This document shows positions 1 to 64,000 of a stretch of DNA of 64,000 bases, piece after piece. The stretch covers positions 1-64,000 of the forward strand of contig NW_025765772.1 of assembly GCF_003918875.1 (NCBI RefSeq). The letters are read 5' to 3'. This DNA is from Haliotis rubra. Taxonomy: Eukaryota. A program made the translations under genes and the position numbers. The notes under the pieces are model-generated. The model had not been told where the DNA came from. It saw nothing but the letters and a program-made list of their open reading frames with translations, and searched no databases. Each line of letters starts with the position of its first letter. The first letter of the stretch is position 1.

Positions 1-129
1 CCCGCAGTTACGTATTACATGTTGCCAGGGCGTGCATTAGTTCAACCTGTCAGATGGTACAGCCGTCAATACCAGCAATTACCCACAACATGTACATCTC
101 CCCTATGATGTTGCTGCAATGTGTTGAAG

Positions 130-3100
130 GACCCTGATCTCTGATGACAAGCTGACGGTAGAGTGCCATGTACGGGTGTTGTGTCAGTTCGCGGCAGGAG
201 AAGGCGCCACATAACGAGGAACAGCTGGATAAAGTCCTGCCATCCTAGTATTGTACTGTGCAAATATGTCAGAAAAGTAAGTCTGATCATGATAGGGTAT
301 GAAATCATCTGTTTTTGTGTCTGCTCATAAACATCTCCTCTTGCCTTGGCTAACGTAATTTGCCTCAAGTCATTAGCTCAAATTCAGATATTTAGCCCCA
401 TGTCTGCAAGAAAGCATTCTCGCTTTGATTAATGTCACATTTTTCCAGTTTGTTTTTGTCAATGGCACTTATTTTGAGAATCATTGCTAAATCGCTGCCT
501 ATAGCTGGGCCTGGGTATTTTTTCTAGAGCTGTAGTTATGGAATGTAGAAGACCTGAGAACTCTGAATGTCATTCATTGCTTAGCATCTCACCTAATCTC
601 AGTGATGTCACTGCACAGGTGACCCAGCCTTGTAGGGTACCAAAGTTCACTGCAGAGTTACGTCCCTTTGGGACCATCAAGATCCAATAAATACAGGTCC
701 AGATCCAGGTTAGCCATGGTTATGTTTCAGGGTTTCAGCATCACACCTGTGTAAGATGGTTTTACAGAAGTGGTAAATGATACCTCTTTCAGGTTTTACT
801 CCAATATTTAGCTTTCACTCGCTGATATGACTGGAACCTCTGTTAAACTCACTCATTCACTCACTCCCTAATGTTTCTGCATGTCTCAGCAGGTTTCTGG
901 AGAAGCTGACAGGTCTTGGTGATGACTTTGACAGACAGCTGGAGCTCAATACATAGGACAGCAGATCCTCTCTCTTCAAGTACATGGACCTGTCAGATCA
1001 GGCTGGTCGGTAAGTCTCTCTCTTCAACTACTCGGACCCATCAGATCAGGCTGGTCGGTAAGTCTCTTCGAAAGTACTGACCCATCAGATCAGGCTGGTC
1101 GGTAAGTCTCTTCAATCAATTACTCGACCCATCAGATCAGGCTGGTCGGTAAGTCTCTTCGCTACTCGACCCATCAGATCAGGCTGGTCGGTAAGTCTCT
1201 CTTCAAGTACTCGACCCATCAGATCGGGCTGGTCGGGTAAGTCTCTTCTTCGAAAGTACTCGACCCATCAGATCGGGCTGGTCGGTAAGTCTCTCTTCAC
1301 TACTCGACCCATCAGATCAGGCTGGTCGGCACGCCTCTCTTCAATTACTCGACCCATCAGATCAGGCTGGTCGGTAAGTCTCTCTTCAACCACTACTCGA
1401 CCCATCAGATCAGGCTGGTCGGTAAGTCTCTCTTCAATTACTCGACCCATCAGATCAGGCTGGTCGAAGTCTCTCTTCAATTACTCGGGCCCATCAGATC
1501 AGGCTGGTTGGTAAGTCTCTCTTCAATTACTCGACCCATCAGATCAGGCTGGTCGGTAAGTCTCTCTTCAAGTACTCTCGACCCATCAGATCAGGCTGGT
1601 TGCTAAGTCTCTTCACTACACGGACCCATCAGATCAGGATGGTCGCTATGACTGTATTCACAGGGACCTATCACATCAGATCAGATCAGATCAGACCAGT
1701 CAGGAAGTGTCCGGCCTGCCAGTACAATCTGATTAGACTGCCTCCATGGTCCAGTGGAGAGAGCATTTGCCCAGAGAGTGAAATGTTGGTGTTTCACATT
1801 CCCAGCAGGGCAGTGTTACAACGATTAAAGGAATGAAACAATGATTTGTCAAACTGGAGTCAATATACTGTGTCTGGGTGCGATATTACCTGGCCTATAT
1901 CTATAGACCACAAACCCACTTAACAGCAAGGGATAACTGTACCTGTTCTGTTCACAGTTGTTGAACTTAGATTTACACTGAGCTCCTCTCACTTCAAACT
2001 AAATTGTCCGCTACGAAAGCATTTTTGGACCCTTAGAATGGTTACCCACCATTGAATTGCTTGTTAAAAGTGGCGACTAAATTGCATTACATGGTTAGGT
2101 CAGTGACTTGATCGATGGCATTGTACTGCGATAGATGGGTCTCTGTTCATAATATCAACCACTGGTTTTGTAATTCATGTTAGATTATTTACTATGAATA
2201 GAAACCACCATTGCATGGAAATATGCTTAAGGTTGCATTGATTGTTGTTTAACACCACACTCAGCAATATTCCAGCTATATGGTAGTGGTCTGTAAATAA
2301 TCGAGTCTGGACCAGACAATCCAGTGATCAACAGCATGAGCATCGTACTACGCAAATGGGATACGGTGACATGAGTCAACTAAGTCTGCAAGCTTGACCA
2401 CCCTGATCTTGTAAGTCGCCTCTTACAACAAGCATGGGTTACTGAAGACCAGTTCTAACCCGGATGTTCACAGGTCAAAGGTTGTATAAGTCAACAAGCG
2501 AACATGTAACATGATACTGTCTCTACACAAGTTACACTGACTCTGTTACAGGCGTGAACTGGAGAAGCTGCTCCACGACATGATGATCTGCGACCACGTG
2601 AGTCACGCCTTGATGAAGTACATCATTTCCACACTTCACCTGGTGAAGACAAACACAGACACGCTGGTGGCCTACCTGGCCGAGACCATCTCCGAAATAC
2701 GGGAGCCAATCACCATCGTGGAGAAAACACTGGACAAAGATGAGAGGCGGCAGTTGGACCTGAAGGTATTGTAGATGTTGTCAGGCCCATGATGAATTCT
2801 CAGGGAAATTGTCAGATAATGATTCTCAGTAGGGTTGGATCTGATGGTATTGTAGATGTTGTCAGGCCCATGATGAATTCTCAGGGAAATTGTCAGATAA
2901 TGATTCTCAGTAGGGTTGGATCTGATGGTATTGTAGATGTTGTCAGGCCCATTATGAATTCTCAGGGAAATTGTGAGAAAATGATTCTCAGTAGGGTTGG
3001 ATCTGATGGTATTGTTAATGTAAGTAATTCTGATCATACAACAGTCATGACTACAGGCTTCTTGTTTGTGCATATTTGTAAGGTTCAGTATCCTCAATGG

Positions 3101-6100
3101 TAAGAATTCAGATGTGCCTTGTGATGTTAAGTACTTGAGTAAAATTGAATGATAGAAATATACCCAAGCTGATTTTATCCATGTACTTTTTGACTGAACA
3201 TGCTAAATACAAAGATCCTGTTGCTTCTGCTATTAAAACTGAACCTTGTTCCTTGACTTGCAGATCGCCAGTATCCGGGTGCGACTGAACCAAGCTAAGG
3301 AAGAGCTGGAGGAATGTGTGAGATGTCAGGAGTTTTGCCTGCCAGCGGAGCTGAAGAGTTCTGTAGCTGAGCTGGATGCTGAGCATCCTTACTCCTGAAC
3401 AGGAGAGCCCCAATCACAGGAGATAATGCACAGAGAAGGTGGGCTGAAGGTTATTCAAGTATATATGTTGGAACAGTACTGTGGTTTGGGGTTTGACTTA
3501 AATGTCAGTTGACACAGGAGGTATAGATGCCTCGGAGGGATGGATTTAGGGCTATGAATTATTAAATTTAACCATGCTAATCAAGCAATTTCCTGATATC
3601 TTGCAGAGTGATCCCTTCACCATCCTGAAGTGCCTGACTGTTATCAGTGAACTGCTGACTCAGCTGCCCGGGTGAAGACACTCAACGCTCTACTCTGCAC
3701 ATGCTGCTGGAGAGCCAGGTAATACACAGTGAAGACACTGACACCTGCACATGTTGCTTGAGAGCCAGGTAATACACTGAAGACACTGACACCCGCACAT
3801 GTTGCTTGAGAGGCAGGTAATACACTGTGAAGACACTGACACTCCGCACATGTTGCTTGAGAGGCAGGTAATACACAGGAAGACACTGGCACCTGCACAT
3901 GTTGCTTGAGAGGCAGGTAATACACTGTGAAGACACTGACACCTACACATGTTGCTGGAGAGCCAGGTAATAAACAGTGAAGACACTGACACCTGCACAT
4001 GTTGCTGGAGAGCCGGTGTAATACACTGTGAAGACACTAACACCTGCACATGTTGCTGGAGAGCCAGGTAATAAACAGTGAAGACACTGACACCTGCACA
4101 TGCTGCTGGAGAGCCAGGTAATACACAGTGAAGACACTGGCACCTGCACATGTTGCTTGAGAGCCAGGTAATACACTGAAGACACTGGCACCTGCACATG
4201 TTGCTGGAGAGCCAGGTAATACACACAGTGAAGACACTGACACCTGCACATGTTGCTGGAGAGCCAGGTAATACACTGAAGACACTGGCACCTGCACATG
4301 CTGCTGGAGAGCCAGGTAATACACTGTGAAGACACTGACACCTGCACATGTTGCTGGAGAGCCAGGCAATACACAGTGAAGACACTGGCACCTGCACATG
4401 TTGCTGGAGAGCCAGGTAATACACTGAAGACACTGACACCTGCACATGTTGCTGGGAGAGCCAGGTAATACACAGTGAAGACACTGGCACCTGCACATGT
4501 TGCTGGAGAGCCAGGTAATACACTGAAGACACTGACACCTGCACATGTTGCTGGAGAGCCAGGTAATACACTGAAGACACTGACACCTGCACATGTTGCT
4601 GGAGAGCCAGGTAATACACTGTGAAGACACTGACACCTGCACATGTTGCTGGAGAGCCAGGTAATACACTGTGAAGACACTGACACCTGCACATGTTGCT
4701 GGAGAGCCAGGTAATACACAGTGAAGACACTGGCACCTGCACATGTTGCTGGAGAGCCAGGTAATACACTGAAGACACTGGCACCTGCACATGTTGCTGG
4801 AGAGCCAGGTAATACACTGTGAAGACACTGACACCTGCACATGTTGCTGGAGAGCCAGGTAATACACTGAAGACACTGGCACCTGCACATGTTGCTGGAG
4901 AGCCAGGTAATACACTGTGAAGACACTGACACCTGCACATGTTGCTGGAGAGCCAGGTAATACACTGTGAAGACACTGGCACCTGCACATGTTGCTGGAG
5001 AGCCAGGTAATACACTGTGAAGACACTGACACCTGCACATGTTGCTGGAGAGCCAGGTAATACACTGTGAAGACACTGGCACCTGCACATGTTGCTCGAG
5101 AGGCAGGTTAAGATGGTGAAGTCCCTGATACATGTACATGATACTGGAGACTTGTTTCCGAAGGTAGCAACTGCAATATGTCAGTTCTCATTCAGAGGAA
5201 TGCAACAGCAAAGTACACTTGTATTTTCTGAGTGTCCATTTTGTTCAGCTGGACTCTATGTCGCCCATCTGCCATGTTCATGTCTGTATGGATCACACGT
5301 TTGCAGGTGCTGCCTGGGGTACAGAATGCTGAATCTGACGTACGTAATGCTGCCATCAAGGCTCTGGGACTCAGCTGTCTACTCAAGGAAGAGGTGGTTA
5401 TGCAGTACCTGCCGCTGCTCATAGAGGTCAGCTGATGATCAGTCATCAAATATTTTTTTAGGCCCTTGAATGTGTCAGCCTGACCTTGAAAGGGCTTTAA
5501 TTCTTTAATCTCTCCCTCATTTTCGACATTCCTTAAAATAATAATGCTTATGACGTCTTTACCCTGAACAAAGTAACTTTAGACACATGAGATGTATACA
5601 TTGTCTGAGCACCGCTTGGTATTCAGCCATGTTTGTCTACAGAAGCAGTTTCGCATTGGAAAACCACTAATGGAACCTGTTGGGAACTTTGGCCAATGAT
5701 TTATTGATCAAACAGACATTGAATCAAATTTTGAAGATTAATAGTAGTAAACTGATCGTGTGTGTATACCATGCACATCATAACACTAGTAATTACATGG
5801 TGAATGATCATAACTTGATGATATTAAAACGCTACCATCAGGTGTCCCAACATGACACGGAGACGGTGAAGACCACGGCTCTCCAATGCTTGTTTGACCT
5901 GGTCCACATGTTCGGACTGGGCATCACACGACAGGAAGCTTCGACAGCAGCTGAGGGGAGCAACACCAGCTCCAGTTCCGACACAGCAGAGGTTACTGCA
6001 GATTCCCCAGATGACACTCTGGCCGATGCCGTTACCACCAGCTCAAAGAAATCTGATGCTTCTGCAGACATTGCTACCAAGCTGGTGGCCATTCTCAGTG

Positions 6101-9100
6101 CCTTCCTTGATTCAGAGGTAATGGGTGAGTGAGTATGGTTTTACGCCGCTTTTAGCAATATTCCAGCAATATCACGGCGGGAGAAACCAGAAATGAGCTT
6201 CACACATTGTACCCATGTGGTGAATCAAACCCAAGTCTGCAGCATGACAAGCAGACACTTTAACCATTAGGCTACCCCACCGCCCCCTCAGAGGTAACAA
6301 CTAGAGGTGAGGTGAAATTGGGTTTTATGTCGTGCTTGAGAATATTTCGCTTATATGACGACGTGCATGCGTGTGTATATGTATGCGCGGATGCTTGTAC
6401 TAGCCCAGACTGAAGCTGGTTTTATAGTGCTAGCCCACTGAGATACCATGCCGCAGTGAAGAATGAATACCCCACTCAGACACATTATATTGACTCCGAG
6501 CCGACCAGTCCTTGTTGTACCCATTAATGCCTAGTGCCAGACAGGGACCAACAAGTACCATATTTAAACGTCTTTTGGTATGACGCGGTCGGGGATCGAA
6601 CCCGCGACCTTCCGCTCTCCGGGCGGACGCTCTATCCACAACACCACGGAGGCGTCCTGAACAACTAGAGTAGAGATACTTGTTACCATGGACGACACAC
6701 AGGGCCCACCCGAGTCATTCATAGTACCAGTTAATCTATCATTCAATGTCAGAGTATGTATAGTAATATGAAAGAATTAGGTGGTCCCCAACTTCATAAG
6801 AGTTTCATAGTTTTCAGCTTGAATATTTTTCATAATAGCTGTTTCACCTGGTCAGTTGATCCTCAACACCTTATTCAAACATTTCCTTTTGCTACCAATC
6901 TGTTCAATGACAGTATTTTCAGCAAAATGCAGGTCTTTTAACCATGACATCAAAAGACAACCAAACTCACTGTTCTTTCGTAATATTTCATGGCCAAATA
7001 GGTCCCCATTTTAAACCCATCTCCACCTCTACCCTTTATTCCATGTGTTGAAACCAGAGAAATTATTAACAAGACACTTGAACCTTGTGGTCACAGAGTT
7101 CAGAGTTGAGGACCGTTGCTGCTGAGGGTATGGCCAAGTTGCTGCTGTCTGGCAGAGTGGTATCTTCCAAACTCCTGTCTCACCTCCTATTGTTGTGGTA
7201 TAACCCACTGACAGAAGATGACAACCACCTCAGGCACTGTCTCGGAGCCTTCTTGCCAGTGTTTGCCTTCGCTTGCAGGTCAGTGGATGATGCATGTGTA
7301 GTTTACATTGTCAATAAATGTTAGGTGTTTGTGCTATTTTTTAATGTTACTCAGTATTTGTCACTCTTATGGATCTGAATGAACATGAAGTTCTTGAAAG
7401 GCATTTAGAAGTTGAGCAAACATGAATACATGACACTTTTCATGGATAACAACTTCTTTTTATTCTATTAATATACGACATTTCAGAGCTAATTCTTGCT
7501 CCTTCATTAGGTGAAAACACATGTTCATCAACATTGGAAAACCAACACTATTGAAGCCGCTATAAAGCAGCAACAGTGTTTGGAATTTGTTAGGATTGTA
7601 ATCCATAATTTGCAGATTCAGAGCTTGTTGCCTAAATATCCTTCAATAAAAGCAATACCCTGGTTGAATTTTAAAATTATACAGGATATTTTCCTATATT
7701 CTCCAAAGCACACCCATCTTGACACTAGTAAAAGCTTTAGTGTTTTCATGCATGTTAACTTTATTACTAGTGTGTTTTCCACAAAATCTTAACATTAAAC
7801 TGATATGATTGGTCAGTTATTGATGTCATGGATACTTCTGATGGCAAATAAGATTAATCCAACATCACTTACATCAATCATCTTCTATTATTCTTTCCCC
7901 TCACACCAGGGCTAACCAGGAGTTGTTTGAGGAGGCGTTCATGCCTACACTGAACACCCTGCTGAATGCCCCAACATCCAGCCCCCTCAACGAGGTCAAC
8001 GTAGGCAACGTGGGAGACTTCCTGGTCCAGCTTGTCAACTCCAAACTCCTGGTGGTCAACCAGAACTCACAGAGTCTGGTCACTGTAAGTCCAAAATTGT
8101 TGAGAGAACACCATTCCTGTGGGGATTAACCAGAATTCAGTCTGATCGCTGTAAGTCTCATGTTATGGCAGAGTAGCCCAAGGATTGAAGTGTTGTTAAT
8201 GAAGAAGAAGGTTTTTGACTATGGTTGAGACTGCAGAATACAACTGATATCCCTAACTTGTCATATACTGGTACTAACTTTTGAAAATTAGTCAGACAGT
8301 GTTTGAAATGTGTTTGTATATAAGAATTAAAATCAAATGTTTTACTCATCATACAATACTTCTCTGATTCAGGATCTGGAGACAACTCCTCAGTAGGTAG
8401 CATCATGTTAACTTGAGGGAGCTCTGACTGCCAGATCTAAATAGAGGATTTGGGGTTTTTCAACCAATCAGATGTCAGCTTTCTCACTATTTGGATTCAC
8501 TTTTAACTGCTTGATTCATCAATTTCCTTTTTAGCTCTAAAAACACCATACCACAGAACATAAAAATACCCTAGGCATGTCATCATTTTGAGTATAGATG
8601 CAAGGATGTTCAGATTTATGTTATATATGTTCAAAATACATGACTATGTTAATTTCAAGATGCTTGATTCAATGTTTGGCTCACTCTAATAGTAAAGTTT
8701 AAAGCCGTGATATTGAATAGAAAGTTCACCTACTTGAAGGAACTGTCCTCTTGATGCAAATAAGTACAGGTAGTTCAGCTTGACCTGAGCTACTCTTACA
8801 TATATGCATGACCTGGGAGGTCAAATGGCACAAACGGCAGGTTGAGTTAACTTCATTAAACAGGGAGCAGTGAATGTTGTTCTTGTTCTATTAGGCCTAG
8901 GGTTGTACTGGAAACACCAGTTGCTGCTGCTGCTCACTGCCTGAATCGGATATATTAAACCATCAGTAGCTTCATTTTTAAAGTTAAGACATTGTTAGGA
9001 CATTGCTGGCAATTTCTCAACACTGAGATTTCAAACAGCGATCTGTCTCGGCTGTTGGGACATGTTGACAATCAACTGACAAAGGTGTGCCCCTTCACAA

Positions 9101-12100
9101 TAATATACTCAACCAGTTGTGATACAGTCAACGCTAATGCATTAGTATTCACTTGATCAGGTCAAGCTGAATAAGCTGTAACATGTCTGATCTGATTTTG
9201 GAGAGATTGAGGAAGGAAGATATGTAATGCTCCCCTGTCCACAGAGCTCCACTTATGTGATTAGAACAGATGTGATCAGTGGAATCCCACATGGGTACAA
9301 TGTGTGAAGCCCATTTCTGGTGTCCCCCTTACAGATGTTGCTTGAATATTGCTAAAAGCTGATTAAAACCATACTCAGTCAGTCAGTCAGTCTGGGTTAT
9401 TTCTTGGGTGTCCCCATCATGATATTGCTGGAATATTGCTAAAGCGGCGTAAAACTAAACTCAAGCACTCACTTGCCAAGATGTGTATCTAGTGTTGGGT
9501 TAAAATCCCGTCTTTGAGCCAATCACAACCCTTACAGAGTTACTTCCCTTAACACCAGAAACACTTGATTAAGGTCCTGGGCCCCGTTTCACAAAGCTCT
9601 TGTAGTGTTACGACTATCTATGTCAATGTTACAGTACAGGAAGTACGAATGCTACCAGAGAGCTTTGTGAAACGGGGTGCTGAATCATCCTGCTTCACCC
9701 TGGTCATGATTCTGGGTTAATTCTCTCGTATCCATGCTCATAGGCTTCACTAAGGTGATAAAGCCTTCCTCAGACATCAAACTAACTCATAGCGATAATT
9801 ATATTACAGAAATACTGTTCAAAACAAGCGGCCTTAAACATAGCCATCTAACTGTTTGGATTGTTCAACCAAAAATGCCCTTGCAATTTTGTCAAGTTTT
9901 GGGTGGCAAATTTTGAAAAACAGCCTGCAGCAGGTTCTTGCAATCCACTGTTGCCAAGGCAATGTCAAACCAAGCTCAGCATTGTCTCTCACTCAGATAA
10001 TACTTCGGTTGTTGAAAGAGATGATATATTTCTTGCACTGTTTTGTCGCAGGACAACCCAGGACATGACCACATAGCTGTGCTAGTGTGTAACGAGATCC
10101 TGTCCAGCCCTGACTCCTTCAGCGTCAAGCTGTGGACACGCCTCCTGAACCAGCTGGACCTGAGCCCCGACACACAACTGAAGGACATGCAGGTGCTCTG
10201 TGACCAGATGCTGGAGGTATGCAGAACTTAACAGTACCTCAATCACATGTCGTACCTTGCAAAACAAGGAAATAGGCATTTCTGGGTTTTTTAGGAAATA
10301 AATGAAGATTGACATTACTTTGTGCTTTTCCCAACATCAAGATAAGCCACTACTTGACTGATTTGTTATTCAAAGCGGTATTGANNNNNNNNNNNNNNNN
10401 NNNNNNNNNNNNNNNNNNNNNNNNNNNNNNNNNNNNNNNNNNNNNNNNNNNNNNNNNNNNNNNNNNNNNNNNNNNNNNNNNNNNNNNNNNNNNNNNNNNN
10501 NNNNNNNNNNNNNNNNNNNNNNNNNTTGTGGTTAAAGCGTTCGCACGCCACGCCGAATACCCAGGTTCGATTCCCCACATGGGTACAATGTGTGAAGCCC
10601 ATTTATGGTGTCCCCGCCGTGATATTGCTGGAATATTGCTAAAAGCGGCGTAAAACTAAACTCACTCACTCACTCACTCACTCACTCACTCAATCCATAA
10701 TAGTGGTCATGGCATATTCTTAGTACATGGTTCTATGGTCTTTTATCCTGATTTGGGGTGGTAGGGTAGCCTAGTGGATAAGGCGTCCACTCGTCACGCC
10801 AGAGACCCGGGTACGATTTCCCACATGGGCACAATGTGTGGAACCCATTTCTGGTGTGCTGGAATATTGCTGAAAGCAGCTATGAACTAAACTCACTCAC
10901 TCACTCACTTGTACCCACACCTTCAGTTGCCAGGTGCCTGAGTAAGTGACAGTGACCAGTGACACACTGTACGTCAATTTCATGAACCTATTACAAGGCA
11001 CCTGAAACATAGCATTGATTGATTCAGTTGACAATGTTTCTCTGCAGGTTGTGAAAGAAAAGCAGAGTGTCAAGGCTGTGGAGAGGTTCAAGGCCTCTGT
11101 TGACTCCATGCTGGCAGACAAGACCAGCATCACCAATGCTGATGCTGCGCCAACATCTGAAGAAGCAGAGGGCGGTGAGGACACTGCGGTTGACGCCAGC
11201 AGTGCTGTGACTGAATCACAAGGACCCCTCTCATCTTCACAGACCAGCACTGTTCCGGACTCCCAAGACACTGTCGCTACTAGTGTGGACATCACCAGTG
11301 TGGTGTCCGACTCCCAGAGCTCTGATATAGCTATAAGTGTTGTTGACACTCTGTCAGACTCACAGAGCACTCAGGTGGAGAGTTCCAGCCAAAGGGAGGC
11401 AACTGGAACTGTTACACTTGCTCTAAACACTACAATAGAAAACACGGCTGCATCTACGAAGAATGTGAAAGTCAAGCGAACAACAAGAGGTAGGGTGTGA
11501 AGGATGTTGTTACTGCAGTTGTTAAAGGGTTGTTTAACATATTCTATGTGTTGTCACAACAGGTTGTGGTATATTGTTACAGTTGTTGTAGTTGAAGGTT
11601 GTTAACATATTCTATGTGTTGTCACAACAGGTTGTGGTATATTGTTACAGTTGTTGTAGTTGAAGGTTGTTAACATATTCTATGTGTTGTCACAACAGGT
11701 TGTGGTATATTGTTACAGTTGTAGTTGAAGGTTGTTTAACATATTCTATGTGTTGTCACAACAGGTTGTGGTATATTGTTACAGTTGTTGTAGTTGAAGG
11801 TTGTTTAACATATTCTATGTGTTGTCACAACAGGTTGTGGTATATTGTTACAGTTGTTGTAGTTGAAGGTTGTTTAACCTTCATTTTGAAGAGGGGCGGT
11901 GGGGTAGCCTAATGGTTAAAGCGTTGGCTCGCCACGCCAAAGACCCGGGTTCGAATGCCCACATGGGTACAATGTGTGAAGCCCGCCGTGATGTTGCTGG
12001 AATATTGCTAAAAGCGGCGTAAAACCAAACTCAGTCAGTCAGTCAGTCAGTCAGTCATTTTGAAGACATGTTATAGGAAGTTGTTACAACAGATGTGGTG

Positions 12101-15100
12101 GTGTATTGTTGCAACAAATGTTGTAGGGAAGGTCAATAACTAAAATATTCTTCTGTTTCTCCCACAAGATGGTGGCACATACAGTTACAGTGACTGTTTT
12201 AATTGAATGCCAGCTGTTGAAAGCTTCAAAATTTCCCTGTCCTAAATGTATTGAACTCATGTTTGTTTTTTTAACAAACTTTGTAACATATGTTCTGTAC
12301 ACGTAGACGAGGCCAGGATTGCTAACCTGGTTGACACGTCATTGTATCCCAACTGCACAGATTGATACTGATGCTGTTGATCACTGGATTGTCTGGTCCA
12401 GACTCGACTATTTACAGACCGCTGCCATATAGCTGGAATATTGCTGAGTGCTTCATTAAACAAAATAAACATCATACACAGAGGAGGATTCAGTATAAGT
12501 GATCACATGGTGAACATTCAACTAATTCTTGTTTGTAGCCAAGTCAGTGAAAACGACCGCCCCAATCCTGATGCCACAGGCCAACAAGACAGCCAAGTCA
12601 ACAACAGGCCGACGCACACGGACACAAGCTCAAGCAGACAGGTAACAGAAATCCTTGTTCAGCTCTCCATCATACTTTATCATTTCCTTATTTTCAACCT
12701 GTGGTGTGATTCCCCACATGGGCACAATGTGTGAAGCCATTTCTGGTGTCCCCCAGGAGATGATTGCTTGAGTATTGCTAAAAAGCGTAAAACTGAACTC
12801 AGTCAGTCAGTCAGTCAGTCAGTCAGTCAACCTGTTGTGAGACATTTACTGTGGTATTAACATGCTGCAGGTGTATGGGAGATGAAGGGTTTATGATAAA
12901 ATGGTCAGGTCTCCTGATTTGAATGTACAGATAATAATGATGATAAGGGTGGATACAATGTACGATACATGTGTCTGTATTGCGTTATATATTGGGACAT
13001 ACAGTTGCAGTCATCGTGGGTCAGAGTTAATCACTCTTTAGTTCTATTTCATTGTATGATTGTGTCCTATGTCCTAAAGTTTATGTACCTGTGAGGATTC
13101 AGGTAGAAACATAGGCCGCAATAAATTTGGCTAAGCTGATTGCATATCATCTCTCTCAGATGTGTGGATTGATGTGAATGATGTCAATCACTTGATTGTC
13201 TGGCCAAGGCTCTGTTTACAGACTACCACCACACAGCTGTTTCATCATCAACTTTTCTCTTTCAGCGAGCTAGAGAACAGTGTGTTTGGCTCTCCAACCC
13301 CACTCCGTGGCAGCAAGGCTAATGTTAAACAGGTTGAATCACTGGAGCACACGAGGCGAAATCTACAGGGTCTTCTACTGGAAGGAAAAGACAGTTCCCA
13401 GTCTGTAACTGAAGAACCCAAAACTCCTCGCAGTAAACGGTATTAAACTTTCACCTTCCAAGTCAACCGGGTCCAGCAGTACTGTCGGTAAAGAGTTTAT
13501 ATTTGTCAAAGTAGACAGGTCTTGGATCGGAGTAGCTGCTTGGCTGTATGCTTGAAAACAATATGTACTTGAACCCCTGCTCAATACTGCAGGAATTACG
13601 CTTGTAGTAAGTCTACAGTGTTGCACCAAGGCACTGGGATCTTCTAGAGTCTGGAGAACGGCTTATAGAGTAAGGGGGAAGGCTTAAGTGTACATGATAA
13701 GAGTTGAAAAAATAATGTTGCAAACAGTCTGACGAAAATTAATTCCTATGAATGTTTTTGTAGGATATTCTTATGGTTGGATAAAATATCAGGTGAACTG
13801 GAGAATACTTTGTAAGCATGAAAAATTATTATCACGCTTTATCAGAGTTAGTTTGGCATTGAACATATTGACACATAATCAGGATAATGATTCCCGTGTT
13901 TAGATTAAGTGATGTGTGGTCGTGTGCATAGAGCTCAGGTCACAAATCAGTTGAAGATAAGATAAGTTGGTCGCGGAGTGTTCTTGGATGGGTGACCGTG
14001 TTTGGCAGCTTGAATCCTGAGAGTTTCTAGGACCTCAGTCCTGCCCCACAACAATGCACATGTGATACATGTGGTCTCACCTTAGGCAAGTGAGTTTGTT
14101 CAAAATTGCCTCTGTTCACCCAGCAGAAAATGGGTACCCGGTTGGATAAAGTCATGTGACTATAACCTTTTGGCACCTAACAGGCAGCTTGGGTTATCCG
14201 GGGTAATTATTACAGCACTTCAGAGCCTTGCTACTTTGGAAATAAGCAGTGTACAAATGAATAACATCATTAACATTGTTAGAATGTCCACCCCACAGTC
14301 TAACTGCCTTGGTGCATCACCCACTCTACAGTACCTATACCATTGATAATGTAGTGGAGCTGTGATCTCCAAGATCCAACCCATACATTCAATATATATT
14401 CCATATATATGATATACACTGCTGTAGATTCCTTAGACCCAATAATGTATTGCATGCTATATTTCCTCTGATTGTTTCCCTTCACTGAGGACCATGTGCT
14501 TGGGCCAAGTTCTCTAAATAGTATACCCGTGAAGGTCCGGGTTAGAATATTGATCTTCAGTAACCCATGCTTGTCGTAAGAGGCGACTAACGGGATCGGG
14601 TGGACAGCCTCGCTGACTTGGTTGACACATGTCATCGGTTCCCAATTGTGAAGATCAATGGCCATGCTGTTGATCACTGGATTGTCTGGTCCAGACACGA
14701 TTATTTACAGACCGCCGCCATATAGCTTGAACATTGCGGAGTGCGGTGTAAAACTAAACTCACTCACTAACTCTAAGTAGTATGTGATGGTCTTTGTTTG
14801 TTTGTTTGTTTGCTTGTTTACTTCCACACTCGTCAGTACTCCATCAGTGTGGTGGCTGCCTGTAAACGATCAAGTCTGGCCCAGTAAGTCCAGGGGTTGA
14901 TATTGTGAGCATTGATCCAGGATGTCAGTGTAACAAGCGATCCAAGGTGATCATAACTCCCATAACATAGACTTACAACAGTTGTAGCTTAAAGGTTACC
15001 ATCTCCAGTACATGTCAGATGACATATGTCTCCTGGATGCTTCTTAAAGTTCTCACTGTGAACTGACTCACACTTGCCATGCAGACATTATAACACCTTT

Positions 15101-15691
15101 TGAACATATCTTTCCAAGTTTGAATATTATTCAAACCGAAAGCCTTGTCATTTTATGTACATATGCTTTACAAAGAACGAGACGCAGGTGCCCAGTACCT
15201 CTGAATAGCAGATTGCTGATATTACAAAGCACCCTTCCACTACCACTTCCACTAGTAGTATGTACCAAACCCAATCAAGCACTGTGTATTCACCCCAGCA
15301 TGCCCAGCTCTTCAATAATGTTCTTTGATCTATAGTTTGGTTGTTGTTTAATGTCCCTAGCAATATTCCAGCTATATGGTGGCGGTCTGTAAATAATCGA
15401 GTCTGGACCAGACAATCCAGTGATCAACATCATGACCATCGATCTACGCACATTGGAATACGATGACATGTGTCAACCAAGTCGGCGTCCCTGACCACCC
15501 GATCCCATTAGTAGCCTCTTGCGACAAGCATGGGTTACTGAAGACCAATTCCAACCTGAATCTTCACAGGTCTGTTTGATCTACAGATTATGTGGCTGCA
15601 TGCAAGATCTATTCTAATGATTTTTGTTCATTTCAGGGCTGGTATTCGATCACAGAAGCGACCAGCACTCACAGACGTAAATGGAGACTGA
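130..15691 (+). CDS. NCAPG: Condensin I complex subunit G (CAP-G); 3' portion, 14 exons, 5' end upstream of the window
   Basis: GT-AG exons at about 130-276, 893-1009, 2552-2765, 3264-3438, 3607-3718, 5307-5426, 5842-6117, 7097-7278, 7910-8084, 10052-10216, 11048-11489, 12539-12641, 13266-13439 and 15637-15691 (TGA). They translate to CAP-G HEAT-region motifs: YLAETISEIREPI, VLPGVQNAESDVRNAAIKALGLSCLL, TALQCLFDLVHMFG, ELRTVAAEGMAKLLLSGRVVSSKLLSHLLLLWYNPLTEDDNHLRHCLGAFLPVF, FEEAFMPTLNTL. Exon phases of the last four exons were checked and are consistent. Exons 1, 2, 4 and 5 contain small indels. Confidence 0.93.
1010..1640. repeat. ~45-bp minisatellite copying the NCAPG exon end plus splice donor
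   Basis: Repeated unit CTCTCTTCAA..TACTCGACCCATCAGATCAGGCTGGTCG|GTAAGT matches the last ~40 nt of exon 893-1009 plus its donor. Confidence 0.9.
2237..2475 (-). mobile_element. SINE, Nin/Deu-domain-like family
   Basis: Reverse complement of the family with core CCCATGCTTGTCGTAAGAGGCGACT and 3' end ATTTACAGACCGCCGCCATATAGCTGGAATATTGCTGAG; other copies at 14525, 15335 and 22675. Confidence 0.75.
2766..3015. repeat. 81-bp tandem repeat x3 including an exon-end/donor copy
   Basis: Unit ends GTTGGATCTGATG|GTATTGTAG, mirroring the real junction GTTGGACCTGAAG|GTATTGTAG. Confidence 0.85.
3719..5110. repeat. ~57-59-bp minisatellite (~24 copies) copying the exon end plus donor
   Basis: Unit GTGAAGACACTGACACCTGCACATGTTGCTGGAGAGCCAG|GTAATACAC matches the end of exon 3607-3718 and its donor. 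Confidence 0.92.
6124..6287 (-). mobile_element. tRNA-derived short SINE (~170 bp)
   Basis: Reverse complement of GGGGCGGTGGGGTAGCCTA..GGTTAAAG..CACATGGGTACAATGTGTGAAGC..GATATTGCTGGAATATTGCTAAAAGCGGCGTAAAAC with a (CACT)n tail. Confidence 0.85.
6310..6655 (-). mobile_element. tRNA-head SINE with MESC/Meta-like central domain
   Basis: Minus strand shows an A/B-box head (GGTTCGATCCCCGACCGCGTCATACC) then TGGTAC..GGCACTAGGCATTAA; related fragments at ~22250-22470 and ~31280-31395. Confidence 0.65.
9579..9680. mobile_element. ~100-bp MITE with Harbinger-like TIR
   Basis: Inverted pair CCCCGTTTCACAAAGCTCT / AGAGCTTTGTGAAACGGGG. Confidence 0.7.
10385..10525. other. Assembly gap (N run)
   Basis: Run of n. 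Confidence 0.99.
10527..10908 (+). mobile_element. Two tRNA-derived short SINE copies
   Basis: Copies at ~10527-10690 and ~10755-10908, each with a (CTCA)n tail. Confidence 0.8.
11525..11878. repeat. ~70-bp tandem repeat x5 near an intron start
   Basis: Unit AACATATTCTATGTGTTGTCACAACAGGTTGTGGTATATTGTTACAGTTGTTGTAGTTGAAGGTTGTTT. Confidence 0.9.
11893..12056 (+). mobile_element. tRNA-derived short SINE with TSD
   Basis: Full head and (CAGT)n tail, flanked by TCATTTTGAAGA on both sides. Confidence 0.85.
13905..14270 (+). mobile_element. SINE with a 5S-rRNA-like segment and CORE-like domain
   Basis: GAAGATAAG...TTCTTGGATGGGTGACCG resembles the 5S internal promoter (TACTTGGATGGGAGACC), followed by CCTTAGGCAAG..TGCCTCTGTTCACCCAGCAGAAAATGGGTACC. 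Confidence 0.5.
14525..14768 (+). mobile_element. SINE, Nin/Deu-domain-like family
   Basis: ACCCGTGAAGGTCCGGGTTAGAA..CCCATGCTTGTCGTAAGAGGCGACTAACGGGATCGGGTGG with a CTCACTCACT tail. Confidence 0.8.
15335..15570 (-). mobile_element. SINE, Nin/Deu-domain-like family
   Basis: Reverse-complement copy of the 14525 element. Confidence 0.75.
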
Positions 15692-15962
15692 ACCTGCTAG
15701 AACAAGACTATCACAACCATTGCCATCCCCACCATAATAGCCTACAAGAGTGTTCACTGACATTGACATGATTGTGCCGAGACTGGAAACCTTCAGGAAA
15801 CACCAATTGGATCAGACTGAGTGACTGCTGCTCTTCCTTCAGATCAGCATTGAGAATTCTAAGGACTATCATGTGTCTTGTTCCTTCCTGTTCTATTTCA
15901 CTTCTAATCATTGATATTGTTTATCATTTGTGCATACTTTGTCCTTCAGTAATGTCATGAAC

Positions 15963-15968
15963 AATAAA
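15963..15968 (+). terminator. Polyadenylation signal of NCAPG
   Basis: AATAAA ~270 nt after the stop codon. Confidence 0.6.
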
Positions 15969-16879
15969 ATTACTTGAATTATTTCTTGATAGTTGGTGAC
16001 TCTGAGGTTTTCCAGTGTTTTGAGATTTGGGTACACTGTGCAAGACACACAAACCTTTCCACTATTTCAGATCCAACTAATAAGAGCAATATATCTTGCA
16101 CAATAAGAATTTTCTGTTGAATGTTAAATTTGTTGTTTTACCTGGCAGTTAACATTACTCCAGCTATGTCAGAGCCATCTGTAAATGGAGCCTGGACTAG
16201 ACAAACCCGTGACTGATGAAACCAATGAACCCAGTCACTAAGTTTGGTCACCTAATCCAGTATTGTGGTCTCTTACCACGACTGATACACATATAATTGG
16301 TTCCCAATTGTCCAGATTGATGCTCATGCTGTTGATCACTGGATTGTCTGGTCCAGGCTCCATTATTTACAGACCGTCGCCATATAGCTGAAATATTGCT
16401 GAGTGTGACGTAAAACTAAACTCACTCACTCACTTACCACGACTGATAATGTTTCTGTGTTTATAAGTACAACCACTGCCCTTGGGTATTAACAAATGAG
16501 AACAAGGACCCTAGCTATTTACATTCTCAGAATTTAAACTTAGTACTAAGTATAGGTGAATTTTTTAAAGTTACTCTTCCGTCTGAGAAGATTCGTTATA
16601 GAGCATTTTAGGAGGATTCTTAAGTCTTCGTAAGAAGTTTCTTAACTCTACCAAATGGCTGCCTCTCATCGCAGCTGCCCTCACCTCAGACATTTTGAGA
16701 ACTAAAGGACGTTTGAAGTATTTACAGTCACTGAATTAATCAAGAAATTCCATTTGGATCTAATAGGAATCATTTTTTGTGTGTATCATCGACAGAATGA
16801 AATCTACAATAGCACCTGAACTGACAATGGCTATCATCTGGCACTATTTAGCGTCAACAGGAAAAACGCATCTGTACAA

Positions 16880-17200
16880 TGGAGATGACTTGTCATCGTC
16901 ACTGTGTAAGATCAGCAGTGTCACGACACATTGAATGCCTTGAGATTGCCACTTTTCGGGTAGCATCAATAACATTCCCAGTTCAATTACGTGAAATTAC
17001 AAAGAAAACAAGCAGCATCATTGGAGACATTGATGGTACTCACGTTCCAAACATGAGGTCATGTGGCAGAATGCATGAACGGAAAACACTATCACAATAT
17101 TAACACTGATTGTATTTGATGACGATTATCACAGTTTTGATATGATCACGACGTGGCCTGATTCCGCCCTTGACTCTCGCATATTATGCTCAAAGGTTCG
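16880..17200 (+). pseudogene. PIF/Harbinger transposase relic
   Basis: IIGDIDGTHVP, then frameshifted RK.YHNIN and TWPDSALDSRIL, match Harbinger DDE motifs GAIDGTHV, RKxYHSIN and WPGSxHDSRI. Confidence 0.75.
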
Positions 17201-17849
17201 CCATCCGTGACCAGAGAATTCAACACCGTCACAACTTACCAACTGACACATTGGATTGTAAAGGCACTGATTGAGGAATGGTGAACATGCACGCTACTGA
17301 ATCACTGGCATTCATTCTGCTGGGAACGCTTGCCTTATTCCTGAAGCCAAGGCACAGGGAAAAGGAAGGGCTCTTGAAGGAATGAACACATCAGAATCAA
17401 CTTATACATTTATTATCATTTTACTAATATATCAACATATACACAAGAACAGTTTTCTCACACTGGAAACTTCAAGTTACATATTATTGCAAACATCTAA
17501 CTATGTTTATAATTTAAAAAGGCGACAAAAACATCCCATTACTTTGAGAAGTTTGTACTGAAAGCATTAGCATGTCCTAATGAAACACCATGAGAAAATG
17601 CTGATACAAGGTGTCATCAAAACGTTTTGAGAACGTGCAAAGGCAAGGCAATTCAAGACAAGACGTGTAAAACATGGGTATTGCATCATGCATCGTTTTT
17701 GTCACTGCTGCATCATATTTGGACTTGTCCTCCATAACACCATAAATGAATACAATCTCAACATGATGTTATTTGTTTAGGTTTCATCTGGAAATTCGTT
17801 CAGCATGTGTGAATAACGTGCAATCTTTCTCAACCTATTACACAGCTAT

Positions 17850-18125
17850 TTGGTTGGCTGGTCCAGTACTCGGCTACCTGGTTGGCTGGTCCAGTACTCG
17901 GCTACCTGGTTGGCTGGTCCAGTACTCGGCTACCTGATTGATTGGCTGATCCTGCTCTCGACTACCTCATTGGATGATCCTTCTCTCGGCTACCTTGTTG
18001 GCTGATCCTTCTCTCGGCTACCTCATTGGCTGATCCTGTACTGCTACCTGGTTGGCTGATCGTACTACTCTGCCACTTGATTGGCTGATCCTGTACTTGG
18101 CTACCTGGTTGGCTGATCCAGCTGA
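17850..18125. repeat. ~28-bp tandem repeat
   Basis: GGCTACCTGGTTGGCTGGTCCAGTACTC, ~9 degenerating copies. Confidence 0.85.
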
Positions 18126-19170
18126 CCTATGTCAGTGTTTCATTTAGGCTTAACTATCAACATAGGAAGAGTCCTCTGCCAACACTGGTATTCTTGAGCA
18201 AGTTGAGGGCCAGTCTGGTTGCAGCCATGTGATGTTTCACTTACAACGTGAACCTGAGCTATTCTGACCACAAGCTACTTTTCGGTCAATGTCCCGAAAG
18301 CAGTCCACTCCATTTGTAGCCATCATCGCTTGACCTGGCTGACCGAGACATGCCACGAAATAACAACCGCGTCGGTATATATGAGATAATCATTCAGAAT
18401 CAGTTTCATACATTGGAAATACCTCCATGGTGATCATATCCTTCCATGCTGAAGGATACAAGATATTAAAAACAAAGATATACTGTTAACACTACTTTAA
18501 ATGATCACTCGTCAAGACTATACGATAAGTGCAGGTGTAAATAAAGAAGACTGATAGCTGTAAATGATCACATTGTCATAACGAAATAATCATTAATTGA
18601 GTAATGATACAGTTACATGTATATACAATGGACATGTACAGTAAACTACAGTTATAAGAGGAACACAATATGATAAGTAATTGTAGGTCGTTCTAACTGT
18701 TGTTCGTTATACATATTTCGGCTAAAATATACAACACGTTCCAGGAAAAGCACAGTTATTATGAGTAAGCACGTTCAATGTAAACATAATTTACTGTACA
18801 ATGAATCCTCATTAAAACGCACAATACATATTCGTCTAATGCTATGTAAAACGCTGTGGACCGTTTTGTCTTTAGGCCACAAACATCTAATTGTGGTTTC
18901 AAATCCTGCTTCGCCAAGATATTTTTGCAAACACCTTTTCCTGTTAATTGAAATAGTCAACATATACACTGATTTGTCCGAGGAAATGTATCTCTGCATT
19001 ATCAAGTGATCAAGCCAAGATTTCCTTGCTGGTTAACCAATAGTCTCTTTAATCAGTATATTGGGAAGTTGAATCTTGGTGTGCATTAGTTTTGAACTGG
19101 TGATCAAAAGTTTAGTTTTGCCATCATTTGATTTTGGGAAGTTTGCTGTCATCCAAGTTTTGATATCAAC

Positions 19171-19560
19171 AATTATCATCCAAAACTGTGTTCCACAGGA
19201 GATATCGCTTGTGTGAGATCAAACGATATCTCCTAGGAGATATCGTTTTGACAGCAGATTTTGTACAATGCCCTGACAATGCTATGACGTCATGTACTTG
19301 ATGACATCACAATGCTATGACATCTCTGCACTGCGTCTAATGGCAGTACCATGTTCAGAGATGTACATTTTTAATTGAAAATTAATGAAGAGTAATTTTG
19401 GATGATAAATAGAATCTCACCCTCGTGTCTTCTGATATCAAATATATCAACACTCGTTGATAAAAGTAAAATATCCTCGGCAAGCCTCGGATATTTGTAA
19501 CTTTATCAACTGGTGTTGATATAATTGATATCAGAAGACACTTGGAGTGAATTCTCTATT
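19171..19560. mobile_element. Non-autonomous element with asymmetric inverted repeat and long terminal hairpin (Helentron/HINE- or Crypton-like)
   Basis: TTATCATCCAAAA (19173) is inverted to TTTTGGATGATAA (~19396), followed by a ~150-bp imperfect palindrome; a second copy of the right part lies at 60090-60281. Confidence 0.6.
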
Positions 19561-20115
19561 TAACCATGATTCTCTGGGACGTCTCACTGGCCGATGACAC
19601 TGACATTGGTGCCACTGCATATTAATTCTCAACAGAGGTGAAACCCTGAAGATCAGAGGTGAAGATCCGGGTTATCTGCCACCATGCCAGCCTATACAGA
19701 TTACAGAACAGACGCTGGGTCAGTAACTTGTGCGAATCAAATTAACACAATCTAATAGAGGAAATACAGTGCACACAGTTAACTGACATATATTTTTACC
19801 TCCTAATTTTACGTCTTTGTGAATTTTCGGATCATAGTTAATTTTCCTTAAAATTGTTGATAATTCAAATAAACTGAGACATAATTAAGAATGCTGGATG
19901 ACATAGCCGTGTTTACATGAAACGTGAATCGTGTACGAACATTTGCTTGAGTTGATCGATTGATTGAACTGATCTGGACAGTGGCGATTCAGCATATTTC
20001 TGGACAGCAGCTCTTCTCAAAAGACGGGGTACAGGGGATTTGGACTTTTCTTGGACGAATCTCGAATGTGGACATGAAGTATATTAAGGGTTGATGGGGA
20101 AGGACATATATGTCC

Positions 20116-21284
20116 TGTGGCATCCATGGGGTTAATACCATTCGACTGGAGTTGTCTCCCTTCCACTGTACTATTTAGAGCCCCAGATGGAGCACGTTAT
20201 ATATACGCACATTTTGATGATGCCTGGCGTCATTACAGCAGCAAACTCTGTGTTCGTTAAATAAAATAAAAATATAATCTTTGCAACAAAGTGTTTAATC
20301 GACAGAGGTGTGGTTTTATTATGGACTGACTGTATTTGTTTGGTTCACTGAGGTATAATAACATTTTCGTTGTGTTCATTGTAAGTCCTGCATTCAATTT
20401 TAAGTACTTGTATATAGTTACTGTTTATTGTATAGGTGTCAGATTTTAAGTTTACAGATAAAATATAACAAACCCTCTCAGTTAAATATATCCCTGCACT
20501 TATGCAATTACTCAATTAACAATAGCCACCCTACTGGGTCAGGCAAGGTTCTGAGTGTATAGTGTATTTCTTAAAGAATTGTTACATTAATGCATCGGTG
20601 TGTACTTAAATGTATCTATTGTTTTCCAACCATCAGTACAGCCTAATTAAAGCTAAATTATGACTTAACGTATTGTGTAAATGTATAATCGTATGAAAAT
20701 GTGGTATGAAATAGTGAGGGTGGATGTGATATTTGTTGCTTTTATTATAACTTATTTTTATATACCATTATTAGTATTATCAAGATTGTATTTTAACGTT
20801 TCTTAGAATGATCCGTGATGATTGATGATCCTTGACTGCTATGAGAGCTTGTTTACACTCATTTGCCACACAGTGGTAAGTGTACTTTATGATCTTGTAT
20901 GTAATAAACTCTATATATTTCCTTCATGTATATTTGTAATATATTCATTGAATGTCATAAATGATATATGTATGTATGAATAGTTTTCATGTTGCTATCT
21001 ATATTTAAAGATGTATTTATGCTAGTACGTGTTTTGTCTGGGCTAGCTGCATGCTAAGACTATATAGAATGTGTAATACATGTATACGTAAGCCATGTTA
21101 TACCTTTATGCTCAAATACTTAGTTATTTTTATGTATATTTTCAGAGTTATTCAAACATTCCTTTTAATGGATAAATAAAGTGGCAGTCATCTGTGACCA
21201 CAAGTAGCGTTGTGTTGTGTGCGCTCCACCCACCCACCAACATTCACCCATATCCGCTACTACATTTTGGAGCCCCAGTGAGGA
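20116..21284 (+). mobile_element. LTR (~1.15 kb) with primer-binding site; truncated LTR retrotransposon
   Basis: TGT...TACA ends, AATAAA at ~21175, then TGGAGCCCCAGTGAGGA resembling the complement of the tRNA-Thr(UGU) 3' end. The 5' boundary is tentative. Confidence 0.55.
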
Positions 21285-22674
21285 TGACAGCCAGAGAGGC
21301 GTGGGACATGTACCCTCGGGACAGACACCTTGAAACACACCTGTCAGGCGTCGATACGTGAGTGAGATTCTGATATTTTGTGACTGTAATTTTGTGTTTG
21401 TGCTACATCAAGGAGACGATCACGCAACTACCCGAGTGAATTTGTGCCCAAAGACTTTATACTATAGACACTGATACCTGTTCATCTCATATCATTCTGG
21501 TTGTTCATACTGTGCGGTGAGTTCATCATTTGACACTTTTTCATGCGTATATCATGGCCACATATGGTACAAGTCAAACTTGGGAATTGTATCGGACATC
21601 TGTTTTTAGAAACAAACTAGCACAATTACGTTGCACGCATCTGTTACGAGTGGAGAGATCACACAACAGTTTAAAATAGATTTAATAATGGCAGTCTATA
21701 CATATGTACAATGTGCAAAACAAGTATCATTTGATATAGTTAAAAGTCTTACTTTGGATAAACAGTTGTTCCTGTTCCATCACATTATTTAGAATAAAAA
21801 TACATAAATCCATGAAATGAAATCCCCTCTATGCCGACATGGCATATTCAGAAAGTCAGTTTAACAAGCCGAGATGGCTAAACCTCTCATCTCGCTCCCG
21901 ACCTGGAATGTGGAGTGACTCATCACTTTAATGTTTTAACTTGCTGGAGGAGTCAAAAGCTGGCTATAAGCAAGCTACAAAAAGAAATAGGTATAACATC
22001 AGTAGTGTGTTCATTACCCCAGCTTACATTATAGACAATGGAGAGTGGTAGTTGGTTAAAGCATAGGCCCTGAGTCATGGTGAACGGGTAATGACTAAAG
22101 CTGGCAATATATATATTTTTTACAGAATCACTAATCTAATTTATAAATTTATATATACAGATTTATAGATATATATTTATATATATGTGAATAAGAGATT
22201 CGATAACACATCTGAAAACATTATTCCACACACAAGGACACAAGAGTTGACAGTAGGCCTACTACAGGTCCCTGCCTGGTGCTCGGCATGAATGGGTACA
22301 ACAAGGACTGGTCGGCTCGGAAGATAATGTGTCTGAGATGGGGTATTCATGCATAACTGCGGCATGGTATCTAAGTGACCTAGCACTATAAAGCCAGCCT
22401 AAGTCTGGGCTAGTACAAGTTGCCATACATGCACAAGCATGCACGTTGTCATATGGACCCTAAACCCCATTTTACCCTACATAACAATACTACATGTACG
22501 TATGTACATCCATACTCGTTTTCATAACGAGTTTGTCTTTATCAGTATATTATACAGTGAGGGACATATGGAATTTACTATAACCTGTGTAGTCCTGTGG
22601 ACATGACTCAGTAGGTCTTGGTACCAAGACAGATACAGAGTCAGCTGTGCAAGGGTAGTCTCAGTGGTCATCAC

Positions 22675-22905
22675 CCCTTGAAGGTCCGGGTTAGACTTGG
22701 TCTTCAGTAACTCATGCTTGTCGTAAGAGGCGACTTACGGGATCGGGTGGTCAGGCTCGCTGACTCGCTGACACATGTCATAATATCCAAATTGCGTAGA
22801 TCGATGCTCATGCTGTTGATCACTGGATTGTCTGGTCAAGACTCGAATATTTACAGACCGCCGCCATATAGCTGGAATATTGCTGAGTGCGACGTTAAAC
22901 AACAA
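22675..22905 (+). mobile_element. SINE, Nin/Deu-domain-like family
   Basis: Same family as the 14525 element. Confidence 0.8.
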
Positions 22906-23624
22906 ACATGTCCAGTCATCTGGATAATATAAACCTCAACAAAAGCTACACAAACTGAAAGATTGACGACTGTCAAGATAAGGCTTCCTAAGTTCAAAAA
23001 CCACAGGTTCTGAGCACATAATGTACACGTGTTGATGGTGCCCTGTGATTTGTGCGAGATGTCATGTATTTATAGCATACATGACATCAATAGCAGAGCA
23101 TTTTTCTGAACAAATCCATACCCTTTGAAAGGTATATCTTTTTAACTGGCCGGATACATCTTGACGCTTTCGTGAAATTCTTGGTAGTGGCTAAGTTGTA
23201 CCTACACATATTGAGCAGAGACAGTTTGGAATGGTGGTTAAACCTGCTGGATTAGGCCTAACTTGAAACGTTAATCTCATTTGAATGCGTTTTTCAGTTC
23301 TCAAGACACCCATAATACAGAGGATTTGATATTTGGTCTAAATTATGCTATGGTTCTCGAATGGCAGGAACAAGGTTCTTCCTTTAATCATATTCTCTCA
23401 GACATTTCTTGAACTTAAATATCCGATGATAGACACTGGGATTCAGGTAAACTGTTCACATCATCTTTGTTGTCCATCATAGGTGGGTATTTCAGGTTGA
23501 CTACACATTTGTCCAATACTGACTACAGTTTGTATTAATCTGCCAGGTCAAGACAAAACAGTTCACATCACTTGACAGACACAACCGTGTACCCAATGTA
23601 CCATGTTTGTTAGGAAATGTCCAT

Positions 23625-23870
23625 TTACTTTGCATCTTGTACCGCTTGTTTAGGGTCATAGCGTGGATCCCTCTTGAAATATGTTGTGAGTTTGTCAATG
23701 TAAGATGACAGCTTGGATCTTAACTGTTCTCTGCATCCTGGTGAAGTATGCTTGAGTCCTGGTCGACGGCATCCGTGACAATCAGGATTCATAATGTAAT
23801 TTTAAAAAAATGCTTACAAGCATGTAACCTTGTTCAGGGTGCTTCAAGCAAGCTCGTTCTTCCAGACAGC
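23625..23870 (-). pseudogene. Degenerate duplicate of the BTB gene 3' coding region
   Basis: Encodes LSGRTSLLE..PDCHGCRRPGLKHTSPGCREQLRSKLSSYIDKLTTYFKRDPRY, versus LSGRTSLLE..PECNACNDPGWKHSSSGCRVQLKSDLLTYFDKLTSYFREDPRY upstream; contains a stop and a frameshift. Confidence 0.75.
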
Positions 23871-23930
23871 CCTCGTATGACATATTCTCAGTTCATCTTG
23901 CACCTTTTCAAAACGTATTTTTTGGAAAGT

Positions 23931-24793
23931 TTATTTTGCCTGCTTCACAGCCAATTTGCGACCCTCGGACACTTTCACATAGCGTGGATCCTCCCTAAAG
24001 TAACTTGTGAGTTTGTCAAAGTAAGTTAACAGGTCGGATTTCAACTGAACTCTGCATCCTGAAGAGCTATGCTTCCACCCTGGATCATTACATGCGTTAC
24101 ACTCAGGTTTCACAATATGATCCAATCGTTTCTTAAACATTTGTACATCTGTTGAGGTTACCTCAAGCAAACTCGTTCTTCCAGACAGTACACGAAACTT
24201 GGTATCTGCAGACAGAAGATTAAATTCCCGCAAAGTTTTGATGCCGTTCTCGTAAGTTCTGTATTTCGCCTTGATAACACAGGCGTCCAGAAGAGCACCC
24301 AGTTTATACTTGTCAGACAGGTAGAGAAAGTGAACCAGTTCTACATTAGACGGATCTGATCGCTGTGCATCTTTGAGTTGGAACAAATTGAGGACAAACT
24401 GCTCACACCGTTGCATGAGAGACTCGACCTCGTACTCGTCAGCGAGGGGCAGAACAATGTCCAGTGTTTCTCGTTGGACAGGTTTGCAAGTGGACGGATG
24501 AATACACAACAGGAACTCAACAAAATCTGCATACTTCTTGTCCGCGATGGGAACCTCTGTTTTGTTCTTAAAGTCACCTTCGAACATTTTCAGGAAAGCA
24601 GGGGAGTGAGACAAAGTAGAGCTTTACTCACGTGTAGTTTCTTCCCTTCAACAACGAGCACCACGTCAGTCAGAGAGCTGGGTGTAGAGAACATGGAGTC
24701 ATCAGGCGCTGGTGAAGCTGGTTTCGTCTCTTCACTTACATCAGTAGCGGAGTCGACCAAAGCTTTGGCTGTTGACGATATTGGATTTGACAT
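23931..24793 (-). CDS. Intronless BTB/POZ-domain protein with a 1-bp frameshift at ~24612
   Basis: TDVVLVVEGKKLHVSKALL + HSPAFLKMFEGDF..DFVEFLLCIHP..VLPLADEYEVESLMQRCEQF is a BTB domain split across ORFs 24590-24793 and 23931-24614. Confidence 0.88.
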
Positions 24794-24873
24794 TGTTCCT
24801 TAGAAACGACCAGAACCCAGAGAAACGTATACAACTGACTTCAATATGGCGGATGAGCTGTTGCATGTATTAA

Positions 24874-26961
24874 AGGGCAAGTGTACACGAATAAATCACA
24901 TTTATTCTTATGTGAATCAAAGTGAACTGTTTTAATTAGTTAATACCAATGTTTGAAAATATACACTCATTTTTTTCTTACAACGTAAAGTATAACCCTC
25001 AAAATAAGTGCTGAAATGTTATGCCAATATGAGGGTATTTTTTTTGCCGGAGCTAAACAGGCCAGAGTTACCGCCCTTTGATTATGACGTAATTGGTGCC
25101 ACTTGAATTTAAACTGGTCTCCTGTCTAGTCCCAAATCAAAAGATAATAATACTGATATTAATCACGTGAAAAAAGTTCGTGAAAATACGAAGAAGCTTA
25201 AGAACAGAAAATGTAAGCAGCAGGACGGATTGGTCGTGTGTATTTTCATTCATAACCTCGCCTCAATGAAAATACCAAATATGTATAACAATGTTGACGT
25301 CCTGTATGACATCACTATCAGGGAAGCGACTTTTGCAAAATGGCGTGTTCACTGACACGAGTTTTCGAAGGACATTTTCGTTGTTTCAAGCAACGTATAT
25401 GCATAAATGTGACATGTAAGTAGTCCGAAACTTCTGACAGTCTGCTGGTTGTTATTTTCTTTTTGTTTTCATTGTGACCAAGGGAAATAGTCAGAAATTA
25501 AGAGAAGTACCGTCATCGTTGTGCGTGAGTTTGCGTCAGTTATGGCGTCATGCTTTCAAAAACTATAATATGTTGTGATGAATCTAGAAAATCATTGGCA
25601 TACACCTGTTTTATTTAACTATCGCTTGCTACGATACCTTTCCATGCATGTTCTAAAACTAATGAGCAATTGTATGCAACAAGTAGGCGAACGGATGCAC
25701 AGTGTAAAATCTGAGATTGGCTTTGTATACATTTCAAACAAGTATTCTTTCACAGCGCGGCAGCTCAATATCTTCGGATATATTTCGTTAGATTTCACTG
25801 AAACATTCTTCGTATTGGTGACAAAGTCCATTTGTCAGTTTATTTTGAACTGTATGAGGAGGGATTCAGGGATTCATGTAAGGAAGATGGTGTTGAATTT
25901 TATGGACGAAACATAACCGACATACATGTGACGTGATTTTATAAACACTATGTAATATGGCTGAAACTTCACTTTGACGTTTGCGTATTTTCCAAAACTT
26001 TCTCAGCGATTCTCGGTTCATTGATAATGTTTCAGAACGAGGCATTGGTGATTCGATCATACAACAACAAAACTACTGCTGATCACAATGATACATCTTT
26101 TTTCTTTTAAATTCAATTCTCCCAGTAAAATTTGACATTTTACCATAAATTACGCAAAACGCGAGAAGTGAATCGTGATTTAGTAGTGTAGTCAAAACTG
26201 GCGAGGATTTTACGATGCATGTAATTTTCAGTAAATTTTATCTACAATCAGCGGATGCTATCATAGAAAAACTAATTTCAAACAGTGTTCAAAACTGCAA
26301 ATTGCATTTATCTGCGTGATGTAAGAGTACTATCGATATAAAAGTGAATTAGGTGGAAGAGGAGTGACATATCGTACGATTTATGTAAGAACTTTAGTAA
26401 CAAACGTAGAATGCCGGCACATTCACCGATGGCAAAGCAAGATGTAGTGCATATACGTTTTATAGGTTTCATGAAAAAAGGTACTGTTGGAAGAGACGAC
26501 CGACTCAGGTTGTATATGTTATATAGAATTTGGTTACGTGGTAACACTCTTAGTACAATGTATACGTTTTTTCAAACTGCAACGTCATTACAGTGTAGAA
26601 CTGACCGCACAGCTGACGGCCAAGCGGCAGGTGGATTAAAACGGTATTAGCCTGCGCATCGAGAACAAAAGAACCACACCTATACCTGCACCACGTGAAA
26701 TGGGTCTAATAAGGTCTGACGACGTCATTCGTTTATCGTTTGGGCACCAATGACGTCATTTCCAAGGGACATAAGCCATGGTGTGTTTATTGTGGACATA
26801 GAACTCTTGGTAAATGTTGAAAATATGAATTGATATAACGCAAATAATAAATTAGTTACTTCTGATTTATGTACGGGTTTGGATATAAAACGACTTGATA
26901 AACACTTTTTATGAAGAAAACGTGCAAGACAAAAAGGTTAATTTTCGTGTACACTTGCCCT
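24874..26961. mobile_element. Non-autonomous TIR DNA transposon with TTAA TSD (Kolobok-like)
   Basis: ttaa|AGGGCAAGTGTACACGAA ... TTCGTGTACACTTGCCCT|ttaa; an extra subterminal inverted pair at ~25074 and ~26742; no transposase ORF. Confidence 0.85.
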
Positions 26962-27344
26962 TTAAAGCGGCCGGAATATGGCTAAGCGCCACACTTACGC
27001 GCCAGTCATATTAAAGTATTTCAAATCTCACATTTCGCACATACATTGGCATTAACCCGTTATCTAATAAACACATTATGAAAAACTTGTGAAAATGCTT
27101 TTTGATATTTGTGTTACTATATTATTGCGAAATATACATTAATGTCGTCTTTTTTAAGGTGTCATTCGGTACAACAAGGGAGTAATCCATGTTCATATTT
27201 GAACTTCCGCTTCCACCGTTGGATAATTCAAGATGAATCATGCAGGTAAATTACATTGATATTACATATAACCAGTCATCAAATGATGTCAAAACTTTGC
27301 CATTAGTACCCGCTTAGCTTGGCCCTTATTTAACTGTTTATTAT

Positions 27345-28540
27345 TGGGCTAGAATGCCCCAGATTTTTTGTCAAATCGCCCCATGTTTGATCACATTGTT
27401 GGGGGTAGTCAAAATGCCACAGTGTATTTAAAATGATTAAATATATGCCATAAATGCATAGTTTTGTCAACTTCCATATAGAGCAAAAGTAATATTCATG
27501 TATAAACAACACTATAATACCACTATTTGCATGTTAGTAACGCTTTTGTAAAGAATTACAATAATAAACTGAAATGTTTGGTATAAAGTTGTTATTGGCC
27601 ATAAATGCATAGTTTTTGTCAACAAGTATGGTATAATACTTATCAAAATAATCTAAAAGCTTTTTGTTATTATTAATTGCTTGTCAAAAGGTGAGGTCGT
27701 AAATGCATAGATTTTCTCAACAAGTATGGCATAATGCTTATCAAAACAATCTAGAGCTTTGATTAATTAATCTTGTCAAAAGTGTGAATAAAAACAGGCT
27801 ATTCAAACATGTTCACTTATTGACATTCAATGCTGTGTTTAGTTAAAGAAAATTTTGAGGCCTCGAATGTATGAACATTTCAGGCTTATAAAACATATTC
27901 ACTAATTGACCATCACCTATCAAGATTCAAAATGTAATTTTGAACGATTCTAATATCTACAGTCATTTTGACTTAAATTTCGGTAAGCAGATTTTGTCTA
28001 ATCATACATTCTCGTCTCCAACTTGAATGTAGTGACCTTTATGCGCACAAGTATGAAAGATTTACATCTTTGACATCATATTGCTCTTGTGGCCATAACT
28101 ATGAAGACTCTGCTCACTAGTTCTTTTCATGTACTCTTCATATAAGCTTATGCTTGTTTACCAATCCGGTTCCTTTCTTTGGAAATAAATATGTTTACAT
28201 AATGCCATTTGTTGACCAAAAACTATTTACAGCCAGTAAACATATTATACAAACCTTTCATTTTACTCTTGTAATTCTTTACCAAATAATTGGTATTATA
28301 GTGTTGTTTATGTACATGAATATTACTTTTGGTCTTATCAGTTTACTAATAGAAAATGTATCAGATATATCACTATATAATATTATATATAGAATATAAT
28401 ATTGAAGTTGACAAAAACTATGCATTTGTGGCATATATTTAACCAATTTTAAATACATTGGGGCATTTTGACTATCCCCCTTGTGCAATTTGACCAAACC
28501 TGGGGCGATTTGACCAAAAATCTGGGGCATTTTGACCCAA
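27345..28540. mobile_element. Long-TIR MITE
   Basis: ~130-bp imperfect inverted repeats at 27345-27475 and 28404-28540 with GGGGC(A/G)TTTTG subrepeats; the left terminus appears truncated. Confidence 0.7.
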
Positions 28541-30849
28541 TTGGCAGGGGCGTTTTGTAGCTGGGGCGCGATTTGATCTGGCACCCGCTCTTTTATTAGA
28601 TCCTGGAGATGGATAGTTATGGACCAACTCAGCTTGAAAAAATAAGTTTTTGGATAAAATGGAAATTTATATAATGTTCAGGAAAGATGTTTTCATTTAA
28701 GAACACAATTTTGCACAGATTTTCATTTTGACAACTAAAACTGAATATCTATGTCATTAATTTTCAGTGAAATTATGTCCAAACTTCTTTATTATGTTAA
28801 AATGCTCAAAAAAGGGTTTGAATGAAAACCTTAGCACCTCAAAACTTGAAGAATGTTAATATCCTCATGCGTAAATGCACCACTTCAAATTCATTTGATG
28901 AATATCATAATTAAAGGCTAATCGGCCTATAGCAAAATAGAGCGGAACGGCCTATTATATCCCGCTTTGCCTATTATAGACCGATCGGTAGGTTTCCCAA
29001 ACCTGAGAGATCTTTACTCAGTAACCTGGAATGTTACTACATTTTGGCAGTAAATTTGCTGAATAAAGTCTATAATTTGCATAATATAGTGAACGTATGT
29101 CAAAGTGCTTGGGTTTTAATTAACACTGAAACACATGTATTGTGCTGAGTAAGTAAAACCTCATATCAATGTTATATAAGGTCCAATCATCTCTTCAATA
29201 TTTTGCCTAATATAGCCGAATATGAGTATTATAGGGTCCAATTAATGTCCAACAACGCAGTATATTTTGTAGAATTAGGGATCATATGTTAAAATTACAT
29301 ATATCATATATGTCAGTGTTTCATGGGCTAATCATTTATAAATTCTTTTATTTTTTTTATTTGTTGTAGCCATAATCCCAAATCGGTTCCAGCTGAACGA
29401 GGACTTTGACAATATAATCGTTCCGAGTCAAACTTCAAGAAGAGGAGGAATTTAAGGAAGGGCGATACTGTAAATATGATATTCATTATTGTCATCATTA
29501 ATTATTATTATACATTCAGCAGCTATTACAGTTGTCATGTCAGCTATCATATTTATTCGGTAGCGGCTATTGACTGTATAGGGTTGCAAAGTGGTTTTAA
29601 GTATTCGCTCATCACACCAAATACATGGGTTCGATTCCCCATGAGTTCAGTGTGGAATATTGCCAAAGCGGCGTAAACCTATACTCACTCACTCTCTCAC
29701 TATTCAGTAGCTAGTGTATAGTGAGCATCGTCCTTATTCTTCATTCTGATGTGTCATATCTCCATTCTTCCCAGAAAATAATCTATTGTTCCCATTGGCC
29801 ATGAAGGCTTTATTGTTTCAGTATGTCACCTCTGGCTCCATTTTTTTATTGTAAGCATTAGTGTCTCATTTGACACTTTGGGTCCTCCTGAATTTGCACA
29901 GAAGGCTTCAAAGTCAACATGCCCGAAACAACCGCAGCATCAGCAAATTCATCACCAACCGCTTAGCCGGGTCTGCTGTCTGATCAAGAACTCTCTACTC
30001 CTAAAGCAGTCACATTTGAATAAGAGGTTGGTATGAGATACTTTAGGAACTAAATTCCTTAGCTAATTGGCAATTCGCTTTGTATATTGTTTTTGTATTA
30101 CGCAATAACTTGTTTGCCAAGAGCTCATTAAAACCAAACTCCGCCCGCTTTGCGGCAGGGAACTGCTGTTTTCACGCCGATGATGGCTGCAATGTAGTAT
30201 GCGTTCCTTTTTGATCCTGTACATTTCAAAGGCCTAACTTCAAACTTCCTTGTGGCTGTAAAAACATTTGCACTTAAGTCTGTTTATATTCAAGGATCTG
30301 CGGTCGCTTTGTAGTTTCTTCGTATTTTTGCAGGTGATGTCCCCTTGTTGTGGTATTATATATTTTCAATAACAAATCGTATGATAAATAGTGACGTGAT
30401 TTGTCAAATTTGTGATTTGTTGCATTAGAATAGTGTTTGCTGATAAAATCATTTCTGGTCATGTATCTGTCGTTGAATAGCATATATACTGATAGGAAAC
30501 AAATCAGGAACCCTGTGAAATACAAGTGCCCCTCATAATCTTTTCCAAGTTCTTTACATACTTTGTTTGGGTGACAATGCCACAATATATAAAGGGATGC
30601 TTTTATGGTTCCATCTGGTATATTTATTACCAATAGCATAAAGTAATTCGAAGTCGATTATCTCTTCTAGTTGAACATTGTTGTGCTTTAGAATGCAGCA
30701 GCATCTAGTATGTCCTGAATGTCATTTTCGAAACTTGAAATGTTCTTATTTATAATTGTTATACCATGTGTATTCATATGAACTATATTATCCCATCTGT
30801 TTTAATTAACAATTGGTAGTAGCTAAATTTTGTGTGCAAAATTTTTCAT

Positions 30850-32100
30850 TTATCAGATAGGTAGAAAATGATTAAGTATCATCATGGAATGTTTTTCCGC
30901 GGAATGTGTAATTAGTTGTCACAGCCTCCTTACTGAATGTTGCAATAATATTTTAAAAGCATTTCAACTACATTTGTATCTATTTCAATTGTGCCTGCAA
31001 TATATCTGCGCTAGCGTAGCGGTATTTCATTGTTCCCTTTACCTGTGAACCCTTGAAACTTTTAGCTATGTCTCCAGGAGTATCACTTTCTAAATGTCTA
31101 CTAAACTAAGTCTTTCTTAAAGCTTTCCTAATCCCATTTACTAGAGATTTTTGCACAGATGGGGCTGTCAAAGTATTAAGACGTAAGTTTGCGGGAAGAT
31201 CCCATTCCATGAATTATCGTGGTGAAAGAGAATAGGTTTGGGGTGGGTATTATGAATGTTTTACCGATCCATATGACGAAATGTGCATGTGTGTATATGC
31301 ATGACTGTTTTGTACTACCCCAGACTTACCATGCCACAGCCTAACATGAATACCCAACTCAGACACGTTACATGTTCCTCCAGCCCACCCGTCCTTGTTG
31401 CCGCTGTTCACCGCGGCAACATTTGCGCTAACACAATCCTTTACTTATTCATAATTGAATTTAAAATTGAAACTAATTCTCTTTACTGGATGTCACATGG
31501 AGGCTGCTAACCAGGGTACCACACCCCAAGTGTTCATCAGTTACATATGGGCAACCAAGGGCCAATCAAAATTATCCGCTAGCAAATGGATTTACCATCA
31601 GCCTAACCAGTGTTAAAGCGTGGAGTCAGGCCTTGGTCAGCACAAGGTCAACCTGTCTACTAAAATGCTGAAAGTCATTTTTTCCCCACCCCGAAGGTCC
31701 GTCAAATTAAGAATATGGCTATAGAAGTTGAATTTATCTGCATTTTGCTGCTTTTATGCCCGGGGTATATGAGTCAGCACCTCATGTATCTCGAATCCGT
31801 CGCATATGTGTCCATTTTTGGAAGAACAGGGCATAACTTGAAAGCCGTTAAATATTTTTCCACTAAACTTCATATATATATCAAACTCACCCTGAAGTAG
31901 TATCCTTTGCTTATTACCATTTCATATTGTCGAGATTCCATCATACTGGGGAGTGTATGTCTTCTTCTTATGACTCTTGTCTAATTTGATTTGCCACAAG
32001 TTCAGACGCTATACACTCACTGCTAGAAAGACGTAGCCAGCTTTTCTGCACGATACAGGGGCAAAGAGGCCTGTCTCCATGGCTTCCAGCATCACGCCAT
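30850..32100 (-). pseudogene. Possible decayed Mab-21/cGLR-like nucleotidyltransferase
   Basis: Ordered, frameshifted motif remnants on the minus strand: AGSHGD, NLDNM, VDLVL, DWPLVA, HIPRKNI. Many stops and a SINE fragment insertion. Confidence 0.25.
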
Positions 32101-34596
32101 TTTGCCCTGCAAGACTTTGACCAGACATGTAACAAATTGAAGGTTATTTCGGTTTATAATACATTACATTCTCGAATGGGTTTTGTCAAATGGCTCACTG
32201 TCCACCCAACATGTATTGCATAAACTTAAAATCAGGATTTTGGTTGCAGACGGATTGTAATTTCGGCAAATGTTGCACTGAATATTTTCTTCATATCCGC
32301 ATCAGCTAGAAGCCACCATGGCCCTATATTCTCCCTATTAATGGTGCAATAAAGGTTCCTATGTGAAATTTTACATATCTCTCTTTCTTTTATCAGCAGA
32401 ACGCATTTGCATATCTAAAATATATCTGATAAAGTTTAAAGCAGTTATACATCTGTTTTAAATCATAAATGTTTTGTCCCAAATACCTCTAATTAGATTC
32501 TTATTTAACATATCTGTTATAACCTAATAATAATGTCTCATGTCCTCACTAAACTTTTTACATATTTTTTTGTATTTAGCGGGATGTCGCTACATTGTTC
32601 GGCGCATTCATTGTTGTGATGGCGATACCTGGAGTCTATGCTTGCGCAGTAATACGAAGGGCAAAGGGAGACGCTGAGTGTTTTTGCCATTGAACAATAT
32701 GCCAATGGCTCAGTCCAGAAATCAAAGGTTTGTTATGTTAGTTTTGCTGAAATACCAAAATCATGAGTCCTTTAGAACTTTCATATGTATTAATATGTAC
32801 TTAAATATCAGTTTATTACAAGACGCAAATCATTATTGTTGTTACTTGCACATCCACCTCATATTATGTCGCAGAAGTAGTGAAACAAAGTAAAATGTTT
32901 CTACAATTTACAGGCTTACTATTTCCTTATTTACCTTTGGCATTCCATTGTAGATGTTTGCTTTAGGTATTTTGCATGATACAGTAAACATATGAAACTT
33001 TCTAGGAAATAACGTTTTAAAAGCTTCCCTCTGATTGTTGAATTGCAGATTTAAGAATCAGCATGCCAATCATGTCAGATATCTTCATATCAAAGGCGTA
33101 CAGAAGGGGCTGTTAAGGAGCTTCATCCGCGACCGGTGACTACGGTTGTTGTCAATGGAGTAATTTGAACCCCCATTTTTTATTTTTCTGCTAAAAAATT
33201 TAGTTAAATTAGCGAATTATTCATCAGGCTTTGCCTATAAATATAAAAAGGGTAATGCTATTTTTGAGAGGGGCATTATCATTTGCAGAAGCTCCGAGGT
33301 CTTCCATTAACTGCCGACGACGAAGGAGTGCTGTTGAGAAAGATCGAGGGCTTCTGCAAATGATAATACCCTCAAACATTATATTCTTAAAATACATGGA
33401 ATTTGTGTTGAAATGACAAAGGAAACAATAAAGGAATTTGAATAAGTTTACCCAAATCCAACTTCTGATGACGGGGTTGACTGCCGGAATGCATTTACAT
33501 GTCGAACAATTCCAGTGACGTCACAACAGAAAGTGACGATATTAGGGCCTAAGCCGTTGACAAGATACACTATAGCCTGCAACATGTCAGAGCTATAGGC
33601 GGTGTTCAGTTTTAGTCCATCAACAGTCTTAATACTGCATTTGTGAAGGTTAGCACCAACAAGAGAAGCCATTACCGCTATTTAAAGCGGGAATTTGGAG
33701 TTGCTGACTTGTTTGACCCAGAATATGTGCCAGTCGAAAGACAATTAATGTTGAACCATGGCGTCCGCGACAACAGAGACTGATAGCGGTAGAAGCCGTT
33801 AAGGTTGAGGCGGTCCAATATCATTTTGCGGCACGGACCGCAAATTTTCTGATAATGGGAGAGCCGTTTCATGCGATAATTCCATGTATTTTAGCTATAA
33901 TGTATGTATAATACACTATACTGGTATTGAGAAAGCACCATTATGCCATGTGAATGCTTGCTGTATCATTCATTGATTACATTTCAATGAAGTGTTTAAG
34001 AGATTCACATGGAATATTTTCGGTTATTGATTTTTTCATTCCGTTTCCTGTTTGAGGGTGTTTTGTTTCCAGATTGGAATATATTGTACAGCCCTAAACA
34101 ACTTACATGTACTTTATAGTGTGATGATGTAAGTGCACATGTAATTTGCCATGAATCTTGGCAAACTACTGTTGTATTTCATACAATGGCCCTCTTTTAA
34201 TCTAAAGATGTGTCGGATCACACACCAATATTACCAAAGTCCAATGATCATGTAAGTTCATGAGAAATGTTTTTGGCTCAGGTTTACAATTACATGTAAA
34301 TGTTTAAATGTTTACTTGAATCTAAAGAAAACAAGATAATTATGGTATATTTTGTTGTTTAGAAATTCAATCATTTTGTACCCATATGTACACACAAGTA
34401 GATTATTTATATCATAATACTATATAGTCATTTTTTCAAATCACAAATGCTGTTTATCAATGTTTTATCTTACTATTGTAATCTCAAGCTGTTATTAACT
34501 TTCGCATACTATGTTTTAGGACATCATGCATTGTGGTATTGCCCTAATTGCCTATAAATGTTTCGCATGTCTCAGGCCTGTTTTCTTATCCTATAG

Positions 34597-37500
34597 GTGG
34601 AGTTCCATATATCCTTTTGTCAACAGAACATGCTGTGTGTGTCCACATATCTACCCAGTAACTCATCCAACGAGTCATATGCCATTGTCAGCTTAAACTT
34701 TCAAGGTGCAAGGCACTCCATTAGCATGTTCTGTATGCAAAAGGCACCATGCCCACATACGGAGATGCCATCAAGTGTTCTGGGCACTCATTAAGCTAGA
34801 GGTACTGCTAGAAAGAGCTGTTGTCATCAAAACCATCTTTCAGGGCACGATGTGTCCCCTTATCCAATATCAAAAAAAATAGATTTCAGCAGCATGTCTA
34901 GTTTTTCAAGGAAAATATGAGAAACAGTTTTGCCCCAGACACATCGAGCATCTGTGTTTGTGGATCTCCTTGGGGTGAATTAACAGATGGCCTGGACTCA
35001 ATGATGTTCACATAACCACTTCATCCAGTGTTAGAGGGTATGCAGATGTTTTCCTTTTTAATTCCAGTTTACAAAAACATCAATATGTCTAAATTGAGAA
35101 AAAAAAACTGAGCTTCATGTAAGTGGTTTAAATTTCATCATTTATTGAAAGAAGAACATTACACTTGGTCATTTTGTCTGATCAATGTTTATTTTTGCAT
35201 ATTAACAAATTCATGCAAAATTTCAAATTGTTCTTTCCTTGTCCTACCAGTATATCAACATTTGGTTACTGGTTAAACAACAAGACCAACGATAGGGCTT
35301 TTGTTACTTCTTACATTTTTACTTGCTTTAAAGGGTCTAAGTGCTATTCAGGTTCACTCTCACTCAGCCAGAGTCTAACCAAAAAGGTCTTGTTAAAACA
35401 ACATAGAACTATGGCTATGTGAGAACAGAGGGATGCGAGCCAGGTAATAAGAATTAGCCCACTGAAGCATGAGCCTTTGTTCATGGGCTATAGTCGAGTA
35501 TCTACAATGCAACATTATTTAAGATGTATGCAAGTCTGTTGGCGTTTTGTAACATGAAATTTGATTTAAACATATCTATTTCTGATATATTGTTTCCCAC
35601 ACTGTATCGGCAAACAAGCAAAAAGCTTATAATAATGCCTGTCAGACAAAATAACATTTATGGGACTTGTAGTTGTATTGCATAACATTATTACAAAAAG
35701 TACATGATATCATAAAACAATATTAAGCATACAATATAGCATCCATACAGCAGAAATGCTTTAGTAGTTCTGCAAAGGGCTAGATGAAAATTTAAGATTG
35801 ATTAAATATTCTTTAAAGTGATAATAAAGTTATGTACTGATTTCATAATAATATGATGTTTAGATCTAGGTACTTCTAGGTTACCATATGGGCGTCATTT
35901 ATGCTATATCCATGTTTGAAAGAAATCAAATTTTTTATAGGATCATAGTTGTTACATATAAAAGATAATGATTGGTGAAACTTGATAGGTACTGAATTTA
36001 TCTGTGCAGTCAATTTGCGTCTTTTTGAAACCAGAGGCCTAAATCTTTGTGCTCGGAATAATAAATATTTTTGCATAAATAATCTTGGACTAGTTAAAAT
36101 CATTTCACTAATATCACTAATTGAGTATTTCCTGAAATCCTCCAAAAAGAATTCAAATAATACCATATCAATGTATCTCCTTAAATACAGATGTCACTAA
36201 TGTCACCAATTGAGGCATTACCTCAAATCCTCAAAATAATCCTTCAAATAATGCCATGTCAGTGTACAAGTATCTCACATTAATTACAAATTTCTGCTAA
36301 TCTCACTAAGTGAGCAATTTGTTGAAACTTACAGCCAAATCCCTCTGGCTATGTGAGAGACCTGTTTTGACAGAATCTGGCTAAGTAAGAGGACACCGCT
36401 ATTCATGTTATTCGTATAATAAGAAAACATGAAGCAACTTTTCAATTTGTTAAGTTTTTTGAAGACAGTGCAGCAACTGCCAAAGAACAAAAGAATTTGA
36501 TGGTGGGGATCAGCATGTTCTCAACATGGGAACCTATATGGTTTCACACCAAGTCTTTCGACAGTATTCCAAACAGTTCCTCACAGATGGGTAATATGTG
36601 AATTTTTACATTTCATAGGGCATTGAAAGTTGCGCAATCATTATTTAATCTCAGATAAAACTGGAGTGTTAACATGTTAAACTCACACAAAAAATGTTGC
36701 ATAAATCATATTTCAAAAGCAGCAGTAATTGCCCTGCCATTATCTACAGCATATGCTATAAATATACAAATTTTTCCTTATCCTAACTCCTGATCTTTTT
36801 GCTTTATCTCCCTTTCCCTTTCGATTGGTAGTGGAACACTTGAATCCTTGGAGTTTCGAAGCGGACGTATCAATACTCTCCACGAGTTACCTCCCTTCCT
36901 CTTTCCAGCATAAGCGTACCATGTGGCGTGCCCATACTTGTCGCTCTCTCCCTTTTCGCCCAAGCGTATGGTTGGGCGAGCACTGGAGTCCCGTATACGT
37001 CAATTTACCGTTTCTATTTAGGCCTATTCTTTTAAAATAGGCTGTGTATGGATTTGGCTATAATCATTATATAGTATCTGTACAAACTTGTTAAAATATA
37101 TTGACTTTGAATCGTGTTTTCATCGTGTTGTAAACTACAGGGGAAACTCAGGAAGAGGCCGCGGCCCCAGAGCTTCCAGAGGTACCAGACGTTGATGTCA
37201 GAGTTCGGAACGACTGGAGTCTTCCACCCCCACTACACCTGTCACCTACGGAATGGATGCTCCATAAGGGAAATATGATTCCCTTCCATAGACCTGTTTG
37301 CCACGAGGTTCAACAAACAACTACAGACGTTTGTCTCACCAGTTCCAGATCCTCAAGCCTGGGCAACAGATGCACTGAGCATGTCGTGGGAAGGACTAAA
37401 CGCCTGATACTACTGCCAAAAGTATTTGGCTACAACTGACTTTGGTCGCGCCCTTTGGCCAGCAAGAGCATGGTTCCCAGATCTAATAGAAAACCTAGGA

Positions 37501-40500
37501 AGCCCAGTAATCCAGCTTCCATATTGGCCGAACCTACTGATACATCCGCACACCAAGCAAGTCCACAGGAACCCAGCAGTGTTCCAGCTACACGTGTGGA
37601 CAGTATAAAATTGTGTTTGAAAAAGACCTTTTCATAATCTATGGGTTGTTATAAGATATCTAGTACAGGAGAATACTAGTTTATCTATAACCACACGAAT
37701 CAGCATGATTCAACTTGTCTGAGATTGAAGTAAGACAAGGATTGGTCCCCCGAGTTACTACGCATTAAGTTGGAAGAATATGACCAAGGAAATGCGTTCC
37801 CATGGGGATACAGGACGTATTTAAGGACAGCTGTTGAATCCAGTGGCTTGACCCACCACCTATTCCGACGGATTCTATAAGCAAAAGATCATGAGTCAGG
37901 ATAAGTATAAAATATCAATTTTACTCTAAAAATTACATTTTTATACTTATCCTGACTCATGTCGAACAAGACCTCCCAACCTCCCCGTTGAAGACACTTG
38001 TGATTTCACAGCAGAAAGAGGGAAAGAGGAAGGGAGGTAACACATGGGTGAGTATTTATACGTCCGCTTCGGGAACATAAAGGGATTCAAGTGTTCTACT
38101 ACCATTCGAAAGGGAAAGGGAAATAAGCAAAAGATGATGAGTCAGGATAAGTATAAAATATCAATTTTACTTAAAAAATTACATTATCATTCTGTTGATA
38201 TAGTTGTGTAGGATAAAAGCACTTATCTAAATTCCTCTATTTTACAGAACAACGCTGTCTTCTTTTTATAAAACATTGGTGTGGCAGCATGCTGAAAATG
38301 GTGATCAAGAATTCAGTAACCAATTGTCCTACTACAGGTACTAATTTTGTCTGTCATGGCTTGCACAGCAAGTCAAATCATGCAACATTCAATATGTTAG
38401 GGGTTACCAAATATGTCTATTCATACATATATTCATGTATTTTGCCCAGTTTTTATATCCATACACCTACTGTAAAAAGGAAACAAGTTCCTTTGTCAAT
38501 CAAATCGGTATCAACAATCTCAGAAGTCACAATACAATGACTAAAATTATGTTAAATTTTCAGAATCGGCTCCCAAAACTGATCCATGTCTGTACAAAAC
38601 ATTTATTAACACAGGCCTAAAGCCAAGATGGTGTGAAATGATGATCTACCTTGAACATTTTTTTAATAGTGTTTATCATGACGAGAGGTACATCATTGCA
38701 GAAATTGACCTCATATACACAATAACTTCATTATTCATATATTTTCAACATGAATTATCAACACAACATTCACAACATTAACTTTGTCTTTAAGATTCCG
38801 ATATGCATGGTATGCATACTTGGACTTGTTGGATATATCCTATGAGGAGGGCTTCCAGTGCCCCTGCTGTGGGGAGTCACCAGAGGTAGTCATTATGGAT
38901 GGTGTCACCCTGGGGATCAAAAACACCCACATGGACTGGAAGATGCCACAAGAAGAACCACAGAACCTGGATGGAAGATAAGTAACACAACAGTTTCATT
39001 ATTAGTGTTGACAAAGTATCCACAGATTTAATATAGATATGCATTTATATCTAGAATTATATTATTTATATAGTCATGCCAGGATCACTGCACATGGGTG
39101 GAAACAATGACACAACAAAACTCTATGCAATGGTATTGAGTACTATATATCTACAATTCTTGTCACCAAGTGCACATCAAGCATGGTCAGGATGTTAAAC
39201 ACAAGTTGATTCTCACATAGATGCAGCCAAACCTGAGGTGCTATTATACGTCACACATCATTGCTTATATGTCACAATGCTGATCCCAACTTTGAACACT
39301 TACTTTTGTGACAAATGCTTTATGTGCAAATTGTGTTTATACTACTTTCAGCTCTAGGGTCTTTATCAAGAATCAGAGATGTAGAAAGCTGTTGAGGCAG
39401 TTTACAATCCGCATCCTCACCCAACAGGAAATGGCGGAGCTTCAGACGCTGCTGACCACATATGCACCCTTTTTTGGAGCCTTTGTTTTCAGAAATTGGT
39501 TCAAATTTTCATTATGGAAAGTGCCCCAAAATCTTCAGTTCTATCATTTGTACCTTGAGCTCGGATTATCCTTTGTTGGCTTTAATTCATATTGAAGATG
39601 AAATTGTTTTGGATATTCTCATGGATGAGTCTAAAGGGGCAAATTTTAGACATAACATCTCTTACATGGCCATTTTGGAAGATAAAGTCCCAACACTCTT
39701 TTCACTGCTGTCTCATTTTTCAGAAACTCCTGCTTATGTTCGTCCCCTGTTGCTTGCTTTTGTAGAAAATGTGGGTCAGTTTTTGAATGTCGATGAACAT
39801 GATTTAGAGGCATGTACAGCAATTTCAGTCTTCATCTTGAATTGTTAAATGGTTGTTACTTGTTGATAGGTGTTATTTTATGGAGTACGTCGAAAGTAAT
39901 CTGCACCTGAAATTCCTTTTCCATATCCATGATACAAGAATTTCTGATTAATGAATCATTTAGTATTAAATTTTGAATTTGTGTAGCCCAGAAATACATA
40001 AACTTTTCATTATATTTTGTCATGAAATATAACTAAATGGATTTTTACTTTCACCTTATAAAGTAATTTATATTATTTCATAGATTTCTGAATCAGAAGC
40101 ACATCCAGACATGAGGACCCAGTACTTTCCATCACTGAATGTCTGCAACCGGAGAGGCTCATATGTTTTGGATGACAAGAACCAAAGGGGACCCTGCAGG
40201 AAAAGTCCTGGCAGTCATCCTTCACTCACCCCAGGATTGTTCACTTTATCCTGTCAACATGGTGAATGTTGTTTGGCCTTATGTCTCATCAAATAGTTCA
40301 TCATAAAGTTTTATGCAATAGAACTCAATACAAACTTGAATATTTTTTATCATACTTGCAATACATTATACTAATTGCGGTGATTTCATTCAAAAGACAT
40401 TCTATTAATATCAAGGTCACCCAAGGTAATAAAAATGACAAACATTCCAATGTTTTTCTAGTCCATAACTAATAAACCAATAACACAATTATGGGATTAA

Positions 40501-41979
40501 CATGCAGGGTTATAATCTGGGGTGAATGCTTAGAATCCAATCACAAAAACATCTTTTGTAGGTGTGTGCTATGGATTTAGCATGATGCAGGATGCTGAGT
40601 CCCCAAATGTTCCATTCACCCTTCTCCGTACACGGTTCAAGAAAGGTGAGTTGATATCCTTCTTTCAGTTTCTAGAGAGCTCATGCCATTGCATGCTTGT
40701 CTTGTACATGTATTGATAATTACAGCCTTGGGTAAATAAAGTTCACTCAATTGTTTTTCAGCATGTATATATTCTCTACCCTGGTATGGCTGAAACCACT
40801 AGTTTTATCATGCAGAAAATGATGTTTGTGATCAGAGTATGTGTTATTTGAATGTTGCTCTCAGAATTCTTAACTAAATTGAATCACGACTTTGCTGTTA
40901 GCTATGACAATAAAACTTGTATATGTACACACACCCTGCCCAAAGTTTGCATGTAGTTTGAGAAGGTGAGGTGTAGCCCTCGCCTGTGTGTAGACAACAG
41001 ATGAGTTTATACAAAAGATATTACTTAAATACGCAACTTCTTAATGCCTATAATGACCAAAACATTTCAACAGCATATCTATATTCACAGCTCCCAAGAT
41101 GGTCATTTATGACAATGCATGTAACCTGCATGCATATTGTATGAACCGAGATCCAGGTTTTTTTCAAAAACACCTGGTTTGTTGTTGACCGATTCCACTG
41201 GCCAAATCACAAAGGTAACCATTCTTTTTTTAAAGTCAGTTTTCATTATGATTTATTATAAATCATGACAGTAATGCATCATAATATTAATAGCAGTATA
41301 CACAAGCTTTGAAACATCAGGCAAGCATTGAACTGGTACCTTTGTCTGTGTTTTAATTTTCAGTATACAAGAAGTTCAAATGAAGGGTTTTAGTCTTTTG
41401 AATCATTAAATGTTTACCAATACCTTTAAAAAGCACTTTTTCATGAATCAGTAATGTTGTGTGTATGTCATTGTTTTTTACATACATGCTTTTGTCAGTA
41501 ATTTATTTATTTCATCAGCAATATGTTTGGTAATATAACCATTTGGTGGTAGTATACCTGTAACCTAATACTTGTCTGAATGCACAGCATTGTTCTGTGA
41601 CAGTACCATAATTGTCAATACTTCACATATTTTGGTTTGGTAACCATCATAAGTCTCTGGCTACATACCTCTTATGATAATAAAATTCTGAAGTCATTCA
41701 TTGACCTACTTTTTGTTTGCAGGTTGTCATGATGGATACAATCTATCAAAGTACAATAAATACCGAAGCCTGAATACTCAAGTAGCTGAACAACGGAATG
41801 CTACACTGAATAAATTAAGAACTATGCTTTCATACATGAATGTAGACCATTTTATGTCACATTGTAAATTTTATGTTTGGTTTCGAAGCATGGTCTCAAT
41901 GGCAGCAAAGCAAGAAAACAAACTAAAACAGTATACTGCCCTCTTCCAAATTCTATCAAAAGTGTATTCAACGCTATAA
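34597..41979 (+). CDS. Spliced KDZ-family transposase with CxC4-like Cys clusters (HMGXB3-related), disrupted
   Basis: Exons about 34597-35037, 36455-36590, 38248-38278, 38795-38977, 39352-39809, 40084-40261, 40562-40645, 41091-41214 and 41723-41979. Motifs: CVCGSPW, CSNC..FDGGDQHVLNMG, FQCPCCGESPEVVIMDGVTLG, LTPGLFTLSCQHGVCYGFSMMQDAESPNVPF, VIYDNACNLHAYC, VVDRFHWPNHKGC, NTQVAEQRNATL. Frameshifts at ~39470 and ~41160; one donor reads ATAAGT (38978). Confidence 0.85.
35357..36391. mobile_element. Possible MITE in a transposase intron
   Basis: Imperfect ~32-bp inverted pair CTCACTCAGCCAGAGTCTAACCAAAAAGGTCT / AGACCTGTTTTGACAGAATCTGGCTAAGTAAGAG. Confidence 0.45.
36772..38185 (+). mobile_element. 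Internally deleted DIRS1-like tyrosine-recombinase retrotransposon
   Basis: Inverted terminal repeats (36775-36905 vs 38020-38150) and an internal complementary region at 37878-37960 that copies both ends. Coding remnants TEWML, IDLFATRFNKQLQTFVSPVPDPQAWATDALSMSWEGLNA and LWPARAWFPDL are typical of the DIRS RNase H/methyltransferase-like region. Confidence 0.88.
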
Positions 41980-42081
41980 ATAAGAACTTTCATTTTGAAA
42001 TATTGTTCAAACAGGACCATCACTGTACATTGTTATATATGTATAAATTGTTTTCCTTTTCTGGCATACTCACGTTTGTAT

Positions 42082-45000
42082 TCAACAGCGCCATTTCATT
42101 AACGTGTCGTGTATGAGCTGTCTCCCCGTGTCTTCTATGTCACAAGACACGAGGGTTGGCCACTGTATTTGGCTCCAATTGCTTTCCTTAAAAGGCACAA
42201 AACAGTTTCATTAGTAATTTGTAAATTTGTACAAGAAAATGTTTTGTGTTGGATGAGGGTGTACTCTGCATTTAACATATCAAATTAAACCCAAAAAATC
42301 GTAAATGTAAGAATAGTCACATTTTACTCAAATAGATTAACGTAAAATGTCCTTTACTGACTAAGAAAAACAATTACATTATTTTGACTACTGACTCATC
42401 TCACTGATTTATTTCAGAGAAATTGCTGTTTAATAATATCAGACATGATGGTGTACCTTCAGTAGACCCACACCATACATCACTGTGAACACGCCACAGT
42501 CTCGGCCATTTGTCTGTTTAGGAACCTAGAAATTATAATTGTTATTGATATGATAATTTACCTTTAAACACCAGCATGTTTTTTAAGACGTTTTTGAGAA
42601 TGAAGTATTAATACATTTCATCAAATATCTTAAATGTGATTGCTTTCTAATTTGTTGTTAAAACTGTTGGATTATTAATGATATACATCCGTGCAGAAAG
42701 TAAGCACCACCCTGTATTTTTGCCAGTTAATTTTGTATGAAATGAAAATCTACACACTTTCCGAAAAATAATATTTATAATTTGGCAGAGCAAGCATATA
42801 ATATTTTAAAAACGAAAACATGATTGAATTTACGTAGTACTTTAATTAGGATAACTGTCTATATCAGAAACGTGTGTTTTCCCGTCCTAAAACAAGTTAC
42901 CTTATTTTGAAAAGTGAATGTAATAATTATTTCATGTGTGGTATTTGTAAACCTGTTAATGGATAAAGCTTCTTTAACTGTAGGTTGATCAAATTGATGG
43001 CTACACCCTAACTTTTCTGCAACATCATGTCATATGGTGCTTAATTAATGCTCGGGTGTGTATATATATGCTTTTTGTAAAATTGATGAATACATTGAAT
43101 TGAAGCTTCAACTTTACCTTAGGGTAGATACATGTCTTTCCTAGTAGTCTGCAATGAAATTATGATATCTTCATTCGTTTGATAGGTTCGTAAAGAATAT
43201 TTTCCTGATATTGTTTATATACTCATGTGTATGAAATGAATGTGGAAATGAGAGCAGAAATGTCTTAACATTTACTTCCTTTATCTGTTGGTGTAAGAAC
43301 CCAACCACTGTGGAGAATCGATTGGTCAGGCGCTTGGCCAGTTGCATGTAACCGAAAAGATGACATGGATTATTGCACATGGTTTTAGTGGTTTTGCATG
43401 CTGACCAACACTTGATCACAACTGCATAGCTGGAATAGTGCTGACATGCTATAGATATATGATATGTTTAATCTTGGTAATCTTAATAACATATAAATAA
43501 ATGTATTGTCACACATTAAGTGAAGCTAAATATTAAACAGATTACATGTTGCAGAGTGTTACCGTTTTATGTTCCTCTCTAGCACCCGGTACCGCCCTCC
43601 CATGGAACAGAGAACCCAGGCATGCTCTGGTCCCACTGCAAGAAGGTACCAGTGAGTCCTAGAAAATAGATACACAGATGGCATTGGTACTACTTGTAGT
43701 AACCCATGCATTCTCTGGTGCCACTGCCAGTAAAATATATACACAGATGGCATTGGTACTACTTGTAGTAACCCATGCATTCTCTGGTGCCACTGCCAGT
43801 AAAATATATACTCAGATGGCATTGATACTACTTGTAGTAACCCATGCATTCTCTGGTGCCACTGCCAGTAAAATATATACTCAGATGGCATTGATACTAC
43901 TTGTGTAACCCATGCATTCTCTGGTGCCACTGCCAGTAAAATATATACTCAGATGGCATTGATACTACTTGTAGTAACCCATGCATTCTCTGGTGCCACT
44001 GCCAGTAAAATATATACTCAGATGGCATTGATACTACTTGTAGTAACCCATGCATTCTCTGGTGCCACTGCAAGTAAAATATATACTCAGATGGCATTGA
44101 TACTACTTGTAGTAACCCATGCATTCTCTGGTGCCACTGCCAGTAAAATATATACTCAGATGGCATTGATACTACTTGTAGTAACCCATGCATTCTCTGG
44201 TGCCACTGCAAGTAAAATATATACTCAGATGGCATTGATACTACTTGTAGTAACCCATGCATTCTCTGGTGCCACTGCCAGTAAAATATATACTCAGATG
44301 GCATTGATACTACTTGTAGTAACCCATGCATTCTCTGGTGCCACTGCCAGTAAAATATATACCAGATGCATACTACTTGTAGGTCTGCATTCTCTGGTGC
44401 CACTGAAATTCTCTGGTGCCACTGAAAGTAGGTACCAGTGAGTCCTAGAAAAACGAGCCACAGTTGCCAATGGTACTAACTGTAGTAATTCCTGCACACA
44501 GGTAGTGATAATAACATATTATTGTTTAGGTAATTTTCACTCCCAGTAATTGAATATGAAAGACAAATAATACGGTACATATGATTACCCTGTGCATATG
44601 GGAACAATCATGTTCCCCAGGAAGGATGTCATTTTCTTCAATTTCCTAGGAAGAGAAGAAAAGAAATTGGTCATGCTCATATGTACAATAGGGAATCTCA
44701 GATGTAAATGTTATAGGTAGTAAGAAGATATATCAGATTGGAAAACATAAGTTCTAAGTTAACATAAACCAGTTTTCTATTTTATCATAAATGTGAAACA
44801 TCAAAAGTCAGAGAATATCTAGTCTTGATTATGTGAAAATTATGGACATAATTGACTCTATCTAAGGACCTGCCGTTAGCATGTGCCACTCACAATTTGA
44901 ATATGAAAAACAAATGTTTTTGTATAGGACACACACGTGCTGCCATGTGATGTGACCTGTAAACAATGGAGTGTTGACAGGATCTTCACGTGAAGGATCA

Positions 45001-48000
45001 TGTAATCCATGTACACAATAGCCCAGTGACACAATGCGTTGTGGTTATTTGCCAACGATGGGGATGGGGGTCTTAATGTCTCGGCCCAAACATTTAGTTT
45101 GTAGTTCATGAGTGAACTTTGGGTAACATCGACCTAGTTACGATCATACACGATAGTCAACGCTAAAGAATAATGAGTTTGCTTATCTGCCAAACTTCCT
45201 TGGGCGTACTCAAAATAGCAACAAACAATATATACATGGTAGTAAAAGATCACTGTAAATTAGTGATGACACAAGATGTTCGCGAAACAAATACTGACTG
45301 GTACTGTGGTGTTTTAGCTTGGAGCAGAATCCCCGTGGTTGCCAGCATGACCACCGTCTGGGCGTCTTTTTCGTCTTTGAAGATGCTAAATGTACAATAA
45401 AATATTGATAAATTGTTGATCTTTCTGAAGAGCTTGTAATGTTTTGCTTTTATCAAAGATGAACTATTCAAAGAGTTGGCAAGGTCGAACAACGTTTGTT
45501 TTAAATTATATTTTCATAAATGACAACCTCCAAGACTTAATACACCAGAACGATACCTAAGTGAACTTTGGAATAGAATTGCACAATGATATGCAATGTT
45601 TTGGTCGGTTTTGAGTAAAGGGATCTCTTATGTTTTGTAAGTGTTTGCTAACTTGTACTGAAAGTTAATCTTTATGCTGGTATATTTCCAATATATTTTC
45701 TCTTTTAACAAAGCAGATAGTTACCAAAGACATGTGTCGACGACATGGTCGTCAAGCCATTCATTAGCCAAAACAGCTCGGAGTTCTGTTGCTGTTACGA
45801 AAAGTCTCTTATATAGTATGACTCTGAAAAAGATAGTTGCATATATTTATTGTCCCTGAAGCCTTCCTCCTTGGGTCAAGTTTTCTCTTTAACATTTATT
45901 TAGAGGATTTTCTTTATGGCCGGAATCGTCTCGACAAAAGCAGGATTTGGAACTTTGGAACAATTATCAAAGACTTTGAGATGTAAGTTCTTTCATTCTT
46001 CTAAAATGTTATATTTGTCTGTTAAGCATTATATGAATTAGGTCAGGCCGTATGCAGTGGCAGTTTATGTGTTTTCGAAATTTGCCCACCTTCTGTCAGG
46101 ATCTTCTGTTTCAAATCTGCAGCAGGAATAAAGTCAAGGTTATCATGCTGGTTATAAACTGGTCACGGAATAAACTAATCATGAAAATTTCTCTTTACTT
46201 TTGTATGTTTAGTTACATCTAGTCATTATTACTCTTGATTGACATGTTAATAACTACCTAGTACATACCTGTTCGCCTCCTTCATGATGTTGGTCTTTTC
46301 TGCAACAAGAGACGCCATTGTACAGTGAGTAAGGTATACAGCTGGAATCTCTTGTTTCATATATCGCTGCATAAACCTTAACTAAAAGTTACAAAACCCT
46401 TTCAATTTCAACAACGTTATCTGCTGAAAGGATCTTCATGCAACATAATTATGAATACATAATTCTAATAGGCGAGTAGCATAAACAGTGATGATTGTCT
46501 TGTCCAGACTCGATTATTTACATACCACCATCTTAAAACTGACATATTGCTCAGTGCGGCATTAAATGTCAAGCAAACAAACATTGCAAGTATTTAAATT
46601 TCCAAGACTACAGTTTTGTTTCTATACCATCACCAGTTTTTGTCGTCAGATGGTATGCCCTTCCGCCTCTGTCCACGTACACATGCACCTCCTTTCCGTC
46701 AAAGAAGTCCAAACATGTGCACGGTGGTGCTGAAATTTTTCTATCCTCCAGGTGCACGATCACCTCCCTCTTTAGAGCCCCAGCAATGAGCATAATGGTT
46801 CCGATGTCTGGATTGCAGAAGTTAGTTCAGTGAGTGGTTGTTTAAGCTTTATAACGCCCCGCTTAGAAGTAATCCAACACCAAGACTGGGGAAAGTTCAT
46901 AAAACTTTGAACGCTTTCAGATAGGTCCGTACACTGCAAAGTCACCCTAACCATTGTTCATTACAGATACACAGATGAAAGGAAACAAAGTTACGAATAG
47001 CTCCTAATATTTTATACTAATACGCTTATGAAATTGAGTCAACTTCAGTTAATCATTCATATATAACAACAACATGGGACATTTATTGAAAAGATTAATT
47101 GAACAGCAATATAAAGTTTAATTTATATGCATTAGTTATCAACATTGGTACTTCTTGTAGTAACCCATGCATTCTCTGGTGCCACTGCAAGTAGGTACCA
47201 GTGAGTCCTAGAAAATTAGACACAGATGGCATTGGTACTACTCGTAGTAACCCATGCATTCTCTGGTGCCACTGCCAGTAAAATATATACACAAATGGCA
47301 TTGGTACTACTTGTAGCAAACCATGCATTCTCTCGTGCCACTGCAAGTAGGTACCAGTGAGACCTAGAAAATATATACACAGATGTCATCAACATAATGG
47401 AAAACTAAACATAATTGTTTAAATACTCACTGGGCATGCTGGGACCAGCTAGGATCCTTTCCGTTGCTGCTGCTATCACATCCTCCACCGACTGTTCAGT
47501 GGAGGCACGGATGCCGAAACGCTCGCCCAACGATTCGGCTGTTTCGCCCAACTTGATGAACTGATAATATATTGGACATGTACGTCAATGTGTGTACAAA
47601 TATTTCGGCCAAAAACATGTGCTTCGGCAAAATTTACATCTTGTGCTTATTCCTTCGTGAATAAGTTCAACTAACGACATAAAAAGCACGAATTACCGAG
47701 CGGCGAATGGTATCAATATTACGCAAAAAGTGAGCTGTTGATATTTAGAATGTCTCATTTACAAAGGACTTTTGGCTTTTGGTAAATACTCACCTGTTGA
47801 GCGTAATGCTCCTTGTGCACAAAGCCATGTGCGAAGGTGGCCAGAACAAGAACATCGGGGAATCCTCCGAATACTTCCCAAAGTGAGCTCCCCTCCCCAC
47901 ATGCCACCTTTGAAGAGGGTACCTCGACAAATTGCCTGTAGGAAAATATAGTGACTTGATTCATTTTTGTCCTAATACTAAGAGATGTCTAAACAGTATA

Positions 48001-48339
48001 GTTATAGTGATAATGTTCGACTTTACGGCACAACCATGTCCTTAGAGAGTGGATACAGATCAGTTCACACGTGTGACCATGTTGCATGATTGGATGTCAT
48101 TGTAGGCCGTATGCTGCGCACACACCTAATTATGTAAAAAATAACCGTTATATTCAGTTGAAACAATGCAAGAGTATATACGAATACCAACTCGCTTTAC
48201 TATCACCATACCTTCTCGTGTTGGGCACACAATTTGGCGCAAATCGGAATTTAAAGATGCCGCCCTCTTCGATTTCCTCCAAATGTTTCATACAATAGAG
48301 TCCATCCGCTATTGTAGAGATGGCACCACTTGGATCATT
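42082..48339 (-). CDS. Spliced gene encoding an OTU-like fold plus a Ulp1/C48 SUMO-protease domain; putative 5' exons near 49890-50030
   Basis: Exons near 48339-48212, 47936-47793, 47560-47431, 46808-46636, 45823-45725, 45387-45300, 45133-44960, 42524-42457 and 42186-42082. Ulp1 motifs: LRAVLANEWLDDHVVDTCL, CHWAIVYMD, VPKQTNGRDCGVF. OTU-like motifs: CGEGSSLWEVF, TIMLIAGALKREVIVH, VHVYVDRGGRAYHL. Confidence 0.72.
43615..44450. repeat. 69-bp satellite (~11 copies), intronic
   Basis: Unit CAGATGGCATTGATACTACTTGTAGTAACCCATGCATTCTCTGGTGCCACTGCCAGTAAAATATATACT. Confidence 0.95.
47143..47385. repeat. Second array of the same 69-bp satellite (~3.5 copies)
   Basis: Same unit as 43615-44450, in another intron of the same gene. 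Confidence 0.9.
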
Positions 48340-49499
48340 CTGTAGGCGAATAAAATACAAATGATTGTTTAATCTCTAGACTATTTCATATGGCTCTAAG
48401 GTTTCAAAAATATGACTCTTAAAACGCGTTTACTCGAATTTTGTTCTCTGTTAGAGCCACCTCACTTTTGGCAAACAGTGTACCTGTGATGCGCTTAAGC
48501 TATAAAAAGGGGCACTCTACAGTTGTAAGCACCACATGTGATTCATGAAGTGTATTTATCAGAACTGCACTTTTGGCAAACAGTGTACCTGTGTGGCGCT
48601 TAAGTCAGAAAACGGGCACTCGACAGCTGTAAGCGCCACATGTAATTGATGAAGTGTATTTATCAGAACAACCTCACTTTTGGCAAACAGTGTACCTGTG
48701 AGGCGCTTAAGTCAGAAAACGGGCGCTCTACAGCTGTAAGCGCCACATGTGATTCGTGAAGTGTATTTATTATAAACATCTCACTTTTGGCAAACAGTGT
48801 ACCTGTGTGGCGCTTAAGTCAGAAAACGGGCACTCTACAGCTGTAAGCGCCACATGTGATTGATGAAGTGTATTTATCAGAACAACCTCACTTTTGGCAA
48901 ACAGTGTACCTGTGTGGCGCTTAAGTCAGAAAACGGGCACTCTACAGCTGTAAGCGCCACATGTGATTGATGAAGTGTTTTTATCAGAACCATCTCACTT
49001 TTGGCAAACAGTGTACCTGTGAGGCGCTTAAGTCAGAAAACGGGCACTCTACAGCTGTAAGCGCCACATGTGATTGATGAAGTGTATTTATCAGAACCAT
49101 CTCACTTTTGGCAAACAGTGTACCTGTGTGGCGCTTAAGTCAGAAAACGGGCACTCGACAGCTGTAAGCGCCACATGTAATTGATGAAGTGTATTTATCA
49201 GAACAACCTCACTTTTGGCAAACAGTGTACCTGTGTGGCGCTTAAGTCAGAAAACGGGCTCTCTACAGTTGTAAGCGCCACATGTGATTGATGAAGTGTT
49301 TTTATCAGAACCATCTCACTTTTGGCAAACAGTGTACCTGTGAGGCGCTTAAGTCAGAAAACGGGCACTCTACAGCTGTAAGCGCCACATGTGATTGATG
49401 AAGTGTATTTATCAGAACCATCTCACTTTTGGCAAACAGTGTACCTGTGAGGCGCTTAAGTCAGAAAACGGGCACTCTACAGTTGTAAGCGCCACATGT

Positions 49500-51560
49500 G
49501 ATTGGTGAAGTGTATTTATCAGAACCATCTCACTTTTGGCAAACAGTGTACCTGTGTGGCGCTTAAGTCAGAAAACGGGCACTCTACAGCTGTAAACGCC
49601 ATATGTGATTGATGACTGACTGACTGAGTTTGGTTTTACGCCGCTTTTAGCAATATTCCAGCAATATCACGGCGGGGAACACCAGAAATGGGCCTCACTC
49701 ATTGTACCCATGTGGGGATTCGAACCAGGGTCTTCGGCGTGACGAGCCAACGCTTTAACCACTAGACTACCCCACCGCCCCTGTGATTGATGAAGTGTAT
49801 TTATCAGAACCATCTCACTTTTGGCAAACAGTGTACATGTGAGGCGCTTAAGTCAGAAAACGGGCACTCTACAGTTGTAAGCGCCACGTGCCTGCATTTA
49901 CAAAGTGTCTAAACCTTTTGGGACGCATCCCTTCTATGTGAGTAAGTTGGAGGATAATGACAGGGTAGGTTTAAGCAAATGTTCCTGTCTAAATCTACCT
50001 TTCTCATGGCGCTCTCCAAGCCGCAGCATTTCTCGTTGGATTCCTGGCTTATACTTTCGGCTGGTGGCTACGAGTGGGAAAACAAGGGTGTGTCATTGAG
50101 AGGTTCCTGGTAGCATGTTAGATGGTATTCGTTAAGTTTCATATACGACACGAGTTGAAACTAGTTCAAGAAGGACTTGCTACAGGTCACTGATCTTGTA
50201 TAGTTACTCTGGGCGCCTGTTACCATGCTGTATACGTTTATGGCGCTTAAGTCAGAAAACGGGCACTCTACAGCTGTAAGCGCCACATGTGATTGATGAA
50301 GTGTTTTTATCAGAACCATCTCACTTTTGGCAAACAGTGTGCCTGTGTGGCGCTTAAGTCAGAAAACGGGCACTCTACAGCTGTAAGCGCCACATGTGAT
50401 TGATGAAGTGTATTTATCAGAACCATCTCACTTTTGGCAAACAGTGTACCTGTGTGGCGCTTAAGTCAGAAAACGGGCACTCTACAGCTGTAAGCGCCAC
50501 ATGTGATTGATGAAGTGTATTCATGAGAACCATCTCACTTTTGGCAAACAGTGTACCTGTGTGGCGCTTAAGTCAGAAAACGGGCACTCTACAGCTGTAA
50601 GCGCCACATGTGATTGATGAAGTGTATTCATGAGAACCATCTCACTTTTGGCAAACAGTGTACCTGTGAGGCGCTTAAGTCAGAAAACGGGCACTCTACA
50701 GCTGTAAACGCCATATGTGATTGATGACTGACTGACTGAGTTTGGTTTTACGCCGCTTTTAGCAATATTCCAGCAATATCACGGCGGGGGACACCAGAAA
50801 TGGGCCTCACTCATTGTACCCATGTGGGGATTCGAACCCGGGTCTTCGGCATGACGAGCCAACGCTTTAACCACTAGACTACCCCACCGCCCCTGTGATT
50901 GATGAAGTGTATTTATCAGAACCATCTCACTTTTGGCAAACAGTGTACATGTGAGGCGCTTAAGTCAGAAAACGGGAACTCTACAGTTGTAAGCACCACG
51001 TGCCTGCATTTACAAAGTGTCTAAACCTTTTGGGACGCATCCCTTCTATGTGAGTAGGTTGGAGGATAATGACGGGGTAGGTTTAAGCAAATGTTCCTGT
51101 CTAAATCTACCTTTCTCATGGCGCTCTCCAAGCCGCAGCATTTCTCGTTGGATTCCTGGCTTATACTTTCGGCTGGTGGCTACGAGTGGGAAAACAAGGG
51201 TGTGTCATTGAGAGGTTCCTGGTAGCATGTTAGATGGTATTCGTTAAGTTTCATATACGACACGAGTTGAAACTAGTTCAAGAAGGACTTGCTACAGGTC
51301 ACTGATCTTGTATAGTTACTCTGGGCGCCTGTTACCATGCTGTATACGTTTATGGCGCTTAAGTCAGAAAACGGGCACTCTACAGCTGTAAGCGCCACAT
51401 GTGATTGATGAAGTGTTTTTATCAGAACCATCTCACTTTTGGCAAACAGTGTGCCTGTGTGGCGCTTAAGTCAGAAAACGGGCACTCTACAGCTGTAAGC
51501 GCCACATGTGATTGATGAAGTGTATTTATCAGAACCATCTCACTTTTGGCAAACAGTGCA
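49500..51560. repeat. 1112-bp tandem segmental duplication
   Basis: Near-identical unique block at 49905 and 51017, including the SINE and flanking satellite units. Confidence 0.9.
49616..49781 (-). mobile_element. tRNA-derived short SINE inserted in the satellite, 12-bp TSD
   Basis: Flanked by TGTGATTGATGA on both sides; duplicated at 50728-50893. Confidence 0.9.
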
Positions 51561-52381
51561 CCTGTGTGGCGCTTATAAGTCAGAAAACGGACACTCTACA
51601 GCTGTTAGCGCCACATGTGATACATGAAGTGTATTTATTATAAACATCTCACTTTTGGCAAACAGTGCACCTGTGTGGCGCTTATAAATCAGAAAACGGA
51701 CACTCTACAGCTGTAAGCGCCACTTTCCATTGGTACTGTGTATTTATCAGAAACATCTCACTGTTTAGGTAAGGAAACGTGCTCACTACACCTGTAAGCG
51801 CCATAAGTTCATCAACAAGCAGTAAACGGGTAAATGAGATTTGTGAAGGCCACATGGCATTGATCCTGTGTGTTTATTACTTGCATTGTAATTGAAGCAG
51901 GCATTTAATATGTGGTACAAATACAAAAAAAATCAGCAGAATTCCAGATGCAACATGGATGTATGTGATGTTTATTACATGGCAGATTGTTTTATTGACC
52001 TGTTACCTTTCTGACGCACAATGAATATATGCTTTAATGCTTTGTTGTTATGAATGATTTTACTTACTAGGTTCTTGTTGATTATCTGTTCAAGCTAAAA
52101 TATAAATATAGCCATTAGACACAAAGCTATAAGACAAAAAAATATGTAATGTGAGGATAATTTACTTTGAATATGGGTGCCGAAATGCACTTAGTGGTAA
52201 ACAATTCAATTAAATGTTGAAATTATTACAATTAACTTTATATCATTCAAAAATTATTGATTCATTACATAACGAAGTTAGTGTATAAACTATAAAATAA
52301 GAAACATAATTGTAGACATTGGCAACTCTGATGAGTAGCTACCAGCTATTCAATATATGATATGACATGTTCTATTGAACC

Positions 52382-52547
52382 GGGCGATGGGGTAGCCTAG
52401 TGGTTAAAGCGTTGACTAGTCATTGCGAAGACCCGGGTTCGATTCCCCACATGGGCACAATGTGTTAAGCCCATTTCTGGTGTCCCCCGCCGTGATATTG
52501 CTGGAATATTGCTAAAAGCGGCGTAAAACTAAACTCAGTCAGTCAGT
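52382..52547 (+). mobile_element. tRNA-derived short SINE with TSD
   Basis: Full-length copy flanked by TCTATTGAA. Confidence 0.85.
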
Positions 52548-53154
52548 CTATTGAAGTACAGATGCTCTTGTTAGCTGCGCATAGTGAGAACACCAAGGAA
52601 AGACACAAACTATAACCCTAATATTCCATAATATATTTTAATGTCATTGTTTGCATTGTTTTCTTATCTAACAAAACATACAAAAATGATTATGTTTGAT
52701 GTACATTCAAAGTATATAAACTAAAAAAACCTAATATGTTTTGCTCAATTAAGAACAATTAAGAACAATTAAGAACTGTGGAAATCTGATCGAGAGTTTC
52801 GGGGTAAGAACTTTGGAAATTAGCAAAGTTGCCAGATTGATATTGGGCGGATTACCTGCACAATGTAAAAGTTACCTACAGTTAATGGAGTATTGTGTAC
52901 ATTGCACGCTGGAGTGATGGTGTAGGTGAGTCACGTCTATATCAAGACAGTGCTCTAGAGATATGTTGGTTAGTATTGTGAAAACTGAAAGGAAAAGGAA
53001 CCATTAAATAGAAACTTCAACAAACAACGCAAATACAGAGATAATACCACTTCATGGCTATCGGCCGAATTGACATAACCGCTAGAATTAAGTTTCTGAA
53101 AAAGGAATAAATAGAATCAATTTCCGTTCGTAATTTGTCAACAATGAAAGTTAC

Positions 53155-55273
53155 TCAAAACAAGGCCCGTGAGGGAGAACCCTTAAGACAGGCTCCTGAA
53201 CTATAACTCGGCTAGAGAGATAATTTAAAATATACTTTAATTTATGGTTTTCAGAAAAAGAATATAATATATCATGTATATTACCGATATCACGTGGCGT
53301 TTCCAGCTGCACATGATATGTCTGAGGTTGGATGCCGTCTGCAGCCGATGTTTAGTGCCAGCTGAGATCGAAGATTATTGTGATTATTAACACCTTATTT
53401 GTTTCTATAATTGTAAAGTGTAACCAATATGCATGAGCATGAATATTATTTACAACTTAATCACTGAAAACAACTTTTAGAATGACACAATATAATTACA
53501 AAAACACTTTTATTATTTTTTGAATAAATAATACATATGATACAGGTTGCATTGAACCCCCCTTCTTCAACAATCGTGTTAATGCCCCTTATTGACGACT
53601 TCTACACGAAGCATCCACATGAAAGCAATAACATGTTTCTCAGTAGCACTATATACTGTGTGCGGACTACAGCGAGGACCGTGTTGAGAAGAACATTAAC
53701 TAAATATATCATTGCTCATTGCTATATTTATTTCCATATGAATTCTTAAGGATACAGTTGGAAAAAAGTACTTATTGATTCTTTGCGAGGCATGTGGTAT
53801 GCGTTGGAAGGACATGGAGACAACTGTCTATTGCTGGTAAGGACGTACCAGTGCTACTTCTGGGTACGTGATTAGGTGGCTGTTATGCAGAAGTTGTTTT
53901 CCATTAAAAGGTCATGTACTTGAGATTATTAGTACATGACCTTAATTAACATCGATTTTCATTCTGGGAAAGAAGTGGACTTTACATAATTTCCATTCCT
54001 GAGTAAAAGTTTGAGATAAGGAGATTTGTGTGAAAAGCATACCATCGTCCGTGTGTGTTGCTGAGGGCGCCACAAACGGCACACCCTCAGGCCACCAAGA
54101 AGGCCGAAGGCCTTCGTTTCCCCAAATACATCGGGATCCCTTGGCACCTGGGAACAACAGGATAGATTATATCATATATGTTACATCGCAGGTAATTCGA
54201 ATGATATGGTATATATAATACTGAATAATGTTTTCTTATGTGTGACGATACACAAGCATGCACGCACGCACCCAAAACGCACAGACTTTACCTTTGTCAA
54301 TTGTGACCTGAGTGACCGCTCGTCTTAATAGGTGGACGTCCCGGACGTCGGCGTAGTCCACCGCCATGGATATACGTCGAAGGTCGACTTTTTCCTCTAA
54401 AAATATTTCAAATTAAATAAGGTGGTATTTAACATGATATATGTTATGCTCTTACTGTAAGTAAAGTATGAGGAGTGAGAGCACGTACCTTCCTGAGTGG
54501 TAGCGGGCGCTACCGGTGCAATATTCAGTATGTTAACCAGGTTGCTGCGGCCAACAGCCTCAACCATATCTTGGTGTCCTGTTTTAATATAATTAAGTTA
54601 AAAGGCATTAAAAAGCTTTAAGTGATTGTATTTTATGGTAAAGCGATGAGACGCGAGTTTTTTCAATAGATAGTCCACTTACTTATGTATAATATATATT
54701 ACAATATGGGAACGAAATGTTATTTCAATTGAGCGAAACGGTTTTTTTATATTAGCACATATACTTTGTTTTTAAATACTATATCAGTAATTAAGAAGTT
54801 CAGCATTGACGAGAGCTCTATTTGTGTACACCCAAGACGGCATGTCAGGCTATTCGACATTAACAATCTGGATATGATTTCAGATGAAATGTAAAAAAAG
54901 CATACCAACAACCTTCAATGTTCCCTCGGTTGTGAGGTGCACAAGGGCCATTTGTGGCATCCCTTGAATTTTACCAAAATTCCGCACCTTAATGTAAAGT
55001 AAGGCAAGTAAAACAACAATGATAAAGAATTTGAATATATTGTATTTATTTCATATAGAAAAATATGTATTCTCTAGGGAAGCTTATAAAATGTAAACTT
55101 TATAGGGCATGAACGAAGGGCATGAACGAATACGAACACAAACTTAGTGATTAGCACAACATAAATATACGTAGACAGTGTCTTAAAGTTAAAAAACATA
55201 CCCTTTGCCTCAATCTCCCCATTCTTTTCCTGGCATTCGCCCGTTTTCGTTTGTATTCAGGGACTGGATTGTT
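53155..55273 (-). CDS. Spliced gene encoding an NRF1/Erect-wing/P3A2-like DNA-binding domain protein; start exon not resolved
   Basis: Phase-consistent GT-AG exons 55273-55202, 54987-54906, 54578-54489, 54396-54292, 54147-54043, 53361-53285 and 53211-53155. They give RANARKRMGRLRQRVRNFGKIQGMPQMALVHLTTEGTLKVVGHQDMVEAV ... GSRCIWGNEGLRPSWWPEGVPF ... NLRHIMCSWK, comparable to NRF1 RLLRKLR..QAIVL..FKVFG..WGKESCKPIWWPEDIPW..ALRTIVKNCYK. Confidence 0.72.
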
Positions 55274-55414
55274 CTATATCAACACATGAAACGAACTATT
55301 ATGATACTGGAAAGAGTATTACAATACTAACTAAATAAAACTAAAATATATATACGGGTTTGACAAGTTTGTATAGCTGTGTGCCCTCCCGCCCAGCCCT
55401 TGATGTAACAATAC

Positions 55415-58400
55415 TGTAACGCTACGGTACTTACTGTAATGCCACAGTGCTTACTGCAATGCTACAGTGCTTACTGTAATGCTGCGGTGCGTACTGTTCC
55501 ATCTACGGTGCTTACTGTAATGCTACGGTGCTTACTGTGCCATCTAGGATGCTTACTGTAATGCTATGGTGCTTACTGCAATGCTACAGTGCTTACTGCA
55601 ATGCTACAGTGCTTACTGTAATGCTACAGTGCTTAATGTAATGCTACAGTGCTTACTGTAATGCTACAGTGCTTACTGTAATGCTACAGTGCTTAATGTA
55701 ATGCTACAGTGCTTACTGTAATGCTACAGTGCTTACTGTAATGCTACAGTGCTTAATGTAATGCTACAGTGCTTACTGTAATGCTACAGTGCTTACTGTA
55801 ATGCTACAGTGCTTAATGCTGTGCTTAATGTAATGCTACAGTGCTTACTGTAGTGCTGTAATGCTACAGTGCTTACTGTAATGCTACAGTGCTTACTGTA
55901 ATGCTACAGTGCTTAATGTAATGCTACAGTGCTTAATGTAATGCTACAGTGCTTAATGTAATGCTACAGTGCTTACTGTAATGCTACAGTGCTTACTGTA
56001 ATGCTACAGTGCTTACTGTAATGCTACGGTGCTTACTGTAATGCTACAGTGCTTACTGTAATGCTACAGTGCTTAATGTAATGCTACAGTGCTTAATGTA
56101 ATGCTACAGTGCTTACTGTACCGCTACCGTGCTTACTGTAATGCTACGGTGCTTACTGTAATGCTACGGTGCTTACTGTAATGCTACAGTGCTTACTGTA
56201 ATGCTACGGTGCGTACTGTACCATCTAGGGTGCTTACTGTATTGCTACAGTGCTTACTGTAGTGCTACAGTGCTTACTGTAATGCTACAGTGCGTACTGT
56301 ACCATCTAGGGTGCTTACTGTATTGCTACAGTGCTTACTGTAATGCTACGGTGCTTACTGTACCGCTACGGTGCTTACTGTACCGCTACGGTGCGTACTG
56401 TACCATCTAGGGTGCTTACTGTAATACTGCGGTGCTTACTGTAATGCTACGGTGCTTACTGTAATGCTACAGTGCTTACTGTAATGCTACGGTGCGTACT
56501 GTACCATCTACGGTGCTTACTGTAATGCTACGGCGCTTACTGTAATGGTACGGTGCTTCCTGTACTGCTACGGTGCTTCCTTACTGTAATGCTATGTGCA
56601 GCCCTTAATGTAATGCTACAACCCTTACTGTAATGCTACAGTACTAACTGTTATGCTACAGTACTAACTGTTAGATAGATAGATATTCTTTATTTCCTCC
56701 ATAAAATTACAAGATTACATTTGTATGGTAAACAACAGTACATAAAACTTTCTAATTATTAGTACTTATATTATACAGTAATATTCAATTGTGAAAGAAC
56801 TGAAGGTATCTATGAGCATTGCCGGAGTATGCTCTCCCAACTGCGAACAGAGAGACTAATCATTACCACCAGTTCTGACCAAACATTATAATCCAGTACA
56901 TCCTTACAGTGGTCAGGTATACCTCCGAGGAGGAATGACACGAATACATCATCGTGTTCCATCCACATTTTAACAAAAATGTCTATGTCAAGAGTATCAC
57001 AGATTCTTTCAAATAGAGAATTCCTTTCTACTAAGTTATGCTGGCATGACATAAAAACATGTTTCATAATGCCGTGAGCAAATGTTCCGCATAGACATTC
57101 CTTTGATTCTATTGGAGTTGCACCAAGCCTTATTATTCTATAATGCTACAGTACTAACTATTATGCTACAGTACTAACTGTTGTAAGGCTACAATCCTTC
57201 CTTACTGTAATGCTACAGTACTAACTGTTATGCTACAGTACTAACTGTTGTAAGGCTACAATCCTTCCTTACTGTAATGCTACAGTACTAACCGTTATGC
57301 TACAGTACCAACTGTTATGCTACAGTACTAACTGTTATGCTACAGTACTAACTGTTGTAAGGCTACAATCCTTCCTTACTGTAATGCTACAGTACTAACT
57401 GTTATGCTACAGTACTTATTGTAAGGCTACAATCCTTCCTTACTGTAATGCTACAGTACTAACTGTTATGCTACAGTACTTATTGTAAGGCTACAATCCT
57501 TCCTTACTGTAATGCTACAGTACTAACCGTTATGCTACAGTACTAACTGTTATGCTACAGTACTAACTGTTATGCTACAGTACTTATTGTAAGGCTACAA
57601 TCCTTCCTTACTGTAATGATACAGTACTAACCGTTATGCTACAGTACTTATTGTAAGGCTACAATCCTTCCTTACTGTAATGCTACAGTACTAACTGTTA
57701 TGCTACAGTACTTATTGTAAGGCTACAATCCTTCCTTACTGTAATGCTACAGTACTAACCGTTATGCTACAGTACCAACTGTTATGCTACAGTACTAACC
57801 GTTATGCTACAGTACTTATTGTAAGGCTACAATCCTTCCTTACTGTAATGCTACAGTACTAACTGTTATGCTACAGTACTAACTGTTGTAAGGCTACAAT
57901 CCTTCCTTACTGTAATGCTACAGTACTAACCGTTATGCTACAGTACCAACTGTTATGCTACAGTACTAACTGTTATGCTACAGTACTAACTGTTATGCTA
58001 CAGTACTTATTGTAAGGCTACAATCCTTCCTTACTGTAATGCTACAGTACTAACCGTTATGCTACAGTACTAACTGTTGTAAGGCTACAATCCTTCCTTA
58101 CTGTAATGATACAGTACTAACCGTTATGCTACAGTACTAACTGTTGTAAGGCTACAATCCTTCCTTACTGTAATGCTACAGTACTAACCATTATGCTACA
58201 GTACTAACTGTTATGCTACAGTACTAACTGTTATGCTACAGTACTAACTGTTATGCTACAGTACTAACTGTTATGCTACAGTACTAACTGTTATGCTACA
58301 GTACTAACTGTTATGCTACAGTACTAACTGTTATGCTACAGTACTAACTGTTATGCTACAGTACTAACCGTTATGCTACAGTACTAACTGTTATGCTACA

Positions 58401-58545
58401 GTACTAACTGTTATGCTACAGTACTAACTGTTATGCTACAGTACTAACTGTTATGCTACAGTACTAACCGTTATGCTACAGTACTAACTGTTATGCTACA
58501 GTACTTATTGTAAGGCTACAATGCTTCCTTACTGTAATGCTACAC
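55415..58545. repeat. ~20-bp minisatellite with two subdomains and higher-order variants
   Basis: ATGCTACAGTGCTTACTGTA to ~56600, then ATGCTACAGTACTAACTGTT interspersed with GTAAGGCTACAATCCTTCCTTACT. Confidence 0.95.
56673..57140 (-). mobile_element. 5'-truncated LINE 3' end inserted in the minisatellite
   Basis: Minus strand gives CLCG....MKHVFMSC (C-terminal CCHC of ORF2), a stop, AATAAA and an (ATCT)n tail. Confidence 0.75.
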
Positions 58546-60089
58546 TATTTACTCAGCATCTTCGGTGATTTTAAGGGATAATAGAATTATGTACATAACT
58601 GAGTTTTAATATACATAATATGTTTGAAAGGAAACGTTCACGCTCACTCTTCTTGAAATAGGGAGGTAAAACAAAGAAAGGCAGGACACGACCAGTGGTT
58701 TCAAATGCATGCTGATTGGCTAAATGACATCAAAGTAAATACAGGTCACTGTGACGTCGTTGCACTATACCTCTACAATAATCAAGGGTAAACATTGTGT
58801 ATTTGATATGTTACAATGTTGTAACAAATAACATTAACAGCTGTTTTGCGCATGTTACACATGTAATTTGGAACTAATTCATTGTTTGTTTAGCTAACTA
58901 GGTTTACTTTTTATTACTTCTATTACTGTGTGTATATTTACTGAAGGTGGCTGTGTGGACTAATACATGAAATGCATGTATGTAGATTTCCTTTACAACG
59001 TTATTCACATGGCTACATGCGTCTTTCTTCCCTTTTTGGAAGGAAAGGCCGTATCCGTGGTATAGTAGTAGAGGTAGTGGGTTCAGTATGGGGCCGCGTC
59101 ATACCAAATGACGTTGACATAAGTTACTTGTTGTTACCCTGCCTTGCGCTCGTTTTTAGGGGTTACTGAGTGGGCTTTCACTAAAATAGACATTAGTATT
59201 GACTGGTACAAGAAGCAACACACATACGCTTGTTCACGTAGCCATATAAGTGCTATTATATTGAGCGCAGGGTAAACCCCATTATATCATATTTTCATTA
59301 ATGGCGACGTCATAGTGGTACACTTGACAGTAGGCTAGTGTGACCGTGGGTAATTATTTCCAGTATACGAAACCCGAGTGCAGTAAAATTTATATCGGGC
59401 AAGCAGTAATAGTGATTATGTTCAAAGAAATTACATAACGTTAGACTGATTCATATACACTCGTGGGACACGTCGGCGTAAAAACGTTTAGAAACGTAAG
59501 AACGTTTAGACCAAAGACGTATATACACGCGAATATACGTGTTTGAATAACCGTAAAAAAACACCGTAAATATATGGTATACATTATCTGTAACAATATG
59601 CTGAAGTGTGTGACAGAATAATAAGTATACCTTTACAACCCCCTTCTTAACACATGCTGATTTTTTCATGGTGATGATACACTGGTTTGTAGCCGTTAAA
59701 ATATGAATGATAAATAGATTTTTGAATTTTTGTTTATGTGTTGGTGCGGTTATGATTTTAGTGAGCGCTGCCATATACAGGCAGATAAGATGCGTGGTAT
59801 GGCGAGACAGACCCAAGTTGTAAAAAATGGGAAAAACATTGTGAGAGATTATAAATATTTTTTTCATTAGATCTACACAAGGTTTGTGACAGGTGATAGA
59901 TTGCACAAAATACATGCACAATACAGATATTATGTTTAAATATGTTTCTTGTATTGAAAAGTTTAGAATTGGCAGCAGAGTAATGAGTTCTCCCTCAACG
60001 AACTGATCTCGCGAGACGTGAGGTGATACGGCGAGAGTTGTGGCGCTTATAGCGGGCGCTTAGTTGAAAATGAGTTGCTATCATACCTC

Positions 60090-60281
60090 GTTTTCAGAGA
60101 TGTACATTTTTCATCGAAAACTAATGAAGAGTGATTTTTGATGATAAATAGAATCTCACCCTCGTGCCTTCTGATATCAAATATATCAACACTCGTTGAT
60201 AAAAGTAAAAATTATATGTGTAACTTTATCAACCCGTGTTGATATAATTGATATCAGTAGACACTTCGGTGAGATTCTCTG
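60090..60281. mobile_element. Right/hairpin end of the element family at 19171-19560
   Basis: Near-identical TTCAGAGATGTACATT..GATGATAAATAGAATCTCACCCTCGTG..palindrome. Confidence 0.7.
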
Positions 60282-63235
60282 TATACCCCCGTTGGGCAGA
60301 TTACCAATTTAAAAATACTTTGAGATCTCGGCAAGGAAGGATTGCAGAAGTGTAAAACATTCGATTTGTAATCACTGACAACTAAAGTATCAGTTTTACA
60401 TCATGTATGCCTTCAGGTTAAAAAGCGCTTTTAAGGCTTCACGCGTTGTATCCATGTCGGGAATCGAACCCGGGTCTTCTTCGTGACATGCGAACGTTTT
60501 AACCAGTAACCTAGCTACGTTATTTCAAAAGTCAATATTCCAGCATTGTGCCCATGTGGGAATCGAAGCAGGGCCTTCGGCGTGACGAGCGAACGCTTTA
60601 ACCACTAGGTTGGCGTCTTTTTGTCAAATTATAACACGCATCATGAAACCCGCTAGTCTGTCTCACAGTCCCTGAACCACATTAATTTCCCTAGTGCCAA
60701 GCCCTCTCTGCAGTGCTAAAGCCCTAAATAAAGCAAGTCTAGTCTGAATTTCTGGTCTCCCTAGGGCTCCCATTTCAATATAAATTGGCTTGTTTGTTAC
60801 TATCAAAATTATATATATTCAGAGACTAAGCCTTAGTCTAGAAACCCGCCAACAATCCTGTTTAAATTCCCCCCTTCAAAACGATCACCACACAGTATTT
60901 AAGCTGTAGTCACTCAACCGTGAGCAAATCCAAGCTGCTTGTCCGTGGTGGGTGGAATGTGGGTCGCAGTTCGGCGTGACGCTGCAATACACAACCGATG
61001 GACTGTAATATACACGACCCAAACTACCAACTGCTCAGGAAAACTTACTATGCATATTTACCCGGAACAAGTGATAAACGCAGCAATGAACACCGACAAC
61101 CGGCGCCATCCGACCGGAACCACATCCCATAATGCTCTGCGTCAGGACGGTTTTCTGTCTATTGTAAGTATTGAGTCTATTGTGAGTTGATCAATGCGTG
61201 ACTGGGTATAACTGGGATAGGCGCTGCTCCACCAAATACACCCGAACGGTCACAATGACCAATTGTACGCAGGAAACCATTTAACATGAAATATAAACGA
61301 TTTGTTAGGGGCAAGTTATGACATGTTATTTTCTTACATACATTGTGTAATTTTGAAGTCTTGTTGGATGTATTCATCATAATTTCACTGTACTAAGCTG
61401 TATTTACTAATACCATTTGGTATTAAACGATTCATGTTTTAACTTTCATTGGCTCTCTTGGGGTTTCGGTCGAGTTGGTCTTCTGCAACCCATGCTTGTC
61501 GACAAACCCCATAGATCGATGCTAGTGATGTCGAACCCTGGGTGTTTTGGTCCAGAGTTTTAACAGACCGACGTTACAAAGCTGTAATATTGCTTAGTAG
61601 AGCGTTACACAACACACAGAAACAATCACATCCCTCAGTGGAAGGCTTTGCTTGCATTTCATACAAATAAAACCTTTAGTCAACAACATAATTTTTTTTA
61701 CCACAAAATTACAGTAATTATGACTTCTTAAAATAACAGGGATTTGTGGGGATAATGGAAAACATGTTTCATTTTGTCGCCTATATTTCAGTAACCGTGC
61801 ATAAAAAATGCAATATTTCAACTTTGAGGTATTTAGATGTTTGTTGCCATTTTAGAAGATGGTATTTGATGAACATAGGTAATTTTCTGGGTTTCATCTT
61901 CTTGTTATTGTTTGGTACAACGTTTCAGGGCTTGTTCTGGCCCCATCATCAGGTAGAACTAAAGAACAGTAACTGTTACTGTTCTTTAGTTTAGTTTAGT
62001 TTAGTTAGAGGTATTTGTTTAAAATCGTGTTTCTTTGATGGATCGATAATATTTTGAGATCCGGTTTGACCAATGTGATATACGTTTATCACGGGAAATC
62101 ACGACTATGACTATTAATACACCTATCTACGTCGTATACTAGTATTCTAATAACAGTCACGGGAAACACATATATGTCGAGGCTATATGGAGATTAGGTT
62201 ATAAATAGACGGGGGAATTCCCATAGTTCGAGCGGCTGAATTTGAATCTTTGAGTCAGCACTATCAACAACATCATCTGTTCAGCGAAGTCCATCAGTCC
62301 CTCATGGATTGATGTTGATGGAAACTACTTGTTGTTATAGGTGACAGACTACTGGATACTAATATCAATAATGGATATTGGATAATATCGTCAATATTAG
62401 ACGGGTAAGTTCGGCATTATTTTCTTCCGGCTTATAATGAGGTCACAAGTTGTCATATATTGTTGATCGGTTATTCGCTTGTCGTGTGGGTATAAATTCA
62501 TTTGCAGCTATTAACCGCGACAGTTTTCCGGGTATCATGTAGAATGTAGCGTCCGTACAACGTTATACATTAACAATTTACTACTGAGTCAATTATTTTC
62601 CCTGATCAATAAGTTGCTGTGAAGCCCAATATGGAGTTATACGAATTATTTCAGTCAGTAACTACAGGAAACACCCTAGACTTGCACAAGCCTCTAAGGT
62701 AATAATTAATAGTTTACTGAAAATTTCTAAAACAAAATCAATTAAAGGTTGGCGTATAATCCAGACTTGCCTCTTAAAAGGACAGAATTACTAAACATCC
62801 ACGGGCTTACCATTCAGCACAGCCTGGGATCAAGGCTAAAAGCGCCCACGTGGTTAAATAAACAGGACATTAAACCAGCTTACACAGGCGCTCCCCTGCA
62901 TCCCCCAACCCCATCTCCCCCCGCCCTGTCCTGAAAGTTTTTTAAAAGACCATTGAAACTCTCGTGAAAACGGGTGTAAATGAACTGTGCAGCCCCCTTT
63001 CTTAAACAACATATAATGTAAATACACTATATATTCTACTCCACTGGCGGTGGGGTAGTCTTATGGTTTTAGCTTGCGCTCGTCATGTCGAAGGTCTGGG
63101 TTCGATTCATCACGCGATGCAATGTGTACAGCTCATTTGCTAAAACGTGCTTTAACCCTGACTCACTTAGACTGACACTTAAATATGTAATAAGCCTACT
63201 TAGGCAATCTAAACTTTATTCAATCATTCTAGACT

Positions 63236-63389
63236 NNNNNNNNNNNNNNNNNNNNNNNNNNNNNNNNNNNNNNNNNNNNNNNNNNNNNNNNNNNNNNNNN
63301 NNNNNNNNNNNNNNNNNNNNNNNNNNNNNNNNNNNNNNNNNNNNNNNNNNNNNNNNNNNNNNNNNNNNNNNNNNNNNNNNNNNNNNNNN
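63236..63389. other. Assembly gap (N run)
   Basis: Run of n. Confidence 0.99.
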
Positions 63390-64000
63390 AAAACATACTC
63401 CTTGACGAAGGGTTTGATACTTTTGAACATTGAGAAACTTGTATTGGTGTAAATATACATTGTTTTACATTGAAATGATGGGATAAACGTAAGATAGACT
63501 ACATGCTTATAGAATCCTTGTATGGTAGAGTTGCCCAGTTTCTACATGTGTACAAGCACATTCTGTTTCCTTGGTCGGCCTCTGCTCACTTAAACCGACA
63601 CACAAGAACACTCACCGTAAACTGGTGCAACGTTTCCTTGGTGTGTTTCAGCAACCGGGACATCGGAACAAGAGAACAGATTGCCTAGTTTGCACTTAAT
63701 GCCAAGTACTCTACTTGTAAACACGAAACAGAACACATATATGACATACTTTTAGTGTGTGAGTGAGTATGGTTTTAGTTAAACTCCAGCAGTAGCGCTG
63801 TGGGTGACACCAGAAATAGGCTGTGCACATTGCATCAACGTCTGGAATCGAACCAGGGCATTCGGCGTGAACAGGACCTTCACCACTAGACTAACCTACC
63901 GTGTTCTGTAGGATAATGTCCATTGTTCTAAATTAAAACACAAAGTTTTAGATAAGTATTTTCACGTTCTACAGTTTATAGATAGGACTTTTGGGAATGG

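What the first reader, a model, noticed from the sequence alone, without database searches (positions are those of the whole stretch)
32550..60065. Candidate giant three-gene KDZ transposon: transposase, OTU-like/Ulp1 protease and NRF1-like DNA-binding protein
Seen: a spliced KDZ transposase (+) whose stop (41979) lies ~100 bp from the stop (42082) of a convergent spliced Ulp1 gene, then an NRF1-like DBD gene on the minus strand, with element-private satellites in and between these genes. Known: Zisupton/KDZ elements are large, spliced and can carry SWIM and Ulp1 domains, usually within the transposase protein. Inference: this is one ~25-27 kb mobile unit with separate accessory genes, a combination I do not recognise as described. 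The protease could counter SUMO-dependent silencing and the DBD could recognise element ends.
Basis: partly seen in the sequence, partly recalled or inferred. Interest (0 to 1): 0.85.

Follow-up and report, generated by a model that had tools for sequence, protein, structure and literature searches.

The report
KDZ transposon with protease partner gene
This stretch of abalone DNA holds an old jumping gene of the KDZ/Zisupton kind whose transposase gene lies tail-to-tail with a second, expressed gene for protein-tag-removing proteases. The pairing recurs in a distant relative, but it is not shown that the whole 27 kb moves as one three-gene unit.

Summary
The core observation holds. A multi-exon KDZ transposase gene (+, at least 36463-41979) ends 102 bp from the stop of a convergent multi-exon gene (-, 42082 to about 46957). 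That second gene carries a Ulp1 (C48) catalytic exon and an OTU-like ORF. Spliced contigs from two RNA-like runs show that both genes are transcribed and spliced.

The NRF1-like assignment rests on one 22-residue motif.

The KDZ/Ulp1 convergent pairing recurs in an unrelated metagenome contig (L014), so the two genes form a unit. The scan's own unchecked notes list one or two other loci in this genome with the same gene set.

Several results argue against a currently mobile 27-kb element:
- I found no convincing TIR or TSD.
- The two DNA runs hold no version of the KDZ exons at 88% identity or more besides this locus.
- A second abalone species holds the locus at about 98% identity.
- All 7 listed variants in 640 nt of KDZ coding sequence are synonymous.

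I read it as an old, fixed, low-copy KDZ element with an accessory protease gene, still constrained and perhaps domesticated. Candidate ends are an inverted 23-nt GCGCC-doublet motif at 26982 and 60063. It is a new variant of a known kind and of moderate interest.

The parts
36463..41979 (+). KDZ (Zisupton-like) transposase gene, the part that could be traced. It comprises a CxC4-like exon at 36463-36591, a conserved block at 38793-38930, an exon at about 39332-39807, then exons 40083-40261, 40562-40645, 41091-41214 and 41723-41979 (stop).
   Evidence: RNA joints. The loose end of a spliced contig maps to 39780-39807. The atlas gives 38 of 60 hits as PF18758 KDZ for the last exon. CxC4 hit at E=0.017. 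Exons are 45-58% identical to metagenome KDZ loci, of which L020 scores PF18758 at 5e-9 and L017 scores CxC4 at 1e-10.
41152..41158 (+). T-run with one extra T in the window. It causes an apparent frameshift in a KDZ exon.
   Evidence: '41158 left out 1' in all four runs. All relatives read through in one frame.
39469..39474 (+). Second frame switch in a T-run of a KDZ exon. Probably the same kind of assembly error, but not verified.
   Evidence: P0002 aligns colinearly across frames 2 and 3 here. This stretch was not in the reads laid.
36804..38126 (.). Nested repeat bounded by 44-, 27- and 25-nt inverted repeats, inside a KDZ intron.
   Evidence: Inverted-repeat pairs I8, I14 and I15. No Pfam hit on its ORFs. 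'DIRS-like' is my recollection only.
42082..46957 (-). Convergent protease gene. Last exon 42085-42186 (stop 42082-42084), Cys exon 42457-42525, a short exon ending at 43118, His exon 43658 down to about 43593, exons 44589-44645, 45299-45385 and 45725-45825, a piece at 46092-46119, and the OTU-like ORF 46611-46826.
   Evidence: CT..AC joints in X7/X9. The loose end maps to 46092. Peptidase_C48 E=0.0087 on the 23-aa exon. OTU-like atlas lead at 0.90. Open in-frame exon models exist for the uncovered middle part.
42681..43040 (.). High-copy dispersed repeat inside an intron of the protease gene.
   Evidence: Word depth rises to 9,000-34,000 against about 150-300 beside it, with many loose ends at 42681 and 42928.
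43663..44368 (.). 69-bp minisatellite (10.3 copies) in the intron next to the His exon. Its units are copies of the exon edge and translate as ..THWYLLAVAPENAWV... An echo lies at 47143-47349.
   Evidence: TRF. The intron 43659-44588 is spliced out. Unit translations. Self-blast at 93%. The depth roughly equals copy number times single-copy depth, so the array is mostly private to this locus.
48453..51762 (.). 107-bp satellite in three blocks. Each unit is a hairpin with arms GTGGCGCTTA / TAAGCGCCAC. The array is split by SINE insertions and a 1112-bp duplication.
   Evidence: TRF, pattern search, self-blast.
53945..54166 (-). ORF with an NRF1/EWG-type motif (WG.E...P.WWPE..P).
   Evidence: Pfam PF10491 E=0.0067. 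PDB NRF1 8k3d E=0.003. Atlas top cluster is Nrf1_DNA-bind, mollusc, 0.87.
55412..58520 (.). Two 20-bp satellite arrays (55412-56671 and 57143-58520) flanking an ORF (56813-57145, -) that looks like a LINE C-terminal fragment.
   Evidence: TRF. ORF listing. No Pfam hit. The LINE reading is recollection only.
26982..27004 (+). Candidate left terminal motif, CTAAGCGCC-N6-ACGCGCCA.
   Evidence: One of only two matches in 64 kb on both strands, with 0 expected in shuffles. The core 11-mer is otherwise confined to the 107-bp satellite.
60041..60063 (-). Candidate right terminal motif, CTAAGCGCC-N6-AAGCGCCA, inverted relative to the left one.
   Evidence: The flanking 7-mers GAATATG / GAAAATG are offset by 1-2 nt and are not significant.

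Best explanation
The region is an old, low-copy copy of a multi-exon KDZ (Zisupton-like) DNA transposon. Its transposase gene (an N-terminal CxC4 zinc cluster plus the KDZ catalytic domain) is paired tail-to-tail with an accessory gene for a deconjugating protease. That protease has a Ulp1/C48 domain, probably preceded by an OTU-like domain.

Shown:
- Both genes exist, are spliced and are transcribed.
- RNA-like contigs run unbroken from 41721 to 42189, across both stop codons. Contigs carry no strand, so overlap of the two 3' ends is likely rather than shown.
- The KDZ/Ulp1 convergent pairing recurs in a distant relative.

Inferred:
- The transposase cuts and pastes the unit.
- The protease removes SUMO or ubiquitin from host proteins. 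This would blunt SUMO-dependent silencing or help repair after excision, as proposed for the Ulp1/OTU domains of Ginger1, MULE and Helitron elements.
- The NRF1-like exons upstream on the same strand encode a DNA-binding partner or module.

This copy is probably no longer mobile as a 27-33 kb unit. It is swollen by satellites, SINEs and other insertions, and it is fixed in two abalone species. Its transposase reading frame is nevertheless still under purifying selection.
For: KDZ identity:
- The atlas gives PF18758 for the last exon.
- Exons are 45-58% identical to loci whose long ORFs score Pfam KDZ at 5e-9 and CxC4 at 1e-10.
- The window's own CxC4 exon scores E=0.017.

Transcription and splicing: canonical joints appear only in the RNA-like runs X7 and X9, on both strands.

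Ulp1 identity:
- C48 hit on the Cys exon.
- The His motif THWYLLAV and the N-terminal WLDD motif lie in spliced exons.

Unit character:
- L014 has a KDZ last exon on + and a C48 exon on - (E=1e-4, above the curated cut-off). That exon starts at the same VPKQ residue as the window's exon.
- The motif Q.N..DCG occurs once in 83 kb of loci and once in the window.
- Run X1 holds a second version of 44567-45157 at 92-93% identity.
- Scan notes list other loci with the same gene set.

Precedent:
- KDZ elements carry separate accessory genes in fungi (PMC12730594).
- Zisupton is multi-exonic (PMC9297572).
- Ulp1/OTU domains occur in Ginger1, MULE and Helitron elements (PMC2836005).

Constraint: 7 of 7 listed variants in the KDZ coding sequence are synonymous, against an expected synonymous share of 0.21.
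Against: - No TIR of 14 nt or more with an 8-bp TSD flanks the genes. The candidate 23-nt inverted motif was found post hoc and has no clear TSD.
- The DNA runs of two species each hold only one contig at 88% identity or more over the KDZ exons. A recent burst is therefore excluded, and copy number could not be measured.
- Only one related locus reached far enough downstream to show Ulp1. The other one that did, L009, shows none.
- None of the 18 loci shows NRF1-like or OTU-like sequence.
- The protease exons show 5 non-synonymous to 3 synonymous variants, so there is no sign of constraint.
- The position of the catalytic Asp seems to hold Cys. This rests on an alignment to SENP1/Ulp1 recalled from memory.
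- The spliced proteins could not be searched, because there is no reference for them.
Confidence: 0.55

Rival explanations
1. Domesticated gene pair. The KDZ-derived gene, with or without its protease neighbour, is now a single-copy host gene kept by selection for a host function, and no longer part of any mobile element. This does not exclude a transposon origin.
For: - Only one contig at 88% identity or more in each DNA run.
- Organism B holds the locus at about 98% identity with colinear introns.
- The gene is spliced and expressed.
- 7 of 7 listed coding variants are synonymous, which is not expected for a dead insertion at a fixed locus.
- No TIR or TSD was found.
- The one frameshift that reads could test is an assembly error.
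Against: - Only 640 nt and 7 variants were examined, from a list cut to the best supported.
- The two species may be very close.
- The N-terminal half of the gene was not traced.
- Other loci with the same gene set are noted in this genome, which fits a family rather than a single gene.
- The protease gene shows no constraint.
- The inverted terminal motif pair suggests that ends are retained.
Confidence: 0.25
2. An active giant three-gene transposon: one unit of 25-33 kb that still moves with transposase, protease and NRF1-like genes.
For: - Intact-looking, expressed transposase and protease genes.
- An inverted GCGCC-doublet motif at 26982 and 60063 brackets all three genes, and its core is amplified in the internal 107-bp satellite.
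- The same gene set is noted elsewhere in the genome.
Against: - No other version of the KDZ exons at 88% identity or more.
- The locus is shared by two species.
- The unit holds SINE, LINE-like and other nested insertions and three private satellites.
- No TSD was found.
- The NRF1-like link is untested.
Confidence: 0.1
3. Chance neighbourhood. A KDZ remnant, an unrelated Ulp1/OTU gene and an NRF1-like fragment merely lie side by side in a repeat-rich intergenic region.
For: - The region is a mosaic of repeats.
- The NRF1-like and OTU-like assignments are weak.
- No shared ends are proven.
Against: - The convergent KDZ/Ulp1 pairing recurs in L014 with the same exon start.
- The two stops lie 102 bp apart, and RNA-like contigs run unbroken across both.
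- The same combination is noted at other loci.
Confidence: 0.1

Closest known systems
Zisupton / KDZ superfamily DNA transposons (Bohne et al. 2012; Iyer et al. 2014; Kojima 2025, PMC12730594)
   Same: KDZ catalytic domain, an N-terminal CxC zinc cluster, a multi-exon transposase gene, and large size. In fungi, KDZ elements carry a separate accessory gene (TET/JBP) thought to counter silencing.
   Different: Here the accessory gene is a convergent OTU-like/Ulp1 protease gene, possibly with an NRF1-like DNA-binding gene. No 8-bp TSD or clear TIR could be shown. I found no paper in the held library describing this combination.
Ginger1, MULE (KAONASHI-type) and animal Helitron elements with Ulp1 or OTU domains (PMC2836005)
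   Same: DNA transposons that carry SUMO or ubiquitin deconjugating protease domains. The proposed role is in transposition, repair or escape from host control.
   Different: In those elements the protease is usually a C-terminal domain of the transposase or of the Rep/Hel protein. Here it is a separate, oppositely oriented, multi-exon gene, and the transposase is of another superfamily.
PIF/Harbinger two-gene elements (transposase plus Myb-like DNA-binding protein)
   Same: The idea that a second gene supplies a DNA-binding subunit that recognises the element's ends.
   Different: The binding module would be NRF1/EWG-like, not Myb/SANT. The link to the element is untested. The residue aligned with base-contacting N242 of NRF1 (PMC10810270) is not conserved here, and R244 lies just outside that alignment.
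Domesticated transposase genes
   Same: Single locus, shared between species, expressed, open frame, synonymous-biased variation.
   Different: Only two close species and 640 nt were examined. An accessory TE-type gene is still attached, and possible terminal motifs are still present.

Membership tests
KDZ / Zisupton transposon | KDZ transposase catalytic domain (PF18758) | tested here: met
   Window exons are 45-58% identical to L020, L018 and L017 (local tblastn down to E=9e-63). L020 scores PF18758 at 5e-9 and L018 at 5.5e-6. The atlas gives 38 of 60 hits as KDZ. Single window exons are too short to score in Pfam themselves.
KDZ / Zisupton transposon | N-terminal CxC cysteine cluster | tested here: met
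   36463-36591 scores CxC4 at E=0.017. It is 49% identical to the L017 segment that scores CxC4 at 1e-10.
KDZ / Zisupton transposon | Terminal inverted repeats | tested here: inconclusive
   No TIR of 14 nt or more. A 23-nt inverted GCGCC-doublet pair at 26982 and 60063 is unique in the window, but it was found post hoc.
KDZ / Zisupton transposon | Target site duplication of 8 bp (7 bp in Kyakuja) | tested here: not met
   No 8-bp match. The best is 6 of 7 (GAATATG / GAAAATG), offset by 1-2 nt, with a chance level of about 0.1. An old insertion could have lost its TSD.
KDZ / Zisupton transposon | Several copies at different sites, or insertion polymorphism | not testable with these tools
   Only the window and contigs laid on 6 kb were available. 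One contig at 88% or more over the KDZ exons, and a second 92-93% version of 44567-45157 in X1. Other loci are known only from unchecked scan notes.
Ulp1 / SENP (Peptidase C48) | Catalytic Gln and Cys motif (Q.N..DCG) | tested here: met
   VPKQTNGRDCGVF in exon 42457-42525. Pfam C48 E=0.0087, profile positions 162-178.
Ulp1 / SENP (Peptidase C48) | Catalytic His and Asp | tested here: inconclusive
   His sits in THWYLLAV in a spliced exon. The position expected for Asp reads LCSMG instead of LDSMG, by an alignment to SENP1 and yeast Ulp1 recalled from memory. No profile alignment was possible on the spliced protein. A scan note reports the same Asp-to-Cys change at another locus.
OTU deubiquitinase | OTU domain with catalytic Cys and His | tested here: inconclusive
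   Atlas lead only: rank 3 'OTU-like' at 0.90, with 9 of 10 family hits in one clan. Pfam and PDB sequence searches were blank. No catalytic Cys exon was found.
NRF1 / EWG DNA-binding domain (PF10491) | Full DBD (human residues 201-284) with base-contacting R206, N242 and R244 | tested here: inconclusive
   Only about 22 residues match. With the 50 ORFs, about 0.3 hits at that E-value are expected by chance. The N242 position reads Ala. The other exons give no match. The atlas top cluster is Nrf1_DNA-bind in molluscs.
Domesticated transposase gene | Orthologous single-copy locus under purifying selection | tested here: inconclusive
   Held by two organisms at about 98% identity. 7 of 7 listed coding variants are synonymous. 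Only two organisms and 640 nt were examined, and synteny beyond 6 kb was not tested.

The most novel reading that the evidence does not exclude
Molluscs harbour a lineage of giant, intron-rich KDZ transposons that carry their own accessory genes. One encodes a dual OTU/Ulp1 deconjugating protease in which Cys replaces the catalytic Asp. Another encodes an NRF1-type DNA-binding protein. The ends of the element and an internal 107-bp hairpin satellite share one GCGCC motif, which would serve as the binding platform. In abalone, one such copy is fixed and its transposase is kept under purifying selection, so it is on the way to becoming a host gene.
Probability: 0.3. Interest if true: 0.65.

Novelty: new variant of a known kind. 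Interest (0 to 1): 0.5.

Why it matters
KDZ/Zisupton elements are among the least studied DNA transposons in animals. Accessory genes have so far been documented for them only in fungi (TET/JBP). A separate protease gene that removes SUMO or ubiquitin, kept next to the transposase in distant relatives, would be a second, independent case of a KDZ element carrying an anti-silencing or repair tool. It would extend the recurring link between DNA transposons and the SUMO/ubiquitin system. The synonymous-only variation in an expressed transposase at a fixed locus also makes this a candidate for transposase domestication in molluscs. That can be tested directly with the abalone genomes already public.

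Tried and rejected
Searches that returned nothing useful:
- All three homologous-protein searches used exon-sized queries and found no candidate. That tool sees only proteins of similar length.
- The one representative-library search, with the 130-aa exon, gave 4 weak hits, three of them KDZ-like fragments on short contigs.
- Exact look-ups of window ORFs and of an L014 ORF found nothing.
- Pfam on single exons was mostly blank.

Readings I dropped:
- I first took ORF 44879-45133 ('HWAIVYMD') for the Ulp1 His exon. RNA joints show it is intronic.
- ORF 59454-60059 (202 aa) has no match and looks non-coding.
- A TIR/TSD search between 25-38.7 kb and 42-64 kb gave only chance-level AT-rich or SINE pairs.
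- L020's convergent 432-aa ORF has no Pfam hit and no likeness to the window's genes.
- GCGC recognition by the NRF1-like module is weakened because a base-contacting residue is not conserved (PMC10810270).

Steps left out because a long string had no reference:
- Searching, Pfam-scanning or folding the spliced KDZ, protease and NRF1-like proteins as whole sequences.

Papers not held:
- Bohne 2012 and Iyer 2014.
Full report
**What is there**

The window is abalone DNA, according to the scan's own notes.
- ORFs resembling NCAPG exons lie on the + strand up to about 13.5 kb.
- A BTB-like ORF lies on the - strand at 23.9-24.8 kb. Neither reading was tested with a tool.
- From about 36.4 kb onward the region is AT-rich and full of repeats.

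**The transposase gene**

Stop-free pieces on the + strand between 38.7 and 42 kb carry motifs typical of KDZ transposases, but single exons are too short for Pfam. I laid contigs of four public runs on 40001-46000. The two small RNA-like runs of organism A (X7, X9) showed canonical GT..AG skips, and the two DNA runs did not. These skips fix the exons 40083-40261, 40562-40645, 41091-41214 and 41723-41979. A loose end of one spliced contig maps to 39780-39807, which fixes the preceding exon end.

The window has an apparent frameshift inside the third of these exons. All four runs lack one T at 41158, and every relative reads through in one frame. It is therefore an assembly error. Read as in the runs, the last 213 codons are open and end at 41977-41979. 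A second frame switch in a T-run at about 39470 is probably the same kind of error but was not covered by reads.

Family membership rests on three lines of evidence:
- The protein atlas gave PF18758 (KDZ) for 38 of 60 neighbours of the last exon.
- A metagenome scan with that exon returned 18 loci whose sequences are 45-58% identical to the window's exons. One of them, L020, is an intronless 1066-aa ORF scoring Pfam KDZ at 5e-9. Another, L017, scores the KDZ-associated CxC4 cluster at 1e-10.
- The window's ORF 36463-36591 is 49% identical to that CxC4 segment and scores CxC4 at E=0.017 itself.

The gene therefore spans at least 36463-41979, with a nested repeat (36804-38126, bounded by 44-nt inverted repeats) in an intron. 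Loci L003-L008 share the window's exon boundaries, as expected for the multi-exon Zisupton lineage (PMC9297572). The N-terminal part upstream of 36463 was not found.

**The protease gene**

The same RNA-like runs show CT..AC skips, which are introns of a gene on the - strand: 42186/42457, 42525/43118, 43658/44589, 44645/45299 and 45385/45725. A further loose end maps to 46092. Joined, the exons read through three Ulp1 landmarks:
- an N-terminal '..LANEWLDDHVV..' motif;
- a His motif 'THWYLLAV';
- a catalytic exon 'VPKQTNGRDCGVF', followed by the stop at 42082-42084.

The 23-residue catalytic exon alone hits Pfam Peptidase_C48 at E=0.0087, at the right profile positions. The ORF 44879-45133 looks like a His exon but lies in an intron. 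The middle of the domain (43593-43118) is not covered by joints, although open in-frame models exist.

Where SENP1 and yeast Ulp1 have the catalytic Asp (LDSMG), this gene reads LCSMG. That alignment is from memory. A scan note reports the same change at another locus.

Upstream, ORF 46611-46826 has OTU-like neighbours in the atlas, but Pfam and PDB sequence searches find nothing.

The two stops are 102 bp apart, and RNA-like contigs run unbroken from 41721 to 42189. The two 3' ends therefore probably overlap, although contigs do not show the strand.

**The NRF1-like part**

Only ORF 53945-54166 (-) matches NRF1. It shares a 22-residue 'WG.E...P.WWPE..P' stretch:
- Pfam PF10491, E=0.0067;
- PDB 8k3d, E=0.003;
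- atlas top cluster, an 83-aa mollusc Nrf1_DNA-bind cluster, at 0.87.

These are three views of one motif, not three independent results. alone scanned 50 ORFs, and about 0.3 hits at that E-value are expected by chance among them. The other proposed exons match nothing. In human NRF1 the DBD is residues 201-284 and binds a TGCGC half-site through R206, N242 and R244 (PMC10810270). The position aligned with N242 reads Ala here. I rate the assignment probable but not secure. I could not tell whether these exons belong to the protease gene or to a third gene.

**One unit?**

For:
- In L014 the KDZ last exon (48% identical) lies on the + strand at 455-640. At 4334-4384 on the - strand there is an exon beginning 'VPKQPNSYDCGVF'. 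It scores Peptidase_C48 at E=1e-4, above the curated cut-off.
- The motif Q.N..DCG occurs once in all 83 kb of loci and once in the window, and both exons start at the same residue. The convergent KDZ/Ulp1 pairing is thus conserved between distant relatives.
- Run X1 also holds a second version of 44567-45157 at 92-93% identity and half the depth.
- Unchecked scan notes describe the same gene set at one or two other loci in this genome.

Against, or open:
- L009 is the only other locus reaching more than 3 kb downstream. It shows a LINE insertion and no Ulp1.
- No locus shows NRF1-like or OTU-like sequence.

**Ends**

No inverted repeat of 14 nt or more with an 8-bp duplication brackets the genes, and nothing marks 32550.

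Its hairpin-arm 11-mer TAAGCGCCACA occurs outside the array only at 26983 (+) and 60039-60049 (-). Both sites fit CTAAGCGCC-N6-A[AC]GCGCCA, a pattern found nowhere else in the window. They are inverted and enclose all three genes.

This gives a candidate 33-kb element with its terminal motif amplified inside. However, the pattern was derived post hoc, and the best flanking duplication is 6 of 7, offset by 1-2 nt, which is about chance level.

**Age and state**

- Over the KDZ exons, each DNA run holds a single contig at 88% identity or more. Depth is flat at the level of the neighbouring sequence.
- Organism B holds the stretch at about 97-99% identity, with colinear introns.
- The unit contains SINE copies that also occur in the NCAPG introns, a high-copy repeat, a LINE-like fragment and three satellites.
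- The depth over the 69-bp array is about copy number times single-copy depth, so that array is private to this locus.
- All 7 variants listed in 640 nt of KDZ coding sequence are synonymous, where 21% would be expected. The protease exons show 5 non-synonymous to 3 synonymous.
- The variant list was cut to the best supported, so this is suggestive rather than final.

Together this describes an old, fixed copy whose transposase is still constrained. It is either a long-lived low-copy element or a gene on the way to domestication.

**Comparison and verdict**

Several features are already known:
- multi-exon KDZ genes (PMC9297572);
- separate accessory genes in fungal KDZ elements, with 8-bp or 7-bp TSDs (PMC12730594);
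- CxC clusters thought to bind DNA or chromatin (PMC12062965);
- Ulp1/OTU domains in Ginger1, MULE and Helitron elements (PMC2836005).

I found no paper describing a KDZ element with a separate convergent OTU/Ulp1 gene or an NRF1-like partner.

The finding is real in its core. It is overstated as to limits, mobility and the third gene. It is best filed as a new variant of a known kind.

Noticed in passing
window 43593-44588 and 47143-47349: The 69-bp minisatellite in the protease intron is built from copies of the edge of the His exon; its units translate as ..THWYLLAVAPENAWV... The whole array is spliced out. A two-unit echo with a pseudo-exon lies 3.5 kb upstream. The scan noted similar satellites that multiply splice sites in the NCAPG introns of this window.
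   Followed up: partly
window 41152-41158 and 39469-39474: Homopolymer T-runs in the assembly carry indel errors that mimic frameshifts in coding exons. One is proven by four runs and one is inferred. Apparent pseudogenes in this genome should be checked against reads.
   Followed up: partly
window 44567-45157: Run X1 (organism A) holds two versions of this intron and exon stretch: one about 99.5% identical at depth about 170, and one 92-93% identical at depth about 83. Organism B has only one. This suggests a partial paralogue or a hemizygous second copy.
   Followed up: no
window 49606-51800: A tRNA-derived SINE is inserted into the 107-bp satellite, and the SINE-plus-satellite block was then duplicated with a period of 1112 bp. 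Copies of the same SINE sit in the NCAPG introns (6126-6286, 9282-9389, 10528-10685, 11892-12053).
   Followed up: partly
window 41721-43538: RNA-like contigs cover this stretch without splicing, at the same depth as the KDZ exons. The KDZ mRNA may therefore have a 3' UTR of about 1.5 kb lying antisense to the last protease exons, which could be a source of double-stranded RNA.
   Followed up: no
window 19354-19557 and 60093-60280: A 205-bp dispersed repeat (86% identical, same orientation) lies just outside the candidate right end and also in the NCAPG-BTB interval.
   Followed up: no
L020:437-4921: An intronless 1066-aa KDZ ORF from a GC-rich metagenome contig is followed by a convergent 432-aa ORF with no Pfam match. 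It may be another kind of accessory gene, or an antisense artefact.
   Followed up: partly
L009:662-3169 and 4662-4919: A LINE (endonuclease plus RT ORFs) is inserted right after the KDZ last exon of this relative. Further on lies an ORF with a P-loop motif (IGQDRSGKTSL).
   Followed up: no

What the first reader, a model, noticed from the sequence alone, without database searches (positions are those of the whole stretch)
53155..55273. NRF1/Erect-wing-like DNA-binding domain as transposon cargo
Seen: seven phase-consistent exons, mostly too short for the ORF track, that rebuild both halves of an NRF1-type DBD (basic helix, beta pair ending KVVG, and WGxxxxRPxWWPxxVPF). It is far more divergent than a true NRF1 orthologue and lacks the activation region. 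Inference: either the element captured the domain, or NRF1-type transcription factors are evolutionarily linked to this transposon lineage.
Basis: partly seen in the sequence, partly recalled or inferred. Interest (0 to 1): 0.75.

Follow-up and report, generated by a model that had tools for sequence, protein, structure and literature searches.

The report
NRF1-like DNA-binding gene in abalone repeat
A small, spliced abalone gene really does encode a distant relative of the DNA-gripping part of the NRF1 transcription factor, and it sits inside a large repeated, probably mobile DNA unit, but its link to the neighbouring transposase-like gene is not proven.

Summary
The window is Haliotis rubra contig QXJH01001792.1. 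The exons are real. Seven minus-strand exons with canonical splice sites give the RefSeq protein XP_046564498.1 (164 aa from the first Met, 181 codons open from exon A). Transcriptome contigs cover exactly these exons.

The last exon lies at 52984-52970, not near 53155. The RNA contigs use a donor 16 nt upstream in exon D (RefSeq isoform X2), which shifts the frame and removes the WG..WWP motif.

Only the C-terminal half is demonstrably NRF1-like:
- Pfam PF10491 scores E=3-5e-4, below its cut-off.
- PDB NRF1 DBD scores E=0.002, and 7.6e-6 with a small profile.
- Two of NRF1's three base-reading residues are not kept.

The N-terminal "basic helix + beta pair" has no statistical support.

The gene lies in a unit of at least 18 kb (about 42031-60093). 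That unit recurs at two other H. rubra loci and one H. asinina locus with unrelated flanks and one shared end. dN/dS is about 0.2.

The "KDZ transposase" label got no profile support. One copy loses homology 52 bp past that gene's stop. "Cargo" is therefore plausible, not shown.

The scan noted the same pairing on other DNA of this genome (s1-344810, s1-345049).

The parts
55202..55273 (-). Exon A: basic stretch EYKRKRANARKRMGRLRQR. The RefSeq start codon is at 55222. The frame stays open up to the acceptor at 55273.
   Evidence: Splice sites. RNA contig depth. The in-frame upstream part is conserved in H. asinina, where the Met is Leu.
54906..54987 (-). Exon B: predicted beta pair ending in KVVG.
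   Evidence: Strands E20-25 and E31-34 appear in a low-confidence model.
54489..54578 (-). Exon C: linker region.
   Evidence: The acceptor is mutated to AT in copy L002.
54292..54396 (-). Exon D: first helix of the DNA-binding module (HLLRRAVTQV; R89 aligns with NRF1 R206). An alternative donor at 54308 is used in the RNA contigs (isoform X2, frameshift).
   Evidence: Both donors are conserved in all four copies.
54043..54147 (-). Exon E: WGNEGLRPSWWPEGVPF loop, the core of the NRF1-type DBD.
   Evidence: Pfam PF10491 E=0.0036 and PDB NRF1 E=0.007 on this exon alone.
53285..53361 (-). Exon F: second helix of the module (LQTASNLRHIMCSWKRHVIS).
   Evidence: RNA depth. Aligned to NRF1. Helix 75-94 in the model.
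52632..52984 (-). Exon G: four codons (FSQY), the stop at 52970-52972, then the 3' UTR.
   Evidence: RNA contigs. RefSeq CDS range 52970-55222.
60040..60093 (-). Shared end of the repeated unit: AAACGAGGT|ATGATAGCAACTCA... followed by two TAAGCGCC motifs.
   Evidence: Homology with L001, L003 and the window starts here, and the flanks beyond are unrelated.
60007..60016 (.). Single TCTCGCGAGA palindrome about 80 bp inside the shared end. It is a possible promoter element for the minus-strand gene; that reading is inference.
   Evidence: One match against 0.01 expected. Kept in H. asinina and partly deleted in L001.
48453..51762 (.). 107-bp satellite in three blocks interrupted by SINE copies. 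Each unit carries an inverted pair of TAAGCGCCAC.
   Evidence: TRF. 45 motif matches against 2 expected. The motifs are unchanged in H. asinina monomers.
55412..58520 (.). Two blocks of a 20-bp minisatellite (55412-56671 and 57143-58520) upstream of exon A. They are colinear in all copies.
38754..41979 (+). Convergent transposase-like gene, seen as exon pieces with the motifs CPCCG..DGVTLG, PGLFTLSCQHG, YDNAC, DRFHWPNH and NTQVAEQRN. The family is not verified. A 7-T run at about 41158-41164 breaks the frame.
   Evidence: No Pfam hit. No homologue found.
42031..42031 (.). Point where copy L001 stops matching the window. It is either the left limit of the repeated unit or a breakpoint in that copy.

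Best explanation
LOC124273302 is a small, intron-rich, transcribed gene. The C-terminal half of its product is a divergent NRF1-type DNA-binding module: a helix, a long WG..RP.WWP..VPF loop, then a second helix. It is preceded by a basic stretch and a short beta pair of unproven kinship, and it has no activation region.

The gene is not the abalone NRF1 orthologue. It is one of several copies carried on a dispersed unit of at least 18 kb. That unit holds the gene, two minisatellite blocks, a 107-bp satellite and a second minus-strand gene. It shares one sharp end in two Haliotis species and sits in unrelated flanks, so it is or was mobile.

The coding sequence has been kept by purifying selection. 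I infer that the protein is an element-encoded, probably dimeric, sequence-specific DNA binder. It would recognise sites in the unit itself. The best candidates are the TAAGCGCCAC motifs, which are paired in the satellite and repeated beside the shared end. It would help assemble or regulate the element, much as TnpA does for En/Spm.

Shown: the exon structure, expression of a near-identical copy, DBD homology, copy structure and selection. Inferred: mobility by the neighbouring transposase-like gene, dimerisation and the binding sites.
For: - Gene model and RefSeq identity.
- Spliced RNA contigs.
- NRF1 DBD homology: Pfam PF10491 E=4.9e-4 and 2.9e-4 over profile positions 149-198. PDB 8k3d/8k4l E=0.002-0.004. 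A small profile gives 8k3d E=7.6e-6 over 74 positions, and NRF1 is the only significant PDB family. The only three Foldseek rows are NRF1 chains. The nearest named Atlas clusters are PF10491. BLASTP to an NRF1-like metagenome ORF gives E=2e-7.
- Repeated unit: colinear matches run L001 to window 60093-42031, L002 to 59283-42324, and H. asinina L003 to 60036-47398. The flanks are unrelated and the terminal sequence is shared.
- Selection: dN/dS is 0.20 between species (56 of 108 changes synonymous, p=3e-10) and 0.19-0.30 among H. rubra copies, in both halves of the protein.
- Motif enrichment and conservation.
Against: - All single-sequence scores to PF10491 stay below Pfam's gathering score.
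- The structural test failed: pLDDT was 33 and 60, Foldseek E=0.75, and VIA-align Z<2.
- The N-terminal half has no detectable kinship.
- NRF1 base-contact residues N242 and R244 align with Ala and Ser/gap, so the target sequence cannot be read off from NRF1.
- The RNA contigs show only the frameshifted isoform.
- No TIR or TSD was found.
- The transposase-like gene has no profile support and carries a frameshift.
- Two of the three comparable copies lack that gene at the expected place.
- Exons are no better conserved than introns among the young H. rubra copies.
Confidence: 0.55

Rival explanations
1. This is a host gene family, not cargo. Abalones would have a lineage-specific set of small NRF1-like regulators lying in satellite-rich DNA that is prone to duplication. 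The transposase-like gene would be an unrelated neighbour or a separate insertion.
For: - Copy L001 loses homology 52 bp beyond the transposase-like stop.
- The H. asinina copy lies between FAA_hydrolase genes with no transposase-like gene called within 10 kb.
- No TIR or TSD was found.
- Purifying selection fits a host function equally well.
- The KDZ label is unverified.
Against: - Copies share one end to within about 10 bp, then have unrelated flanks, in two species.
- An earlier scan note reports the same convergent pair on another piece of this genome. That note is unchecked.
- Damaged copies (L002 acceptor, L003 deletion) look like element decay.
Confidence: 0.3
2. This is a decaying relic. 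The copies are no longer functional, and the transcripts are aberrantly spliced leftovers.
For: - The assembled RNA isoform shifts the frame before the WWP motif.
- L002 has lost the exon C acceptor.
- L003 has a 46-bp deletion that removes the exon E acceptor.
- Exon identity equals intron identity among H. rubra copies.
Against: - The window copy has seven intact exons, canonical sites and no stop.
- dN/dS is about 0.2 even among the H. rubra copies.
- Both exon D donors are conserved in both species, which suggests regulated alternative splicing.
Confidence: 0.12
3. This is the abalone orthologue, or an ordinary paralogue, of the NRF1/Erect-wing transcription factor.
For: NRF1 is the best named match everywhere.
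Against: - The score is below the family cut-off.
- The protein is 164-181 aa with no activation region.
- It is multi-copy in repeats.
- The base-contact residues are changed.
Confidence: 0.01

Closest known systems
NRF1 / Erect wing / P3A2 transcription factors (Pfam PF10491; crystal structures 8K3D and 8K4L, PMC10810270)
   Same: The C-terminal module has the same order of parts as the NRF1 DBD (aa 201-284): helix alpha5 carrying the Arg that aligns with R206, a long loop with GWG..KP.WWPE..P(W/F), then helix alpha6. The protein also has a basic stretch and a beta pair upstream, where NRF1 has its MADS-like dimerisation domain.
   Different: - It scores below the Pfam cut-off.
- N242 and R244, the TGCGC readers, are not kept.
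- The upstream half shows no detectable similarity.
- There is no activation domain.
- The protein is 164-181 aa against about 500.
- It is multi-copy inside a repeated unit.
YDR124W-like helical bundle domain (Pfam PF11001) and multi-WWP proteins such as the sponge Halichondria panicea XP_064391676.1
   Same: They share the ..P.WWP..V.F loop between two helices. The sponge repeats align with the abalone module at about 25% identity. The sponge protein as a whole hits both PF11001 and PF10491.
   Different: The abalone protein hits PF11001 only at E=0.03-0.06. It has a single module and different flanking parts.
TnpA of En/Spm (CACTA) transposons (my own knowledge)
   Same: This is an analogy of role only. 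TnpA is a second, non-catalytic, element-encoded DNA-binding protein that recognises short motifs repeated in inverted pairs near the element ends.
   Different: There is no sequence relation. Binding of the abalone protein to the TAAGCGCCAC repeats is untested.
KDZ (Kyakuja-Dileera-Zisupton) transposons carrying extra genes such as TET/JBP in fungi (PMC12730594)
   Same: Both are large DNA transposons that carry a non-transposase gene. Kyakuja lacks TIRs, so the missing TIR here is not decisive.
   Different: Membership of the neighbouring gene in KDZ was not confirmed by any profile here. No 7-8 bp TSD was seen. The cargo is a DNA binder, not a dioxygenase.

Membership tests
NRF1/EWG/P3A2 (PF10491) | Whole-protein score at or above Pfam's gathering score (23.5 bits) | tested here: not met
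   20.3 bits (P0002) and 21.0 bits (residues 60-164)
NRF1/EWG/P3A2 (PF10491) | DBD module: helix, GWG..KP.WWP loop, helix, alignable to the solved NRF1 DBD | tested here: met
   8k3d E=0.002 for the single sequence. 7.6e-6 over 74 positions with profile A4. The secondary-structure order matches.
NRF1/EWG/P3A2 (PF10491) | Base-reading residues R206, N242, R244 (PMC10810270) | tested here: not met
   R89 aligns with R206. N242 aligns with Ala and R244 with Ser or a gap.
NRF1/EWG/P3A2 (PF10491) | MADS-like dimerisation domain upstream of the DBD | tested here: inconclusive
   No Pfam or PDB hit for residues 1-100. Shuffle tests gave p=0.29 and 0.71. Atlas features point to PF10491 only at 0.80. 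A beta pair is predicted at low confidence.
NRF1/EWG/P3A2 (PF10491) | Same three-dimensional fold as 8K3D | tested here: inconclusive
   Model pLDDT 60. Foldseek lists only NRF1 chains, but at E=0.75 and TM 0.35. VIA-align Z<2.
NRF1/EWG/P3A2 (PF10491) | C-terminal transcription activation region | tested here: not met
   The stop comes four codons after the module, in an RNA-supported last exon.
YDR124W-like helical bundle (PF11001) | Score at or above the gathering score (31.3 bits) | tested here: not met
   13.9-14.9 bits
Cargo gene of a DNA transposon | Several copies with a common end and unrelated flanks | tested here: met
   Window, L001, L002 and L003
Cargo gene of a DNA transposon | Both ends defined, with TIRs and/or target-site duplications | tested here: not met
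   Only the right end was found. There is no inverted copy of it in the window. The left limits differ between copies.
Cargo gene of a DNA transposon | Transposase gene inside the same unit in more than one copy | tested here: inconclusive
   Present beside the unit in the window. Absent at the expected place in L001 and L003. L002 ends 350 bp short.
KDZ transposase (neighbouring gene) | Profile match to KDZ models | tested here: not met
   No Pfam family for any of 13 exon pieces at E up to 10. Piecewise search has low power.

The most novel reading that the evidence does not exclude
A family of large DNA transposons in abalones, and perhaps other molluscs, carries its own NRF1-type DNA-binding protein. 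That protein would recognise GCGC-core motifs (TAAGCGCCAC) arrayed in inverted pairs inside the element and beside its end, acting as a TnpA-like helper. This would tie the origin or spread of the NRF1/Erect-wing DNA-binding fold to mobile elements.
Probability: 0.17. Interest if true: 0.8.

Novelty: new variant of a known kind. Interest (0 to 1): 0.5.

Why it matters
Many animal transcription-factor DNA-binding domains (THAP, BED, others) trace back to transposons. My three paper searches found no report of such a link for NRF1/Erect wing.

A short NRF1-type binder that travels with a repeated element and is kept by selection would be a concrete case to test. The element also carries arrays of a GCGC-core motif, which are candidate binding sites. 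This gives a tractable system for asking how the WG..WWP module reads DNA when two of NRF1's base-contact residues are replaced.

If the gene is only a host paralogue, the finding is a modest addition to an uncharacterised mollusc gene family.

Tried and rejected
- Word-index homology searches with P0002 found only Haliotis proteins. One call failed on a parameter limit.
- The search with a 130-aa transposase-like exon found nothing.
- The Atlas search on that exon gave only generic helical-repeat clusters.
Scans of the second minus-strand gene likewise could not confirm the OTU or Ulp1 labels.
- Full-length structure prediction was useless (pLDDT 33).
- The domain model was too weak for a structural verdict.
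- A candidate left end at 26983, an exact TAAGCGCCAC, showed no terminal similarity.
- GCGCNNGCGC, the NRF1 site pattern, does not occur in the window.
- I found no conserved upstream coding exon between 55.3 and 60.1 kb. The 202-aa ORF at 59454-60059 has stops in H. asinina.
- The findings look-up by sequence was blank.
- I did not type the spliced products of neighbouring genes into look-ups, so L002 could not be extended into the transposase region.
- The N runs in the window (10385-10525 and 63236-63389) were left untouched.

Full report
**What is there**

The window equals positions 1-64000 of Haliotis rubra contig QXJH01001792.1. On the minus strand I found seven exons with canonical AG/GT sites and consistent phases:

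| Exon | Coordinates | Note |
|---|---|---|
| A | 55273-55202 | |
| B | 54987-54906 | |
| C | 54578-54489 | |
| D | 54396-54292 | |
| E | 54147-54043 | |
| F | 53361-53285 | |
| G | 52984-52970 | four codons, then stop |

A whole-library HMMER search with exon E alone returned a 164-aa protein identical to this splice product from the Met in exon A. That protein is RefSeq XP_046564498.1, 'uncharacterized protein LOC124273302 isoform X1'. The frame stays open for 17 more codons up to the exon A acceptor. That stretch is conserved in H. asinina, where the Met is Leu, so the true start probably lies in an upstream exon that I could not find.

**RNA**

Three transcriptome-like runs of the same species hold spliced contigs of 764-896 nt. 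Their depth fits the exon lengths to the nucleotide and is zero in the introns. A DNA run covers everything.

- The last exon is at 52984 with UTR to at least 52632. It is not near 53155.
- The contigs join 54308 to 54147, using a donor 16 nt upstream of the frame-keeping one.

That junction is RefSeq isoform X2 (P0007). It shifts the frame in exon E, loses the WWP motif and stops in exon F. Both donors are conserved in all copies and in H. asinina.

The RNA carries variants that match none of the three assembled copies but do match the H. asinina state (54338A, 54533G, 53354T). The expressed template is therefore another copy or allele about 99% identical to this one.

**Is it NRF1-like?**

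The C-terminal half is.
- Exon E alone hits Pfam PF10491 (E=0.0036) and the PDB NRF1 chains (E=0.007).
- The whole protein gives PF10491 at E=4.9e-4 and 20.3 bits, over profile positions 149-198 of 213. Residues 60-164 give 21.0 bits. Both are below the 23.5-bit cut-off.
- PDB chains 8k3d and 8k4l give E=0.002-0.004.
- I built a small profile from the abalone module plus WWP repeats of a sponge protein and an unnamed ENA protein. It hits the NRF1 DBD at E=7.6e-6 over 74 positions, and nothing else is significant.
- A metagenome contig (L005) encodes a single-exon NRF1-like ORF. That ORF aligns to NRF1 across both domains and matches the abalone module at BLASTP E=2e-7.
- The nearest named clusters by ESM Atlas features are PF10491, at 0.84 and 0.83.

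According to the NRF1 structure paper (PMC10810270), this region is the true DBD (aa 201-284). In the alignments, R89 matches the base-reading R206. N242 and R244 fall on Ala and on Ser or a gap, so the target sequence is probably not TGCGC.

PF11001 (YDR124W-like) also gives weak hits. This suggests a wider WWP-loop superfamily, which is my inference.

**What is not supported**

- The N-terminal half, which in NRF1 is the MADS-like dimerisation domain, gave no Pfam or PDB hit.
- Its local alignment scores to the L005 N-half and to the NRF1 segment printed are no better than shuffles (p=0.29 and 0.71).
- Only Atlas features point to PF10491, at 0.80, which is a lead and no more.

**Structure**

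The structural test is inconclusive.
- The full model had pLDDT 33.
- The module model had pLDDT 60, with a helix, a long loop, then a helix.
- Foldseek listed only NRF1 chains, but at E=0.75.
- VIA-align gave Z<2.
- Atlas shape matches had TM about 0.4.

**Context**

Two H. rubra paralogues (P0006 and P0005) and one H. asinina relative (P0008) were fetched with flanks. All three are colinear with the window over long stretches:

| Locus | Species | Matches window |
|---|---|---|
| L001 | H. rubra | 60093-42031 |
| L002 | H. rubra | 59283-42324 (the end of the fetched DNA) |
| L003 | H. asinina | 60036-47398 |

Outside these ranges the flanks are unrelated to each other. The H. asinina copy lies between FAA_hydrolase genes.

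The right end is sharp and shared: AAACGAGGT|ATGATAGCAACTCA..., then TAAGCGCCCGCTATAAGCGCCAC. A single TCTCGCGAGA palindrome lies 80 bp inside it.

The motif TAAGCGCCAC occurs 45 times against 2 expected. Nearly all of these are inverted pairs in the 107-bp satellite at 48.45-51.8 kb, and one is at 60040. The motifs are unchanged in the two H. asinina monomers, which differ from the consensus at 17 other positions.

**Selection**

- Between the window and the H. asinina copy, dN/dS is 0.20 (56 of 108 changes synonymous against 24% expected; p=3e-10).
- Among the H. rubra copies it is 0.19-0.30 (p=0.004 and 0.0007).
- Both halves of the protein are constrained: 0.17 for exons A-C and 0.24 for exons D-G.

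Some copies are nevertheless damaged. L002 has lost the exon C acceptor. L003 has a 46-bp deletion that removes the exon E acceptor and 25 nt of the exon.

**The transposon claim**

A convergent plus-strand gene at 38.75-41.98 kb has exon pieces whose motifs recall KDZ or CMC transposases: YDNAC, an H(3)H in DRFHWPNH, and NTQVAEQRN. That is a recalled resemblance, not a test.
- Thirteen pieces gave no Pfam family.
- One search found no homologue.
- A 7-T run breaks the frame in the exon that holds YDNAC.
- I found no TIR or TSD. Kyakuja elements lack TIRs (PMC12730594), so this is not decisive.
- L001 stops matching 52 bp after that gene's stop codon, and L003 stops earlier still.

My data therefore show a mobile-looking unit of about 18 kb that carries the NRF1-like gene. 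They do not show that the transposase-like gene belongs to it.

Earlier scan notes report the same convergent pair on another piece of this genome (s1-344810, with s1-345049). I treat these as leads.

The common right end with variable left limits is unexplained.

**Literature**

Full-text searches found no paper that links NRF1-type domains to transposons.

**Verdict**

This is a real, expressed, selected gene with a divergent NRF1-type DNA-binding module on a dispersed repeat. Whether it is cargo of a KDZ transposon remains open, at roughly even odds. My proposed mechanism, an element-encoded binder of the unit's own GCGC-core repeats, is inference.

Noticed in passing
window 52382-52548; also 49614-49780 and 50726-50892 (inverted); 60435-60609; 63773-63864: tRNA-derived SINE (CCTAGTGGTTAAAGCG...GGGTTCGATTCCC). 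It is present at enormous depth in both RNA and DNA runs. Copies interrupt the 107-bp satellite and lie in the 3' flank of the gene.
   Followed up: partly
window 41158-41164: A run of seven T in the transposase-like exon puts YDNAC...GFF and KNTWFVVDRFHWPNH in different frames. This is either a real frameshift in this copy or a homopolymer error of the assembly.
   Followed up: partly
window 56813-57145 (-): A 111-aa open segment resembling the C-terminal end of a non-LTR retrotransposon ORF2 lies between the two minisatellite blocks. It has no Pfam hit.
   Followed up: partly
window 36804-36906 and 38021-38126: Inverted repeats of about 100 bp (93% complementary) lie 1.1-1.2 kb apart, just upstream of the transposase-like exons. 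They probably mark a nested MITE-like insertion.
   Followed up: no
window 43663-44368 and 47212-47349: A 69-bp satellite (10 copies, 98% alike) plus a two-copy echo 3 kb away. Both lie inside the range of the 390-aa minus-strand gene model and are colinear in L001 and L002.
   Followed up: no
window 55000-55099: RNA-run depth here comes from other contigs, because its depth ratios differ from those of the gene's contig. It may be an extra exon, an antisense transcript or a repeat.
   Followed up: no
L005 3361-4041 (contig VSKX01022522.1): A metagenome contig with a single-exon ORF that aligns to NRF1 across both the dimerisation and the DNA-binding parts (PF10491 positions 57-174, E=0.003; 8k4l E=8.6e-4). 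The organism is unknown. It could serve as a bridge sequence for this family.
   Followed up: partly
L003 1-6037 and 20082-22803 (H. asinina CM074540.1): Two FAA_hydrolase gene models on the same strand flank the H. asinina copy. Short repeats at 111-216 and 20889-20994 match the same window repeat. This points either to a tandem duplication or to one gene split by the insertion.
   Followed up: no
P0004 (Halichondria panicea XP_064391676.1): A sponge protein with five tandem WWP modules and a coiled-coil tail. It hits PF11001 at 3.8e-15 and reaches the PF10491 cut-off, and so links the two Pfam families.
   Followed up: partly
window 42970-51119 (-): A 390-aa gene model runs through the satellites downstream of the NRF1-like gene. 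It has no Pfam family on record. One exon-like piece (45724-45846, ...LANEWLDDHVVDTCL) recalls the start of Ulp1 proteases but gave no Pfam hit.
   Followed up: partly
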